Virus record (IMG/VR): IMGVR_UViG_3300020205_002237
Span: 1 to 59,432 of that record
Reading direction: 5' to 3' (one strand)
Length of the DNA: 59,432 bases
DNA from: a virus
Lineage: Duplodnaviria > Caudoviricetes
Shown piece by piece: positions 1 through 59,432 of the stretch. The stretch's first letter is position 1, and every line of letters begins with the position of its first letter. The position numbers were made by a program, and so were the translations under genes. The notes under the pieces were generated by a model, which saw nothing but the letters and a program-made list of their open reading frames with translations, was not told the origin of the DNA and ran no database searches.

Positions 1-39
1 AATTACATTGTCGCGTCTTGCTCTTTTACCACTTGCCAT
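1..39 (-). CDS. 5' end of next gene (MASGKRARRDNVI...), truncated by window edge
   Basis: ATG at 39 preceded by AAGGAAG SD and the promoter at 82-110; frame open to the window edge. Confidence 0.6.
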   Translation of the reverse strand, partial: MASGKRARRDNVI

Positions 40-81
40 AAACTTCCTTGTAAGGTTGATAAAATTGATCTGCCAACTTAT

Positions 82-110
82 ATTGTAGCAGACCTAGATA
101 TGCTTGTCAA
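82..110 (-). promoter_or_regulatory. sigma70-type promoter TTGACA-17-TACAAT
   Basis: tgtcaa at 105-110 and attgta at 82-87, 17-nt spacer, TG extended -10. Confidence 0.8.
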
Positions 111-118
111 ATATAAAT

Positions 119-328
119 TTACTTCTTCTTGGCGTCTTCAACTTTAGTACCTTCAAGTTTTTGGTGCACTTTAATAGTTTTACACTCTTCTTGAGGTTTG
201 CCTGCTTTGTCTAACACAGGTTTGCCAGCTTTATCTGTTTTTTCTTTACAGACTTTTTTGGTTTCTGCCTCAGCAAATGCCGACACAAGTGCAAAACTAG
301 CAATAATAGCTACAATAAAATTTTTCAT
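119..328 (-). CDS. small secreted protein (signal peptide, two Cys, DKAGKP repeat)
   Basis: MKNFIVAIIASFALVSAFAE signal-peptide-like N-terminus; start abuts upstream stop. Confidence 0.7.
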   Translation of the reverse strand: MKNFIVAIIASFALVSAFAEAETKKVCKEKTDKAGKPVLDKAGKPQEECKTIKVHQKLEGTKVEDAKKK

Positions 329-787
329 TTAAATCTCCGGATGAGGTGCTTGTTGTGGGGCGGGTTTGCCATTAATATAAATAATGCTAGTAGCAGGAGC
401 TGCTGAAGTTCCGTTAAAACCAGCAGTTGTTGAAAATCCAGGTGAAAATGTGGGCTCTATTTTAACTGGATTAGCTTTAGCATAAGTGTTTGAATTTTCT
501 TGTGCTTGCTTAATCATATCACGCTTCATTTCCATTTCTTCTTTGCTACCACCTGCTAACATAATTCCTGACAATGTACCAGTTAAAAAAGTAGCAATTG
601 GAATAATCATTTCAAAAAATTTTTGGTCAATTGGACTAATAGCGTTTAGTGGCTGAGTAATGAAAATAATTGAGTATAGTACTACAAATACAATACCAGT
701 TAGTGTAAGAGCTAAACAAATGCCAATAAAAAATTTTAGGCGCGCCATTAGCTGATCTTCAGTATAGATAATTGTGTTACTTTCCAC
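329..787 (-). CDS. two-TM membrane protein, holin candidate
   Basis: Hydrophobic segments FFIGICLALTLTGIVFVVLYSIIFI and MIIPIATFLTGTLSGIMLAG; start reassigned to GTG at 787 after AAGGAG SD. Confidence 0.6.
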   Translation of the reverse strand: MESNTIIYTEDQLMARLKFFIGICLALTLTGIVFVVLYSIIFITQPLNAISPIDQKFFEMIIPIATFLTGTLSGIMLAGGSKEEMEMKRDMIKQAQENSNTYAKANPVKIEPTFSPGFSTTAGFNGTSAAPATSIIYINGKPAPQQAPHPEI

Positions 788-1082
788 AGTTAGCTCCTTG
801 TGTTTGTTGTGCCACGCACGCACCCATTGGTGCAGGTGATTGATTAAATGTTTGAGTTTGTCCATCTTTGGGAGGTCCTAGTCTTGGATCGCGTTGGCCT
901 TTAAAAATGTGTTCTGGGCAAGTTCTGGTAACATCACAGATTGGTATTTTACAGAAATCTTTATCCCAGTTTGTGGGGTCTTGACAAGGGTAACGAAAGC
1001 TATCTTTACCACAAAACGCTAGTCCTACAGGAAATAATAGTAGTATTATTGCCCATTTAAATAGTTTTAAATCATTGTGCAT
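777..1082 (-). CDS. Cys-rich exported protein, possible lipoprotein
   Basis: Hydrophobic N-terminus then LAFC and RYPCQDP..CKIPICDVTRTCPE. Confidence 0.6.
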   Translation of the reverse strand: MHNDLKLFKWAIILLLFPVGLAFCGKDSFRYPCQDPTNWDKDFCKIPICDVTRTCPEHIFKGQRDPRLGPPKDGQTQTFNQSPAPMGACVAQQTQGANCGK

Positions 1083-1232
1083 CTATAATCCAACTTTTCC
1101 TAGTAATAAAGCAACGATTTTATTTGATAAATCGTCTGGTAAAAATTTTAAAAATCCCAAAAACCAAAGCGCAACGCATCCGTATATGAATATTTTTAAT
1201 GCTAAATCAAAAGTTTTTTGGTATTCGTTCAT
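1083..1232 (-). CDS. 49-aa membrane protein (not in ORF track)
   Basis: Hand translation MNEYQKTFDLALKIFIYGCVALWFLGFLKFLPDDLSNKIVALLLGKVGL*; TAATG overlap upstream, TAG-ATG junction downstream. Confidence 0.75.
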   Translation of the reverse strand: MNEYQKTFDLALKIFIYGCVALWFLGFLKFLPDDLSNKIVALLLGKVGL

Positions 1233-1729
1233 TAGTGACCACACCTATTACCTGTTTGACAGTATTGCATTAGTTCGTAGCCACCAACAAACATTAAGAA
1301 TAAAACAAAACTAGCTCCACCAATTATCATTGCCCATTCGTTTAGTTCTTCTTCTTTTTGTTTGCGTTTGCGTTCTTGAGCATTAAAAAGTCTTATTTCC
1401 TGAGCGTCATCTGCATCCATTTGCTCTTGGCGGGCTTTAATTTTATTCCAAACATCTATTTTACCAGTTTGCATAAACAACATTTTAAGCTCTTCTTCAA
1501 ATGCTCTGGCTTGTTCTAGTGCCATTTCAATTTGTAGAGCAGTGCCCATGTTGTTGCCTTTGCCAGACTTCTTTGCTTCCATTAAAGCTTTAGTTGCCGT
1601 GCTTTTAGCATCAAACATTTTGCCAATCATTGGAGCCAGCGACCCTAAATCGTTAGCAACTGCGCTTGCTTTTTTGACCATAGAAATGGCCGATTGTATC
1701 CCCGCTAGTGCGGTTAGTGGATCTATCAT
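1232..1729 (-). CDS. helical/coiled-coil protein with C-terminal TM, function unknown
   Basis: AGGAGG SD; TM WAMIIGGASFVLFLMFVGG; C-terminal Cys pair. Confidence 0.7.
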   Translation of the reverse strand: MIDPLTALAGIQSAISMVKKASAVANDLGSLAPMIGKMFDAKSTATKALMEAKKSGKGNNMGTALQIEMALEQARAFEEELKMLFMQTGKIDVWNKIKARQEQMDADDAQEIRLFNAQERKRKQKEEELNEWAMIIGGASFVLFLMFVGGYELMQYCQTGNRCGH

Positions 1730-1738
1730 ACTTACCTC

Positions 1739-1876
1739 CTATTGGCGCTTTTTACGCCATTCTAAACAAATTACTTTTCTTGAGTACACGTCTCCAGTCC
1801 ATGCCCACCTAACACATTTATATTGGTCAGGTTTAGCATAACTTAATGTTATTGAAATTAGCCAAGCGGTAAACAC
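1739..1876 (-). CDS. 45-aa exported Trp/Cys peptide (not in ORF track)
   Basis: GTG at 1876 with AGGAG SD; MFTAWLISITLSYAKPDQYKCVRWAWTGDVYSRKVICLEWRKKRQ*; fills the gap. Confidence 0.65.
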   Translation of the reverse strand: MFTAWLISITLSYAKPDQYKCVRWAWTGDVYSRKVICLEWRKKRQ

Positions 1877-1879
1877 CGC

Positions 1880-2494
1880 TTAGGCTCCTAGTACATGCTT
1901 AGCATGTTCATAATGTTTTTTACGATCTTCAAGGCCAATAGTACCACCGTTAATACGTTTGGTTAAGGTTAAAATGTCGTCTTTGTCGGCCCACTGATTT
2001 AGGTTGTTTGTTTCCCAGAACCAGCAAGCTGACTGCGCAGCTCCTTCAAAAGTCTCCATATATTCGGATGCCTCTTCAGGACTAATTTGTAAACTAGCAG
2101 CAAACCAAAAATAGTTATCTTTGCCTGTGAGTTGAATTAATCCGCGACCGCAGTAACGATAACCATCGTTAGACTCTTCAGGACCATTGCCCATTCGGTT
2201 ACAGTATACTTTATTTGCAATTGCTTGTGGCTTGTTTGCAAATTGTGCTGCCATTTCGTCTGTGGGAAAATACTTAGGAAAGATTTTACGTAAGGTAACT
2301 GCACGATAGTTTAAGTTTTCTTTAATTGCTCGAAACCCGCCGCTTTCATGAGCGCATTGAGCTAAAAATGCTGCCATACGCTGTGGAGTATTAATCTCGT
2401 ATTCGGGCAGTAATTGCACAAGTGCTTTGTGCCAGTATTCTATGTGTGGATTTTTTTCAACAATTTGTTTTAGTTGTTCAAGTTTTAATTCCAT
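1880..2494 (-). CDS. endolysin, glycoside hydrolase family 19
   Basis: FLAQCAHESGGF, GRGLIQLTGKDNY and TKRINGGTIGLEDR motifs; adjacent to spanins. Confidence 0.93.
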   Translation of the reverse strand: MELKLEQLKQIVEKNPHIEYWHKALVQLLPEYEINTPQRMAAFLAQCAHESGGFRAIKENLNYRAVTLRKIFPKYFPTDEMAAQFANKPQAIANKVYCNRMGNGPEESNDGYRYCGRGLIQLTGKDNYFWFAASLQISPEEASEYMETFEGAAQSACWFWETNNLNQWADKDDILTLTKRINGGTIGLEDRKKHYEHAKHVLGA

Positions 2495-2760
2495 TACTTT
2501 AATCCTTCATAAATGATTTTTTGTTCTCGATACCAACGTTGCCAAGCTTCTAGCTTAATAGCGCACATATAGTATTCTGAATAATTAACTGTTACAGTTT
2601 TTGCCACATCTGACAGTTTAGCTTGTTCTTCTAGCTTTTTAAGGTCAGGACACGGTTCTTGTACTAGTGTACCTGGTGCAGCTGGAAATTTTGCTGTAAC
2701 TGGAACAGTTGTGGAGCAAGCACTTAGTGTGAGTGCTATTGCAATCGCTAAAAATTTCAT
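2494..2760 (-). CDS. o-spanin (Rz1-like lipoprotein)
   Basis: Start reassigned to ATG 2760: MKFLAIAIALTLSAC lipobox, Pro-rich then helical; overlaps the i-spanin stop. Confidence 0.85.
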   Translation of the reverse strand: MKFLAIAIALTLSACSTTVPVTAKFPAAPGTLVQEPCPDLKKLEEQAKLSDVAKTVTVNYSEYYMCAIKLEAWQRWYREQKIIYEGLK

Positions 2761-3176
2761 TTCTTTGGTGCCTCCGCTGCACGATTGTGTGTAGTTACAA
2801 ACTCTTTGGGAATTACGCAATTAGCGTCAAACTTAACTACTTCACGGTCTACGTAACGAACTATGTCTTGACCACGTTCTTTTATTACTTGTGTTTTTAC
2901 TACTGTTTTTTCTACAATATTAGTGTTTGCGGTTGCTGATTTAGCTTCTGCCTCAACTACTTTGACTTCTAAGTCTTTTACACGAGCCAACCACGCATCA
3001 TTATTGCTTATAGCACCTATCATGTAAATGCTAAATAGTACTACAACAATACTACCCATCTGAATTAGTTTTGCTTGAGGCAATACTTTAACAAAGTGCG
3101 TAACTAAAACTGTTATTATACCAGCTAAACATAACACATAAAAAATCCAGTTGGGTAAGAATTGTAGTATCCACAT
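2757..3176 (-). CDS. i-spanin (Rz-like)
   Basis: N-terminal TMs, coiled coil, VKTQVIKERG..IVRYVDREV..C-terminal Cys; precedes a lipoprotein. Confidence 0.8.
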   Translation of the reverse strand: MWILQFLPNWIFYVLCLAGIITVLVTHFVKVLPQAKLIQMGSIVVVLFSIYMIGAISNNDAWLARVKDLEVKVVEAEAKSATANTNIVEKTVVKTQVIKERGQDIVRYVDREVVKFDANCVIPKEFVTTHNRAAEAPKK

Positions 3177-3177
3177 A

Positions 3178-4224
3178 TTATATCATGCTCTTTAGGTTGT
3201 TTAGCAGTCGAGTATCGTCTGGTGCAAACTCAATAGCTTTCTTTACTAATTCTACGGCTTCATCTTTTAAGCCAAGGTTCCAAGCAGCAATCGACCCTAA
3301 ATCGTAAGGACGCTCTGTCCAGACTGTTGGGTCCATTGTGTAAACTAGTGCCTTATCACGAATGTTTAGTGCAGATTTTGCAGCTGCATAACATTCAGTC
3401 CAATTACTAGTGCGGTAAGCAAGTGTGGCAAGTTCAACCCAAGGCTCACGTGTGCCGGGGGCTTCTGCTACTGCTAAGCGATACATTTTAATCGCTTGTT
3501 CCAAGTTACCTAATTCAGTATAACATTTACCTAGTAATCTGTAAGCATAGCAACGTTCGTTCTGCCAAGTAGCTTCAGGCATTGCTAAATATTTGTTTAA
3601 GTACTCAATAGCTTCTTTCCATCGACTATAAAAAGTTAGTTCGCGTGCGTGATAAAAAGCATTACGAGGACAGTGTGGATCTTCAGCAATTGCCAGTTCT
3701 AAGAGTGGCATATATTGACCACGAGACTTAGTATTATCTGGATGATGGCTTACTAAAAGCATATCTGTATGTGCATACAGTTCTTTGGTACGATTATCGG
3801 GTCTGGGATATTCATGCACAGGATGATGCCAGTGATAGCCTGTGCGATGATGAATTTTTTCGTAAAAGAAACTAATACCTTGACCCCAGTCAAATTTGTA
3901 ACGCAGTCTGGTAGTTTCTGCGGTCCAAACTCGTTCAATTTCTTCTCGCCAGCCAGGTTCTAAGATTTCGTCTAAGTCTAGGCTAATGCAAACATCGTAG
4001 TCACCTGGAATCAAGTTAAGGGCTGTGTCACGAGCTTTGTCAAAACGCCAAGGACGTACAGAAATATTGTATACCTCGGCACCGTATTTTTTGGCTTCTG
4101 CAACTGTGTTGTCTGTTGATCCTGTGTCTGCAATTAAAATTAAATCAGCGTCTATTGCTGACTTGCAGAATCGTTCAACAAATTGTTCTTCGTTTTTACT
4201 GATAGCGTATACTGCTATTTTCAT
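3178..4224 (-). CDS. GT2-family glycosyltransferase with C-terminal TPR repeats
   Basis: ISKNEE, DTGSTDNT, FDKARD, LDLDE (DxD), HPVHE motifs; TPR helices such as AYRLLGKCYTELGNLEQAIKMYRLA. Confidence 0.9.
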   Translation of the reverse strand: MKIAVYAISKNEEQFVERFCKSAIDADLILIADTGSTDNTVAEAKKYGAEVYNISVRPWRFDKARDTALNLIPGDYDVCISLDLDEILEPGWREEIERVWTAETTRLRYKFDWGQGISFFYEKIHHRTGYHWHHPVHEYPRPDNRTKELYAHTDMLLVSHHPDNTKSRGQYMPLLELAIAEDPHCPRNAFYHARELTFYSRWKEAIEYLNKYLAMPEATWQNERCYAYRLLGKCYTELGNLEQAIKMYRLAVAEAPGTREPWVELATLAYRTSNWTECYAAAKSALNIRDKALVYTMDPTVWTERPYDLGSIAAWNLGLKDEAVELVKKAIEFAPDDTRLLNNLKSMI

Positions 4225-4229
4225 GTGGA

Positions 4230-4748
4230 TTAAAAGTTAAATGGTTTAGTGGGCCAGCCAAGACCTTGAGCTGGTTGAGTTAAATCGTAGTGTTGCGTTA
4301 AATCGCGTAATTCTTGTTTGTATAGTAATAAACTATATAGTTGTTCTTCTGATAGTGTGGTCGTAACACCACGTAATATTTGTTCTTGATGACGTTGCAC
4401 TAACCAGTCGGTATCAGCAAGATACTGTGCTCGTTGCATTAAAGCTGTTACTATCGGTTTATCTGATTCTATTAATTGTTCAATAATTGATAGTAAATTA
4501 TACTTGGTATCAATAAACCACTGTATTTCAGGTTGTTCAATTCCTACACATAATTCTTTAGTATCTTTTCTTTCAACATGATATATTTCTCTGTGTGGTT
4601 CATAAGAAACATATGCAGTAGTGTCTGCAAAAGGATACCCAGTATCTGATATAAATTTACTTAACTCTTGCCAGTAGTATTCTTTACCATCAACTCGTAA
4701 GAAAAAATGTAAATTATAAAAATCAAGTGATGCTATGTTATTATTCAA
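4230..4748 (-). CDS. tail fibre assembly chaperone-like protein
   Basis: C-terminal R..YLADTDWLV.R...YKQELRDL...WPTKP pattern; follows fibre gene with overlap. Confidence 0.75.
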   Translation of the reverse strand: MNNNIASLDFYNLHFFLRVDGKEYYWQELSKFISDTGYPFADTTAYVSYEPHREIYHVERKDTKELCVGIEQPEIQWFIDTKYNLLSIIEQLIESDKPIVTALMQRAQYLADTDWLVQRHQEQILRGVTTTLSEEQLYSLLLYKQELRDLTQHYDLTQPAQGLGWPTKPFNF

Positions 4749-5899
4749 GGTATTATTCCTTTATACTGTATAAATGCAACACCAATTCGTGGTGGTACAT
4801 ATGCTATTCCTGAAGCGGAAATATTAGAGTGTGTATGTGACCAAGCATAGTTGTTGTGCTGAGCACTTGGGCCGGAAACATTGGCTGTACTTGCGTACCC
4901 GCTACTGTGATAGTGAGGTACATATGCACTATTTATAGTTGCTGTTCCAGTATTATTAGCATTAACAAGAATATTCCATTGATTATCACTATAACCTATA
5001 ACATAACTGCCTAAATTAGTAGTGCCATTGTTACCGTTACACAAATACCAAGGAGCAGGTATACTGCTTATAGCTCCTACATACATAACAATCATGTCTG
5101 TTTCAGGTCTACCTCCTATTACCATTTGCCATAAATTTAATAATTTACTTAAAATAGCTGATTGACTAAAAGTAACAGTACCTGTATGACTGTGTGATCC
5201 ACCACTAGTATAGTTGTAATTGCGAAGATATGCACCAGTTACATAAGGTTTATACGCACTACTTGTTCCAGCGTGTATATGACTAGAAGCAGTACTAGTA
5301 GACAGGGAGCCTGAACTGCTAAAAGGAGTGCCTGCTGTAAATGTTTGACTATCTAATGCACCTACTAAATAGTTATTTCCTGTTCTTGTAAAGGCCGTGC
5401 AGTTTGCAGGACTAGTTTGTTTAACAACTAGTGCATTTTGAGGCAATCTAACTACAGATCTAACAGCTCGTAGAAATGTTATATTTTGCCTATTTACCAT
5501 TGATGGTGTTGCAGCACCAGCAGATGAACCAGATAAACTATGATTATGAGATCCACCACTACCATTTTGATAGGCTAAACTACCTCCAGTACCTAAAGCA
5601 CCGTTAAGATTTTGGGTAAACGCAGGCCCACTGTGAGCCCCATCAGTAGTAGTAGTAGTGCTAATAGAGCCTCCACCACTTACAGCAGCCAGTGCTACAC
5701 CTACTTGCGTAGGTGCTACAGTACTGTAAATAAACTTACCATCTGCGGCACTATATCTTTCCCAATCTGAAAGAACAGGAGTGTTCCCATAATAAGGAAT
5801 TAATGTATTAGCAGGAAATTTAAATGTTTCTGGTACAAATTCTCCTCCTGCAAATGCAAAATTACTGGTTGTACTTGATACAATGGATATTGGAGGCAT
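4745..5899 (-). CDS. tail fibre with collar-like segments and HxH motifs
   Basis: MIVMYVGAISSIPAPWYLCNGNNGTTNL collar-like motif; HNH, HIH, HSH, HYH, HTH tripeptides. Confidence 0.75.
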   Translation of the reverse strand: MPPISIVSSTTSNFAFAGGEFVPETFKFPANTLIPYYGNTPVLSDWERYSAADGKFIYSTVAPTQVGVALAAVSGGGSISTTTTTDGAHSGPAFTQNLNGALGTGGSLAYQNGSGGSHNHSLSGSSAGAATPSMVNRQNITFLRAVRSVVRLPQNALVVKQTSPANCTAFTRTGNNYLVGALDSQTFTAGTPFSSSGSLSTSTASSHIHAGTSSAYKPYVTGAYLRNYNYTSGGSHSHTGTVTFSQSAILSKLLNLWQMVIGGRPETDMIVMYVGAISSIPAPWYLCNGNNGTTNLGSYVIGYSDNQWNILVNANNTGTATINSAYVPHYHSSGYASTANVSGPSAQHNNYAWSHTHSNISASGIAYVPPRIGVAFIQYKGIIP

Positions 5900-5909
5900 T
5901 TAAAAATCC

Positions 5910-6392
5910 TTATGCGTATTTAGTTTGCGAAATGTATACACTCCACGTATTAGCTGCAGTTTTAATTAAATATACTACATATACATCAGTACAACTAGAG
6001 TTACCTGCTGCAATTGGGGTTGCATTTTGATATTTTATAGTACGTGTACCTGCTCCGCCATCCACAGTTAAGTTACTAAGATAATAAGGAACTAATCCAT
6101 TTGGAACAAATAATGTAATTCCAACAGATTCACCTACATTAAGCAAGGTGTTTAAGGCAGTAGAAGAATCTCCGCGAACATTCAAAATAAAATTTTGTGT
6201 AGTTGTATTATACACCACAATTGATTGTGTGGCAACATCAAAATCTACTATGCCCCCTGGTGCTGCACCTGTAATGGTAACAGGTTCTTTAACTACTTTA
6301 AGTGTTTTGTTTGCAATAACCTGGCTACCCGTTAAGGTAGCCAGTGAATTATATAGCGTTGGATCTAGAGTGTTTTGAACGACTAGGGTCAT
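5910..6392 (-). CDS. beta-rich virion appendage protein
   Basis: ATLTGSQVIANKTL fibre-type motif then beta-rich domain; position in fibre block. Confidence 0.6.
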   Translation of the reverse strand: MTLVVQNTLDPTLYNSLATLTGSQVIANKTLKVVKEPVTITGAAPGGIVDFDVATQSIVVYNTTTQNFILNVRGDSSTALNTLLNVGESVGITLFVPNGLVPYYLSNLTVDGGAGTRTIKYQNATPIAAGNSSCTDVYVVYLIKTAANTWSVYISQTKYA

Positions 6393-6409
6393 GTGATTCC
6401 TTTATAAGA

Positions 6410-9400
6410 TTACCAGGTGGGTAACAGTTTTGTTGGTAATGCAGGTGTATTTGTGCCTTCATGTACCATTGTACTAACGCCATTAATAACTTTAGTAGTA
6501 TATCTAGCGGCCATTGTCATTCGTATGTCTTGTAAGAACCCGCACCAAGATTTATCTTGAATCTCGTTGTAGTTAGTTCCAAACTTAAAGTTTTCTATAT
6601 TATAGTAAAGAGGATTAAAATAGTCCGTAGCACTTAAACTACCTGTTGTATATGTTCCAGGATTTCCTGCCCAAATGCGTGCTTTTTCAACTCCATTTAT
6701 ATAACAATAGAAGTTCCCTGCTCGGCGTACGTATGCAATATGATCCATAGTACCGCTAGTTTTAGTAGCTGCTACTACGTCAGTTGTAATTAAGTGGTAA
6801 TCTGTATAAGACTCACCCAATACAAACTGCCAAAATCCACTGCTATTTACACGAACTTGAAAATTATTTTGGTAATGGCTGGCAACTCTGTAAGTAGGAA
6901 TAGACTGTCCACCAGAAGCCGCATCCCATACAGAGGCCCAAAACTCTACGGTAAAGTCCTGAGCTTGACCACTCATGTGTTGAACACCCCAGTAGTTGTA
7001 GGCATACTGCATCCTATTAATAAGGGTAGTATCTCGGTTAGTAAACTTTAAACTGCCATTTCCAAACTTTTTAACATCTGAACTAGGTGTAACTCCATAC
7101 TGCCAAACAAGTGAAGCCATAGAACTGTCTTGAACTGGATTAGACATTTTCTGACTAAAGTGTGTGTGCTGATCATAAACATAACCAGATGTTGGTACTG
7201 TGTAAGTAGTTGCATCATTATCATAACGAGCCGTAGTACTTAAACGTACTCCGCCGTTTGGACTTCCACTAAGTAGTGGATACGTGTTATAAGTTTTTGT
7301 ACCTGGGCTAAAAGCTGCCTGAACAACTTTTCTAACACCATTTACAAAAAGTGCAACTTTATTGGTTTTTGTAGGATCATAGCATATAGCTATGTGATTC
7401 CAACAATGTCCTTTAAATGTAGTAGGATTAGTGTCTGTTGTATTTAACCACTGCACTGTGGCATTATGTTCAGTATAAAAGCCAAAACTTACATTGCCGT
7501 AAGAATTAGCTCCTGCTCCATAATGGTTGCGTATCATCCAGCCTTCGTGCCCAGCAGTTGAGGCAGTATAGATTGGAGACCACACACTATCAACACCATT
7601 TGGATTAGTCTGCTGTGAATACATAAAGCACTCAATAGTCCAAGGACCACTCATGCGAGTTATATAAGAGTTTTCTTGACGGGATCCATCGCCTGTAAAA
7701 GTAGATGCCTCCTGAAAACTATTACTAGTATCACTGGTATCGCCAATAATTTCTGCATCTGGGTCCCAAGGTGCGGTAGGCAAGTACGGACTCATGTTAG
7801 AAGCATACACATCCCAGTTACCGCCATTTGGATAGTCATCTCGTGGATAATCTATTTGATTGTTTCTGCCAGAAAAATCTCGTAAGTTTGAATTGTTTAG
7901 CGTTAATAAAACCGTGTTGGTTATTGCAGTTAATGGTTTAGTTGGCACAGAGATAGAATCTGGATTATTAGTTCCATTACTATAAGCTCCTGAACCTTTT
8001 ACAATTCTTAAGTCTGCCATCCAAGCAGGAAAAGTTCTCCAGTTTCTAACACTTTTTGAGCCGTTAAATAAGTGCATTCGGCCTTGCGGAGCAGAAATAG
8101 TAGAAGTAAACATGACTTCTCGTGACATTCTGCCGTTTACATATAATGCTAGTTTTCCACTAGTTCTTTGTATACAAATATGGCCCCACTGTCCAATAGC
8201 AAAATCAACATTATTTTCAGATAAAATTGGAGTGTTGTTGGTGGTAACGTAAAACCCTTTGCTATGACTAATAAACTCTAAGCATATTCCAGTATCATTA
8301 AAATACTGGCGAGTGTCGAACAATACCCAGCTTTCATTGCCGTACCCAGTCATAAACTCATAGCGCGGTCTAAACCACACTTCAATACTAAAATCACCCG
8401 TGCCAAAATCAAAGTCACCTTGCGTGGTTTTGGCTACTGCACAAGTATTCGTCTCCCCATAGTTGTAGTAACTACCGCCACGACCACGAGATGTAGGGTG
8501 ATGTTGACCATATCGAGGCCCACTACTACGGCGCCAAAGCGCAGTTCTAGAAGTGCCTTCATTTACCCACTGTGCAATATCTGTGTTTGCCTTACCTGAT
8601 GCCATAGTAGCTATCAACAACGAAGTATTTGAATCGTTTGTAGCCACAGTGTCTAGATTGGGGGTAAATACAACAGTACCTACTGTAGTACTTGAAGTTG
8701 TATACCGTGCAGTTTTAGATAGTTTTAAGCAACTGATACTACCATGTAAGTTAACACCATTGTCTCTGGTAGTAAATAAACGTAGTGGTCCAGTAGCGGT
8801 AAAGTTAGTGCTGCAAGTTCCAACATGTACTAATGCACCGTCAATGTACATTTTAAACCCGTTGGCACTGGTGTTTTCACGAACAGCGCAAAGATGGTGC
8901 CAACCTTGATACATGTTTTTGATAGTTGTACTTGTATATGCAGTACCAGCATCAACAAACACAATAGAGTTGCTGTTAGCATAAAAACTCCAGCCTGTGC
9001 CAGTTGTTTCAGCTTTGCCTGTTATACCACCGCCACCAGCGTTACTAACATAAAGCCAGCACTCTACTGTAAAAGCACTTGAGCCTAGCTGTAAACTAGT
9101 GTTACTGGGTTTACGATCTTCTATTTTAGTATAGTGCCCATTGTAAGGTACATTAATACTTGTTGCACCGTGACCTTGTAGCAACGTCGTCTTATCGATA
9201 AAAGGACTGTCAATAATTCTGGCAACACTGTTATATCTTTCTACATTTAGACCTTGTGGCTGCGTAAATCTGTTTACGCCATTGTTGTAGCTAGTAAGGC
9301 TTAATGAATAAGCGCTGCCTGACATATCCAATGCAGCCGTGGGTTTTGAAAAATTAGCAGAGTACTGCGCTGATTTCTTAATACGTATGTCAGTTATTTT

Positions 9401-10177
9401 TCCACCAAAAAAGGTCTCGGCTGTGCCAACTCGGTCACGCCCAATAAACATAGGCCGATCTACGTCATTAAAATTACCCGAACTAGTAAAAGTTGCTTCT
9501 GCTGTACCATCAATGTAAATTTTTGTACTACTAGCAGCAGTACTGGTACGCACAATGGCAACATGATACCAAGTATCGCGTTTTAATTCCGTAGTAGCAG
9601 TTCCTGAAGTATTAGCTACAGCATCATAAAAACCTAGTCTATAGCTAGAATTAACGAAAACTGTCCAACCTGTTCCCGAACCTACTGCAGCAGTATTGCC
9701 ACGACCCATAATATAGTGTTGAGTAGCATCTTGACGACATAGTTTTACCCAAAACTCAATAGTATACGCACCTGTACCAAGTGCAAGAGTTCCTGTTGGG
9801 TCTTCTACGTATAGGTATCCATCATTATGAAAAGTAGTGCACCAGTCAGTATAGCGTGGACCAAAGTACGTTGGCGACTGTTGGTGATGATATTCTGAAG
9901 GTGTTACAAAGTCGCCCCAGTTGTTGGAACTTTTGTCTTTCATTAACCAGTCACTGTAGCTAAGATCGCTGGTATGAAAACATACTTGGTTGTAATAAGG
10001 ATCCTGCTCATTTGCTTGCCAAGATTCTTTTCGCAAAGTACGATTTGCGGAAACTTTTACTTTGGCTTTTTCTCGTATTCCGTATACTTCTTCAGTACTA
10101 AATACACCTGACGGTCTAATGCTTTCAGGTGTTTTATTATCTGGGCCAATAATGCCGCCGTTTTTTCTTCTAGCCAT
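6410..10177 (-). CDS. multi-LamG (ConA-like lectin) adhesin, about 5 domains
   Basis: Repeated (F/Y/W)T(I/V)E.W/F, W.H.A..R, Y.DG/NG, I.D.RI.K motifs. Confidence 0.85.
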   Translation of the reverse strand: MARRKNGGIIGPDNKTPESIRPSGVFSTEEVYGIREKAKVKVSANRTLRKESWQANEQDPYYNQVCFHTSDLSYSDWLMKDKSSNNWGDFVTPSEYHHQQSPTYFGPRYTDWCTTFHNDGYLYVEDPTGTLALGTGAYTIEFWVKLCRQDATQHYIMGRGNTAAVGSGTGWTVFVNSSYRLGFYDAVANTSGTATTELKRDTWYHVAIVRTSTAASSTKIYIDGTAEATFTSSGNFNDVDRPMFIGRDRVGTAETFFGGKITDIRIKKSAQYSANFSKPTAALDMSGSAYSLSLTSYNNGVNRFTQPQGLNVERYNSVARIIDSPFIDKTTLLQGHGATSINVPYNGHYTKIEDRKPSNTSLQLGSSAFTVECWLYVSNAGGGGITGKAETTGTGWSFYANSNSIVFVDAGTAYTSTTIKNMYQGWHHLCAVRENTSANGFKMYIDGALVHVGTCSTNFTATGPLRLFTTRDNGVNLHGSISCLKLSKTARYTTSSTTVGTVVFTPNLDTVATNDSNTSLLIATMASGKANTDIAQWVNEGTSRTALWRRSSGPRYGQHHPTSRGRGGSYYNYGETNTCAVAKTTQGDFDFGTGDFSIEVWFRPRYEFMTGYGNESWVLFDTRQYFNDTGICLEFISHSKGFYVTTNNTPILSENNVDFAIGQWGHICIQRTSGKLALYVNGRMSREVMFTSTISAPQGRMHLFNGSKSVRNWRTFPAWMADLRIVKGSGAYSNGTNNPDSISVPTKPLTAITNTVLLTLNNSNLRDFSGRNNQIDYPRDDYPNGGNWDVYASNMSPYLPTAPWDPDAEIIGDTSDTSNSFQEASTFTGDGSRQENSYITRMSGPWTIECFMYSQQTNPNGVDSVWSPIYTASTAGHEGWMIRNHYGAGANSYGNVSFGFYTEHNATVQWLNTTDTNPTTFKGHCWNHIAICYDPTKTNKVALFVNGVRKVVQAAFSPGTKTYNTYPLLSGSPNGGVRLSTTARYDNDATTYTVPTSGYVYDQHTHFSQKMSNPVQDSSMASLVWQYGVTPSSDVKKFGNGSLKFTNRDTTLINRMQYAYNYWGVQHMSGQAQDFTVEFWASVWDAASGGQSIPTYRVASHYQNNFQVRVNSSGFWQFVLGESYTDYHLITTDVVAATKTSGTMDHIAYVRRAGNFYCYINGVEKARIWAGNPGTYTTGSLSATDYFNPLYYNIENFKFGTNYNEIQDKSWCGFLQDIRMTMAARYTTKVINGVSTMVHEGTNTPALPTKLLPTW

Positions 10178-10533
10178 TAGTTTACTTCCTCATATACTAC
10201 TGTTATATTTAGAGCTGAGGCAGTGCTAGACAAAATTCTTAAAACGTCACCTTCTTCCATATAAAGAGGGGTGTCTTTGCCTAGGACTACAAGAGTTGAC
10301 TTGGTTGGTACAGTAATACCAAAAGCTAGTGGAAATGAAGTGCTTGATCTAAAAATATCAACCGTTACATCTGCAAAGTCTGTACTTCTGTTAACTGCAA
10401 GTATGCTATTTACTTTTAATACTTTTCCAGATGCGGCAGCGTTAGTAATAATAGCTGTAGCTGAAGTAGTTGCTAGTTGGTGTGCTGATTTAGCTATACA
10501 GACGGTTGCTGTAAATATATTGGGTGCTGCCAT
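10177..10533 (-). CDS. MA(A/N)PN-family connector paralogue 3
   Basis: Aligns by eye with 12304-12675 and 24206-24577 (N.A.SGK..K.N, Y..E, YEE). Confidence 0.75.
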   Translation of the reverse strand: MAAPNIFTATVCIAKSAHQLATTSATAIITNAAASGKVLKVNSILAVNRSTDFADVTVDIFRSSTSFPLAFGITVPTKSTLVVLGKDTPLYMEEGDVLRILSSTASALNITVVYEEVN

Positions 10534-10535
10534 GA

Positions 10536-10841
10536 TTACCCTCCAAAAAATAGATTAACAAAATAAGCTCCGGCTACTCCACCACCTTCGGCAGCTTCTC
10601 CTGCTGGGCCTGTAGGTCCTGTTGGACCTGTGGTGCCGTTAACACCAATAGTACCGTTTGCTCCAGCAGGACCTGTTGGCCCTGCAAGACCGCTTTGACT
10701 TACCCAGGCAGTACCATTTGACATTAGTAAATTACCTGTGGGTCCTGGGCCTGTAACTCCAGTACCACCTTTAGACGGTCCTAGGATACCTTGTGCGCTT
10801 AGGCCTTGTGCTAGCTTACCTAAATATGCTGCTATACTCAT
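10536..10841 (-). CDS. short collagen adapter protein
   Basis: MSIAAYLGKLA..SKGGTG N-terminus, GPT triplets, LFFGG C-terminus. Confidence 0.75.
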   Translation of the reverse strand: MSIAAYLGKLAQGLSAQGILGPSKGGTGVTGPGPTGNLLMSNGTAWVSQSGLAGPTGPAGANGTIGVNGTTGPTGPTGPAGEAAEGGGVAGAYFVNLFFGG

Positions 10842-10875
10842 AGTGTTCCTTTAAATACCTAGGATATATATCCGA

Positions 10876-11118
10876 TTATTGTGCCGACTGTAGTGCGGAT
10901 AGTTGAACTTCTAAAGCTGTTTTATGCAATTGTGCTTTACGTTGTTCTAATTGACTAAAAGCAATTACTCGTAGTATATGTGCTTTATATTCTGTCATAG
11001 TAGCATCGTCTCCAATATTATCAACAACATGTTGGTTTGTTGTAATATCCAATCCATAACGATCTATTTCTTCACTACGTGCTTCAATAGCACTTGTTAA
11101 ATATTCGATCTTATTCAT
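10876..11118 (-). CDS. small helical hypothetical protein
   Basis: AAGGA SD; amphipathic helices; follows propeller-like gene. Confidence 0.65.
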   Translation of the reverse strand: MNKIEYLTSAIEARSEEIDRYGLDITTNQHVVDNIGDDATMTEYKAHILRVIAFSQLEQRKAQLHKTALEVQLSALQSAQ

Positions 11119-11130
11119 TAATTTTCCTTG

Positions 11131-12294
11131 TTAATTTGTTACTGTACCAAAGGCTACAGTATGTGCATTAGCTAAACCTACTGGCATAGTAGTAACACTG
11201 CCAAACCCTGTGGTATTATCCCATGCTAAAGCTACATCTGAACCACCTCCAGTGCTAGCGCTGTTAAATACTAGTAATTTATCGTCAGGAGAGATTTCTA
11301 CATTTGCAGTAGTGCCTCCACTCCAAGTAAATCCGCCTGTATCAGCAAATTTAGCACCTATTCCATTTGTATCGTCCCATTGATAAGCTACTATAGGTAT
11401 TGCATTACTAGTTAAGAAGAATATAACGTTGCCAGCATTGTTCCAAAATATTCTATACGTTGTGCTAAGAGGTGTGCTATAGTTGGCATAACTATACTCA
11501 GCACCATAATAAGTATCAGCGCTCCACCTAAATATTCTGATTCTAGGGTTTCCTGAACCTAGTCCTATACCTATAGCGGCTCCACTAGGACTCCAGGAAA
11601 CATTATACGTATTTCCTCCTGTACTACTAATACTAGCAGGGGTTGGAACACTACCACTACTAGTGCCATCACTATTTATTCTGTATAAGTATACTATACC
11701 ACCACTAGCACTATTTCCGCTGCCATAAAAATTACCGTCTGGGGATATACTTGGGCGCTTATCACCACTGGATGGATAATTGTTAAGATTAGCAGCTTGT
11801 GAAAAAGTACCAAATGTTTTAGCTACTGGATCATATGAAATACTACATAACCTACCTTGAATATCTGAACTCCACCACCATAATCTGTCTGCTATAGGCG
11901 ATGCTTTTAAAGTACTACCTCCTGGTGGATAGGTAATAGTAGGGGTAGCATACGTCGAAACTATGCCACCTGCTTTTGTAAATTCATATCCAATAACATT
12001 TCCACTTGTTGCAAAGAATAAGGCTCTACCAGCTCGGTCCCAGGTACTGCCTCTAAACGCATTAGTTGCAGGAGGTGTATAAGTACTATAAGCAAGAGCA
12101 GAGCCTGTCCATGCAAATAGTAAAGTAGGGCTAGTTTGTTGAGATATATGTAATACTGTGTAAAATTCTTGTGGCCATTTACGTTGAGTTTGATATTGTG
12201 TAATTTGGTTTTGTGTCCACGAACCTTTGCCATTTAAAAAAGTTACTGTAGGAGCAGTAGTTCGGATATATCCACCAGGTCTTGTTAGTGCCAT
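11131..12294 (-). CDS. beta-propeller-like putative receptor-binding protein
   Basis: About 45-aa periodic SISPDG/SWSPSG/FWNNAG/EISPDD blade-like motifs. Confidence 0.6.
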   Translation of the reverse strand: MALTRPGGYIRTTAPTVTFLNGKGSWTQNQITQYQTQRKWPQEFYTVLHISQQTSPTLLFAWTGSALAYSTYTPPATNAFRGSTWDRAGRALFFATSGNVIGYEFTKAGGIVSTYATPTITYPPGGSTLKASPIADRLWWWSSDIQGRLCSISYDPVAKTFGTFSQAANLNNYPSSGDKRPSISPDGNFYGSGNSASGGIVYLYRINSDGTSSGSVPTPASISSTGGNTYNVSWSPSGAAIGIGLGSGNPRIRIFRWSADTYYGAEYSYANYSTPLSTTYRIFWNNAGNVIFFLTSNAIPIVAYQWDDTNGIGAKFADTGGFTWSGGTTANVEISPDDKLLVFNSASTGGGSDVALAWDNTTGFGSVTTMPVGLANAHTVAFGTVTN

Positions 12295-12303
12295 ACATGC
12301 TCC

Positions 12304-12675
12304 TTAACTGATTTCTTCCCAACTAGCTACAATTGTCAAGTAGTTAGCTGAGGCTGCTGTCACGCCAATAGATTGATTTTCTAATAAGTATATAGAGTTT
12401 GATTTATCTATTAACAACATTGCAGCATTAGCAGGAATACCAATTGCATTAACTAATAAATAATTTGTTCCGCCTAGTGCAGCTGCACTGTTAAGGTTAA
12501 TAGTTAAATTTACTGTACTAGTATGACTGTTAGCCGCATTAATTAAGTTGATTTTAAAAATCTTACCGCTTCCTGCGGGATTACTAATTAATTGTGTTGC
12601 TGAAGTAGTTGTTAAACTTACATAACCATTGTTGCCATATAAGTTTGTTGCAGAAGCTATATTTGGATTAGCCAT
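12304..12675 (-). CDS. MA(A/N)PN-family connector paralogue 2
   Basis: Paralogous to 10177-10533 and 24206-24577. Confidence 0.75.
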   Translation of the reverse strand: MANPNIASATNLYGNNGYVSLTTTSATQLISNPAGSGKIFKINLINAANSHTSTVNLTINLNSAAALGGTNYLLVNAIGIPANAAMLLIDKSNSIYLLENQSIGVTAASANYLTIVASWEEIS

Positions 12676-12684
12676 GTATGTTCC

Positions 12685-13065
12685 TTAAATATTTAAAATA
12701 TAGTATTTTAAGCCTCCGCCACCACCGCCCGCTGCAGCGGGACCTGTTGGCCCTGTTATTCCTGCGGGCCCGGTGGGTCCTGTTGCACCGTCAACGCCTA
12801 TTGTACCATTTGTTCCTTGTGGACCTGTGGGCCCAGTAGGACCTGTTGCTCCATCAACACCTATTGTGCCATTTGTTCCTTGAGGGCCTGTTGGACCGGT
12901 AGGGCCCATAGCCCCACCTTGACTTACCCAAGCACTTCCGTTAGAAACTAATACATTTCCGCTAGCACCTGGGCTTGTTACACCTGTGCCACCTTTTGAG
13001 GGGGGCACTACGCCGTCAGCACTAAGCACTGAGGCGAGTTTTGATAAGTATCTTGCTATACCCAT
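12685..13065 (-). CDS. short collagen adapter protein
   Basis: [18 protein letters not shown]-terminus, [12 protein letters not shown] triplets; paralogue of 10536-10841. Confidence 0.75.
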
Positions 13066-13074
13066 TTGTGATCC

Positions 13075-16000
13075 TTATTTTGTTAACAATGCCGATGAGG
13101 GCGGTGTAAAGTTTGCTGTGTAACGTGCAAAACGGCTAATGCGTAAATCGTCAATATAACCATTTAAAAAGTTAGTTGTGCTGCCCCTAGAACCAACATA
13201 CAGTGGTTTTGTAGCATCACCTAATGTTCCGGAAAAAGTCAGGGGAGTGCCAACAGATACTCCGTCAACATATAATTTTAAAGAAGTTCCATTTCTAACT
13301 CCAGCAATATGATACCAAGTATTAACAACAGGAGTAGGACCAGTGATATATGAATTAGCACTACTAGGATAAAACTGAAACGTACCGTTTGCCGTTTTTA
13401 ATATCATCCAATCTGTACCAACATTAGAAATATAATTACCAACAATATCCACTTCAGTTGATACACTATTAAAATATACCCAAAATTCAACAGTATAATC
13501 TCCCGTATACTGAAAATTAGGACTAGCGGGTATTCTTAAAGTATCACCAGTTCCATCAAAATACATCGAACTTGAGCCGTATTTTTTTACCGCAGTTGAA
13601 ATTCTAGCATCACCCACAGTTTCCAACACAGTTTTACCTGACTTGTCACTAACCGCAGATCTTTCACCATTTATTAGCAAAACAGTGTTAGTACCAGCTT
13701 GAAGTGGTGTTTGTGGTGGTACAAAGTTGCTGGTATAAAGTGCTTGACCTTTGGTAATACGCAGGTCGGTGATAAAACCGCCCCAAGGACTGCCAGTGCC
13801 TTCACCACCAATGTTTAGTGTACCAGCACTATAATCTGTACTGACAGTTGCAGTTGCTACATTTACTCCATTAACATATCCTGTAAGTGTAGTTCCGGTT
13901 CGCACAAATGCTATGTGATTCCAACTATTACTAGGAATAATTGCGCTTACTGCCCACTGATTTGAGGCACCAACCCAAAACTCAAGCCCACCGCTAGCAT
14001 TTACAAATATACGCAGACCACTTCCGCTACTATAAGATATAATAGTATCAAATGTAGTTGAACGTTTGTATATCCAGCACTCAATAGTAAAGTTGCCTGT
14101 ACCTATTAAGTATGCTGGCGATGTTGGCAGTGCTAGGTAATCGCTACCTCCATCAAAGTATGCCGAACCGCCAAAAGTAGTGGGTGTGTAATCTTGTGCG
14201 CTTGAAGTTGTTGACCCAAATGGGTTTTGACGACGTGGTTTTGCATCACCGAACGCATTTACGGTAAATTGATTAGCACTGTTGTCTATTAATGTTGATG
14301 ATTGGCAAGTTAATAGTTGCGTATTTGTAACGGCGGTTAATGGTGTTGTAGGGGGTGTAAAGTTGGTTGTATAAATTGCAGTGCCTTTGACAGCTCGTAC
14401 ATTTGAAAAATATCCAGTATTGTAAGTTGCGCCACCGGGGTTTTTACCAATCCAGACAGCATTACCGCCACAAAGAAAATTAGTACTGTTTGTCACTGAG
14501 CCTGACTGCACACCATTAATAAACATTTTTAAAGTTGTACTACTTCTAGCAACCGCAATGTGATTCCACGCATTTAAAGTTAACGCTATAGATGAAGTTA
14601 TAAATACGGTTACATTATCATTAACAGTGGGTGTTAATCCTGAAGTTTGTTGGTCTATTCTAAAATCACCACTATTAGCTCCAGTACCAAAATATCCGCA
14701 AAATGCAGGTTGCGTTGCTGTGGGGTAAACCCACATTTCAACTGTAAAATCTCCAGTACCAAACGCTAAAGCAGCACTACCTGTAGTTGGATTTAAATAA
14801 TCTCCGTTACCATCAAAATACACACTGTGTGACAGTGGAGTTTGCGTAACCAAGCTAAATGGTGAGAACTTTTGTATGCTTGTGTCACCGACTTTTGTGA
14901 TAGTAAAGTTGTTTATACTGTCATCAATAACACGATTGTTTGCACAGGTTAATAAACTTGTATTTGTGATAGTGGTTAAAGGAGAAGTTGGAACAGTCAA
15001 TGTTGTTAGTGTTGGATCATAAACGGCAGTGCCTTTAACAAGTCTAATATTACTTATGTGCCCACTAAAGAAAATAGCTGCTGATCGTTCTGTACCAATG
15101 AGTATTTGATTAGCTGTATTACTATACGTAGTAGAATTTCCTGTTATTGCAGAAATACGAGTTCCGTTTTGGAATAAGCTTACATTTGTTCCACTTTTAA
15201 CTATTGCTAGATGCACCCATTGGTTGTTAGGAAGAGTAGTGCTTGGAGAGAAAAATAATGTACTGCCAGACACTTCAACATTTACTGAGTTATTAACTAT
15301 TACCATTTGCCAACCTGTAGCGGCACCGCCACCTTTTGCAACAAGACCGGTATAGTTGGTCTGATTTCCAGTTGAGTACACCCACATTTCAATAGTAAAA
15401 TTTCCAACCCATAAATCTAAGGCAGTATTGTGGGGTACGCTTAAATAATCTCCACTACCATCAAAGTAGTTAGACCAATTGGCTCCATATGGACTAAACG
15501 AACCTTGTGTGGTGTTGCCAAAACGTGTGATTGGGCCACTAAGTGTTGAGTTATCAACAAATTGACTATTGTTTGTGGGTTGATGGGTTTGGCAGGTTAG
15601 TAACTGTGTGTTTGTGATGGCTGTTAATGGTTGAGTTGGCGGTGTAAATGCCGCCGTATAAACAGCAGTTCCTTTAACTATACGTGCATTAGAGATATAT
15701 CCTGTTACGTACTCAAAATTACCTGCGCCGTTACGACCAATAGCTACCGTCTCAGTTGAGTCAGTTATTACTAGTGCACCCATGTTTACATCTGGGCCTT
15801 TAACACCGTTAACGTATACGTTTACCATTGCACCATTGCGAACTCCAGCAAGGTGATACCATTGATTAGTTACTAGTGCTGTACCAAAAGTAGAAGTGTA
15901 CATTGATCCACCATAACCTACTGATGCTGTTGGAAATGCTGTACCATTTAAACCAAGTATAAAACTCATTGAGCCTTGACTACCTGCAGCATTACAAGTG

Positions 16001-17850
16001 CCGATGAATACTTGTTGAGCTAGACCTGTTAAATAAACCCAACATTCAATAGTAAAGTCTCCAGCTCCCATTGTAAAAGCCGGATTATCAGGCACGCTTA
16101 AATAATCACCAGTACCATCAAAATGTGCACTACCGTATGCGGCATACGTTGCATTAGGAGTAAACGGTTGAAATCCGCTAACAGCCACATCACCAGTTTT
16201 GGTAAGAACAAATGCATTAGTTGAGTTATCCACAAAACGATTTGACTGGCAAGTTAACAAACTTGTACCACTAATAGCAGTTAGTGGTGCTATAGGCGGT
16301 GTAAAGTTAGCAGTATAAACTGCAGTACCTTTTACAATACGAAGATTGCTTAAATACCCAGTAGTACCATATGATACACCATCATAACCGTTAGCAAACA
16401 AAATAGGTCTGTTTGTTTGAGCAGGATAATTTAGTGTATCTGCATAAGTACTACCAACTTGAGTACCGTTTACATATAGTTTTGTTTGGTTGGTAGACTT
16501 AACTAGCGCTACATGAGTCCATTGTTTTCCAACAACTGCTCCAGCACTGGAAGCAATAAGCACAGTAGCACCCTGATAGGTTACATACCTTATAGTTCCG
16601 TCACTTGTTACGTCAATATAAATTCGGTTTGTTGCCGACGCAACTCCACCAGGATTCGTGTCTAGTATTACAATTGGCAAAGTGCTTGCATAAAACCAAG
16701 TTTCAATCGTAAAGTCAGCAGTTCCAAAGTTTATACAACTACCATTTCCAGTTACCACCAAACTATCACCAGCACCATCTCCATAATATGAGTAATAACC
16801 AGGCGTATAAGGATTAAATTTAGTAGGCTTTGCGTCACCAAAAACTGTTACAGGAAAGTTGTTTGTTGAAGCATCTGTTGCAAAGGGTACTAGGTCATTT
16901 TCTGCATTTAATAACAGTGTGGTCAGCGGAAAGTATGTGTCCGCAGCAATTGAAACAGTCCAAGTAATAGTTTGTTGTGCAGTTTTACCAGTAACTGCAG
17001 CTGTAGCAGTTGCTGTAGTAATAGTTGCGCCAGCCACAGTAGGAGTTCCACTAACGGTTGTACCACTAAGTGTTAAACCTGTGGGCAATGTATCCACAGC
17101 ATAGCTTACAGTTTGACCAGCAGCCGATGTGGCTGCAAGCGTTGTTGTTGAAGCAACATTTTGTGGTAGTGATATGGTATTTGCGCTAGACCAAGAGACC
17201 ACATCTGGGTTAATGGTTAAACTGAACTGTCTGTCCGTGTCTTGATTTTCTGCATCAGTAGCACGAACTGTAAATGTATAAGTTGTAGAACCGCCTACTA
17301 GGGGGCTTGTGCCCGAAATAGTTCCCGAGGCGTTGATTGTAACGCCCGATGGCAATGTGCCTGATACAACTGAATAAGTTACAGCTGAATCGCTGGTAGC
17401 ACTCACAGTTGTAGAAACTGCTGAAGTTTCGTAACCGGTGCCAAGTGTACCTGCAGCTGTTGACCAGGCTGGAACGCCCGAATACTGAATACCAGGCACT
17501 GCAATTGCAGTTGATCCATCTAAGTTAACCACATACAAAATATAGCTACCTGCAGCTAAGGCAGGTGCTGTGAATGTGATTTGTGTTGCACTCACAACTG
17601 TGACAACACTGACTTGGGTTAAATTGATCAGAACCTTAGCACCTGAAGCAAAATTTGTACCTGTTAGGGTAATTGTGGCTCCGCCAGCTGGGTTGGTTGC
17701 GGTATCATCGCCCAAATACCCGATTGCGGAGATTGTGGGAGTACTACTACCTGCTCCTGTTGTGGTACCGGTACCGCCTTTGGCAGCACTTAATATTCCC
17801 TCAGCACTTAAGCCGTCTGATAAATTTACTAGTCGTTGTGCTATGCTCAT
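13075..17850 (-). CDS. IPT/TIG + putative Ig repeats + six LamG domains adhesin
   Basis: GGATITLTGTNF (IPT), LPSGVTINASGTISGT (putative Ig), six S.Y(F)DG.GD.L...FT.E.W repeats. Confidence 0.88.
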   Translation of the reverse strand: MSIAQRLVNLSDGLSAEGILSAAKGGTGTTTGAGSSTPTISAIGYLGDDTATNPAGGATITLTGTNFASGAKVLINLTQVSVVTVVSATQITFTAPALAAGSYILYVVNLDGSTAIAVPGIQYSGVPAWSTAAGTLGTGYETSAVSTTVSATSDSAVTYSVVSGTLPSGVTINASGTISGTSPLVGGSTTYTFTVRATDAENQDTDRQFSLTINPDVVSWSSANTISLPQNVASTTTLAATSAAGQTVSYAVDTLPTGLTLSGTTVSGTPTVAGATITTATATAAVTGKTAQQTITWTVSIAADTYFPLTTLLLNAENDLVPFATDASTNNFPVTVFGDAKPTKFNPYTPGYYSYYGDGAGDSLVVTGNGSCINFGTADFTIETWFYASTLPIVILDTNPGGVASATNRIYIDVTSDGTIRYVTYQGATVLIASSAGAVVGKQWTHVALVKSTNQTKLYVNGTQVGSTYADTLNYPAQTNRPILFANGYDGVSYGTTGYLSNLRIVKGTAVYTANFTPPIAPLTAISGTSLLTCQSNRFVDNSTNAFVLTKTGDVAVSGFQPFTPNATYAAYGSAHFDGTGDYLSVPDNPAFTMGAGDFTIECWVYLTGLAQQVFIGTCNAAGSQGSMSFILGLNGTAFPTASVGYGGSMYTSTFGTALVTNQWYHLAGVRNGAMVNVYVNGVKGPDVNMGALVITDSTETVAIGRNGAGNFEYVTGYISNARIVKGTAVYTAAFTPPTQPLTAITNTQLLTCQTHQPTNNSQFVDNSTLSGPITRFGNTTQGSFSPYGANWSNYFDGSGDYLSVPHNTALDLWVGNFTIEMWVYSTGNQTNYTGLVAKGGGAATGWQMVIVNNSVNVEVSGSTLFFSPSTTLPNNQWVHLAIVKSGTNVSLFQNGTRISAITGNSTTYSNTANQILIGTERSAAIFFSGHISNIRLVKGTAVYDPTLTTLTVPTSPLTTITNTSLLTCANNRVIDDSINNFTITKVGDTSIQKFSPFSLVTQTPLSHSVYFDGNGDYLNPTTGSAALAFGTGDFTVEMWVYPTATQPAFCGYFGTGANSGDFRIDQQTSGLTPTVNDNVTVFITSSIALTLNAWNHIAVARSSTTLKMFINGVQSGSVTNSTNFLCGGNAVWIGKNPGGATYNTGYFSNVRAVKGTAIYTTNFTPPTTPLTAVTNTQLLTCQSSTLIDNSANQFTVNAFGDAKPRRQNPFGSTTSSAQDYTPTTFGGSAYFDGGSDYLALPTSPAYLIGTGNFTIECWIYKRSTTFDTIISYSSGSGLRIFVNASGGLEFWVGASNQWAVSAIIPSNSWNHIAFVRTGTTLTGYVNGVNVATATVSTDYSAGTLNIGGEGTGSPWGGFITDLRITKGQALYTSNFVPPQTPLQAGTNTVLLINGERSAVSDKSGKTVLETVGDARISTAVKKYGSSSMYFDGTGDTLRIPASPNFQYTGDYTVEFWVYFNSVSTEVDIVGNYISNVGTDWMILKTANGTFQFYPSSANSYITGPTPVVNTWYHIAGVRNGTSLKLYVDGVSVGTPLTFSGTLGDATKPLYVGSRGSTTNFLNGYIDDLRISRFARYTANFTPPSSALLTK

Positions 17851-17866
17851 ATTTTAATTCCTTTTA

Positions 17867-18925
17867 TTAGGCTACAAATGAGCCACTTGTGGTAAATACG
17901 TGTGTGGTATAACCATTAGCAGTACTTGCTGTGCCGCCTGTGCCTTTTTGAGCACCTAAATACCGAATGATAACAATACCAGAACCACCAGCTCCGCCTA
18001 TACCACTACCATTACCGCCACCGCCTCCACCACCGCCTGTGTTTGCTGTACCCGCTGTACCGCTTGTAGAGCCGCTACCTCCATTGCCACCGCCGCCAGT
18101 ACCGCCAGTACCGCCTGCAACATCATAGCTACCGCCAGCACCACCGCCTGCATAGTATACAGAAGATCCTGAAAAAGTAGAAATTGTACCTATTCCACCA
18201 TTACCAGTAGAACCAGATGCACCTATGGCTCCAGAACCTCCGCCACCTCCACCTCGATTAGCAATCGCTGTACCACCATCATAACCTTGACCAGCAGTGC
18301 CAGTACCACCAGCACTGCTACTGTGTCCACCGCCACCAGCAGATCCGCCATTAGCACCAGTGGCAGCTTTTGTGCCACCACCTCCGCCGCCTAAGGCAAT
18401 AGCAATAGTGCCTAACGAACTATTAAATCCAGAAGTTCCTCTAGTACCGGTTGGTGTAGTATTAGGTGCGGCTGGGCCTCCGGCACCTACTGTAATTGTT
18501 ATAGGTGTTCCAGGAGCTATTAAATATCCAGTTGATGTTAATAGGCCTCCGGCTCCACCACCACCTGCACCGTCATAACCACCTCCACCACCACCTGCAA
18601 CAACTAAATAATCTATAGTATAAGATCCGCTACTTGAAAATCCAAACCATGACGAATAATTTTCACTATACCACTCAGGATAACCTAAAGTAGTATTCAT
18701 TCTAACCATGCCGGTATTTGGAGATACGGGTCGTTGAGCAGTTGTACCTGCAGGCAAATCAAAATATCCTGTACTGGTATTAGCCTGATCACTTACTGCA
18801 CTAGGGGTAGATGCTCCACCACTTGCTCCTGCTTTGGACCAAGCAGTCCCATTGTAGGTCCAAGTAATTGAATTATATGTATAGGTTTGATTTAGTGTTG
18901 GATTTAAAGGAAATGAAATTGCCAT
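17867..18925 (-). CDS. glycine-rich domain fibre protein
   Basis: MAISFPLNPT N-terminus, DLPAGTTAQRP module, YLVVAGGGGGG...GSGIVIIRY domain. Confidence 0.8.
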   Translation of the reverse strand: MAISFPLNPTLNQTYTYNSITWTYNGTAWSKAGASGGASTPSAVSDQANTSTGYFDLPAGTTAQRPVSPNTGMVRMNTTLGYPEWYSENYSSWFGFSSSGSYTIDYLVVAGGGGGGYDGAGGGGAGGLLTSTGYLIAPGTPITITVGAGGPAAPNTTPTGTRGTSGFNSSLGTIAIALGGGGGGTKAATGANGGSAGGGGHSSSAGGTGTAGQGYDGGTAIANRGGGGGGSGAIGASGSTGNGGIGTISTFSGSSVYYAGGGAGGSYDVAGGTGGTGGGGNGGSGSTSGTAGTANTGGGGGGGGNGSGIGGAGGSGIVIIRYLGAQKGTGGTASTANGYTTHVFTTSGSFVA

Positions 18926-18927
18926 AG

Positions 18928-20280
18928 TTATTGAAACCTATATCTAATTATTACAACACCGGAACCGCCAGCACGATTGCTTCCGCCATTACCAGTATTA
19001 GCAATACCAGCAGTTGCATTTGCACCCCGAGCACCAGCTGCATAAGTAACAACGGTACCAGTAATGGAATTTGCTAAACCAGGGCCTGGAAGCCACGAAT
19101 TAGCAGCACCTCCGGCTCCGCCACCGGCACCTACGTCCCAGCCATTATTTGAGTTTCCTCCTGGTGCGGCACCTCCAGCATAGCCTTGGCCTGTAGTTCC
19201 AGTACCTCCAGCCCCACCAAAGTCACCGCCTCCACCACCTGATCCACCAGATCCGCCGTTTTGGTTTCGTGTTCCGCCATATCCACCACCAATTGTAGTT
19301 AAACCAAATGCTGATGAATTTCCGCCTTGTGTTCCATTTGAACCTGCTCCAGCATTAGTAACATCTGGTCCAGTACCTTGTGCACCACCTGCACCAACTG
19401 TAATTGTGTATGTTTGAGCAGTAGGAGTAATTGTTCCAGTTAAAAGACCGCCAGCACCGCCACCGCCACCCACGTCCATGTCTGTTCCACCGCCTCCTCC
19501 GCCTGCAACTATTAAATAATCAATAGTTGTACCTATAGGTACGATGCTTGGCGTAAAAGTTCCACTACTAGTAAAAGTTAAAACTCTATAATTACCATCA
19601 GCAGTAGCTGTTGCTCCACTATACGTTGCAGTCATCATTGCGCCTGCATATTGTAGTTGTACCCAGTTACCACTATTATAAATCTCTAAATAATCAGTAG
19701 TAGTATTAAGTCTCATTGAGCCAATTGCTGGTGAACTAGGACGTTGCGCTGTAGTTCCTGACGCTATTGGCAAATAACTTGTAGCTGTGGCTATTTTTGC
19801 TGGAGTAACTGCGCTATCTGCTAGCATAGCAGTTGTAATAGAGCCATCCGCAGGAGTAGAACTTCCACCGCCACCGCCTGCTAAAATCCAAGCACCGCCT
19901 GCATATATATTTAAATCGCCTGTTTCTGAATTTAACCAAAAAGCCCCATCAGTAGGGCTTGCAGGAGCAGATGCTGAAACTGTTGCTGCTCCACCCCCTA
20001 AACCTGTCCAACTAGTACCGTTATATGTTTCTACAATACTTAATGTACTGTTATAACGAACCATACCTGTATGGGCAGATCCAGGGCGCTGTCCAGTTGT
20101 TCCACTAGGCAAATCAAAGTAACCAGTACTAGTATTAGTCTGATCACTAACTCCTGCAGGAGTAGCACTAGTAACTACAGCAGCTAAACTAGTAGCTCCG
20201 GTTCCACCTTTGTCAGCACTTAAAACTCCATTTGAGTCTAAGCCTTCTGCTAATTTTGCTAATCTAGATGCTGTACTCAT
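18928..20280 (-). CDS. glycine-rich domain fibre protein
   Basis: MSTASRLAKLA N-terminus, two GTT.QRP modules, AP.SP.DG.FWL motif, Gly-rich domain ending YRFQ. Confidence 0.8.
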   Translation of the reverse strand: MSTASRLAKLAEGLDSNGVLSADKGGTGATSLAAVVTSATPAGVSDQTNTSTGYFDLPSGTTGQRPGSAHTGMVRYNSTLSIVETYNGTSWTGLGGGAATVSASAPASPTDGAFWLNSETGDLNIYAGGAWILAGGGGGSSTPADGSITTAMLADSAVTPAKIATATSYLPIASGTTAQRPSSPAIGSMRLNTTTDYLEIYNSGNWVQLQYAGAMMTATYSGATATADGNYRVLTFTSSGTFTPSIVPIGTTIDYLIVAGGGGGGTDMDVGGGGGAGGLLTGTITPTAQTYTITVGAGGAQGTGPDVTNAGAGSNGTQGGNSSAFGLTTIGGGYGGTRNQNGGSGGSGGGGGDFGGAGGTGTTGQGYAGGAAPGGNSNNGWDVGAGGGAGGAANSWLPGPGLANSITGTVVTYAAGARGANATAGIANTGNGGSNRAGGSGVVIIRYRFQ

Positions 20281-20296
20281 AGTACTCCTTTACTTA

Positions 20297-20659
20297 TTAT
20301 TGTGCCGCTGGTGCTGGAATCTCGTCCCAAGCTTGTGTAGTTTCATTCCAACGATACATCTTTTCATCTGTTGGCATTGCTACAGGAGGTTGCCATAAGC
20401 ACGTTTGAGTGTCTAAGGTCCACGATTGATATGGTTTTGGAGGTACAAAACAATCTTCTGCGGCATTGTAACTGTACCCAATACCAGCAAAATTTTTACG
20501 AAGTGGTGTACCGCCTTGTAGGTGCACTCCACCATGTGTGTTGTATGATGTTTGAATCCATTGACCAGGACTTGTGTCCACGAATGTTTCGAAAAATTCT
20601 GGCTCAGCAACGATTACTTGTGTTACTACGCCATCTGTTACTTTTGCAAAATGTGCCAT
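20297..20659 (-). CDS. small partner of glycine-rich proteins (MAHFAK type)
   Basis: WIQTSYN...RKNFAGIGYSY...PPKPYQSW...W; coupled to the upstream Gly-rich gene. Confidence 0.7.
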   Translation of the reverse strand: MAHFAKVTDGVVTQVIVAEPEFFETFVDTSPGQWIQTSYNTHGGVHLQGGTPLRKNFAGIGYSYNAAEDCFVPPKPYQSWTLDTQTCLWQPPVAMPTDEKMYRWNETTQAWDEIPAPAAQ

Positions 20660-21891
20660 TATTGAAACCTATATTTAATTACTACGATACCGGAACCACC
20701 TGGTGCTCCGGGTCCAATTGAGTGAGATCCACCCCCTCCGCCACCGCCGGTATTGGCTCCACCAGCACCTCCACCAACGTTTGGTCCTCCACCAGTGCCA
20801 CCAGCTATACCGTCTACGCCGTTGTTTATACCACCAGTACCGCCTAGACCAGTGCTTCCTCCTCTAGGGCCTCCGCCTCCGCCTCCGCCCTGACCGCCGT
20901 TACCGCCATACACAGAGTAACCGCCTCCGCCACCACCGCCACCCCAGTAATAGCTGGTACCGGTAATGGTATTAATTACGCCTATTCCACCATTGGCTGG
21001 ATTTGTTGTACCTGCAGCACCAGCACCACCACCGCCACCTGGATACCATTGACCAATTGAGTTTCCACCAGGATTACCTTGACCAGATGTACCTAATCCA
21101 CGATTTGTATTCTGGCCAGATGCTCCACCGCCTGAACCACCGTCTGCAGCTGGAGCTCCGGTTCCATTATGAATGGATGCTCCACCACCTCCACCAATAG
21201 AAGTAACTAGGGCTGAGCCTGATGTTATTGTTGAGTTTGTTCCACTTACTCCCCGTACAGTTGGTGTACCTGCAGCACCGCCAGCACCTACTGTAATAGT
21301 GTACAAACCTGGAGTTATTACTAATCCAGAGCCGGCTAAAACACCTCCGGCACCTCCACCTCCACCCATGTCACCACCGCCTCCACCACCACCGCCTACT
21401 ACAAGATATTCGATTGTTGCATTACTTGGAGCAGATACTACTTGGAAATTTCCACTAGACAAAAATGTGTGAATTTTATAGTCGCCTTGAATAGTAGCTA
21501 CACCACCAGTTGCTGAAATATATCCAAAGTATTGAACTGGATTCCAGGCACTAGCACTATATACTTCTAGTGAATTATTAGTTGTGTTTATTCGAGTGTA
21601 TCCTGTACTAGGGCTTGCAGGACGTTGTGCAGTTGTACCTGATGGTAAATCAAAGTAACCTGTGCTTGAATTGTCTTGATCACTTACTGCTGTGGGTGTT
21701 GTAGTTATTGTACCCCAACTAGTACTAGTGCCGTTTGTTGTTAAATATTTTCCGGAATTACCAGTTTGTGTTGGAAAAGCTGAAGCAGCTGTAGGGGATT
21801 TTGTCCAGCCCTTACCATTATACGTCCAAGTTACTGAGTTATAAGTATAAGTCTGGTTTAATGTGGGATTTAAAGGAAATGAAATCGGCAT
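20659..21891 (-). CDS. glycine-rich domain fibre protein
   Basis: MPISFPLNPT N-terminus, GNSGKYLTTNG motif, DLPSGTTAQRP, Gly-rich domain ending YRFQ. Confidence 0.8.
   Translation of the reverse strand: MPISFPLNPTLNQTYTYNSVTWTYNGKGWTKSPTAASAFPTQTGNSGKYLTTNGTSTSWGTITTTPTAVSDQDNSSTGYFDLPSGTTAQRPASPSTGYTRINTTNNSLEVYSASAWNPVQYFGYISATGGVATIQGDYKIHTFLSSGNFQVVSAPSNATIEYLVVGGGGGGGGDMGGGGGAGGVLAGSGLVITPGLYTITVGAGGAAGTPTVRGVSGTNSTITSGSALVTSIGGGGGASIHNGTGAPAADGGSGGGASGQNTNRGLGTSGQGNPGGNSIGQWYPGGGGGAGAAGTTNPANGGIGVINTITGTSYYWGGGGGGGGYSVYGGNGGQGGGGGGGPRGGSTGLGGTGGINNGVDGIAGGTGGGPNVGGGAGGANTGGGGGGGSHSIGPGAPGGSGIVVIKYRFQ
21557..21654. repeat. 98-bp exact direct repeat, copy 1 (copy 2 at 22816-22913)
   Basis: Read base by base; an additional 34-bp identity at 21506-21539 / 22765-22798 has the same 1259-bp offset. 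Confidence 0.85.
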
Positions 21892-21893
21892 AA

Positions 21894-23252
21894 TTATTGA
21901 AACCTATACTTAATTATTACGATACCAGATCCACCAGTACCACCGTAGTTGTTTGAATTGTAGTGTGCACCACCGCCTCCACCACCTCCAGTATTGGCTC
22001 CGCCATTACCGCCAGGAACGTTTGTTTGTGAATTTAGTGATCCTACTGTACCAGGAAGTCCTGGATTAAGTCCACCAGTGCCTCCATTACCAGTAGTGCC
22101 GCCTTTAGGCGCTCCACCTCCACCACCACCTTGACCGCCATTACCACCATAAGTACTATAGCCACCACCACCACCGCCACCGCCCCAATAGTAATTTGTA
22201 CCATTGATTGCGTTTTGAATTCCAATACCGCCATTAGCAGGATTATTTGTACCAGCTCCACCAGCACCACCACCACCACCTGGATAATAATCGCCAGCAC
22301 CTATGCTACCGTTATAACCCTGTCCAGCAGTACCTAATCCAAAAGATGTAGATGCAGATCCTGCGGCACCACCGCCACTACCCCCACTGCCTGCTGGAGA
22401 ATTATTATTTGAATATTCGGAAGCTCCGCCACCTCCGCCAAGTGCAGTTACAAACGAGCTACCTCCACTGGCACCGATAACACTATTTGAGCCATTAGTG
22501 CCGCGTACTTGACTAATACCTGCCGGGCCGCCTGCTCCGCCTGCCCCTATTGTAATATAATACATAGCTGCGGATACTACTAGGTTGTTTGCTGCTAACA
22601 CGCCTCCAGCACCACCTCCGCCACCCATGTCACTTCCACCCCCACCGCCACCCGCAACTACAAGATATTCAATTACTGCATTAGCAGGAGCACTAGTAAC
22701 AGTAAAATTATCGCTAGATAAAAAAGTATGGAGTTTATAGTCGCCAATAGTAGTAATTACACCGCCAGTTGCTGAAATATATCCAAAGTATTGAACTGCA
22801 TTCCATGCATTAGCGCTATATACTTCTAGTGAATTATTAGTTGTGTTTATTCGAGTGTATCCTGTACTAGGGCTTGCAGGACGTTGTGCAGTTGTACCTG
22901 ATGGTAAATCAAAAGCTCCTGTACTTGTGTTATTTTGGTCGCTAACAGCTGAAGGGACTACACTAGTTATAGTCGGTTTATCTGTTAAGTCGTTGTAACT
23001 ACCGCTGAAACTTGGCCCAGAATTAATACCTGTTAAAATCCAGTTTCCGCCACCGTATACATAAAGATCGCCACTTTCGTTTTCTAACCACATTGCCCCA
23101 TCTGTGGGACTTGCGGGTGCTGTAGCGCTTGCTGTAACTGAAGCTCCGCCAGTAGAATCTTTAGCCCAACCTTTACCATTAAACTTCCAAATATTACTAT
23201 TAAATGTGTATGTTTGATTTAGTGTTGGGTTACTAGGGAATGAAAAAGCCAT
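21894..23252 (-). CDS. glycine-rich domain fibre protein
   Basis: MAFSFPSNPT N-terminus, AP.SP.DG.MWL motif, FSGSYNDLTDKP, Gly-rich domain ending YRFQ. Confidence 0.8.
   Translation of the reverse strand: MAFSFPSNPTLNQTYTFNSNIWKFNGKGWAKDSTGGASVTASATAPASPTDGAMWLENESGDLYVYGGGNWILTGINSGPSFSGSYNDLTDKPTITSVVPSAVSDQNNTSTGAFDLPSGTTAQRPASPSTGYTRINTTNNSLEVYSANAWNAVQYFGYISATGGVITTIGDYKLHTFLSSDNFTVTSAPANAVIEYLVVAGGGGGGSDMGGGGGAGGVLAANNLVVSAAMYYITIGAGGAGGPAGISQVRGTNGSNSVIGASGGSSFVTALGGGGGASEYSNNNSPAGSGGSGGGAAGSASTSFGLGTAGQGYNGSIGAGDYYPGGGGGAGGAGTNNPANGGIGIQNAINGTNYYWGGGGGGGGYSTYGGNGGQGGGGGGAPKGGTTGNGGTGGLNPGLPGTVGSLNSQTNVPGGNGGANTGGGGGGGAHYNSNNYGGTGGSGIVIIKYRFQ
22816..22913. repeat. 98-bp exact direct repeat, copy 2
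   Basis: Identical to 21557-21654. Confidence 0.85.
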
Positions 23253-23267
23253 ATTTATCCTTTATTA

Positions 23268-24206
23268 TCAGCCACTAAAACTTAAGGTGCCAGATGAAGT
23301 AAATGCATAGTAATAATATCCACTGGATATTGTTAAAGTGGGAGCTCCTGTTACGGTAGCCGCAGGAAAAGTAGTAGGGTAACGAATTACTACTAAGCCG
23401 CTGCCGCCTGGACTGCCGATATTACCTTCAGTCTGTCCACCACCGCCACCGCCACCTGTATTAGTTAATCCAGATGTTGATATATCTGGGCCGCCTCCTC
23501 TGCCGCCTCCACCAATTCCGCCTGGTCCATTGCCTCGAATATACCAGTGGCCACCACCTCCACCGCCACCGTAATAACCTTTACCTGACACAGAAGCGTT
23601 TGAATTACTTACATCAGTTCCATACATATTAAAAGCCGAAACTAATACTCCAGGGCCACCTTGACGAGGATAAGTAGCATCACCATAGGAATATCCTTCA
23701 CCGCCTGCACCACCGCCAGAGCTACCCCAACCATTGCCTGCCCACCCTGCGCCTGGCCCATAACCGTTTCCAGATGTGCCACCGGCACCTGCGGCATTTG
23801 CACCACCAGTTCCACCAGTTGCTGTATTAACAGTAGTTGCACCGCCGTATAAAATTGAGGAGTTTCCACCTGAAGTAGAACTACTACCACTAGTGCCACC
23901 TGCAGCCACAGTGATCACTAAAGTTTGCGTTAGTGGCAATTCTTGAGAAAACGTTCCAGTATTTACACCACCACCGCCTCCGCCACCACCGCCATAAAAA
24001 GTACCGCTGCCCTGGCCACCACCGCCACCGCCACCAACAACTAAATAATTGATTGATGTTGGAGCAGGAGGTACTAAGGGAGCTGCAGATAATTTTCTTA
24101 CTACCTTTATACCAGCTCTAGCCATATTCCAGATACCGTTGGCAGCAAAAAGACTTAAAGCACTTGTGCTTGTGTTTAACAACCCACCACGATATCTTTT
24201 AGTCAT
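23268..24206 (-). CDS. glycine-rich domain protein
   Basis: MTKRYRGGLL N-terminus; YLVVGGGGGGG...GSGLVVIRY...YAFTSSGTL. Confidence 0.8.
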   Translation of the reverse strand: MTKRYRGGLLNTSTSALSLFAANGIWNMARAGIKVVRKLSAAPLVPPAPTSINYLVVGGGGGGGQGSGTFYGGGGGGGGGVNTGTFSQELPLTQTLVITVAAGGTSGSSSTSGGNSSILYGGATTVNTATGGTGGANAAGAGGTSGNGYGPGAGWAGNGWGSSGGGAGGEGYSYGDATYPRQGGPGVLVSAFNMYGTDVSNSNASVSGKGYYGGGGGGGHWYIRGNGPGGIGGGGRGGGPDISTSGLTNTGGGGGGGQTEGNIGSPGGSGLVVIRYPTTFPAATVTGAPTLTISSGYYYYAFTSSGTLSFSG

Positions 24207-24577
24207 TAGCTTATATCCTCATAACTTACTGTTACTACAAGTGCATTTGCCGTTCCAGCAGTAGCACCTAAACTAGAATTTTCTTCTAGGTAGTATTGAC
24301 TTGACTTATCAATTACATTGATTGTTGAATTTGCTGCCACAGACAGTGTGCCTACAATTGCAAAACTAGTTCCGCCTAAGGCAGCTCCCGTGTTAAATAC
24401 AACTGTTACAGTTGCTGCCGTACCTGTGGTGTTACTTACGTTTAAAGTATTAACTTTTAAACATTTACCACTACTAGCGGCATTACTTAGCACACTAGTG
24501 GCACTAGTTGTTGTTAAACTAGTGCCACTTGTTTTGCCTGTTATTGTTGTTGCTCCAATTAAATTTGGTGCTGCCAT
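24206..24577 (-). CDS. MA(A/N)PN-family connector paralogue 1
   Basis: Start reassigned to ATG 24577 (GGAGG SD; matches paralogue starts). Confidence 0.75.
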   Translation of the reverse strand: MAAPNLIGATTITGKTSGTSLTTTSATSVLSNAASSGKCLKVNTLNVSNTTGTAATVTVVFNTGAALGGTSFAIVGTLSVAANSTINVIDKSSQYYLEENSSLGATAGTANALVVTVSYEDIS

Positions 24578-24578
24578 G

Positions 24579-27500
24579 TTATCCTCCAAATATCAGCGAG
24601 TAACCTATTGCTCTTGCTGTTGTAGTGCCTGGACCTGTTGGGCCTATTGCTCCGGTTGATCCGGTTGCTCCGGTTGCTCCGTTTGTTCCAGCCGGACCTT
24701 GTGGTCCTTGACTACCAGAAGCTCCAACGGCAATAACCCACTCAGTGCCTGTGTATATAAAAAATTCGCCAGTAGTAGAATCCAGCCAAAACTGACCAGA
24801 AGTAGGAGTAGCTGGTGCAGTATCTCCTACATAGGCTGTCCCGTTTGCTCCAGCAGGACCTGTTGCTCCAGTTGGACCTGTTGAGCCTGCTGTACCATTA
24901 GTACCTGCTGGACCTGTAGGACCGCCTGCTGGTCCTGGGGCACCTGTTGGACCTACCGGACCGTCGCCCATCATTTCGCGAACTACAATCTCTTGACCAG
25001 CTTCTGGTGCAACTAAAAATGTTAGTGTAGTTCCGCTTAATGTGTAATCACTAGTAGGTTTAAGCAAAGAACCGTTAGCTACAACTAAAAGACTGTCTAC
25101 AGTATATCCACTATTAATAGTAAATGCTGTTGTAGTGCCATTTCCAGTAAAGCTTTCTGTTACTACTTGGAAAGGTAAACCTGTTCCACTAATACCTTGT
25201 GGGCCTGTGGCTCCTGTTGGACCTGTAGCTCCATTAACCCCAACAGTTCCATTAGTTCCTGCTGGACCTGTTGGACCATCACCACGCATTTCACGCACAA
25301 CAATGTCTTGAGAATTACCAGGTGCAATAGTAAATGTTAATGTTGATCCGCTAACAGTATAATCACTGGTTGGTTTTAACACAACTCCGCTAACGGTAAC
25401 CAGTATATTATCTACTGTGTATCCGCTGTTAATTGTAAAGTTTGTAGTACTTCCATTACCTACAAAACTTTCAGTAACTACAGTAAATGTAGTACCAATA
25501 GCTCCTGGACCTGTTGGACCTGCTGTACCTTGCGTACCTTGTATACCTTGTATACCTTGCACGCCTTGAGAACCTGTTGGCCCAGCAACTCCTGTGGGAC
25601 CTGCAATACCTTGAGGACCTGTTGGACCTGTGGCACCATCAACACCTATAGTGCCGTTAGTACCTTGAGCACCTGTAGGGCCTGCAACACCTGTTGGGCC
25701 TGTAACGCCTTGAATACCTTGAGCACCTGTAGGACCTACAACACCTTGAGTACCTGTTGGACCTGCAACACCTTGTGAACCTGTTGGTCCTACAATTTGG
25801 CCTACATCTAAATAAGCACTTCCTGTCCAAGTATAGAGGTTACCGTCAGCAGTAACAATATAAGCATCTCCAACGCTAGCTCCACCTGGTAATGCACCAA
25901 CTGTAGCTACTTCGCCTTTGATATTTACTGAAGTTCCTGGTGCCCCTGTTGAGCCTGTTGGTCCTACAATACCTTGTGAGCCTGTAGGACCTGTAGTACC
26001 TTGTAAGCCCTGTGAGCCTGTTGGTCCTGCAATACCTTGAGGACCTGTTGGACCTGTGGCACCATCAACACCTATAGTGCCGTTAGTACCTTGAGCACCT
26101 GTAGGACCTGCAGCACCTGCTGAACCTGTGGGACCTACAACGCCTTGAATACCTTGAATACCTTGAATACCCTGTACACCTTGAGCACCTGTTGGACCTG
26201 CAGCACCTGTTGGACCTGCAGCACCTTGAGAACCCGTTGGGCCTGTAGCACCATCGCCCATCATTTCACGTACTACTATTTCGTGACCAGTTTTAGGCGC
26301 TGTAATAAATGTTAGAGTGCTACCGCTTAGTGTATAATCTGTTGTGGCTTTTAGTACAATACCGTTAACTACAACTAAAAGATTGTCTATAGTATATCCA
26401 CTATCAATTGCAAAATTGACTGTAGTATTATCCCCAGTAAAGTTTTTAGTTATAACAGTAAAAGGTAGTCCTGTACCACTTGCACCTTGTGGACCTGTTG
26501 GGCCAGTGCCACCTAGAATACCATTGGAACCTGCTGGACCTGTAGGACCTGCTACAGTTGAGGCAGCGCCTGTAGGACCTGTAGAACCTGTAGAGCCTGT
26601 TGGTCCGGTTGCTCCGTCTAAGCCAGCCGTACCATTAGTACCTTGTGGACCTGTTGCACCTTGAATACCTTGAATACCTTGAGAACCCGTTGGACCTGTA
26701 GCACCTTGAATACCCTGGATGCCTTGAGCACCTGTAGGACCTGTAAGACCTGTTGTACCTTGTGGGCCTGTAGGTCCATCACCAGTTAATTCGCGTACTA
26801 CAATTTCGTCGCCACTATAAGGCGTAACACCAAATGTTAATGTAGTTCCGCTTAGTGTATAATCTGTTGTGGGTTTTAGTAAAGATCCGTTGATTGTTAC
26901 TAGTATACTATCTAGCGTATATCCGCTGTTAACAGTAAAAGCTGATGCACTACCATCGCCAGTAAATGACTGAGTAGTCATTATAAAAGGAAAACCAGTA
27001 CCGCTTGGTCCTTGTGGACCTGTAGCACCTGTTGGTCCTAATGAACCTGTAGGTCCAGGTACTGTTGATGCAGCACCTGTAGTACCCTGTACGCCTTGTA
27101 CACCTTGAATACCTTGGGGACCTGTTGGTCCCACGTTACCTTGTATACCTTGTGAACCACTAGCACCTGTAGGTCCTATGGAACCTGTAGGACCCGCTAT
27201 TGTAGAATCAGCACCTGTTGGTCCTGTGTTACCTGTGTTACCTTGAACACCTGTTGGTCCTGCTACACCTTGAATACCTTGAATACCTTGTGTACCTTGT
27301 GCACCTGTAGGTCCTGCTACACCTTGAATACCTTGCGCACCTGTAGGACCTGTGGCACCGTCAACGCCTATAACACCGTTAGTACCCTGTGCACCTGTAG
27401 GTCCTTGAATACCTTGAATACCTTGTATCCCCTGTATACCTTGAATACCTTGTGCACCTGTAGGACCTGTAGCACCGTCAACACCTATAACACCGTTAGT

Positions 27501-29939
27501 ACCCTGTGCACCTGTGGGGCCTTGTGCACCTGTAGGACCTGTAACACCTTGAATACCTTGAGCACCTGTAGGTCCTGTAGCACCATCAACGCCTATAACA
27601 CCGTTGACGCCTTGAGCACCTGTAGGACCTGTTATACCTTGAATACCTTGAATACCCTGAATACCCTGAATACCCTGAATACCTTGTGCACCTGTAGGTC
27701 CTGTAGCACCATCAACGCCTATAACACCGTTGACGCCTTGAGCACCTGTAGGACCTGTAGGACCTACTGCACCTGTAGGGCCTGCGACGCCTTGAATACC
27801 TTGTGCACCTGTAGGGCCTGTAGCTCCATCAACGCCTATAACGCCGTTGACACCTTGAGCTCCTGTGGGTCCTGTAACGCCTTGAATACCTTGAGTACCT
27901 TGTGGTCCTTGTAGTCCGCTTGCTCCGCTAAGATCAATTGTATATGTATAGCTTGTGCCGTTCCATAAATACAGTCTAGAATCTTCTGGATTTTCTACGT
28001 TGCCTGTATTAATTACAGCAAACTGACCTGCAACAATTCCTGTAGGAGAGGTATCAGCTGTTAGTGCTGCTACGCTTGCGTAAGTTTTAGCAATTGCAAA
28101 TCCGAGACCTGTAGCACCTGTAGGGCCTGTAACGCCTTGAATACCTTGAACACCTTGTATGCCCTGAGCACCTGTGGGACCTGTAACACCTTGGATACCT
28201 TGAATACCTTGTGAACCTGTAGGACCTACTTCACCTTGAGCACCTGTTGGACCTGTAACGCCTTGAATACCTTGTGAACCTGTTGGGCCTGTAACACCTT
28301 GAATACCTTGTATACCTTGTATACCTTGTATACCTTGTATACCTTGTATACCTTGTGAACCTGTTGGCCCTACTTCACCTTGAATACCTTGAGCACCTGT
28401 TGGTCCTGTAACGCCTTGAATACCTTGTGCACCTGTTGGTCCTGTAACGCCTTGAATACCTTGAATACCTTGGATGCCCTGAATACCTTGAGCACCTGTA
28501 GGGCCTGTAACGCCTTGAATACCTTGTGCACCTGTAGGGCCGATATCACCTTGAATACCTTGTATACCTTGGGCACCTGTTGGGCCTACTTCACCTTGTA
28601 TACCTTGAACACCTGTTGAACCTGTAACACCTTGGATACCTTGAGCACCTGTAGGGCCTGTAACGCCTTGTATACCCTGTATACCTTGGATACCCTGGTC
28701 ACCAGTAGGTCCTGTAACACCTTGTATACCTTGAGGCCCTGTTGGACCTGTAACGCCTTGTATACCTTGTGAACCTGTTGGTCCTACTTCGCCTTGAATA
28801 CCTTGGATACCTTGGATACCTTGGATACCTTGTGAACCTGTAGGTCCTACTTCGCCTTGAATACCTTGAGCACCTGTTGGACCTGTAACACCTTGGATAC
28901 CTTGAGCACCTGTAGGACCTGTTGGGCCTACAACACCTTGTATACCCTGGATACCTTGATCACCTGTTGGACCTGTAACGCCCTGAATACCTTGTACGCC
29001 TTGTATACCCTGAATACCTTGAGCACCTGTTGGTCCTACAACGCCTTGAATACCTTGAATACCTTGATCACCTGTAGGTCCTTGCGGTCCTTGTGGACCA
29101 TCTGCTCCAGCTACACCAGCGGGTCCTGTTGGGCCGTCACCACCTTGTGGTCCTGGTACTGTAGATGCAGCACCTTGGACGCCAGATACACCAGCTGGAC
29201 CTGTTGGACCTGTGGGTCCTGTTGCTCCGTAACCAATACTTTGGCCGTCAACAACTAAGAATCCGCCACTAGCTGAAATAGGTGTACCACCCAAATCAAT
29301 TGTGTTAGCGCTAAAGTAGCCAGTTCTCCAACGTTTTGTTTGTGAACCAAGATCATATGTTTGATCTACAGCAGGTATTAAACTACCTGTTATAGTAGCA
29401 ATATTAATACCAGGATCGCCTGGATCACCTTTTGGACCTTGAAGTCCTGTACCAACTAAGTGGCCTGTTAGTTCCTTAATAACGATTTTTAGACCGCTAG
29501 GAGGTGCGCTAACAAAAGTAATGTATCCACTAGCTATCGAAAAATCAGTATTAGCATCTTGCGAAATACCACCAACAAATACTAAGAAACTTTCAGCGGT
29601 TATTCCTGGTGTAACTATATATGTAGTAGTACTACCATTACCAGTATAATATCTGGTATTGGCATTAAAAGCAGTACCACCTGGAGCTGCATTAACCCAG
29701 TTACTGCCGTTATATACTAGTGCCTGTCCGTTGACAGGGCTTGCGACTGTTACGTCTGATAAATTATCTAAGCTAATACTAGCTAAGTCTTTGAAAAACT
29801 TTACTGAATTATCAGATGCTTTAAAATAAATTCTGCCATCAGCATAATTAATGGCTAACTCGCCATACTCGAGATCACTTGTAACAGGAACTTTGCCTAC
29901 TACCGATGATTTCTTAAGAATAATCTTATTTGTTGCCAT
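24579..29939 (-). CDS. giant collagen-like fibre (1786 aa) with interspersed globular domains
   Basis: Hundreds of Gly-X-Y triplets ([12 protein letters not shown]); five copies of a ~65-aa (F/Y)TG.G...domain; ILKKS..GELAINY N-terminus. Confidence 0.9.
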
Positions 29940-29949
29940 AGTTAGCCCT

Positions 29950-29983
29950 AAAAAGGAATAGGGAAACTTATAGAAGTTTCCCT
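29950..29983 (-). terminator. possible intrinsic terminator/attenuator
   Basis: AGGGAAACTT-ctat-AAGTTTCCCT then attccttttt. Confidence 0.55.
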
Positions 29984-29987
29984 TTTA

Positions 29988-31523
29988 TTAATACGCTCCG
30001 CCGTCAACTTGAGTAATAGTTACTGCACCTGACGTAATTGAAAACTGTGTAGAGTCGAAACTTGCTAAACCTTTAGTTGTCGTACTAGCAAAAGGAATTG
30101 GTGCAGATCCTGCTGCAGTGATTAGACCCTTGGCATTAACTGTAAAGTTAGGAACTGTTACTGAATCTCCGTAACTACCAATATTAGTAGGATTAACTGT
30201 TGCCAGCGTAAGTGCTATAGCAGTTACATTTTCACTACCGTCAGTATTAAAAGTACCACCTACATCTGCACCAGAAAATTGAATTGTTCTTGCGGTTGCC
30301 CATTTTGTAGCAGTATCAGCATTACCTTTTAATGCACCATAAACATTAGCTACATTTAAATCTTTGTTAAAGTTCCAGCGATTATTACTTTGAGTATAAA
30401 CTAATGAAGGGGCAATAAATCCTGTACCACTATTATTAACACCAACTAATAAACCTCCACTATCAGCTAAAACGTCAGAATTTGCAGCTGGAGCTAGTTG
30501 TAAGTTTTTATCAGCAATTGTAACTGTTGTAGAGTTTACAGTAGTAGTAACACCCTTAACTGTTAAATTTCCTTCGATTACTGCACTACCGTTAACTTGA
30601 AGGTCAAATCCTTCTAGGTTACCAGTTGCTGTAATATTAGTAACAGATGTAATTGCGTTTGCAGCTAGTGTTCCTGTTAAGGTCAAATTGGTAAATGTTG
30701 CTGCACCTGACAATCCAATTGTAAGTGTATTTGTAGCGTCGTTAAAGCTGGTAGTAACACCGGTTGCGGCAGCAATAGTAAGTGTCTCGTCTAATAAATT
30801 TACGGAACCAACTGTACCGGTACTACCAATAATACTTAATGTAGTGGCAACACTAGCAGTTGATACAGCAGTTACTAAACCTTTTGAATTAACTGTTATA
30901 ACAGGAATTAATGTAGTTGAACCATACGGAGTTCCGTTTGCACCTGCTGCTGCATTAACGTCCCGCAATGTAAGATATGTAGTTGGATTAGTACTACCAT
31001 CTATACTAAAACTACCTGTTGCATCGGAAATATTTTGACCAACTGTAGCAAAAGTAACTGTACGAGCATCTAACCATTTACTAGCAGTTGCGGCGTTACC
31101 AATTACAGCACCAGTATGAGTACCACTGGTATTACCAGTTAAATTACCACTTACATTACCAGTTAGATTACCAGTTACATCTCCAGTAACAGGACCACTA
31201 AAATTACCACTAACATCACCAGTTACGTTACCTAGTACGTTACCTACAATATCCAAGTAAGCTGCGCCATCATTATTACGCTTTACTAAAGTATTTGCTG
31301 TTTTTAGTGCGGTGGCAGCAGTAACCATATCGGTAAAGAATTTACCACCGATTACAACGTGATTTACAGCATTGCCAGCAGTTTCATTACCTGTACCAAT
31401 GTAAAGACGATCACCACCATTTGACCCATTATTTGGTAAAGCTGAGTAAGCTAATTCACCTGCACCGAGTACGGCTGGGTTACCGCTTAACTCGCTACGT
31501 TTAATTCTTAAAATAGAAGCCAT
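29988..31523 (-). CDS. tail fibre shaft protein
   Basis: IKRS..GELAYS N-terminus, GNVT/GNLT repeats, GNA.TA.KW..ART, GNLTVKG.TTTVNS, C-terminal DGGAY. Confidence 0.8.
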   Translation of the reverse strand: MASILRIKRSELSGNPAVLGAGELAYSALPNNGSNGGDRLYIGTGNETAGNAVNHVVIGGKFFTDMVTAATALKTANTLVKRNNDGAAYLDIVGNVLGNVTGDVSGNFSGPVTGDVTGNLTGNVSGNLTGNTSGTHTGAVIGNAATASKWLDARTVTFATVGQNISDATGSFSIDGSTNPTTYLTLRDVNAAAGANGTPYGSTTLIPVITVNSKGLVTAVSTASVATTLSIIGSTGTVGSVNLLDETLTIAAATGVTTSFNDATNTLTIGLSGAATFTNLTLTGTLAANAITSVTNITATGNLEGFDLQVNGSAVIEGNLTVKGVTTTVNSTTVTIADKNLQLAPAANSDVLADSGGLLVGVNNSGTGFIAPSLVYTQSNNRWNFNKDLNVANVYGALKGNADTATKWATARTIQFSGADVGGTFNTDGSENVTAIALTLATVNPTNIGSYGDSVTVPNFTVNAKGLITAAGSAPIPFASTTTKGLASFDSTQFSITSGAVTITQVDGGAY

Positions 31524-31533
31524 TTTTTATCCT

Positions 31534-31797
31534 TTAAAACTGACCGGACTCAAAAACCTGCTGTTCCAGCGTGTTTGTTGCGTGCCATTTTTCTGTTCCG
31601 GCATTATAAACTAATAAGCTTCCTGCCGCTAATTGGGTTAGATCTAAATCTTGTAGCCCTTTTATTGTCGTAGCTGTGGGGCCAATCATGCCACCTACAA
31701 CCACTTTAGTTTGTGATTGAGAAGAAACAACAACAGGTTCCTTCTTTTCTATAATAACTGTATTATTAATCTCAGTTACAATTATTTCAGTTGTCAT
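31534..31797 (-). CDS. small fibre adapter protein
   Basis: L.D.D....GSLLVYN...KW motif shared with collagen N-region; ends ESGQF. Confidence 0.65.
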   Translation of the reverse strand: MTTEIIVTEINNTVIIEKKEPVVVSSQSQTKVVVGGMIGPTATTIKGLQDLDLTQLAAGSLLVYNAGTEKWHATNTLEQQVFESGQF

Positions 31798-32390
31798 CTT
31801 GTGACCTCTTTTACTAGACTAATACTTCCTGTTAAGAAAGGTATTACGTTACCTTGATTATCTGTTAATTCACAGGAATATACTGCTGCGTCAAAATTAA
31901 ATGTTCCTGTTACAGCAGCAGAAATTTTTAGTGTAATTGTAAAGTTAACAGGATCTATAACGATGCCATTATTAGCTGTTGACAATTCATGAAGTACTGT
32001 AGTAGATTCTAAAGTCTCACGGATTTGCATTTGTGCACTGTATCCCGTAATAGGAATCGGTGTGTTATATTCTACAACTCCACCTGATGTATAAGCTCCA
32101 TAAGCTGCTGAATTAACCTGGTTTAGGGTTAATGTATTAGCTGTCTTGCCAGTAACTAAATAATATGCATCATCACTAATAGTATTAATATCCTTCATAC
32201 CAGTTACACCAGTTACACGGACTCTCCAATTTATTGGCACACCGTGAGCACTGCTAGTAGTAATTACACAGGGAGCGGCATTAGTAATAGCAGAAATTGG
32301 AGCATATTGTTTTGTTTCCGACTCCCAGCGCAATGTCTCTGCAAAAGTACTGCCTTGGTAAATTTTATAACTAATCTTTGCTGGTTCCAT
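31794..32390 (-). CDS. putative fibre anchor (BppU-N-like fold) with inserted beta domain
   Basis: IYQGSTF...ITGYSAQMQIR...AVYSCEL...G.I....EVTR frame with ISAITNAAPCVITT..HG insert. Confidence 0.55.
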   Translation of the reverse strand: MEPAKISYKIYQGSTFAETLRWESETKQYAPISAITNAAPCVITTSSAHGVPINWRVRVTGVTGMKDINTISDDAYYLVTGKTANTLTLNQVNSAAYGAYTSGGVVEYNTPIPITGYSAQMQIRETLESTTVLHELSTANNGIVIDPVNFTITLKISAAVTGTFNFDAAVYSCELTDNQGNVIPFLTGSISLVKEVTR

Positions 32391-32394
32391 TATT

Positions 32395-32745
32395 TTACCT
32401 TACTTTCTTTGCTGCTGCAAGTGTAGCCGACACTCTAAATTTATTTACTTCTTCTGTTAAAGCTACAACTTCGGTTTGTAGTTGCTGATTCTCAAGGCAC
32501 AACTGTGCTAGTTGTGCATTTAATAAAATCATTTCTTGTTGCAAGCGGTTTAATTCGGTTGCAAGTAAGCCATTCTGTTGGCTCATACGTTCTAGTTCTG
32601 TGTGCATTAAAGTAATAACACTAGTTTCCGCATTAGTACTTTTCCAGTCTTTTAACAATTTCTGTATTCCAACTGAGAAAGCAACAACTGCTAACGCAAC
32701 TAGTGAAACGGTCTGTATGAAACTGTGGTCGTTAATCTCCACCAT
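32395..32745 (-). CDS. N-terminal TM + coiled-coil protein
   Basis: VSLVALAVVAFSVGI TM followed by Leu heptads; AAGGAG SD. Confidence 0.7.
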   Translation of the reverse strand: MVEINDHSFIQTVSLVALAVVAFSVGIQKLLKDWKSTNAETSVITLMHTELERMSQQNGLLATELNRLQQEMILLNAQLAQLCLENQQLQTEVVALTEEVNKFRVSATLAAAKKVR

Positions 32746-32868
32746 AATCAGATCTCCTTATTAGCAGGTGTTTAATATTTAATTATATTCTAAACGGCAA
32801 GTCCGCCTTTTAGATATGGTTAAAAGCTTGTCAAGAAAAAATATTGGAATGTTCTGACATTTTGGTAT

Positions 32869-32897
32869 ATTATACCACAAGGGCGCTTAGTTGTCAA
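32869..32897 (-). promoter_or_regulatory. consensus sigma70 promoter TTGACA-17-TATAAT
   Basis: Perfect hexamers, TG extended -10, upstream T tract. Confidence 0.9.
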
Positions 32898-32900
32898 TGC

Positions 32901-32935
32901 AAAAAAATACCCTGCCCAAAGAATGGACAGGGTAT
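32901..32935 (-). terminator. intrinsic terminator
   Basis: ATACCCTGTCCA-loop-TGGGCAGGGTAT followed by T run. Confidence 0.85.
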
Positions 32936-32950
32936 AGTTTTTGCGACGGT

Positions 32951-33637
32951 TTAGGGATTTGGTACAGGATCAGATATTAATTGAATAGTAGCAGAAGCTA
33001 CATACTCTTGATTATCTCTATGATTTAGTACTGTTTTTGCGTATATAGTGGCTTCACTATAACTAATTCCACCTGGATAAATTGGCCCAGTATATTTAGC
33101 TGTAGTATCGCCTAAGTACATTTCTAACTTTTCACCATTATTACCAGTAATTATAGTAGGTTTAAATAGTTCTGGTCCTACTGACTCATACTGTGATGGT
33201 AGATAAATACCAATGTTAGATGATGTATTTTGTAACATTATATTAACAAATGTGTTAGGCCCTACAGGCTTATCAAAAGTAACTATTGCTTCGATAGCTT
33301 CACCTATAAAATAAGTAGACTTTAATGGCTGTACAGATACTACTAGTGCAGGCGTTTCTGCAACTGTAGCTACATTTTGTTCTATATATTCCGTCGGAGA
33401 TTCTACTAGCGCAGTTAATCCTTCTGCTCCGGATATAGTTTGTATTAATATTGACCTGCTCTCATAAGGGATTGCTTGTATATACAAAGTTTGAATATAG
33501 TCGTCTAAAGCTTGTCCGGTTAGGTATGCTCCGTTTATAAACGGAGCATAAAATCCAAGAGCTTCATACCCTTCAAATTGTATTGCAATCAGGCCCTGTT
33601 GAGGGTCGAAGTTTATTATTTTATATTTATAAGTCAT
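32951..33637 (-). CDS. hypothetical protein, probable partner of tail-tip adhesin
   Basis: Start reassigned to ATG 33637 overlapping the upstream TGA. Confidence 0.65.
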   Translation of the reverse strand: MTYKYKIINFDPQQGLIAIQFEGYEALGFYAPFINGAYLTGQALDDYIQTLYIQAIPYESRSILIQTISGAEGLTALVESPTEYIEQNVATVAETPALVVSVQPLKSTYFIGEAIEAIVTFDKPVGPNTFVNIMLQNTSSNIGIYLPSQYESVGPELFKPTIITGNNGEKLEMYLGDTTAKYTGPIYPGGISYSEATIYAKTVLNHRDNQEYVASATIQLISDPVPNP

Positions 33638-36600
33638 CCATACCACCAAACTCTACCTTTAAATCCGGCACCGCCGGAACCGTTTAAACGACCACCACCA
33701 CCACCGCTACCTGTTTTAGTTGCGTTAGTTCCTGGCGAATTGCTAACACTGTACGAAGACCCGTAGCCTCCTCGACCAGCACCACAATCAAATCCTGTAT
33801 CTGTAATACCACCAAGGCCATAAATAACTTGTCCGCCGCCACCTCCACCGCCAGCTACTCGATAATCAACTCCATCTATGTTGAATTCTATACCCAGACC
33901 GCCATCGCCGCCTTCTCCGCCGCCCCCAGGATAGCCATCGCCTGCTGCGCCACCTCCACCGCCGCCTGAAGTAGCATTACCACTTCCGCCTCCAGGGGTA
34001 AGTCCAGACAAAGCATTAAACCCAGCACCACCACCAAAATTACCTCCTCCTGAATTTAACCCGCTTGCTGCGACTGCAACTATAGTACCATTTTTTGCCA
34101 TTGTAGTACTACTGCCAGAGGTATTTGCAGTACCTCCAGAACCTATTACAAAAGATAAAACGTCGCCTGGAGTTACCGCAAGTGAAGCAGCATAATAAAC
34201 ACCCCCTGCACCTCCGCCTCCACCAGTATTACTAATAGTACGGCCTCCACCGCCTCCACCAATCATAGCTAACGCTATACTTGTTGTACCTGTGGGTACT
34301 GTCCAGTTAGTATTAACTTCTGAATTACGCCACTGAGGTACTGATGGTGCTGTGTATCCACAAGTTGCAGAATTATTAGTGTCAACGTTGTATGTTCCGC
34401 CACTGCCATTAGCATAAACTTGTCTATAAGTATAGGGTGCAACTCCATTATTTAAACAAGATGCGCTAAGCAGTGTTCCATTAGCTGGCCAAAGTGAAGT
34501 ATCAGATATTACAATATCTGTAGTATCATAGGTTACACCGCCTACAGTTGCGCGTATTCTAAAATATTCATAACCTTCGGTGACTTGGTCAGCAACTGCG
34601 GAATAGTTTACACTAATAGATGAGGTTCCATTAGCTGTGCCACTTGTAGTACTTAATGTAATGTCTGAGACTCCACTTCTATAAGTACCCGTTGGAGCTA
34701 ATAATGCAAAAGTTACTGCAGCATTTACCGCATTAGTAAAGTTAAAACTCATTGTATTAGTAGCTGAATTTTCGTCTACATTGTCGACTCCACCCCATGA
34801 ATATGTAGCTGCAGGTAAACCAATAACAACACTATAGTTTGCTGTTGCTGTTTCACCAGTAGCTGTAGTTGCGTTTATAGTAAAGTTAAACGTACCTGAG
34901 GCTGAGGGGGTACCACTAAGTGTATAAGTTGAATAATATCCACCAGATAACCCAGTTTGAGTTAAACTTAGTCCAGTAGGTATAGTACCTGTCTGACTCC
35001 ATGTGGCTGTAGACGGTGTACCGTTAACTGCAACAGTAAAACTACTACTAAAAACAGTGCCTGAGGTTCCGGAAGTACTTCCAGTTCTAGATATACTAGT
35101 AGGTGATTTTGATGTATCACTAATACTTACGGTTAAAGTGTTACTTAAGTTATTATTTAGTTTAATTGAGAATACTTCAGTATTTTCTGTTACTGCATCA
35201 GCTTTTACATTGAACGTTCTTGTTCCGTTATTTGCTAAACTACCTGTTAAAGTAGTATCAGCACCTTCTAAGTCAGCAGAAGATATGCCAGTAACAGTAT
35301 ACGGAAAACTTCCGCTTTGATTAGTTGTAAGAGTAATTGTAAAACTATTACCTTCACTAGAGCTTGCTGGGTTAGCACTTAAAACGTAAGTTGGTGCTAC
35401 ATAGTTTGTAACTACTACACTGGTGGTGGCATCTACTACACCATTACTTCTACTACGACGTAATTCTAGTGTAACCGTAGTATCAGCTGTAACTGCTCCA
35501 ACATTCCAGTAAAGCGTAGTTGTAAAACTATTGCTGGTTACGGTAAAGCTAGTAGTTTGACAGGTTACCGCAGCATTATTAGATACAGGAAAGTAAGTAT
35601 ACCCGTTAACATTTGATAAAGTAATTGTTGTAGCCTCAGTAGTGTTTTCATCCCAAGGAGGATTAACAGCATTAATACCATACGAAGGAGTAAGACTAGT
35701 ATCATTAATTGTAATATCTTGGCTATAATAACTAGCGGTACCATTTATCTGTGCGTGTAGTCTAAAATATTCTGTAACTTCTGTGGTACTATCAGCTGTA
35801 ACTGAATAGCTTACACTAACAGATCCTGAAGAAAGAGTAGATCCAGTAGTAAAAGTAGTAGTATTTAGTACGCCGTCATTACTGGCTGAAGTACCAGATA
35901 GCGGTGTCGCAAAGTAAAAATTAATTACAGTATTTGCAGGAGCATTAGTATAATTAAACTGTAATGATTGAGTTTGTCCTTCATCAACCGTTAGTGGACT
36001 TGTAGCCCACGAATATACAGGGTTAGGGCTTGAAATAGTTATATACTTTGGAGCTATAAATTCTTCACCATTTTTAAGCCACAAACCTACATTTGCAAAC
36101 GTACCTGGATTAAGTGTTTTTGCTTGATATGTAGTAGTTGCAGTAAAATTACTACTGTTAACAGCCCAACTACTTGGGCTGCCGGCTTTTACATCTATTA
36201 CACTACTATCAATAGAATATAAGTTTACGGTTTTACCGAGTCCACCTATCACAGTAATACTAACAGTATTGTCTGTCCCTACTAGCCAATTATCAGCAGT
36301 AGTTATTGAAGATGTAGTAGTGTCGTTAACAGTAATATTAGAGGTATAGTATGAAATACCGTCTACCACAGCTTTAATACGAAAAGCCTCTACTCCTTCT
36401 AGTCTTAGGTCTGCTCTAGCATTAATAGTTACTCTAGTATACGTAGCTCCTGAGGGAATGCTTGGAGTTATGGTTATATCTGGATATGCAAACTCAAACT
36501 CAGTAGCTGTTGGAGGATCCGACACTTCAACAGTAAAAGTTACTGGGTAAGTGGCATCGTTGTACAAAGCATAAAAATCTGCATATATTGAAAAGCCTTC

Positions 36601-37767
36601 ATTTACTGAAGCTGCACTAAGCGCTGACCATCCAGGTGGACTTCTACTAGTATCTAAAATGGTGACGCTTACACTTTGACTTATACCATTAAGACTCAAC
36701 AGAAAAGTTTCTTGCCCTTCTGTAAAACTATCCGTTGCAACTGTAAAACTTATAGTTGCAGTATTACTTTGTACATTAAAGCTGCCAGTTAAATTGCCAG
36801 AGGTTAAGTCTGCGCTATCAATACCTGTAACAGTATAATAAACTAAAGTTCCATTAGTAACATTAAGGGTTGTTAGTGTTACAGTAAATGTTTTACTATT
36901 AGTTTCATTAACGGTAGCAAGGCTTGCACTTAACGAATATTGTGGATTTGTCGAACTTCCAGTGCCTGTGCCAGCAGCTTGATATAGGTCTCCGTTTGCT
37001 GACAATATGCTTTTATATCCACTAAGGCCTGAATCAAATTGACGTATAGCGCTTATAGTCCCCGCAATACTAGTTCTATAAGTAGATATTTGTTTACTGT
37101 ATATAGTTGAACCAAATCGTTTATACACATTATCTCGTAATATTTGGCTTATTTGACCTGGAGTAGTATAAGAGTTATATTCATATATTGTATACGCTTT
37201 AGGCAATAAATATATAGCGTTAGTAGGGCTTGATATACTTATAGTAGCCGTACTACTAATATTAGCTAACGTAAATAAGTCTGAAATATCATGAGGCACT
37301 AATTGAGTAAAGCTACTGTCAAAAGTTTTTGCTTGAGAAGAATTATACATTCTTAGTGCAAAACCAGTACTAGACAGCGTAGATAAACTACCAGTATCTG
37401 TGGCAAATATATACGCAGTAGGTAAGGTAAATGTTCCAGTGACACCAGAATATACTTCACAAGTTAGTGACCTATTAACATCCATAACTGATGTTGGAAA
37501 ATTATAGTAAACATCAACATTACCATTGTCTGGTAGTTTCCATAGTACAATGTAAGTACCGGTATTTAATAAAATTGTTGCTGTAGTATATTCTCGTTTA
37601 TAATAACCAGCGTGTAAGTTATCTATTGAATCTCCTGTAACTATTCCGGTTGCTGTAGACGTGGGTGTAGTGTTAAATTCTAATGTTCGTACAAATGTGG
37701 GATTAACATAATCGCTATCTATTAGTAGTTCTGATTCATCATTTATAATTCTTAGTCCATATGCCAT
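33634..37767 (-). CDS. tail-tip adhesin: MAYG N-domain, Calx-beta/Ig-like repeats, C-terminal glycine-rich domain
   Basis: Repeats V(N/D)EG...D..TEG.E.F....I.DTS; GGGGGG domain at C-terminus. Confidence 0.75.
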   Translation of the reverse strand: MAYGLRIINDESELLIDSDYVNPTFVRTLEFNTTPTSTATGIVTGDSIDNLHAGYYKREYTTATILLNTGTYIVLWKLPDNGNVDVYYNFPTSVMDVNRSLTCEVYSGVTGTFTLPTAYIFATDTGSLSTLSSTGFALRMYNSSQAKTFDSSFTQLVPHDISDLFTLANISSTATISISSPTNAIYLLPKAYTIYEYNSYTTPGQISQILRDNVYKRFGSTIYSKQISTYRTSIAGTISAIRQFDSGLSGYKSILSANGDLYQAAGTGTGSSTNPQYSLSASLATVNETNSKTFTVTLTTLNVTNGTLVYYTVTGIDSADLTSGNLTGSFNVQSNTATISFTVATDSFTEGQETFLLSLNGISQSVSVTILDTSRSPPGWSALSAASVNEGFSIYADFYALYNDATYPVTFTVEVSDPPTATEFEFAYPDITITPSIPSGATYTRVTINARADLRLEGVEAFRIKAVVDGISYYTSNITVNDTTTSSITTADNWLVGTDNTVSITVIGGLGKTVNLYSIDSSVIDVKAGSPSSWAVNSSNFTATTTYQAKTLNPGTFANVGLWLKNGEEFIAPKYITISSPNPVYSWATSPLTVDEGQTQSLQFNYTNAPANTVINFYFATPLSGTSASNDGVLNTTTFTTGSTLSSGSVSVSYSVTADSTTEVTEYFRLHAQINGTASYYSQDITINDTSLTPSYGINAVNPPWDENTTEATTITLSNVNGYTYFPVSNNAAVTCQTTSFTVTSNSFTTTLYWNVGAVTADTTVTLELRRSRSNGVVDATTSVVVTNYVAPTYVLSANPASSSEGNSFTITLTTNQSGSFPYTVTGISSADLEGADTTLTGSLANNGTRTFNVKADAVTENTEVFSIKLNNNLSNTLTVSISDTSKSPTSISRTGSTSGTSGTVFSSSFTVAVNGTPSTATWSQTGTIPTGLSLTQTGLSGGYYSTYTLSGTPSASGTFNFTINATTATGETATANYSVVIGLPAATYSWGGVDNVDENSATNTMSFNFTNAVNAAVTFALLAPTGTYRSGVSDITLSTTSGTANGTSSISVNYSAVADQVTEGYEYFRIRATVGGVTYDTTDIVISDTSLWPANGTLLSASCLNNGVAPYTYRQVYANGSGGTYNVDTNNSATCGYTAPSVPQWRNSEVNTNWTVPTGTTSIALAMIGGGGGGRTISNTGGGGGAGGVYYAASLAVTPGDVLSFVIGSGGTANTSGSSTTMAKNGTIVAVAASGLNSGGGNFGGGAGFNALSGLTPGGGSGNATSGGGGGGAAGDGYPGGGGEGGDGGLGIEFNIDGVDYRVAGGGGGGGQVIYGLGGITDTGFDCGAGRGGYGSSYSVSNSPGTNATKTGSGGGGGRLNGSGGAGFKGRVWWYG

Positions 37768-37776
37768 GAAGTTACC

Positions 37777-38112
37777 TTATTTAACGAATATGTATACAAT
37801 AGTATTGCCGACAACAAATCTAGGATCTGTTAAAGTTGAAGATGGATTAATTATACTAAAATCAATTACATTCAATCCATTTCCTGTAACACCTGCGTTC
37901 CATACAGCATTGCCTGTTTTAAGTTGAATAACTCTAATAGTTCTGCCAGCATATTCAGGGAATTCTTTACGATACTCGTTACTAATAGAAGGGGAAGCAA
38001 TTGCATCGGCCGGTGTAAGAGTATAGGTTCTAGCAAAGACCCCACTTTTATTAGAATTTTGCAAAACTATAGTTGAGTTATCGGCTTTAACTGTTTTTAT
38101 TCCGTATGCCAT
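37777..38112 (-). CDS. small tail-tip protein (MAYG type)
   Basis: N-terminus similar to the downstream gene; follows central fibre. Confidence 0.65.
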   Translation of the reverse strand: MAYGIKTVKADNSTIVLQNSNKSGVFARTYTLTPADAIASPSISNEYRKEFPEYAGRTIRVIQLKTGNAVWNAGVTGNGLNVIDFSIINPSSTLTDPRFVVGNTIVYIFVK

Positions 38113-38113
38113 A

Positions 38114-40519
38114 TTATAATAAACCTAATTTAACTCGTGGAACTGAACTATTATAGATAATAATATTGTCTGGAGTAATTAATATGCCGTTAGTAGTACT
38201 GGCAGTACTACCTACTTTAATTGTACCAGTTACTGTTAAGTTACCAGTATTGGTTTGTATAGCTTCTAAAGTTCCTGCTTTAAAATAACTTATGTAAGGA
38301 ATACTCCAAGTGGTAGTAGTACTACCTGCAGCAGTTATTCCGTCTGTTTGATATTGAGCATTATTATCAGTTACTGAAACAGGAGAAAGCGACCATATTT
38401 CAGAACTACCATCACGAGCAGTTGGAGCTGCCCCATTTGTTGTCGAAGTTGGAGCGCTAGTAAACGTAGTATTAGCGGGAAAGGACTTATAAGCTCTGTG
38501 AGTAGATGCACCTGTTTGGCCTGGTACAACTGAATTTTGACCGGCCCTGGACTTACTAAAAGTCTGTGTTTGTGTAGTGGAGAACGATACTCCAGTCGAA
38601 CTTTTGCCAGTTATAGTATATGTAATTGCAGAGCTATCTGTGCCTGCAAGTACTCCGCTATGTACTCCAATAGTTGCGAAAGTCCCGCTATCAGTAATGC
38701 TACCTACAGTTATATTACTTGGTGTACCAGTACTAAAAGTCCACGTACCGTTACTAGTACCTACTCCGTCATAAGAAAGTTCTGTGGCACCTTCATATAC
38801 ACGTAGTTGAGTACCGCTATTTGTATATGAAGTAACATTACCGTCTTTATCTGCTGGAAACGTATGCGCTCCATTACTAAGGACCGGATTTATGGCTGAA
38901 TTACCTGTAGCTCCCGGGACACCTTTATATACAACATTAATAAACTGTGTGTCTAGTAATGTTGCTCCGCTAACAGTCGCTTGATTATACATTCTTGCTG
39001 TATAACTAGATTTTCCAGAAGTACTTGCGGGAGTTAGTGTAATAACAGCACTTGCTGTATTTGTAGCCGTTGTAGCTTCCGAATCTCCGTTTGCAGTAAC
39101 AGTTAGCCAACCAAAATTAGTAGTAACATTACCGTCGTACTTCTTACCTTGAAAAGTAATAGTTGAGTATGTACCAGTAGTAGCAGCATCCGGTGCATCT
39201 TTAACAATTACTGGAGTGTTTGTGACTATATCGTAAACTAGAGATGATGTTCCTACTACTCCATCTAAAGACTTATTAACATTAAATCTTTTAGTAATAC
39301 TTGTATAACCAGCTTTGCTTGCAGTAAGGTCTATAAATCCTGACAAACCTGGTAAAGCTGTTATGGTTTGAGTACGCCCAATAGGACTACCACTAGAAGT
39401 TGAACTAAGATTATTTATATTGGCTGAATATGTCCAATTAGCGCTATCGTCTGTGGCGCCAATAAACACACTCATAGTGGTTTCAGCACCTGCAAACGTA
39501 GCTACTACACCTGCACTATTTGCAGGAACAGTTGCACTTTCGTTGCTTAATACAGCGGTAACAGTATCTGTGCCATCAAACACTACAGGTATAAATTGTT
39601 CATCAATCTTACTAACTGTTCCACCTGCTAAATAAAGTTCTGCTTTTATACTTGTAATATTTGCGGAACTTGGAGAATACGTATAACTTGATTGATCTGA
39701 TGCAGAAATATAGCTTGCTGTAGCACTGCCATTTTCATATATTTTAAATCTACCGGCATAAAGAGCAGGAGTTGTTATGCCTACTGCAAAATATCCGTAT
39801 ACGGTAATACTTGCTGGATTTAAAACACCTAGTTTACTTTTTTGAATAGCTGCTGCTGAAACAACTAAACCGTACGCGGTTGCATTTTGCCCGTCATTAA
39901 CAACTGCCATAACAATTGTTTTTGTTAGGGGCGTAGATATTCCTGTACCTGTTACACTTAAGGTAACAGTTACAGAAGTTGTTGATATTGTGGCTGGTTT
40001 TACGCTTATAGAAGCAGTACCAGTAGCTGTAGTTGAAATGCCATCAAGCAGCGTTCCATTTGTAATTGTCCAAGTATACCCAGGGCTAGCAATACCGTTT
40101 AGAACTGCTGTTAAGGTAACAGAAGTTGGAGTAAATGTAGTACCGGCGCTGTTTTTAACAAAAGCACTGTATCCAGAAATATCAATTGATTGTGCAGAAG
40201 CCGCTACTGGAGTAGCCGTTAATTGAGTAGAAACAGTAAATACATCTACTTGAATGTCACTTACAAAAGCGTACTTAACATAATAAGTAGTACCTGCAAC
40301 TAATGCTGTACCATCATTTAATTTTGGAATAATTATAGATAAACTTAATCCATCGAATACAAGAGTATTACTTAAAGGAACAGCAGGTATTGGTGAAGCC
40401 GAACACCATACTAGTACTTTAACTAAATCATCACGGATATCCGTTGTTCTAATAGTATCGTACGGCGTATCTAATTTTAATATTAACGAATTTACGCCCG
40501 CTGATAAGGTTGCTGCCAT
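38114..40519 (-). CDS. central tail fibre/spike, gpJ C-terminal-like
   Basis: Beta-sandwich repeats (LSNE/G...PA...G.V); C-terminus IIIYNSSVPRVKLGLL typical of central fibres. Confidence 0.7.
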   Translation of the reverse strand: MAATLSAGVNSLILKLDTPYDTIRTTDIRDDLVKVLVWCSASPIPAVPLSNTLVFDGLSLSIIIPKLNDGTALVAGTTYYVKYAFVSDIQVDVFTVSTQLTATPVAASAQSIDISGYSAFVKNSAGTTFTPTSVTLTAVLNGIASPGYTWTITNGTLLDGISTTATGTASISVKPATISTTSVTVTLSVTGTGISTPLTKTIVMAVVNDGQNATAYGLVVSAAAIQKSKLGVLNPASITVYGYFAVGITTPALYAGRFKIYENGSATASYISASDQSSYTYSPSSANITSIKAELYLAGGTVSKIDEQFIPVVFDGTDTVTAVLSNESATVPANSAGVVATFAGAETTMSVFIGATDDSANWTYSANINNLSSTSSGSPIGRTQTITALPGLSGFIDLTASKAGYTSITKRFNVNKSLDGVVGTSSLVYDIVTNTPVIVKDAPDAATTGTYSTITFQGKKYDGNVTTNFGWLTVTANGDSEATTATNTASAVITLTPASTSGKSSYTARMYNQATVSGATLLDTQFINVVYKGVPGATGNSAINPVLSNGAHTFPADKDGNVTSYTNSGTQLRVYEGATELSYDGVGTSNGTWTFSTGTPSNITVGSITDSGTFATIGVHSGVLAGTDSSAITYTITGKSSTGVSFSTTQTQTFSKSRAGQNSVVPGQTGASTHRAYKSFPANTTFTSAPTSTTNGAAPTARDGSSEIWSLSPVSVTDNNAQYQTDGITAAGSTTTTWSIPYISYFKAGTLEAIQTNTGNLTVTGTIKVGSTASTTNGILITPDNIIIYNSSVPRVKLGLL

Positions 40520-40527
40520 ATTTGTCC

Positions 40528-43500
40528 TTAAACAATTGTTTTAATCTTTAAAGAAGCTAGTACGCTTGTATCACTATAGTTATCATGAATATCTACGGTT
40601 CTACAGGCTACTCTATAAGTTATACCGGCTTCTGAAAGACGTGGGGCGGTAAAATCTAGTAAACTTTGTCTAGTTGCACCGGTTGACTTTACTACTTTTA
40701 TTTCATTTGTACTATCTGGAACTAAATTCCAGAAATCTGTTGTACCACTATCTCTGTATATTCTGTACTCATAGTGCTTAAATAAAGAAGGATTAATAGC
40801 AGTATTAGATATAGCGTTCATATCTAAAAAATGGGTATTAAGGTCAAGATATATACTATCAACAGTTGAATAAGTTTTAAAAGTTCCTACTGTATGCGTA
40901 AACTCACTAGTCCATGGGCCTGTTCTGCCGTCTATGGCTACGTATCTTACTTTTATTTTATATACCTGACTTTTTTCTACGCCAGATATATAGATAGAGC
41001 CAGAGTTATATTTTTCTTTAAAAGTTGTAGTATTTATTAAAGTGCTAGTATTTTGTAAATAATAACTACACTCAATCATGTCCGTACCTTTAGGTAGTTC
41101 TTGTGGATTAGTATAACTTATTTTTATTCTTTGTTCATAGTTACCAGTAGAAAGCAATCTAGCTGCAGATTCATCACTTACAATTAAAGTAACATTAGGC
41201 ACGTCTGTGCTGGTAAAACTTGTTCTTAAATCTTGTCCTGGCAAAGTGATTTTTGTTTCAAAAACTGTACTCGCTGTTAGAGTGGTATAATCGGTAAATA
41301 TGTTGTAAGTACTAGTAACTCCGTAGTCGACTAAAGTAATTGATGCGGATTTATTTGAACTAGGCTCAATACTTAGTACAATTAAATCCTGTGATTCTTG
41401 CCCCAGTTCACCAAACATATACAAATCACTACTATTTATCTGTACAGAAGTTGCGGCTACAAGTATCTTAACACTAGTATAATAACCTGAAGATAACCCG
41501 GTTTTGTCTACTTCTCTTTCAATACTTGCACCTGTTGAAGATCTAACTCTAATCGTATAGCGTTTAGAAACGTCAATATATACTTGCTCGTCTAGGGTAA
41601 ATTCAGTAGCGCTTATACGATTTTTAATCCTGCCAGTTCCACCACCCCACATAGGTACATCATGACTTACTTTTACACGATCTCCGCGATTACAAACCAA
41701 ATATTCAATATCTGTATTTAATCTGTATGCTTCTGGACGCAATTTTGCTTGGGCAAAATGCCAACGAGCATGGTCAATTACTAGTGATTTTTTTGTAACT
41801 CCAGGTAATTGAATACTTTCAAATAACTCTGCATTACTTTCAGATTTTCCTGCATTATAGACAATAACTTCTGCTTGTTGGTAATCTTGATCTTCATCAA
41901 TATAAGTTACTTTTAAACCATCAGGCATTTTAACTAATGCTTTTGAAGATTCAAATCCCCAACTATTATGTGGAGTAAAGTGCTGTACAATATTTGGTTT
42001 AGGCTCGTCAATTACTACTGACCACTTTCCATCTACCATAGCAGGGCTTGCTCTACCAGCAGCACAAATATCTCGTAATACTTCTAATATGCTACGTTGT
42101 GAGGCTAGTATGCTATTATAAGTGAATCCTTTTAGGCCACAGTAATAGTGCCAATACTGAATTTGTGCTAAATCTACCTTAGTACTAACATCTGTATCTT
42201 TTACTCTTTGAGGATTAGCTGGGTGTTTTAAAACATATAAAAACAAGTCGGCAGGATTATTAGTTGCCATAGTTGTCCAGTTAGTACCATCCCACGATGG
42301 AGCCCAAGTTTGCACAATAGCATTAATACCTTCAATTTGTCCATTAAGCTGGTCATTTGCTTTAATTTTTAAAGCAGTTCCTGCAAGACTACAATTAACT
42401 GGCTCCTTTATAGGAAACATATTACGTAAAAAAGTAGTTTGTAACAATATTACTTGTCCGTAGATCTGTGCTTTAGCATAGCCGTTAGCTGCTTTTGTCC
42501 ACTCAGCATCAGCACCAGTTTTTCTACGAACTCTAACTTGTACTTCGTTATAAGAATTTAATCCATAATAAGTTTTATTTACTGTAAATGCATCTTTTTT
42601 AACTGTACCATCTCCAAGTCCAAAATCTTGCCAAGTTGTCCAAGGTCCGGTGCCGTCTTTTACTTGAATCTCAATAGCTACAAAAACAGACTCTTCTTTT
42701 CCAGATTCTTTGCCTTCTGCAAAGATTCTACGCAAACCTTGAGGTAAATGTAATGAAACAGTAAATTGACTAACTGGCACTACAGCTCCACTAGTATTAG
42801 TAGTTGGTGGACCACTGCTTGCAGTTATAAAGGGGCCGTATGTACCTTCTGTTAGTACTGCATTATACTGGCCTGGACAAGTTAAAGTAATACCACTAGC
42901 AACAACTTTTACGTCTTGCCCATATATAGCATTAAAATCTAATACTTGCTGTGCTGTAGGAGCAATTTTTCTATCTAAAGTTACTGGCGCTACAGGTAGT
43001 GTGTAGTCTGTTAGAGCAACGTTACCGATTTTAAAAGTTGCGGCATCAATATTAAGAGGACCATATCCCCATAATAGGAGCATTGATAAGTAACTTTCAG
43101 TTTCGTTTTCATAAGTAAGATAATTAACAGCGCCAAGTGGTGGAGTGTATTTAATTTTACCTAAAACTACTGGTATTGCTTCATACGGATGTATTTGGTT
43201 AGCCCCTCCCGTAACCATGTACTGCTGAATAGTAGATCCAGGACTATTAATATCAGGTGGACGAATTGGTGAAATAGCATTAATTAGCGCTCCACCTGCA
43301 ATTGTAAAAGCAACAGTAGCGGCAGCATTAGCTACTAGCATAGAAGTAGTTACTGCTGTTCCGCCAGCCGCTGCTGTTGCAGCAGCAGCAGTATATCCCG
43401 TCATTTGTCCTGCTAAATATGGTGCAACATACGCTACTATTAAAGTAAGTATTAGTCTTGAAGTATTACCTTTTCCAGGTACTGCACGATATTCAACACG

Positions 43501-44100
43501 ATCTGTATCTTTTAAAGCAGTAGTATGCCAGCTTTTTGGATCTGCTACAACACCATTAACCATAATGGTAATTTTGCTTGCTAATTCATCAGCAATTTTA
43601 TACTCAAACTTAATCCAGGCTGCCAACTTATCTAAAGTTGTGCCTGGTAAAATAGGTACAGTAAAACGCTCAGTACGTAGTGGGTGTGGCACTACGTTTA
43701 AAATTGCACTTTTGTTTTCACTGTACTTATAAAATCCCGTAATACGGTTCTTCCAACCCACAGAGTCAAAAGATTCTATTGCGCTATCGCGACGATCACG
43801 CGCATGCAAAAAATGAGTACTGCTAACAGCAATACCCATGTGTGATTCTACACCCAAAATATTAAATAGTACGATGCAGCCTTCTGTTGGAGTATCTATT
43901 TTTTCCCAACCTTCTTTGTACTGGGCAAGCAAATCTTTCATCTGCTCAACATCGTCAGCTTCGTAATTAGTACTAAAATTAGGTAGATCTATATTATATT
44001 CTTGCTTATAAACAAGGCGAACTAATCCCCAGCAATCAATGCCGTTTGTATCTCTACCCTTGTCTAGGAAAGGTATGCCTATATATTTATTGTGCCACAT
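40528..44100 (-). CDS. NlpC/P60 + gpI-like + gpJ-like tail tip hub fusion
   Basis: GIDCWGLV...HMGI...FLHA; hydrophobic Ala/Gly segment; N...PYEAIPVVLG, NNPA, RGDRVKVSHD hub motifs. Confidence 0.85.
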   Translation of the reverse strand: MWHNKYIGIPFLDKGRDTNGIDCWGLVRLVYKQEYNIDLPNFSTNYEADDVEQMKDLLAQYKEGWEKIDTPTEGCIVLFNILGVESHMGIAVSSTHFLHARDRRDSAIESFDSVGWKNRITGFYKYSENKSAILNVVPHPLRTERFTVPILPGTTLDKLAAWIKFEYKIADELASKITIMVNGVVADPKSWHTTALKDTDRVEYRAVPGKGNTSRLILTLIVAYVAPYLAGQMTGYTAAAATAAAGGTAVTTSMLVANAAATVAFTIAGGALINAISPIRPPDINSPGSTIQQYMVTGGANQIHPYEAIPVVLGKIKYTPPLGAVNYLTYENETESYLSMLLLWGYGPLNIDAATFKIGNVALTDYTLPVAPVTLDRKIAPTAQQVLDFNAIYGQDVKVVASGITLTCPGQYNAVLTEGTYGPFITASSGPPTTNTSGAVVPVSQFTVSLHLPQGLRRIFAEGKESGKEESVFVAIEIQVKDGTGPWTTWQDFGLGDGTVKKDAFTVNKTYYGLNSYNEVQVRVRRKTGADAEWTKAANGYAKAQIYGQVILLQTTFLRNMFPIKEPVNCSLAGTALKIKANDQLNGQIEGINAIVQTWAPSWDGTNWTTMATNNPADLFLYVLKHPANPQRVKDTDVSTKVDLAQIQYWHYYCGLKGFTYNSILASQRSILEVLRDICAAGRASPAMVDGKWSVVIDEPKPNIVQHFTPHNSWGFESSKALVKMPDGLKVTYIDEDQDYQQAEVIVYNAGKSESNAELFESIQLPGVTKKSLVIDHARWHFAQAKLRPEAYRLNTDIEYLVCNRGDRVKVSHDVPMWGGGTGRIKNRISATEFTLDEQVYIDVSKRYTIRVRSSTGASIEREVDKTGLSSGYYTSVKILVAATSVQINSSDLYMFGELGQESQDLIVLSIEPSSNKSASITLVDYGVTSTYNIFTDYTTLTASTVFETKITLPGQDLRTSFTSTDVPNVTLIVSDESAARLLSTGNYEQRIKISYTNPQELPKGTDMIECSYYLQNTSTLINTTTFKEKYNSGSIYISGVEKSQVYKIKVRYVAIDGRTGPWTSEFTHTVGTFKTYSTVDSIYLDLNTHFLDMNAISNTAINPSLFKHYEYRIYRDSGTTDFWNLVPDSTNEIKVVKSTGATRQSLLDFTAPRLSEAGITYRVACRTVDIHDNYSDTSVLASLKIKTIV

Positions 44101-44621
44101 TAGAACATTCCTGGAAAATATGCTGGAGTAAACGAGTGCATTGGAAATGGTTCACGCTCATAATCTATCATTGATAAATCGGCTGTTACTGAATCAGCAT
44201 TATAGCTAAAACTACTAATATAAAAGCCATTAAAAGTAGCTTCTACTATCTCAGGTGTTTTTGATAGTACTAGTTCCATCTTTACTTTAGGAGGCCCTAC
44301 AATAGTTCTAACTATAGGTATTACATATTTAGTAACATCACGCAAAACTATTGAACATCTTGGAGCTTGTGCTTCTTCTTCAGTTGGTAATGAAATTTCC
44401 ATGGGTAGAAAAATAAAGTCTTGGCTACGGCTTGTTACACCATAAATTATTTCATCTGCAGTTTCACTAATACGTTTTGTGAAACCATCAGCAAGTCTGG
44501 TTATAACAGTAACTCCGTCTGCTGGATCATATACAGTTAATAAAAATAATAAATCACTATCAGCTTCAGGCGAAAATATAGCCTTAATAGCTTCCGGTGA
44601 CATTGTTGTTAATCTACTCAT
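44100..44621 (-). CDS. tail tip protein, gpL/DUF1833-like
   Basis: F..LPMEISLP, EPFP.HSFTPAYFPGMF C-terminus; synteny. Confidence 0.75.
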   Translation of the reverse strand: MSRLTTMSPEAIKAIFSPEADSDLLFLLTVYDPADGVTVITRLADGFTKRISETADEIIYGVTSRSQDFIFLPMEISLPTEEEAQAPRCSIVLRDVTKYVIPIVRTIVGPPKVKMELVLSKTPEIVEATFNGFYISSFSYNADSVTADLSMIDYEREPFPMHSFTPAYFPGMF

Positions 44622-44983
44622 GGTAATATTTCAAACTGTAAAGACACGTTACAAAAACCTGGAGCAAGGTACGCAGCAGTAAAAAGGGCACCATCTCCTT
44701 GAGGTACTATACGTGCTTCTACTACAGTACTTTTGCGAGGATGTGGAAAACCAAATCTAGCTGTACCACGTAGTGTATTTGTAATCCACGTCTCTAAAGT
44801 TGCTACTTGTACATTTGTCATAATAAAGGTTAGTTGCATAGTATCAGATCTGCGACCACGGTATCGTTGCTTTGCAGGCCCTGCATCCATAGGAGTCCTT
44901 AATATAAGTGCTCCTATGGATTCTGAAAAACCTTTTTGAGGTACTTGTGGAAGTGTTGGCTCCCAAACATAGCTATATGCCAT
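44618..44983 (-). CDS. distal tail protein, gpM-like
   Basis: W..TLP, RTPMDAGPAKQR, L.G...F.FPHP; directly after TMP. Confidence 0.75.
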   Translation of the reverse strand: MAYSYVWEPTLPQVPQKGFSESIGALILRTPMDAGPAKQRYRGRRSDTMQLTFIMTNVQVATLETWITNTLRGTARFGFPHPRKSTVVEARIVPQGDGALFTAAYLAPGFCNVSLQFEILP

Positions 44984-44985
44984 AA

Positions 44986-47900
44986 TTATCTCCTAATTAA
45001 CTGAGGCTGAAGTCCGAAAGTTCCTCGTATAGCTTTTTGCGAAGCACTACCATTTCTAGAAATTTCACCTGCAGTCATATCTCCTATAACAACTTCAATT
45101 TTACGATTGCCTCGGCTATCAACAGTTTCTTTAGTTTCTGCTTGTGCAGTAGAATAGTTGTTAACAACTACGTCAACATTTCCGCCACTGCCAGCTGCAC
45201 GAACTCCAAGATTACCGTTGCTATCACGTTTTAGCGGCATAATAGCTTCTGGTCCTGCTTCACCCATTAAACCAGTGCCTTGTGCAAATTTGAATAGTGT
45301 AGGTTGATTTACAACTGAATTAGTAAACATTCCGCCTTTGGCAAAAGTTTTTAGCCCGGTGTCGTATACACTACCTTTAGCAGAAGCTACAGGCCCTGCC
45401 ATAGTTCCAGTCATAGATCCTGTATTACCCATGTTTCCAAAAATACTACCAATAAAATTCATAAATCCTGGTTTAAATGCTGCTGACATCATTATAGCTT
45501 GTTGCTGCATTTCATAACGAATTAAACCTTCAATAAAACTGTCTATCATACCTTTAAAGTTAAGCTTACCAGTTTTGGTAAACTCAATAACGGCATCGGC
45601 CATACCCTCAAAACTATTTTTAAGTATGTCTCCGTATTTAAGCTGCCTGTCAGTTAAGTAGTCGTCCAAAGTTTTAGTTTTTTGTTTTGCTTCATATACT
45701 TTATTTACTCCTTCAACTTCTAGTAAATAGGCTTGGGAAGCTGCTTCAGCTTTAGCATTAATAGAATCAATATCGCCAGCATTTTTAGGATCAAGCAATT
45801 GCTTAGCTAAATCTAAACGTGTTGCAATAAGACTATTTTGTAACTGCTCTAGTTTAATATCACGTTCTTTGATTGTTTGCATTTTATTAATTGTTAGAAG
45901 CTGTTCACGATAGTTATCTGTAGTAATCGTGCCTAAGTCAAGTTGATTCTGCAAAACTTCTTTTTGTATATCAACTAAAGCATTTTCAGTTTCATTTAGT
46001 ATGCGCGTTAAGTTTACTTGAGTTTCTAAAGTTTGTGAGATTTGACCCATTGTTTGTAAGGTAATGGCTAGTGCGTTTTTACGTTCACGTTCTGCGTCAG
46101 TTATACCTTTAGCAGTATTAAATTGATTATCTGAAACTTTAAATTGCTCTTTTGCAGTAATTACACCTTTAGCAGCAATTCCAGCAATTTCACCCCACTT
46201 GCGCTCTTGTGCTTCAAGCTGAACAGTAGTTGAAACAGCAATTTCTTTTTGAATTTCTAAGCCATTTATAGCTCGTTTAACAGCATCTTCTTGCAAAACG
46301 TATTTGTCAACAATTTCATTTTGTTTTTCTAAACTTAAAGTTTGAAATGCTAGGCTCTCGGTTTCTTCCTTGCGAGCATTTCCAATATCTTTTAATGAAC
46401 TGTCGAAAGTTTTTCTTGCTTGATCAAATGCTGATTGTACTTTAACAATTTCTGCATTAATTAAGTTCATCTTTTTCTGCTCATTTAGCTGACCAACTTG
46501 TGCCATAGTACCTTGCTGTTCTTGCATAGCTTTTAAAGCTTCAGGTGATTTTTCTATATCTCCTGCTTTAATACTGTTGCTAATGTTAGTACTACTAAGT
46601 AACTTCATTCTCCTATCTATTTCAGATATTCTTGTATCTGATTTTACTGATTCAGCTGCTCGAGCACTAGCATCGTCTTTTAAGAGAGCTAAAGCTGCGT
46701 CTCTTCGAGTTTCTATAAACTGCTTCTCGCTTTGTAAACGGCTTAATTCCATTTCTTTAATTAAGCGTTGAGTTTCAGTTAACTGCTTAATTTGTAAATC
46801 AATCTTTTGATTTTCTATTTGAGCCCCAAGCTTTGCTGTTTCTGCTGTTTGTGGCAGTTTGTCTAGTAAGTTCTTTTGTGATCCTAGTACTGTTTCTGCC
46901 ATTTTACGAGTAAAACTGCCTTCAACAAGTTCGAAACCTTTTACAATTGAAGCTTTTGCTGCCGCTTCAAAAGATTTTCCTAAAACTAACATTTCTTGCC
47001 TAGTGGCGTCTAATTTTGCTTTTGCTTCTTTTGAAGCTTCTTTTTCTTTTGCAACTGCTGGGCTATCGGCGCTACCAGGAGTTTCAAGTCTTCTAGAACC
47101 AGGGTTGAATGCTAGTCCGTAGCCGGCAAGATTACGTTGCGCAGAATTTAGTTTTTCAATTTTAGCTTGTGATTCACTAAGCTGTGTTTCATAACTTTTT
47201 GCCGTATTTATTAAAGCAATATATGCATCACGATTTTGCATAATAATTGCTTGTGATTCTGGGGCAAGCAATTTAATTTTACTAATATCAGTTAGTAGAT
47301 CTCTTAATGTAGCTAAATTTGCTATAGGGTCTTTTAATGCTTCTGCAAAATTAAAACCTTGTGTGGCTAAATCTTTTCCAAAAACGGATAGCGGGTCTTT
47401 TTGTATTAAAGTGTTAGATAAGTCTGTATAGCTTTTTTGTAAGCCTACAAAACCATCCTTAACTCCTGCTAAGACTGCACTAGTTTTTTGCCCTGCTTTG
47501 GAAGCATATTCAAATACATCGGCTATTTCTGCACCAACTGCAGTTAATCTAGAAGTACTCATACTGCTTAAAGACTGCTTTATAGTATCTTCTGTAAGCT
47601 CACCAACATTTAGTATACTCTTTAATCTTTCTCGTGTGTCTTTTTGCATAGAAGGATCTAAGATACCGTTTAATCCTTTCGATAGTTGCTTACCCAAACT
47701 TTTTGCAAAATCATCTTCTAAACTTTGTCCAAATAGGCCCTTAATGCTATTTACAGCATTATCCCAGCCATTAGCTTGTTGAGTGGCTTCTTTGAAACTT
47801 GCAGCGGTTTCTTTAAGGTTGTCAGATAAGTTCTGAAAAGCTGTAGTAATAGCTACAACTGAAGCTGTAGACAGCGAGTTTTTATACTTATCATAACTAG

Positions 47901-49659
47901 CAGTTAAAGCTCTGGTATTGTCGTCTCCGAGTTCTAAATTTTTATTAAATTTTTGTACTTCTTTATCGTTATTGCCAAAAGCATAGTTTAGTGCTTGAAA
48001 CGTGCCAACTAATACTCCAATTGCCATTCCAATATTACCTAGAGTACCTATAAAACCCATAAGTCGTGTAGTTGCTGCAGTAGCAGTAGCAGTTATTCCT
48101 GTAAACACAGATCTAACTACCCCTAATTTTTCAGTTTTAAGACTATCTACCATTTCGCTAAAGGCAGCTCTAAATCCTACTAAACTAGCAGTATCTGCTG
48201 CGTTACTAATAATTGAGTTTGAAATTGAACGCTTACGTTGTTCTTCTGCACCTATTTGTAGTCTACCTAGTGCTGTTGTTTTTCCTACGGGGGCATCTGC
48301 TTCTGCTTTTAGCTCTGCTTGTTTTTTATTAAAATCGTCCTGCGCTACTTTAGCTGCACGTATAGCCTTAGCTAGCTCATCGTAAATATACTTATTTTTT
48401 GTTAAGCCTTTACCAGCAGCTTCAATTCTTTGTATTTCTTTTTCTGTAATATCTTGAATTCCGCGAGTTGGTGTAAGAATCTCTGCAATATCTTTGCGAA
48501 TACGTCCACCACTAAGTGCCTTTAATTTTGCTTCTAGTTTGTCAATAACTGCTGCTTTGTCGTCTGCGGCCTTATCTTGTTTTGCTAAAATATCTGCTCG
48601 GTTTTTTGCAAGCATTGTTTCTGCGGTATTAATTTTATCAGAACTTACCTGCCTACTAAGTTCTGCAGTTTTTCGTAATTCATCCCTGTAGTTAACAATA
48701 CTAGGAATTGCTTGCTTAACAATCATTGATCCAAGCGCAGCTATACCAGCAGTTAAAGCTGCAGGGCTGGCGCTTAATAAATCTACTAAAGGTACAAAAG
48801 CTTTATTTAAAACTTCTAATATAGTTTGTGCAATGTTTTTAAGCGAAGCTAATAGCTTGTCATAAGGATTAGTAGGAATATTGATTTCATTAAACTTATC
48901 GATACCTTCTTTTAAAACGGCATTAGCAAAAGCTTGACGCTTTTCAAAGTCGGTTAAACTATCTACACTTTTGCCTACACTACGGGCATAGTCTTCTGAT
49001 GATTTACCTACTTTTGTAAATAATCCCAGTTCGTCTAATAGTTCTGGTTCTAATTTAGTAATACCGCGAGTTAAACGACTAACAGCGTCGCTCATATTAA
49101 CGCCAAGCGCTTGAGAAGCCTTTTTAGCTACATCACCAAGCTGTAAAAACTGTTTCTGAGTCATACCACTACTAATAGCTTTGGCGGTAGCTTCCATTGA
49201 TTCACGTAAACTTATAGCTCCGCCACTAGCTTCTGTGAACTGTTTGGCTAAGGCTCCCATTGCGACACCGCTGGCAGCTCCTAATTGATCCAGACCTTTA
49301 ACCATGTTACTGGTATCCATAGCATTACTTAATGCGCTAAAAGCGGCACTTACTGCGAATACGTTGGCAGCATAAGTAGCATATAGACGCACTAATCCAC
49401 CAAGACCTTGTGCTTGGTTTGCAAAATCTCGGCCGCTTGCTCCAGTAGATCCCATAGATCCACGAGCACGTCCGTACTCTATATTTTCACCTGCGCCAAG
49501 GCTGGCTGCAGCTGCTCTACTACCAGACTTCGTACCGGTAGCTAAGTTCTGTGATTTTTGTAACTCTTTATTTAAATTTTTAACTTCATCAGTACGATTC
49601 TTTATACTATTCGACTGATCCTGTAAACTTAAATTAATATTAACTTGATTTGATGCCAT
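44986..49659 (-). CDS. tape measure protein
   Basis: 1557 aa helical; T5 pb2-like N-terminus (YA..AAN.FA, EPELLDELG); FAKGG...MGEAGPEAIMPL C-terminus. Confidence 0.93.
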   Translation of the reverse strand: MASNQVNINLSLQDQSNSIKNRTDEVKNLNKELQKSQNLATGTKSGSRAAAASLGAGENIEYGRARGSMGSTGASGRDFANQAQGLGGLVRLYATYAANVFAVSAAFSALSNAMDTSNMVKGLDQLGAASGVAMGALAKQFTEASGGAISLRESMEATAKAISSGMTQKQFLQLGDVAKKASQALGVNMSDAVSRLTRGITKLEPELLDELGLFTKVGKSSEDYARSVGKSVDSLTDFEKRQAFANAVLKEGIDKFNEINIPTNPYDKLLASLKNIAQTILEVLNKAFVPLVDLLSASPAALTAGIAALGSMIVKQAIPSIVNYRDELRKTAELSRQVSSDKINTAETMLAKNRADILAKQDKAADDKAAVIDKLEAKLKALSGGRIRKDIAEILTPTRGIQDITEKEIQRIEAAGKGLTKNKYIYDELAKAIRAAKVAQDDFNKKQAELKAEADAPVGKTTALGRLQIGAEEQRKRSISNSIISNAADTASLVGFRAAFSEMVDSLKTEKLGVVRSVFTGITATATAATTRLMGFIGTLGNIGMAIGVLVGTFQALNYAFGNNDKEVQKFNKNLELGDDNTRALTASYDKYKNSLSTASVVAITTAFQNLSDNLKETAASFKEATQQANGWDNAVNSIKGLFGQSLEDDFAKSLGKQLSKGLNGILDPSMQKDTRERLKSILNVGELTEDTIKQSLSSMSTSRLTAVGAEIADVFEYASKAGQKTSAVLAGVKDGFVGLQKSYTDLSNTLIQKDPLSVFGKDLATQGFNFAEALKDPIANLATLRDLLTDISKIKLLAPESQAIIMQNRDAYIALINTAKSYETQLSESQAKIEKLNSAQRNLAGYGLAFNPGSRRLETPGSADSPAVAKEKEASKEAKAKLDATRQEMLVLGKSFEAAAKASIVKGFELVEGSFTRKMAETVLGSQKNLLDKLPQTAETAKLGAQIENQKIDLQIKQLTETQRLIKEMELSRLQSEKQFIETRRDAALALLKDDASARAAESVKSDTRISEIDRRMKLLSSTNISNSIKAGDIEKSPEALKAMQEQQGTMAQVGQLNEQKKMNLINAEIVKVQSAFDQARKTFDSSLKDIGNARKEETESLAFQTLSLEKQNEIVDKYVLQEDAVKRAINGLEIQKEIAVSTTVQLEAQERKWGEIAGIAAKGVITAKEQFKVSDNQFNTAKGITDAERERKNALAITLQTMGQISQTLETQVNLTRILNETENALVDIQKEVLQNQLDLGTITTDNYREQLLTINKMQTIKERDIKLEQLQNSLIATRLDLAKQLLDPKNAGDIDSINAKAEAASQAYLLEVEGVNKVYEAKQKTKTLDDYLTDRQLKYGDILKNSFEGMADAVIEFTKTGKLNFKGMIDSFIEGLIRYEMQQQAIMMSAAFKPGFMNFIGSIFGNMGNTGSMTGTMAGPVASAKGSVYDTGLKTFAKGGMFTNSVVNQPTLFKFAQGTGLMGEAGPEAIMPLKRDSNGNLGVRAAGSGGNVDVVVNNYSTAQAETKETVDSRGNRKIEVVIGDMTAGEISRNGSASQKAIRGTFGLQPQLIRR

Positions 49660-49714
49660 CGTTATTCCTCTTTAAGGTTGGTGGCTAAAACTTTTAATAG
49701 CTTGACTAGTGTAC

Positions 49715-49743
49715 ATTATAACATGCAACCATACTTTTGTCAA
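49715..49743 (-). promoter_or_regulatory. consensus sigma70 promoter TTGACA-17-TATAAT
   Basis: Perfect hexamers, TG extended -10, upstream of TMP. Confidence 0.9.
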
Positions 49744-49762
49744 ACCAAAAAATTTTTAACGT

Positions 49763-49797
49763 AAAAAAGCCTGCCAATTTTTAGTTGGCAGGCTTTT
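49763..49797 (-). terminator. intrinsic terminator
   Basis: AAAAGCCTGCCAA-loop-TTGGCAGGCTTTTTT overlapping stop codon. Confidence 0.85.
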
Positions 49798-50166
49798 CCA
49801 TTTTTTTCTTATTATTGATTTCGTCTGAGCGTACAGTATCAATCATACGTATTAGCATGATAATAAATTTCTGCTCAGACTGCTCAATCTCTGTTGCTTC
49901 TAAAACATCTTTTACACCTATCAAAGACTTGCCTAAGTAGCTACCATTCATAGTATCCCACTCATCTCGTAACATTCGATAAGCATTAAATGCTTGTTGT
50001 ACCTCAAATGGAAAATCTTCAAATTCCACGGGAATCTCAGAATCTAATGGCTCCGAGCCTAGCATTTCGCACATTTCAAAATACTGGTCTTTGTTCATAG
50101 ATACACTCATATTTTGAATGTAACTGACCAACTGCGCATTTACTTGCTGGAGTTGGTCGTCGAAAA
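49781..50166 (-). CDS. tail assembly chaperone, frameshift (gpT-like) segment
   Basis: -1 frame open from the slippery site (LFDDQLQQVNAQLVSYIQNM...) to stop at 49781. Confidence 0.8.
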
Positions 50167-50559
50167 GTTTCCCAGGTCTGATACTTGTTCGCTAATAAAC
50201 CCGTCAAAATTACTAGAATTTTTCATTAAGTACAAAGCGTTTTCAGCTGTATACTCTAATTCATCGTCCATATTTTGGCCTTTTAAATCAACAGGAGCTA
50301 GTTGCTCAAGATAACTTAATTTAAAGCCTTTCCACCCTTTGACAGCATTTTCAACATATAATTGCAAGAACAAGTCTTCATTAAATTCTTCTGCTGCTTG
50401 GCGGTTTTTAAAGCTAGTTTTAGTAGATTTCTTACGAATACTTAGAAGTGTTTCGCGAGATAAAAATGCTAAGTCAACAACAAAACCAGGCATACCAGGA
50501 TATTCTACCTGTACTGATTTGGAGGGAACTAACAGTGTTTTTAAAGAGAGAGTAGTCAT
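50140..50559 (-). CDS. tail assembly chaperone (gpG-like)
   Basis: Between tail tube and TMP; VKGWKG, LM.NS..FD pattern of T5-like chaperones. Confidence 0.85.
   Translation of the reverse strand: MTTLSLKTLLVPSKSVQVEYPGMPGFVVDLAFLSRETLLSIRKKSTKTSFKNRQAAEEFNEDLFLQLYVENAVKGWKGFKLSYLEQLAPVDLKGQNMDDELEYTAENALYLMKNSSNFDGFISEQVSDLGNFSTTNSSK
50167..50173 (-). other. -1 ribosomal frameshift heptamer G GGA AAC
   Basis: X XXY YYZ in the correct phase near the chaperone 3' end. Confidence 0.85.
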
Positions 50560-50576
50560 TTTATAATAATAAGTTT

Positions 50577-50608
50577 AAAAAGAGAGACTGGAGATCAGCC
50601 CAGTCTCT
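50577..50608 (-). terminator. intrinsic terminator after tail tube gene
   Basis: AGAGACTGG-loop-CCAGTCTCT-CTTTTT. Confidence 0.8.
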
Positions 50609-50627
50609 ATAGAAATGCAGTGGTTAA

Positions 50628-52304
50628 TTAAACTGCTGCTCGGTAAACGATAGTTGCTTCGTTAGATTCTGTAATGTCGTAACTAGTACCTGCAAAACCC
50701 TGCGCTGTAAAGTTAATTGTTGTAGAAATAACTTGCTCTGTGTTAATTGTAGGAATCTGCAACATAGCTGCAGGCAACTTGATTTCAACACCAGTAGTAT
50801 TTGTACTAGGTCCACCCAGCTGTACATTAATTGTAAACTTAGGGTCAACTGTAGTTGCTGAACCAGCTATCAAGTCAGATAACAGTCCACCGCTTTCAAG
50901 ACTACCTGTTTTTAAGTATGCATTGATAGTACCAGTAATAGCACGTGTACCTGTGAAGTACGTAATTGGTAAGTTAACTGTACCTAAGTTAGCAGGTGTC
51001 AGATATGTTAGGTTATTAGCAAAAGTGATATTTCCGCCAGTTAAAGCGATTGTATAAACATTGCCAACATTAGCTGCAATTACGGTAGTAGCTGCAGCTC
51101 CGGAACCACCGCCACCAGTAATAGTAACTGCTGGAGCTACAGTATAGCCGTATCCTGCATTAGTAATAGCGATACCAGTAATAGTAGAACCAGTAATAGT
51201 TACTGCACCAAGACTAGCTCCAGTACCTGAACCTAAAGAGCCAAGAGTAGCTGTAGGAGCTGTAGTATATCCAGTACCAGCGGTTGTAATAACAATACCA
51301 GTTATTGCACCACCGCTAACTGTTACAGTACCAAGTGCAGTTACGCCGCCGGCAACTGTAGGAGGAGAGAATGTTATAGTTGGACTTGTGTATCCAGTTC
51401 CACCAGCAGCAACTGCTACGGCACTAACACCACCACCAGATAGTATTGCTGTACCAGTAGCTGTTACACCACCCGCAGGTGCGGCAGCAAAAGCTACTGT
51501 AGGAACAGATGTATATCCAGAACCAGCAGTACCAACTGTAACTGTAGTCACAGCACCACCAGCAGCGGCAACAAAGTCATTGATACCATCATTAACAACT
51601 AAAGTACTTAACTTATTAGTAATATAACGGGCAGTAGTATTTTTAGCTAATGCCTGGTCAGGGGATGTGTTGTCAAAATCTGTTCCCGAGAAAACAACTG
51701 GACTAGTCGTATTAGCTTGTGCGTCATTTAATACGCGGATTGCGGAACCTTTACCAGCCCAAGCTACTGCCGCAATAGCGTCAATACCAAAGTCAATAGT
51801 TGCAGAATCTAGTGCACAGTTATCAATAATATAACCAGCATTGTCAAACAATATAATTAAGCCAAAAGGCAGTAATTGATGTTTGTTAGAATTAGTAAAT
51901 CCTACAGTACTAGAAGAGGATCCGGCTGTCCAAGCAGCACCTGTGGCACCAATGTTAGCGGCACCGCCGAAAGCATTCCATAAATAAGCTTCTTCAGCAG
52001 TAATCAAACTACCGTTATTATGTGGGCGAATATATGTAGAGAAAGTAAAATCTACTGGCTCTAATGCAGTATTAAAGCTGCGCTGACCACGTACAGGGGC
52101 TGCCCCTGCTTCATTTAGTGTAACTGTATCTACAGTAGTATTTTGTGAAAAGCTCATGCCTTCCAATACTTGAAGTTCAAAACAGTTTGTTGTAGACATG
52201 CCGCTTGCTGCATCTTTTAATGCACCAATTTTTACACGGCCAAAACTGTCAAGGTTAGTAGTAAAGAAGACTCTACTATTACGAATTAAATTAACTGCTG
52301 CCAT
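50628..52304 (-). CDS. major tail tube protein, T5 pb6-like, with internal repeat insert
   Basis: L.RNSRVF, RGQRSFN.ALEP..F.FSTY.RP, NNLTYLTP..L, FTGTR.I.G motifs. Confidence 0.9.
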   Translation of the reverse strand: MAAVNLIRNSRVFFTTNLDSFGRVKIGALKDAASGMSTTNCFELQVLEGMSFSQNTTVDTVTLNEAGAAPVRGQRSFNTALEPVDFTFSTYIRPHNNGSLITAEEAYLWNAFGGAANIGATGAAWTAGSSSSTVGFTNSNKHQLLPFGLIILFDNAGYIIDNCALDSATIDFGIDAIAAVAWAGKGSAIRVLNDAQANTTSPVVFSGTDFDNTSPDQALAKNTTARYITNKLSTLVVNDGINDFVAAAGGAVTTVTVGTAGSGYTSVPTVAFAAAPAGGVTATGTAILSGGGVSAVAVAAGGTGYTSPTITFSPPTVAGGVTALGTVTVSGGAITGIVITTAGTGYTTAPTATLGSLGSGTGASLGAVTITGSTITGIAITNAGYGYTVAPAVTITGGGGSGAAATTVIAANVGNVYTIALTGGNITFANNLTYLTPANLGTVNLPITYFTGTRAITGTINAYLKTGSLESGGLLSDLIAGSATTVDPKFTINVQLGGPSTNTTGVEIKLPAAMLQIPTINTEQVISTTINFTAQGFAGTSYDITESNEATIVYRAAV

Positions 52305-52376
52305 AGTTATTCCTTTTAGTTGGTAACCTAGGAGTACGCTTACTAGACATTTATCTGTATTGGTACTATTAGGTAA

Positions 52377-52814
52377 TTAGAGTGCGTAACGCACCTGTAA
52401 ATTTATTTCACCGACACCATAAGGACTTAGCAGACCTTCATCGGTTGTTATTGACTGAATTAATATTTCAGTAGTTGACAGATTATTAGTAGTATCATAT
52501 ACTAATACTCGGTTAGCATCTATTACGTTTTCTAAATCGTCTAGTAAGTCTTCAAGTAATTGTTGCGCTTCGCTTTCGCTACGAACATAAACTTTTACAC
52601 TAACATTCAGATATCCCCAGGTAAAATCCCCAGGCATATACTCTCTTAGTTCAGAACCTGGAGTAAGATATACAGCGGGAAAATCTTGAATCTCATCCCA
52701 GAATTTTAATTTAGGGTAGCTATTCTCAGATAAGTCACTTTTAAAGCTACCAGTTCCGTTTATTAATTTAAATTTTTCAGCTAAAGCTGTTACAATACTT
52801 GTTCTTCTTGTCAT
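52377..52814 (-). CDS. tail terminator (T5 p142-like)
   Basis: KFWDEIQDFP, SITTDEGLLSPYGVGEI. Confidence 0.85.
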   Translation of the reverse strand: MTRRTSIVTALAEKFKLINGTGSFKSDLSENSYPKLKFWDEIQDFPAVYLTPGSELREYMPGDFTWGYLNVSVKVYVRSESEAQQLLEDLLDDLENVIDANRVLVYDTTNNLSTTEILIQSITTDEGLLSPYGVGEINLQVRYAL

Positions 52815-54226
52815 AACGATACTGCCCTTAGTTTATTAGCTACTGCCTGTGCTGCAATATCTCTTATTGACTGAGATATTAGTAGCTTAGGATCTCTGCT
52901 TCTTGGATAGGCTTGACGTCCGCCTTCACTAAAAGTTGCGTAAGGGTTTTTCATATATGAGTAAAATACTGTGATCATACCTTCTCTACTCATAGTTGCG
53001 TGCTCAGCTTTAACAGTACTGGCAAATCTACCAGATCTATAATTTAAAACATTTTTAGCAGATCCATTACCCATATTAGCACTAATCACATCCTGTAACT
53101 GGCTATTAATTAAATTAGTCAAACTAAGTAAATTAGTTGAAGCAAGTGCTATACCTTTTACTTGATGTATATTATTTTTTTGCTTTTTAATCTGCTGTTT
53201 ATTTGCTTTAGCTTCTGTTAAAGTTTTCTTTAACTTTTTTCTATACTCAGATTTTGCCTTTTCATCTACATAAGCTATAATAATTTCATTAGGTAGCTTA
53301 ATTTTAGGACTTTTAATCTGTTTAGGGTTTTTACGTTTTACTCCAAGAGGCTCAAGTATTTCATCAACTATCAAGTCCATCATTGCAGGAGAGCTTTTAA
53401 AATCTAAAATTTCGCTAGTAGAAAAATTAGCATCTTTGCTTAATATATCTAGTATTCCTGCTAAAGCTTTAGCTTGCGTGGACTGAGGATTTACTAATGC
53501 ACGAATACCTGTGCTTCCGCCTTTTTGTCCAGACAATCTTTGAACTAACTTAGCACTAGCGGCATTGTCTGATTCTGACTGTAGTTCAATAAGAAAATTA
53601 GTAGCACTTTTATTATACTTTAAAAATACTGGACTAGTAAGTGTTTTTAGCTCAGCTGATTCAATATCTAGTTTTTGTAGATGAAGTATTAGATTGTCTA
53701 GGAATCCTACGGCGTAATCTGCCTCATCTTCTGACATAATAGGCATATCGCCTTTAGTCATATACTTGTATAGTTCGTCTCTTGCACCTAATACTGCTCC
53801 AGTCATCATACCGTATATGTGACCTTTAACCATGCCCATTTCTTTAAACTTAGCACTTGTACCGCTTCCAAGATACTTATCAAGAGTTCTTTCAACTCCG
53901 TCTTTAAATGGCGTTTCAGGAAATAGTATAAAAGTTTTACCGTCTACAACGTCTACAATAGGTTTTGAAATATCACTATTTCCAGTAAATTGTTTTTGTA
54001 AATTTTGAAATGCTTGGCTAACGCCTAGTTCTGCTGCTTTAGATTCGGATACTACAACTCCAACATTTCGGCTAAGGCCTTGCGCTTCAAGATCTGCACG
54101 ATTTTTGTTAAACCAAGTTTTATTTGTATTCACATAACGAGTATAGTCAGCATAGTCAGCTGCATCCTCAAAATTTCCACTCTTTTTCTTATCTCTAAAA
54201 AATTTAATGAAATTTTCTGCACTCAT
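52811..54226 (-). CDS. tail completion protein (T5 p143-like) with long N-terminal region
   Basis: C-terminal LNYRSGRFA...Y.YM..PY..F...RDP..LI..SIR; synteny. Confidence 0.7.
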   Translation of the reverse strand: MSAENFIKFFRDKKKSGNFEDAADYADYTRYVNTNKTWFNKNRADLEAQGLSRNVGVVVSESKAAELGVSQAFQNLQKQFTGNSDISKPIVDVVDGKTFILFPETPFKDGVERTLDKYLGSGTSAKFKEMGMVKGHIYGMMTGAVLGARDELYKYMTKGDMPIMSEDEADYAVGFLDNLILHLQKLDIESAELKTLTSPVFLKYNKSATNFLIELQSESDNAASAKLVQRLSGQKGGSTGIRALVNPQSTQAKALAGILDILSKDANFSTSEILDFKSSPAMMDLIVDEILEPLGVKRKNPKQIKSPKIKLPNEIIIAYVDEKAKSEYRKKLKKTLTEAKANKQQIKKQKNNIHQVKGIALASTNLLSLTNLINSQLQDVISANMGNGSAKNVLNYRSGRFASTVKAEHATMSREGMITVFYSYMKNPYATFSEGGRQAYPRSRDPKLLISQSIRDIAAQAVANKLRAVSL

Positions 54227-54789
54227 GTAAAGTCCGCTACATACTGGTCTAATATACGTTTAATTGGGGCAGGTAAGTTTGTAGACGAAACATAGTTAAT
54301 TTGCGTAGTATTAGGATTTAAATCTCTGCTACTATGAACTGTACCATTGTTTCGTGAATAATATTCTACTAAGTCTAATACGGCTAGTTTTAAATCACCT
54401 GGAATAGGATCGTAGCCACCAAAGTAGCTTACGCGATATCCGTTAATTAATTCTGGAAATCCGCTAGGTTCTAGACTAAATATAGAGTCACCTTTTATAA
54501 CCCAATCTGTAAACTTTACTAAATTTGTATAAGTTTTACCATAGTCTTCGCTATACTGTACTGATGCTACTGTTACAAGAGGACTTTCTTTTAGTAAAAG
54601 TTCTTTAAAGCCACCATCAAAATATTCAATCTTTATATCGCTGTAGAAGTCTACAAAAGTGCGACGGCAGTATGATTTTACCAAGTCACTGACTTTAGGT
54701 ATTAAGAAATCAATTTCTGAGTCTGAATTTGTGCTGGTAATCCCCATGTAAGTTTTGTATTCAGATTTTGTTACTAAATCTATTGCCAT
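54223..54789 (-). CDS. head completion / head-tail connector (T5 p144-like)
   Basis: Start reassigned to ATG 54789 (GAGGT SD); IPGDLKLAVLDLVEYY...P..IKRILDQY. Confidence 0.85.
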   Translation of the reverse strand: MAIDLVTKSEYKTYMGITSTNSDSEIDFLIPKVSDLVKSYCRRTFVDFYSDIKIEYFDGGFKELLLKESPLVTVASVQYSEDYGKTYTNLVKFTDWVIKGDSIFSLEPSGFPELINGYRVSYFGGYDPIPGDLKLAVLDLVEYYSRNNGTVHSSRDLNPNTTQINYVSSTNLPAPIKRILDQYVADFT

Positions 54790-54830
54790 AAATACCTCAC
54801 TTGTTTTATAAAGGCACATAATGCCTTTAT

Positions 54831-54856
54831 AAAACAAGACCCCGAAGGGTCTTGTT
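54831..54856 (-). terminator. intrinsic terminator after capsid gene (cUUCGg loop)
   Basis: AACAAGACCC-TTCG-GGGTCTTGTTTT. Confidence 0.85.
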
Positions 54857-54874
54857 AACAATTACATTAGCAAA

Positions 54875-56227
54875 TCAGGTTGCTGTGTAAGTGTGCTTTG
54901 TAACAGAGTTACCTAAGTTAGTGGTAACACGTGTCATACCGGTACGGAGGCTAGCCACCATAACGCGACGCTGTGTTTCAACTAATTCTTGTGTATCAAT
55001 GCGGAGACCGCGTTGGTTACCAACAATAAAGTTACCTGGGTTTACGCAGATAGCACCAACAACAGTTGAAGCTGGAGCAGCGAATTCTGCAGAAACTAAC
55101 ACTGGGCTTCCACCGATTTGACCGATTTGACCAGTCAACAATGTAGCTTGTGTACCAACTTGATTCATTGTTTGGAAAGTTGTATCATCCAACAAGTTGT
55201 AATATGTATCGGTATTAACGATATAAATAACTTCAGCAGGATCAAGACCCCAAGCACCTAAACCTTGACGCAATGTACGCAGTTTAGCAACGTTCATACC
55301 AGCAGCAGTAGTGTTACCAGTAGCAGTTACGTTATTAGCCCAAGTAGCTAAACCAGTAACTGGGTCAGAACCTGCACCTGCACCACGCAAGAAAGCGCGA
55401 TCAACAGTACGAGCAACACGACGAACCATACCATCACGAATCATTGGCATCAAAGCCAACAAAGCATCTTCTTCTTCTTCATATGCAGTATACTCGTTAG
55501 TAGCAACTTTATATGCGTTCAAAGTGATTTCTTTAAGGGTATGTGTTCCAGCATCGCCGTTAGTACCAGTACGAGCAGCACCAGCACTAGCTGCAGCGCC
55601 GAAGTCACTATTGGAGATCCAAGTTGCCAAGCCGGCTTCTGGATTAACTGGAATAGTCATAACGTTGGTTTGCATAGCAATGTTGCGGAAAATAGGAGCA
55701 ACAACTAAGCGACGACGAACTTCATTTTCCATGTTCAATGAAACTTCAAGTTCCCATGTGGCTGAAGGTACGTGAGCACCATATTTCTGCACCATGTCGC
55801 GACCAAATTTTGTGCCTTCCAATGACTTACCAGCCATTTTAGCCAACATAACAGCCTTTTCTTTGTCAGCATAAGACATACCGTCTTTGGCTTCTTGGAA
55901 AGACATTTTTGATTTTGTGATTGCTTCGATTTCAGCAGCTTTTTCTTTCAAAGAAGCTTCTAAACCAGCGATAACTGATTTGCTTGAATCTTCAGCAGCA
56001 GCTAAACGCTTCTCAACTTCGGCCATCAAGCGCTCAGCACCTGTGTCACCTGTAGAGATAGAAGCAACAGCGGCTTTAACGCGTGCATCTAATTCAGCTT
56101 CTGTTTTGTCAGCAGCGGCTTTTTCGGCCAATGCTTTTGCCTGTGTATCGGCGATGGCTTTAGCAGTGAGCTCAGCCGCTTTGTTAGCTGCATCAGCCAA
56201 CATTTGTTCTAATTGTTTAGGATCCAT
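54875..56227 (-). CDS. major capsid protein precursor from internal start (450 aa)
   Basis: In-frame ATG (Met197) preceded by AAAGGAA SD; MDPKQLEQML delta-domain-like start. Confidence 0.7.
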   Translation of the reverse strand: MDPKQLEQMLADAANKAAELTAKAIADTQAKALAEKAAADKTEAELDARVKAAVASISTGDTGAERLMAEVEKRLAAAEDSSKSVIAGLEASLKEKAAEIEAITKSKMSFQEAKDGMSYADKEKAVMLAKMAGKSLEGTKFGRDMVQKYGAHVPSATWELEVSLNMENEVRRRLVVAPIFRNIAMQTNVMTIPVNPEAGLATWISNSDFGAAASAGAARTGTNGDAGTHTLKEITLNAYKVATNEYTAYEEEEDALLALMPMIRDGMVRRVARTVDRAFLRGAGAGSDPVTGLATWANNVTATGNTTAAGMNVAKLRTLRQGLGAWGLDPAEVIYIVNTDTYYNLLDDTTFQTMNQVGTQATLLTGQIGQIGGSPVLVSAEFAAPASTVVGAICVNPGNFIVGNQRGLRIDTQELVETQRRVMVASLRTGMTRVTTNLGNSVTKHTYTAT

Positions 56228-56815
56228 TTCCCATTCCTTTTTAATTTCGCTGCTTGCTTCCGTTGAGGATTCTAGCCCTTTAGCTGAATCGCTGTCGGGT
56301 GCAAACTGCATTTTGAAAGATTTAAATTCTTCGGCTGTATCAAACGCCTTAGAAAGACTAAATAGTGTATTTTGATTAGCTGGTACTGACACTACTGAAA
56401 TTTCGTGCAGTTCTAGCTCTTTTACCACAAACAACTCTTTGGCTGCATCATATTCCGCATCTACGATTCGGAAGCCGATACTAAATGCCGTTAAGATGCC
56501 ATCTTTTACAAGATCAAACACTTCGCCAGCGGCTGAAGATATACGGGCTTTAACCCATAATCCTTTGCTGTCAACTCTGTGATCTACCATCCTACCAACT
56601 GGCTCGCTATGGTCATGATATGCCAAAATTACTGGATTCTTCAAATAATTTTGTATACCCTTTTTCCATACACTTGCTGGGACAATGTCGCCTTGTCTAT
56701 CAATGTCATCGGTACTTGCGTACCCTTCAATTGTTATACTAGTTGTCTTTTCGTCGGTGGTATCGCTCTTGATAAATGAACTGTTTAAAAACAGTACTTT
56801 ACTTTTATCTACCAT
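54875..56815 (-). CDS. HK97-type prohead protease fused in frame to major capsid protein
   Basis: IEGYAST..DRQGD, LAYHDH, AFSIGF, EISVVSVPANQ, followed without a stop by a coiled-coil scaffold and HK97 capsid. Confidence 0.9.
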   Translation of the reverse strand: MVDKSKVLFLNSSFIKSDTTDEKTTSITIEGYASTDDIDRQGDIVPASVWKKGIQNYLKNPVILAYHDHSEPVGRMVDHRVDSKGLWVKARISSAAGEVFDLVKDGILTAFSIGFRIVDAEYDAAKELFVVKELELHEISVVSVPANQNTLFSLSKAFDTAEEFKSFKMQFAPDSDSAKGLESSTEASSEIKKEWEMDPKQLEQMLADAANKAAELTAKAIADTQAKALAEKAAADKTEAELDARVKAAVASISTGDTGAERLMAEVEKRLAAAEDSSKSVIAGLEASLKEKAAEIEAITKSKMSFQEAKDGMSYADKEKAVMLAKMAGKSLEGTKFGRDMVQKYGAHVPSATWELEVSLNMENEVRRRLVVAPIFRNIAMQTNVMTIPVNPEAGLATWISNSDFGAAASAGAARTGTNGDAGTHTLKEITLNAYKVATNEYTAYEEEEDALLALMPMIRDGMVRRVARTVDRAFLRGAGAGSDPVTGLATWANNVTATGNTTAAGMNVAKLRTLRQGLGAWGLDPAEVIYIVNTDTYYNLLDDTTFQTMNQVGTQATLLTGQIGQIGGSPVLVSAEFAAPASTVVGAICVNPGNFIVGNQRGLRIDTQELVETQRRVMVASLRTGMTRVTTNLGNSVTKHTYTAT

Positions 56816-56824
56816 ATTACCCCT

Positions 56825-58000
56825 TTATTGCTGATTATCTGTGGGCCTACCACCTTTCGACGGATCAGCAGCCGAACCCGCAATATTGGCGGGTATTCTT
56901 ATTTCGTCATGGCCATCGATAGACTCATAACGTAATTCTTTTCTTGCTTCATTAGCTGTAATGATGCCTGCATTGACTAATGTCGAATGGTAAGCAGCAA
57001 TGTCTTTTAATTCTGGTTGCATTGCCGACACTGAACTAGTAACTGCTTCAATATCGTACCCATAGTATCGTTCTAGGCTTGATGTAAACTTACGAACAAC
57101 TGGCATAACTGTTTCTAAATAAAATAATCGTAGATTAGGCGAAATATTTGCATTATTTCCACCAGCTAATAAAATAGGTGGGATGCCGATACATTGCATA
57201 ATTAGTTCGTTGTGTGTTTTAATTGATTGATCAAAGTCCATGTCTTTGAAGTTTTGATTTGATACTTGTGCAGGTTTAAGTCCCGAGTCTAAAATAACTG
57301 GGCGCTTACCACCTTGTTTAGTTGAATATTTTTGTAACCAGTATTGAATTGTTTTTTCTTTTGCAATCTGTGAAAGTGTATTTTCCGAAGTTAATACTAA
57401 TCCAAATACAGCTCCATTATCAAAGAAATTCTCTTGAAAATCTTTCATAGCGTATAGTGTAGTAATACTTCGTTGGGCTGCTTCTAAACGCGAAGCGCCT
57501 CGATATATTGATTGTGAGTTTAGGTCACGGAAGTGAAATACTTCCGGTTCTTTAAAATCAACCATTCCGTTGTAACGATAACCACGGATAAATGTTTTTG
57601 TGTCCGTTAAAATCTCTACATTTTGTGCTGGTAAGTGATACATAAATACACCATCAAAGTGTATGAATACATTTCCTTCCAAGATTAGATCTGTAAAGAT
57701 TGATTGACGAAATTCTTGGGTGCTTTGATAAGGATTAGGACGAAAGTTCAAAAGTGTGTTAAGAGACTTTTGACGAATTCCGGCTACAACGCCTTCATTG
57801 ATCTTATCTTTTACGTCGTAATCAAGTGAGCTAGCTGCATTAACAAGCATACTAACTGAACGATTAACTGACTCTAGCTTCTGAAAGGCTTGGCGATATG
57901 TTATCTTGCTTTCAGTTGAAATCTGTGTACCTGCTTCTTGAGCGATACGTGTTTGTGCTGGATTAAGTTTTTCAATAACCCAATCTGTAAATCTTGACAT
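56825..58000 (-). CDS. portal protein (T5 pb7-like)
   Basis: KLNPAQ.RI, LLN.RPNPYQ, FF.NGA, GIITANEAR, RIPANIAGSA. Confidence 0.93.
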   Translation of the reverse strand: MSRFTDWVIEKLNPAQTRIAQEAGTQISTESKITYRQAFQKLESVNRSVSMLVNAASSLDYDVKDKINEGVVAGIRQKSLNTLLNFRPNPYQSTQEFRQSIFTDLILEGNVFIHFDGVFMYHLPAQNVEILTDTKTFIRGYRYNGMVDFKEPEVFHFRDLNSQSIYRGASRLEAAQRSITTLYAMKDFQENFFDNGAVFGLVLTSENTLSQIAKEKTIQYWLQKYSTKQGGKRPVILDSGLKPAQVSNQNFKDMDFDQSIKTHNELIMQCIGIPPILLAGGNNANISPNLRLFYLETVMPVVRKFTSSLERYYGYDIEAVTSSVSAMQPELKDIAAYHSTLVNAGIITANEARKELRYESIDGHDEIRIPANIAGSAADPSKGGRPTDNQQ

Positions 58001-58009
58001 AGTTTTCCC

Positions 58010-58441
58010 TTAGGTAAACTCTGAGAAAAAACTACCAAAGCTTTTTTTGGGAACAACTACTTCACCACCCGAATATTTTGCATGCTGCATCTCAATCCAA
58101 TGAGCCTGTTTCGGTTCTGAACCAGGTCGAGGAGCTTTACCATAAACGCTATGAAGCGCTACATGATGGCGATTACAAAGGGTGTAAACTTGGTCATATA
58201 ACTCAACACGATGCTCATCAATAAACTCATCTCTTACAGCTACAATGCCTTCATCTGTTGAAATGTCGTAACCTTTAGCTTCAGCCCATTTATCTAGGAG
58301 TATAGTAACTGAATGTAGGTGGTGCAGTTCTAGATCTGTGGTATCGCCACAAATACAACACTGCGTTTTCTTTTCGTAGGCTGCTTTAGCCCTGTCACGA
58401 ACCCACTTTACAGGGATTCGCTTATTTGTGTTTTTTGCCAT
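58010..58441 (-). CDS. HNH endonuclease (T5 nicking endonuclease position)
   Basis: C.IC....LELHH, TLC..HH..LH; between terminase and portal; start taken at MAKNT. Confidence 0.85.
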   Translation of the reverse strand: MAKNTNKRIPVKWVRDRAKAAYEKKTQCCICGDTTDLELHHLHSVTILLDKWAEAKGYDISTDEGIVAVRDEFIDEHRVELYDQVYTLCNRHHVALHSVYGKAPRPGSEPKQAHWIEMQHAKYSGGEVVVPKKSFGSFFSEFT

Positions 58442-58470
58442 TATTTCAAAGTACTCCACAATTACCTAGT

Positions 58471-58499
58471 ATTATAGCAGAACAGCAACAAAAAGTCAA
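58471..58499 (-). promoter_or_regulatory. sigma70-type promoter TTGACT-17-TATAAT
   Basis: 17-nt spacer, TG extended -10, upstream T tract. Confidence 0.85.
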
Positions 58500-58519
58500 T
58501 GCACAAATTTTTTGTGGCA

Positions 58520-59431
58520 TCAAACAGTATAGGTGTACAGCGCATAACGAACTGCGTCAGCCATGTGACTATAATCATCATGCATAGGGCGCTCACGTTG
58601 GAGCCCCTCACGTTGATCCCAGCGATACTGGTCAAACATAGCGCGTACGTTTGTACAATGTGGAGCTACCTTTAATCGACCTTGTTGTAGGAGTGTTTGT
58701 ACATAAGCAATACCAGGTAACACATCTTTTTTGGCTTTGGTTGTTGATATGTTGTATAAATAAGCAAGGTCACTAGCAAACTGTGCAGCAGCCGAGTCAA
58801 TAAACGTGACTTCAACGCCATGCTTTTCATTCATTGCCGTAAACGCTTCTGCATGTTCGGCAGTAGTCTTTTCTGACATTAGGTATTCATCGACAATATA
58901 AAAGCAATCACGGTTCCAATCGTACACGATAGCGCAATAAGCAGTAGCGTCTCGGTAACCAGGGTCGCATCCAGCAAATGCTTCGCCTTTAATATCTTCT
59001 GGAATTTCAATAACATCTGTATCCTGTAATGTGTAAATCTGACCCTCAAATACGGAAAATGAGGCTAAGTATTCTTGTTCGAACTCGGACTTTGACATAG
59101 ATCGACGTGCTTCGGCAACATCTGACTCAGCCATGCGAGTATTTTCAGTGTAATCAGCTTGCAAGCTAATCCACTCGGGGAAACCAGGATCAAAGCCACG
59201 ATTCCAAAATTGTGAAAACCAGTTGTTACGACCACGAGGTGTGGAAATAAAAATGGCTTTGGCTTGAGGCTTATCAAGAGTTGGACGCAGTGCCACATTA
59301 AAGGCGGCTTCACCGCCTTCGCCTAGGGCAGCTTCGTCAAATATGATTAGGTCATATGATCGACCAACAGTACTATCAACGGTACTAAGAGAACCCATAC
59401 GAATGGTAGAACCGTTGCTGAGTTCGATAAT
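58520..59431 (-). CDS. terL: terminase large subunit (5'-truncated by window)
   Basis: Walker B LIIFDEAA, ISTPRG, F.QEYLA, GCDPG nuclease motif, H.ADA.RYA; frame open to the edge. Confidence 0.95.
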   Translation of the reverse strand: MIELSNGSTIRMGSLSTVDSTVGRSYDLIIFDEAALGEGGEAAFNVALRPTLDKPQAKAIFISTPRGRNNWFSQFWNRGFDPGFPEWISLQADYTENTRMAESDVAEARRSMSKSEFEQEYLASFSVFEGQIYTLQDTDVIEIPEDIKGEAFAGCDPGYRDATAYCAIVYDWNRDCFYIVDEYLMSEKTTAEHAEAFTAMNEKHGVEVTFIDSAAAQFASDLAYLYNISTTKAKKDVLPGIAYVQTLLQQGRLKVAPHCTNVRAMFDQYRWDQREGLQRERPMHDDYSHMADAVRYALYTYTV

Positions 59432-59432
59432 T

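Follow-up and report, generated by a model that had tools for sequence, protein, structure and literature searches.

A probably branched fibre in a siphovirus with T5-like head genes: a collagen-like trunk carrying jelly-roll domains and proteins that share an N-terminal leader

Domains XD2/XD3 of TSP4 and of T4 gp10 form trimeric platforms, to which partner trimers bind on the side facing away from the chain ends (PMC8825819, section 6), and the combination of a T4gp10-like domain with a conserved N-terminal peptide is a published branching scheme, in which PhiK64-1 is described as having a single anchor alongside four conserved peptides and five T4gp10-like domains (extracts of PMC6872550). 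In Ackermannviridae the partners dock via either TD1 or a further XD2 domain (extract of PMC11414711), and in DT57C and DT571/2 the second fibre protein joins through the first, using its first 45 residues (extract of PMC4728585).

We analyzed a stretch of 59,432 nucleotides (hereafter the window), a record fragment about 57% complete from a siphovirus with T5-like head genes, whose major head and protease genes are 33-35% identical to T5-like counterparts. All genes described below lie on the minus strand. At the gene level the anchor-branch architecture was found, namely a five-domain trunk and four partners that share an N-terminal peptide and carry varied cargo. The fibre is probably branched, since domains of a docking type are placed along a collagen and a shared leader is predicted to plug into them.

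The collagen-like trunk and its inserted domains

The gene at 24579-29939 encodes a 1786-aa collagen-like protein, taken here as the trunk, that matches Pfam Collagen and PHROG tail-fibre families; it scored 467.8 bits for Collagen PF01391 (cut-off 27.2) in 16 stretches, and 1101 of its residues lie in G-X-Y runs. Five jelly-roll (XD-type) domains are inserted into it: four internal ones that are candidate sockets (domain 1, 26766-26999; domain 2, 26241-26474; domain 3, 25266-25499; domain 4, 24951-25184) and a divergent N-proximal one (29445-29681, residues about 87-165) that is a candidate trunk anchor. An earlier note on this DNA, made from the letters alone, had described four close copies and a divergent fifth at these places, which was borne out, and had given the repeat a length of about 65 aa, which was corrected to a unit of 78 aa. 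The internal copies are mutually 59-71% identical, and the N-proximal copy is 37% identical to them. In the tree, domain 1 has an orthologue in the relative G003 (support 100/100), domains 2 and 3 cluster with the copies at the same positions in L001 and G003 (88/81 and 88/96, respectively), and the N-proximal copy forms a clade apart with its N-proximal counterparts in four relatives (97/99). As the latter has its own conserved clade and differs at the predicted interface described below (G37, Q41, E/D42, P61, L64), a role as anchor of the trunk itself is more likely for it than one as fifth socket.

The AlphaFold2 model of domain 4, the copy also used in the complex prediction, was a small beta jelly-roll (pLDDT 94.0, pTM 0.82) with adjacent terminal strands (6-13 and 65-72), in keeping with the gp10-like/XD2-XD3 fold of about 60-80 residues. 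In a second look by VIA-align, its top solved match was CBA120 TSP4 residues 187-250 (XD2; Z 9.2, rmsd 1.6 A, 64 aligned residues, 30% identity), and further matches were the T7 gp17 N-terminus (7ey9_a, Z 8.8; 7boz_b, Z 8.4), chains of the T5 and DT57C portal/neck reconstructions (Z 8.8 and 8.7) and T4 gp10 residues 156-252 (Z 7.4); Z was at least 8 for 18 of 1000 chains, and a Z of 8-9 barely exceeds the values typical of common small beta folds. In Foldseek, no hit of the same model reached E <= 0.001 (best 3.6e-3). A sequence profile of 92 copies matched the K1 depolymerase 9k4a (E 1.1e-10), the cyanophage P-SCSP1u fibre 8i4m_e (E 5.5e-7) and the Klebsiella phage Kp7 chain 7y22_e (E 3.4e-6), with TSP4 and gp10 absent from the best 60 of the 570 PDB rows matched. 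Three of the five copies matched Phage_T7_tail (PF03906) at E <= 10, the best (21.1 bits, E 2.6e-4) staying under the cut-off of 25.2 bits. The domain is generic, as 77 of 80 viral loci carrying it were without the leader described below within the fetched flanks.

Immediately after the trunk gene lies a gene for a small jelly-roll protein (24206-24589; alignment with paralogues, model pLDDT 89.7). Its paralogues at 12304-12675 and 10177-10533 each follow a mini-collagen gene, and this order of trunk or mini-collagen and small jelly-roll gene is also kept in relatives.

The shared leader and its predicted contact with the trunk

The leader M(S/G).A..L..L...L...G......GGTG, here called plug A, stands exactly at the N-terminus of four proteins. 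Two are mini-collagens with hydrophobic C-terminal tails, of 101 aa (10536-10841, plug 10737-10841) and 126 aa (12685-13065, plug 12961-13065), which scored 19.9 and 25.6 bits for Collagen PF01391, under the cut-off of 27.2. The third, of 1591 aa (13075-17850, plug 17746-17850), combines He_PIG Ig-like domains with six Laminin_G_3 repeats (Pfam, E 1.4e-116, 6 stretches), and the fourth, of 450 aa (18928-20280, plug 20176-20280), has hairpin repeats and Gly_rich_2. Another leader, SFP.NPTLNQTYT (plug B), starts three Gly_rich_2 proteins of 352 aa (17867-18925), 410 aa (20659-21891) and 452 aa (21894-23252, plug B at residues 6-29), and a fifth Gly_rich_2 protein, of 312 aa (23268-24206), has neither plug; all five exceeded the 24.3-bit cut-off for PF21722, with 49.2-90.5 bits. 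A small conserved gene (20297-20659) also lies inside the cluster.

Both sets of leaders occur where the earlier note had placed them, and far above chance. In an all-against-all comparison of the N-terminal 50 aa of 47 ORFs on the minus strand (1081 pairs), scores were 74-177 for the six plug-A pairs and 136-159 for the three plug-B pairs, against a maximum of 47 among 3000 shuffled pairs; the sole further class above this null comprised three small paralogues (102-128). Over 35 aa, the plug-A copies are 49-66% identical to the first, and a plug-A profile found exactly these 4 matches in the whole record (E 1e-22 to 4e-21). In relatives, 13 more distinct plug-A N-termini were found, each at residue 1 and ahead of very different proteins.

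The structure prediction of an N-peptide against a candidate socket, which had been proposed as a check, turned out in favour of contact for the one plug-A/domain pair that was run, three copies of domain 4 with three of plug-A residues 1-45. The ipSAE values were 0.80, 0.84 and 0.87 (median 0.84), against 0.12 for the best of 3 controls; 58 of 80 solved complexes attain the pass mark, as do 2 of 110 mismatched pairs, counts that are only rough here because, unlike in the tool's calibration, the alignments were our own and each chain was entered in several copies. The runs shared at least 95% of contacts, with a partner pLDDT of at least 73. In the predicted three-fold symmetric interface, plug residues 1-5, 7-9 and 11-12 face domain residues 35-42, 45-46, 57-58, 61 and 63-65, which by the strand order of the AF2 model are the loops on the side away from the two chain termini. 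Since solved complexes of XD domains with partners exist, fold-level memory may contribute to this prediction; copying from a sequence-similar solved partner does not account for it, as the plug-A profile had no PDB sequence match at E <= 10, and self-association alone does not explain the score, as the control with the plug kept and the domain replaced gave 0.12. Among the internal copies of plug-A phages, 22 of 24 have Leu at position 41, which lies within this interface; Gln stands there in all 4 N-proximal copies and in 43 of 52 copies from outside collagens. Variability is higher at the interface rim (1.49 bits) than in the remainder of the domain (0.96 bits).

The collagen domain is present in 21 of 59 plug-A loci. 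In the remaining 38, the sequence ahead of the first plug extends for no more than 5194 bases, and the two loci that reach this length come from a record whose collagen sits further upstream. Plug A was thus never seen without such a collagen upstream in relatives having enough sequence. The number of plugs is four in the window, G002, G003, G005, G010 and L123, five in L118 and two in G007, the collagens of the last two being cut. In the three complete modules it is constant at four, facing four internal domains in the window and in G002 and seven in G005; in G010, whose collagen is cut, four plugs face at least five domains of five different types. The strict matching of plug and socket numbers put forward in the earlier note is therefore not upheld.

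Alternative readings and the proposed fibre

In its full form, the model of the earlier note would give every plug its own socket, with matching counts (four plug A to four domains, three plug B to three AP..P..G..W motifs) in a fixed multi-level tree. The equal counts in the window and G002 would fit this, as would the variable interface rim and the four tree groups (3+2+1+1) formed by the seven domains of G005 beside its four plugs, a pattern spotted post hoc; the copy numbers of G005 and G010 speak against it, and so does its plug-B half. The AP motifs do occur at 24738-24815, close to the trunk C-terminus, at 19888-19965 in the 450-aa protein and at 23040-23117 (residues 46-71) in the 452-aa protein, but their number of three hangs on a narrow pattern, a profile built from them matching 6 places in the window. 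The plug-B profile likewise matches internal sites in relatives, and both elements occur within the same fibre proteins, once in tandem in one of them (21894-23252); hhalign aligned them in register, at only E 0.048 and a probability of 1%. Plug B and AP as a second plug-socket pair are thus not supported, and we regard both as one hairpin-repeat family; their numbers rise and fall together simply through being present side by side in each glycine-rich fibre. We treat the SFP..NPTLNQ leaders separately from plug-A docking, and the full tree is very improbable. What stood of the docking claim is its plug-A part, on the fold of known docking modules, the complex prediction and the co-occurrence with collagen.

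Two other readings leave the trunk without plug-A sockets or the leader without a docking role. The jelly-rolls could be registration or hinge nodes for in-register collagen folding, or weak glycan-binding decorations, with plug A attached elsewhere on the tail tip or baseplate. Weak CBM_X2 matches in four of the five copies (best E 8e-4, under the cut-off), the frequency of the fold in many non-hub phage structural proteins, the excess of domains over plugs in G005 and the large tail proteins upstream as other candidate partners (33634-37767, 38114-40519 and 40528-44100) are in line with this. We consider it rather unlikely, given that the complex prediction passed with a wide margin over controls, that the nearest solved match is a proven docking domain, that L41 is peculiar to the internal copies in plug-A phages and that plug A and this collagen always go together wherever the sequence permits checking. 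Alternatively, plug A might be a mere trimerisation or assembly leader, for example a chaperone handle, kept through gene duplication and shuffling. Its invariant A4, L7, L10 and L14 have a heptad-like spacing, its residues 16-45 (GVL..SKGGTG..GN.L.S.G..W) recur within large fibre ORFs of the unrelated records G011 and G012, and the cluster holds small conserved genes (20297-20659 and the three jelly-roll paralogues) that would suit such a role. The low score of the domain-replaced control makes this improbable, as do the persistence of the helix part where the GGTG part is lost (437-aa and 470-aa proteins of G002, 596-aa protein of G005) and the unrelated cargo behind the leader, which is the pattern of published docking peptides (extracts of PMC6872550).

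The best explanation as a whole, which we hold to be modestly favoured, is a collagen trunk whose jelly-roll nodes dock plug-A side branches. The cluster would be the host-adhesion module of this siphovirus, and the 1786-aa protein a trimeric trunk fibre, its triple helix broken at four points by a jelly-roll of 78 aa that belongs to the T4 gp10 / CBA120 XD2-XD3 / T7 gp17-N type. Because the chain enters and exits each jelly-roll on the same side, three copies could form a knob beside the trunk with the free face outward. On this face would dock roughly the first twelve residues of the leader M-S-I-A-x-Y-L-x-K-L-A-x-G-L common to the two mini-collagens, the six-LamG protein and the glycine-rich fibre, probably as three short amphipathic helices in a trimer, so that the trunk would bear side branches. 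The N-proximal fifth copy, of a distinct conserved type, probably anchors the trunk to the tail; one plug per socket would not be needed. We also advance, as an unlikely and tentative extension, that the trunk is an addressable scaffold on which each node type takes one plug-A leader type via a conserved core (A4/L7/L10 vs G38/L41/D46) and a variable rim. If so, the phage could set which adhesin stands at each height of a fibre of about 300 nm, and in how many copies, by leader swaps between cargo genes or by node duplication, giving a bottle-brush adhesin with no counterpart among the fibres seen to date.

Comparison with known branched fibres

The proposed fibre is a variant of the known scheme of a gp10-like domain plus a conserved N-terminal peptide, and its new part is the multi-node collagen trunk. 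CBA120 TSP4 and T4 gp10 (with gp11 and gp12) have the same jelly-roll in series on a trimeric chain, where it presents partner trimers with a trimeric face (PMC8825819, section 6). In those myovirus tailspike or baseplate proteins the domains number two or three and are N-terminal, whereas the siphovirus studied here has four of them, and a relative up to seven, distributed over about 1100 collagen residues. The T7 gp17 N-terminal domain has the same fold (Z 8.4-8.8, with the weak, below-cut-off Pfam matches in three of the five copies) and binds the adaptor/nozzle from the fibre N-terminus, a placement comparable only to that of the N-proximal copy. Docking in Ackermannviridae is mediated by TD1 or XD2 (extract of PMC11414711), in contrast to the short helix proposed here. 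The anchor-branch systems (G7C gp66/gp63.1, K1-5, and KP32-type and PhiK64-1-type Klebsiella phages) follow the same logic, a docking domain and an N-terminal peptide on unrelated partners (extracts of PMC6872550), but their partners are depolymerase tailspikes and their hubs are not collagen-like, whereas the hub here is a collagen. The branched L-shaped fibres of DT57C and DT571/2 (LtfA/LtfB) belong to T5-like phages, in line with the T5-like head genes of the present siphovirus; they consist of two proteins with one branch point, whereas the present locus would have several nodes on a collagen trunk and four or more candidate branches.

Genomic setting and leader classes of the fibre cluster

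The window comprises an entire IMG/VR virus record of 59,432 bases with an estimated completeness of 57%, and every gene is carried on its minus strand. The fibre cluster under study comes after the tail genes, the region upstream of the cluster containing a portal gene, a fused protease/major-head gene, and the genes for the major tail protein and large tail proteins, and the head gene showed 33-35% identity to its counterparts in T5-like siphoviruses, Vibrio phage Ceto and Escherichia phage DaisyDussoix among them. The fused prohead protease and major head protein form a single 646-aa ORF (54875-56815, minus strand), and the matching region in the T5-like phages carries annotations for a protease and for a major head protein. 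At the downstream edge of the cluster lies a glycosyltransferase gene (3178-4224, minus strand; PHROG 13126, E 3e-102), which is kept at 83-95% identity in relatives with fibre genes diverged to 20-60%. The G+C content over the glycine-rich and collagen genes (18000-30000) was 45-48%, versus 35-41% in most of the record, and the plus-strand G+C skew was strongly negative there; both are most simply explained by the codon make-up of Gly/Pro/Ala-rich proteins.

All the motifs described in the earlier note were recovered at their positions in the window. The leader M(S/G).A..L..L...L...G......GGTG, hereafter plug A, begins four proteins (10536-10841, 12685-13065, 13075-17850, and 18928-20280), and SFP.NPTLNQTYT, hereafter plug B, begins three (17867-18925, 20659-21891, and 21894-23252). 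When the first 50 residues of 47 ORFs were compared all against all (1081 pairs), the plug-A pairs scored 74-177 and the plug-B pairs 136-159, against a maximum of 47 for shuffled pairs. The sole further N-terminal class above this null was a trio of small paralogues, and the same test found no N-terminal motif common to the collagen trunk and the upstream 511-aa protein. A third leader class suspected by eye, common to 23268-24206 and 6410-10177, was rejected, no such pair exceeding the shuffled maximum.

In Pfam searches, the trunk (24579-29939, 1786 aa) was identified as collagen (467.8 bits); it carries four close and one divergent copy of a repeated domain, as had been described, the unit being 78 aa rather than approximately 65 aa long. 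Two of the plug-A proteins are mini-collagens (101 and 126 aa), one (1591 aa) contains six Laminin_G_3 repeats, and the fourth (450 aa) is of the Gly_rich_2 type; Gly_rich_2 was also detected in all three plug-B proteins and in 23268-24206. For the N-terminal and hairpin segments, Pfam returned only DUF7360 (E 0.033) and Collagen, neither of them of use.

The three small paralogues (10177-10533, 12304-12675, and 24206-24589, minus strand; 118-127 aa, 32-42% identity) each directly follow a collagen-like gene whose product has a short hydrophobic C-terminal tail, an order kept at the related loci L001, L002, L004, L005, L007, L012, L113, L121, L123, L138, and L141-L143. At E <= 0.001 the family numbers 5572 homologues, none of them named or assigned a Pfam domain. 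The protein was modeled with confidence (pLDDT 89.7) as a jelly-roll of eight or nine strands, and Foldseek gave no PDB match for it at E <= 0.001; a wide structure search for a specific family gave generic jelly-rolls only (Haloferax virus turret and KHP40 cement proteins, Z 9.1 each), and the protein may serve as a chaperone or form a fibre tip that is encoded separately. A 387-aa protein (11131-12294, minus strand) and an 80-aa protein (10876-11118, minus strand), both without a Pfam match and the former also without a PHROG match, are encoded in the interval separating the two mini-collagen units, and the pair is kept at L005 and L121 (84% and 71% identity). A 120-aa protein (20297-20659, minus strand; PHROG 7759, function not assigned, E 1.8e-32), 73-90% identical in close relatives, in every case lies within the group of glycine-rich fibre genes, immediately ahead of the member that carries plug A or, at L113 and related loci, ahead of a plug-A collagen-like gene.

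Fold of the repeated domain and its predicted contact with plug A

An alignment of 92 domain copies was assembled from the window and viral contigs, and the AlphaFold2 model of the domain was confident (pLDDT 94.0, six strands). Foldseek returned no PDB match for it at E <= 0.001; the best structural match was residues 187-250 of tailspike 4 (TSP4) of phage CBA120 (Z 9.2, rmsd 1.6 A over 64 residues, 30% identity), followed by the N-terminal domains of T7 gp17 (Z 8.4-8.8), with Z of 8.8 and 8.7 for chains of the T5 and DT57C portal/neck reconstructions and 7.4 for T4 gp10 residues 156-252. The sequence profile matched a K1 depolymerase, the P-SCSP1u fibre, and a tail chain of Klebsiella phage Kp7 (E 1e-10 to 3e-6), and three of the five domain copies matched Pfam Phage_T7_tail, all below the cut-off. 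According to PMC8825819, TSP4 residues 179-250 constitute the docking domain XD2, which like XD3 is a jelly-roll with adjacent first and last strands; the XD trimer serves as a platform that binds a trimeric partner on the side facing away from the chain ends, and T4 gp10 binds gp11 and gp12 in the same manner. Latka et al. (PMC6872550) present a "T4gp10-like domain plus conserved N-terminal peptide" as a general scheme in G7C, K1-5, and many Klebsiella phages. Given these platforms and this scheme, there is a direct precedent in print for the socket idea, one that the earlier note did not name.

For complex prediction, one plug/domain pair was modeled, with three copies of the domain and three of plug-A residues 1-45, each input as an alignment. 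The prediction favoured binding, with a median ipSAE of 0.84 against 0.12 for the best of three controls. In calibration, 58 of 80 solved complexes passed, compared with 2 of 110 mismatched pairs; these rates are approximate for this job since it used custom alignments and multiple copies. The runs shared at least 95% of their contacts, with a partner pLDDT of at least 73, and plug residues 1-5, 7-9, and 11-12 were placed on domain residues 35-42, 45-46, 57-58, 61, and 63-65 in all three chains of each. From the strand order in the domain model, we infer that the plug would contact loops at the domain end opposite the chain termini, as on the XD platforms. Fold-level memory of XD-partner complexes is a possible source of the score; the plug-A profile itself gave no match to solved chains at E <= 10.

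At domain position 41, Leu was present in 22 of 24 internal copies from plug-A phages, and Gln in all four N-proximal copies and in 43 of 52 non-collagen copies. The predicted interface positions varied more than the rest of the domain (1.49 versus 0.96 bits), with G38, L41, and D46 nearly fixed; in plug A, M1, A4, L7, and G18 did not change and L10 hardly did, the variation falling at positions 5, 6, 8, and 12. The residue patterns fit a common core with a variable rim, although loops vary anyway.

Plug A and the collagen domain among relatives

A further 7 + 4 viral and 42 metagenome loci with plug A were found, the metagenome scan having been run with a four-row alignment. In every relative the motif starts at residue 1, heading mini-collagens, 140-157-aa proteins, LamG giants of up to ~2100 aa, or glycine-rich fibres. 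Diverged copies have lost the GGTG half and kept the first ~17 residues, and in unrelated records the GGTG half recurs alone within fibre ORFs; what is specific to the plug is therefore its N-terminal stretch, which lies in the predicted interface. The same leader type heads different cargo in the window and in L092 (record G005), L097/L103 (G010), and L123; the leader found on the 126-aa mini-collagen, for instance, is carried by a LamG/glycine-rich protein of 506 aa in G005 and by proteins of 610 aa in L123 and 217 aa in G010. Plug-A leaders behave as exchangeable modules.

The collagen domain was found in 21 of 59 plug-A loci, the other 38 having at most 5194 bases upstream, and with that limit plug A was in no instance encountered without a collagen of this kind. 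The reverse is not true: with 203 confirmed relatives, of which 80 were kept, the domain is widespread. It is found N-terminally, as tandem copies in small proteins, and within other collagens, and plug A is missing, within the flanks retrieved, from 77 of the 80 kept loci.

The earlier note had also proposed that the numbers of plugs and sockets match. Counting from the 511-aa gene upstream to the glycosyltransferase gene downstream as a complete module, there were four plug A and four internal domains plus one N-proximal copy in both the window and G002 (two of the G002 plugs with the helix alone), and four plug A against seven internal domains plus one N-proximal copy in G005, which additionally encodes one protein with the GGTG part only. 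With the collagen cut, G003 and G010 had four plug A each and at least four and five internal domains, L118 had five and at least three, and G007 two and at least two; L113, at the end of its locus, had at least four plug A and four internal domains, and L123 had four plug A with no internal-domain figure. The modules at L111-L113, L118, and L142 were seen in part, and that at L001 from the locus alone. Count matching as a principle was thus not borne out, the numbers being equal in only two of the three complete modules; plug A moreover numbers four in every module where both numbers are fully known, so there was no variation to correlate.

In a tree of 37 domain copies, whose bootstrap was not fully settled, the N-proximal copies formed a single clade (support 97/99), and the internal copies of the window grouped with their positional counterparts in close relatives. 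In G005, the seven internal copies fell into groups of 3, 2, 1, and 1, and these four domain types against four plugs, noticed post hoc, are suggestive; G010 has five types. The collagen ORF of G005 (L013, 8669-14968) carries eight domain copies with within-gene duplicates of 3 and 2 (support 100/98 each), a pattern suggestive of recent duplication of nodes inside this trunk.

Plug B, the AP motif, and comparison with known docking systems

Docking of plug B onto the AP..P..G..W (AP) motifs, as had been suggested, was not upheld. Both match P..P..[GN]..[aromatic] followed by a hairpin ending in Y.G..W; they reside in the same proteins, 21894-23252 carrying the two with 16 residues between them, and their profiles also match internal sites, in relatives for plug B. 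The three AP motifs reported previously are correct for the pattern then used and fall short as a total, the AP profile giving six sites in the window, including the LP.GTTAQRP motif of all four long glycine-rich fibres. With hhalign, plug B and the AP motif aligned in register without significance (E 0.048, probability 1%), and the AP motif aligned with LP.GTTAQRP..P..G..R.N at E 1.2e-4 (probability 55%). N-terminal plug B numbers two in L141, three in most relatives, and four in L138, and the AP-family matches vary along with it from 4 to 7; because the same proteins carry both, this co-variation is uninformative on docking. Both are missing in G002, G005, G007, and G010. We read plug B and the AP motif as probable repeats of a fibre-shaft motif.

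The proposal that N-terminal peptides dock on the repeated domains of the collagen trunk is plausible for plug A, in view of the fold, the prediction, and the co-occurrence, and we lean slightly towards it; the pairing of plug B with the AP motif is unsupported. In the window, the docking module seems to interrupt a collagen helix at several points, along a fibre of about 300 nm, with lectin-like LamG arrays, glycine-rich fibres, and mini-collagens, rather than enzymes, as its likely cargo. For several well-studied phages, gp10-like domains with short N-terminal peptides are the means of carrying multiple host-recognition proteins, and such branched complexes are a template for host-range engineering in laboratory phages. 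If the contacts are real, the scheme would extend past the hub types found described to the collagen-like trunk of an uncultured siphovirus lineage, give a concrete role to the globular interruptions common in phage collagen-like proteins, and provide a simple, testable annotation rule by which an XD-type node plus an N-terminal helix assigns fibre-like genes to one fibre.

Among the papers listed by a limited literature search, none referred to both collagen-like and gp10-like elements, and the arrangement may yet be published. The docking principle is already known from CBA120, G7C, T4, and Klebsiella phages, and DT57C (PMC4728585 and PMC10713586) offers a precedent among T5-like siphoviruses. 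Compared with all these systems, the new features of the window would be its multi-node collagen trunk and its probably non-enzymatic cargo.
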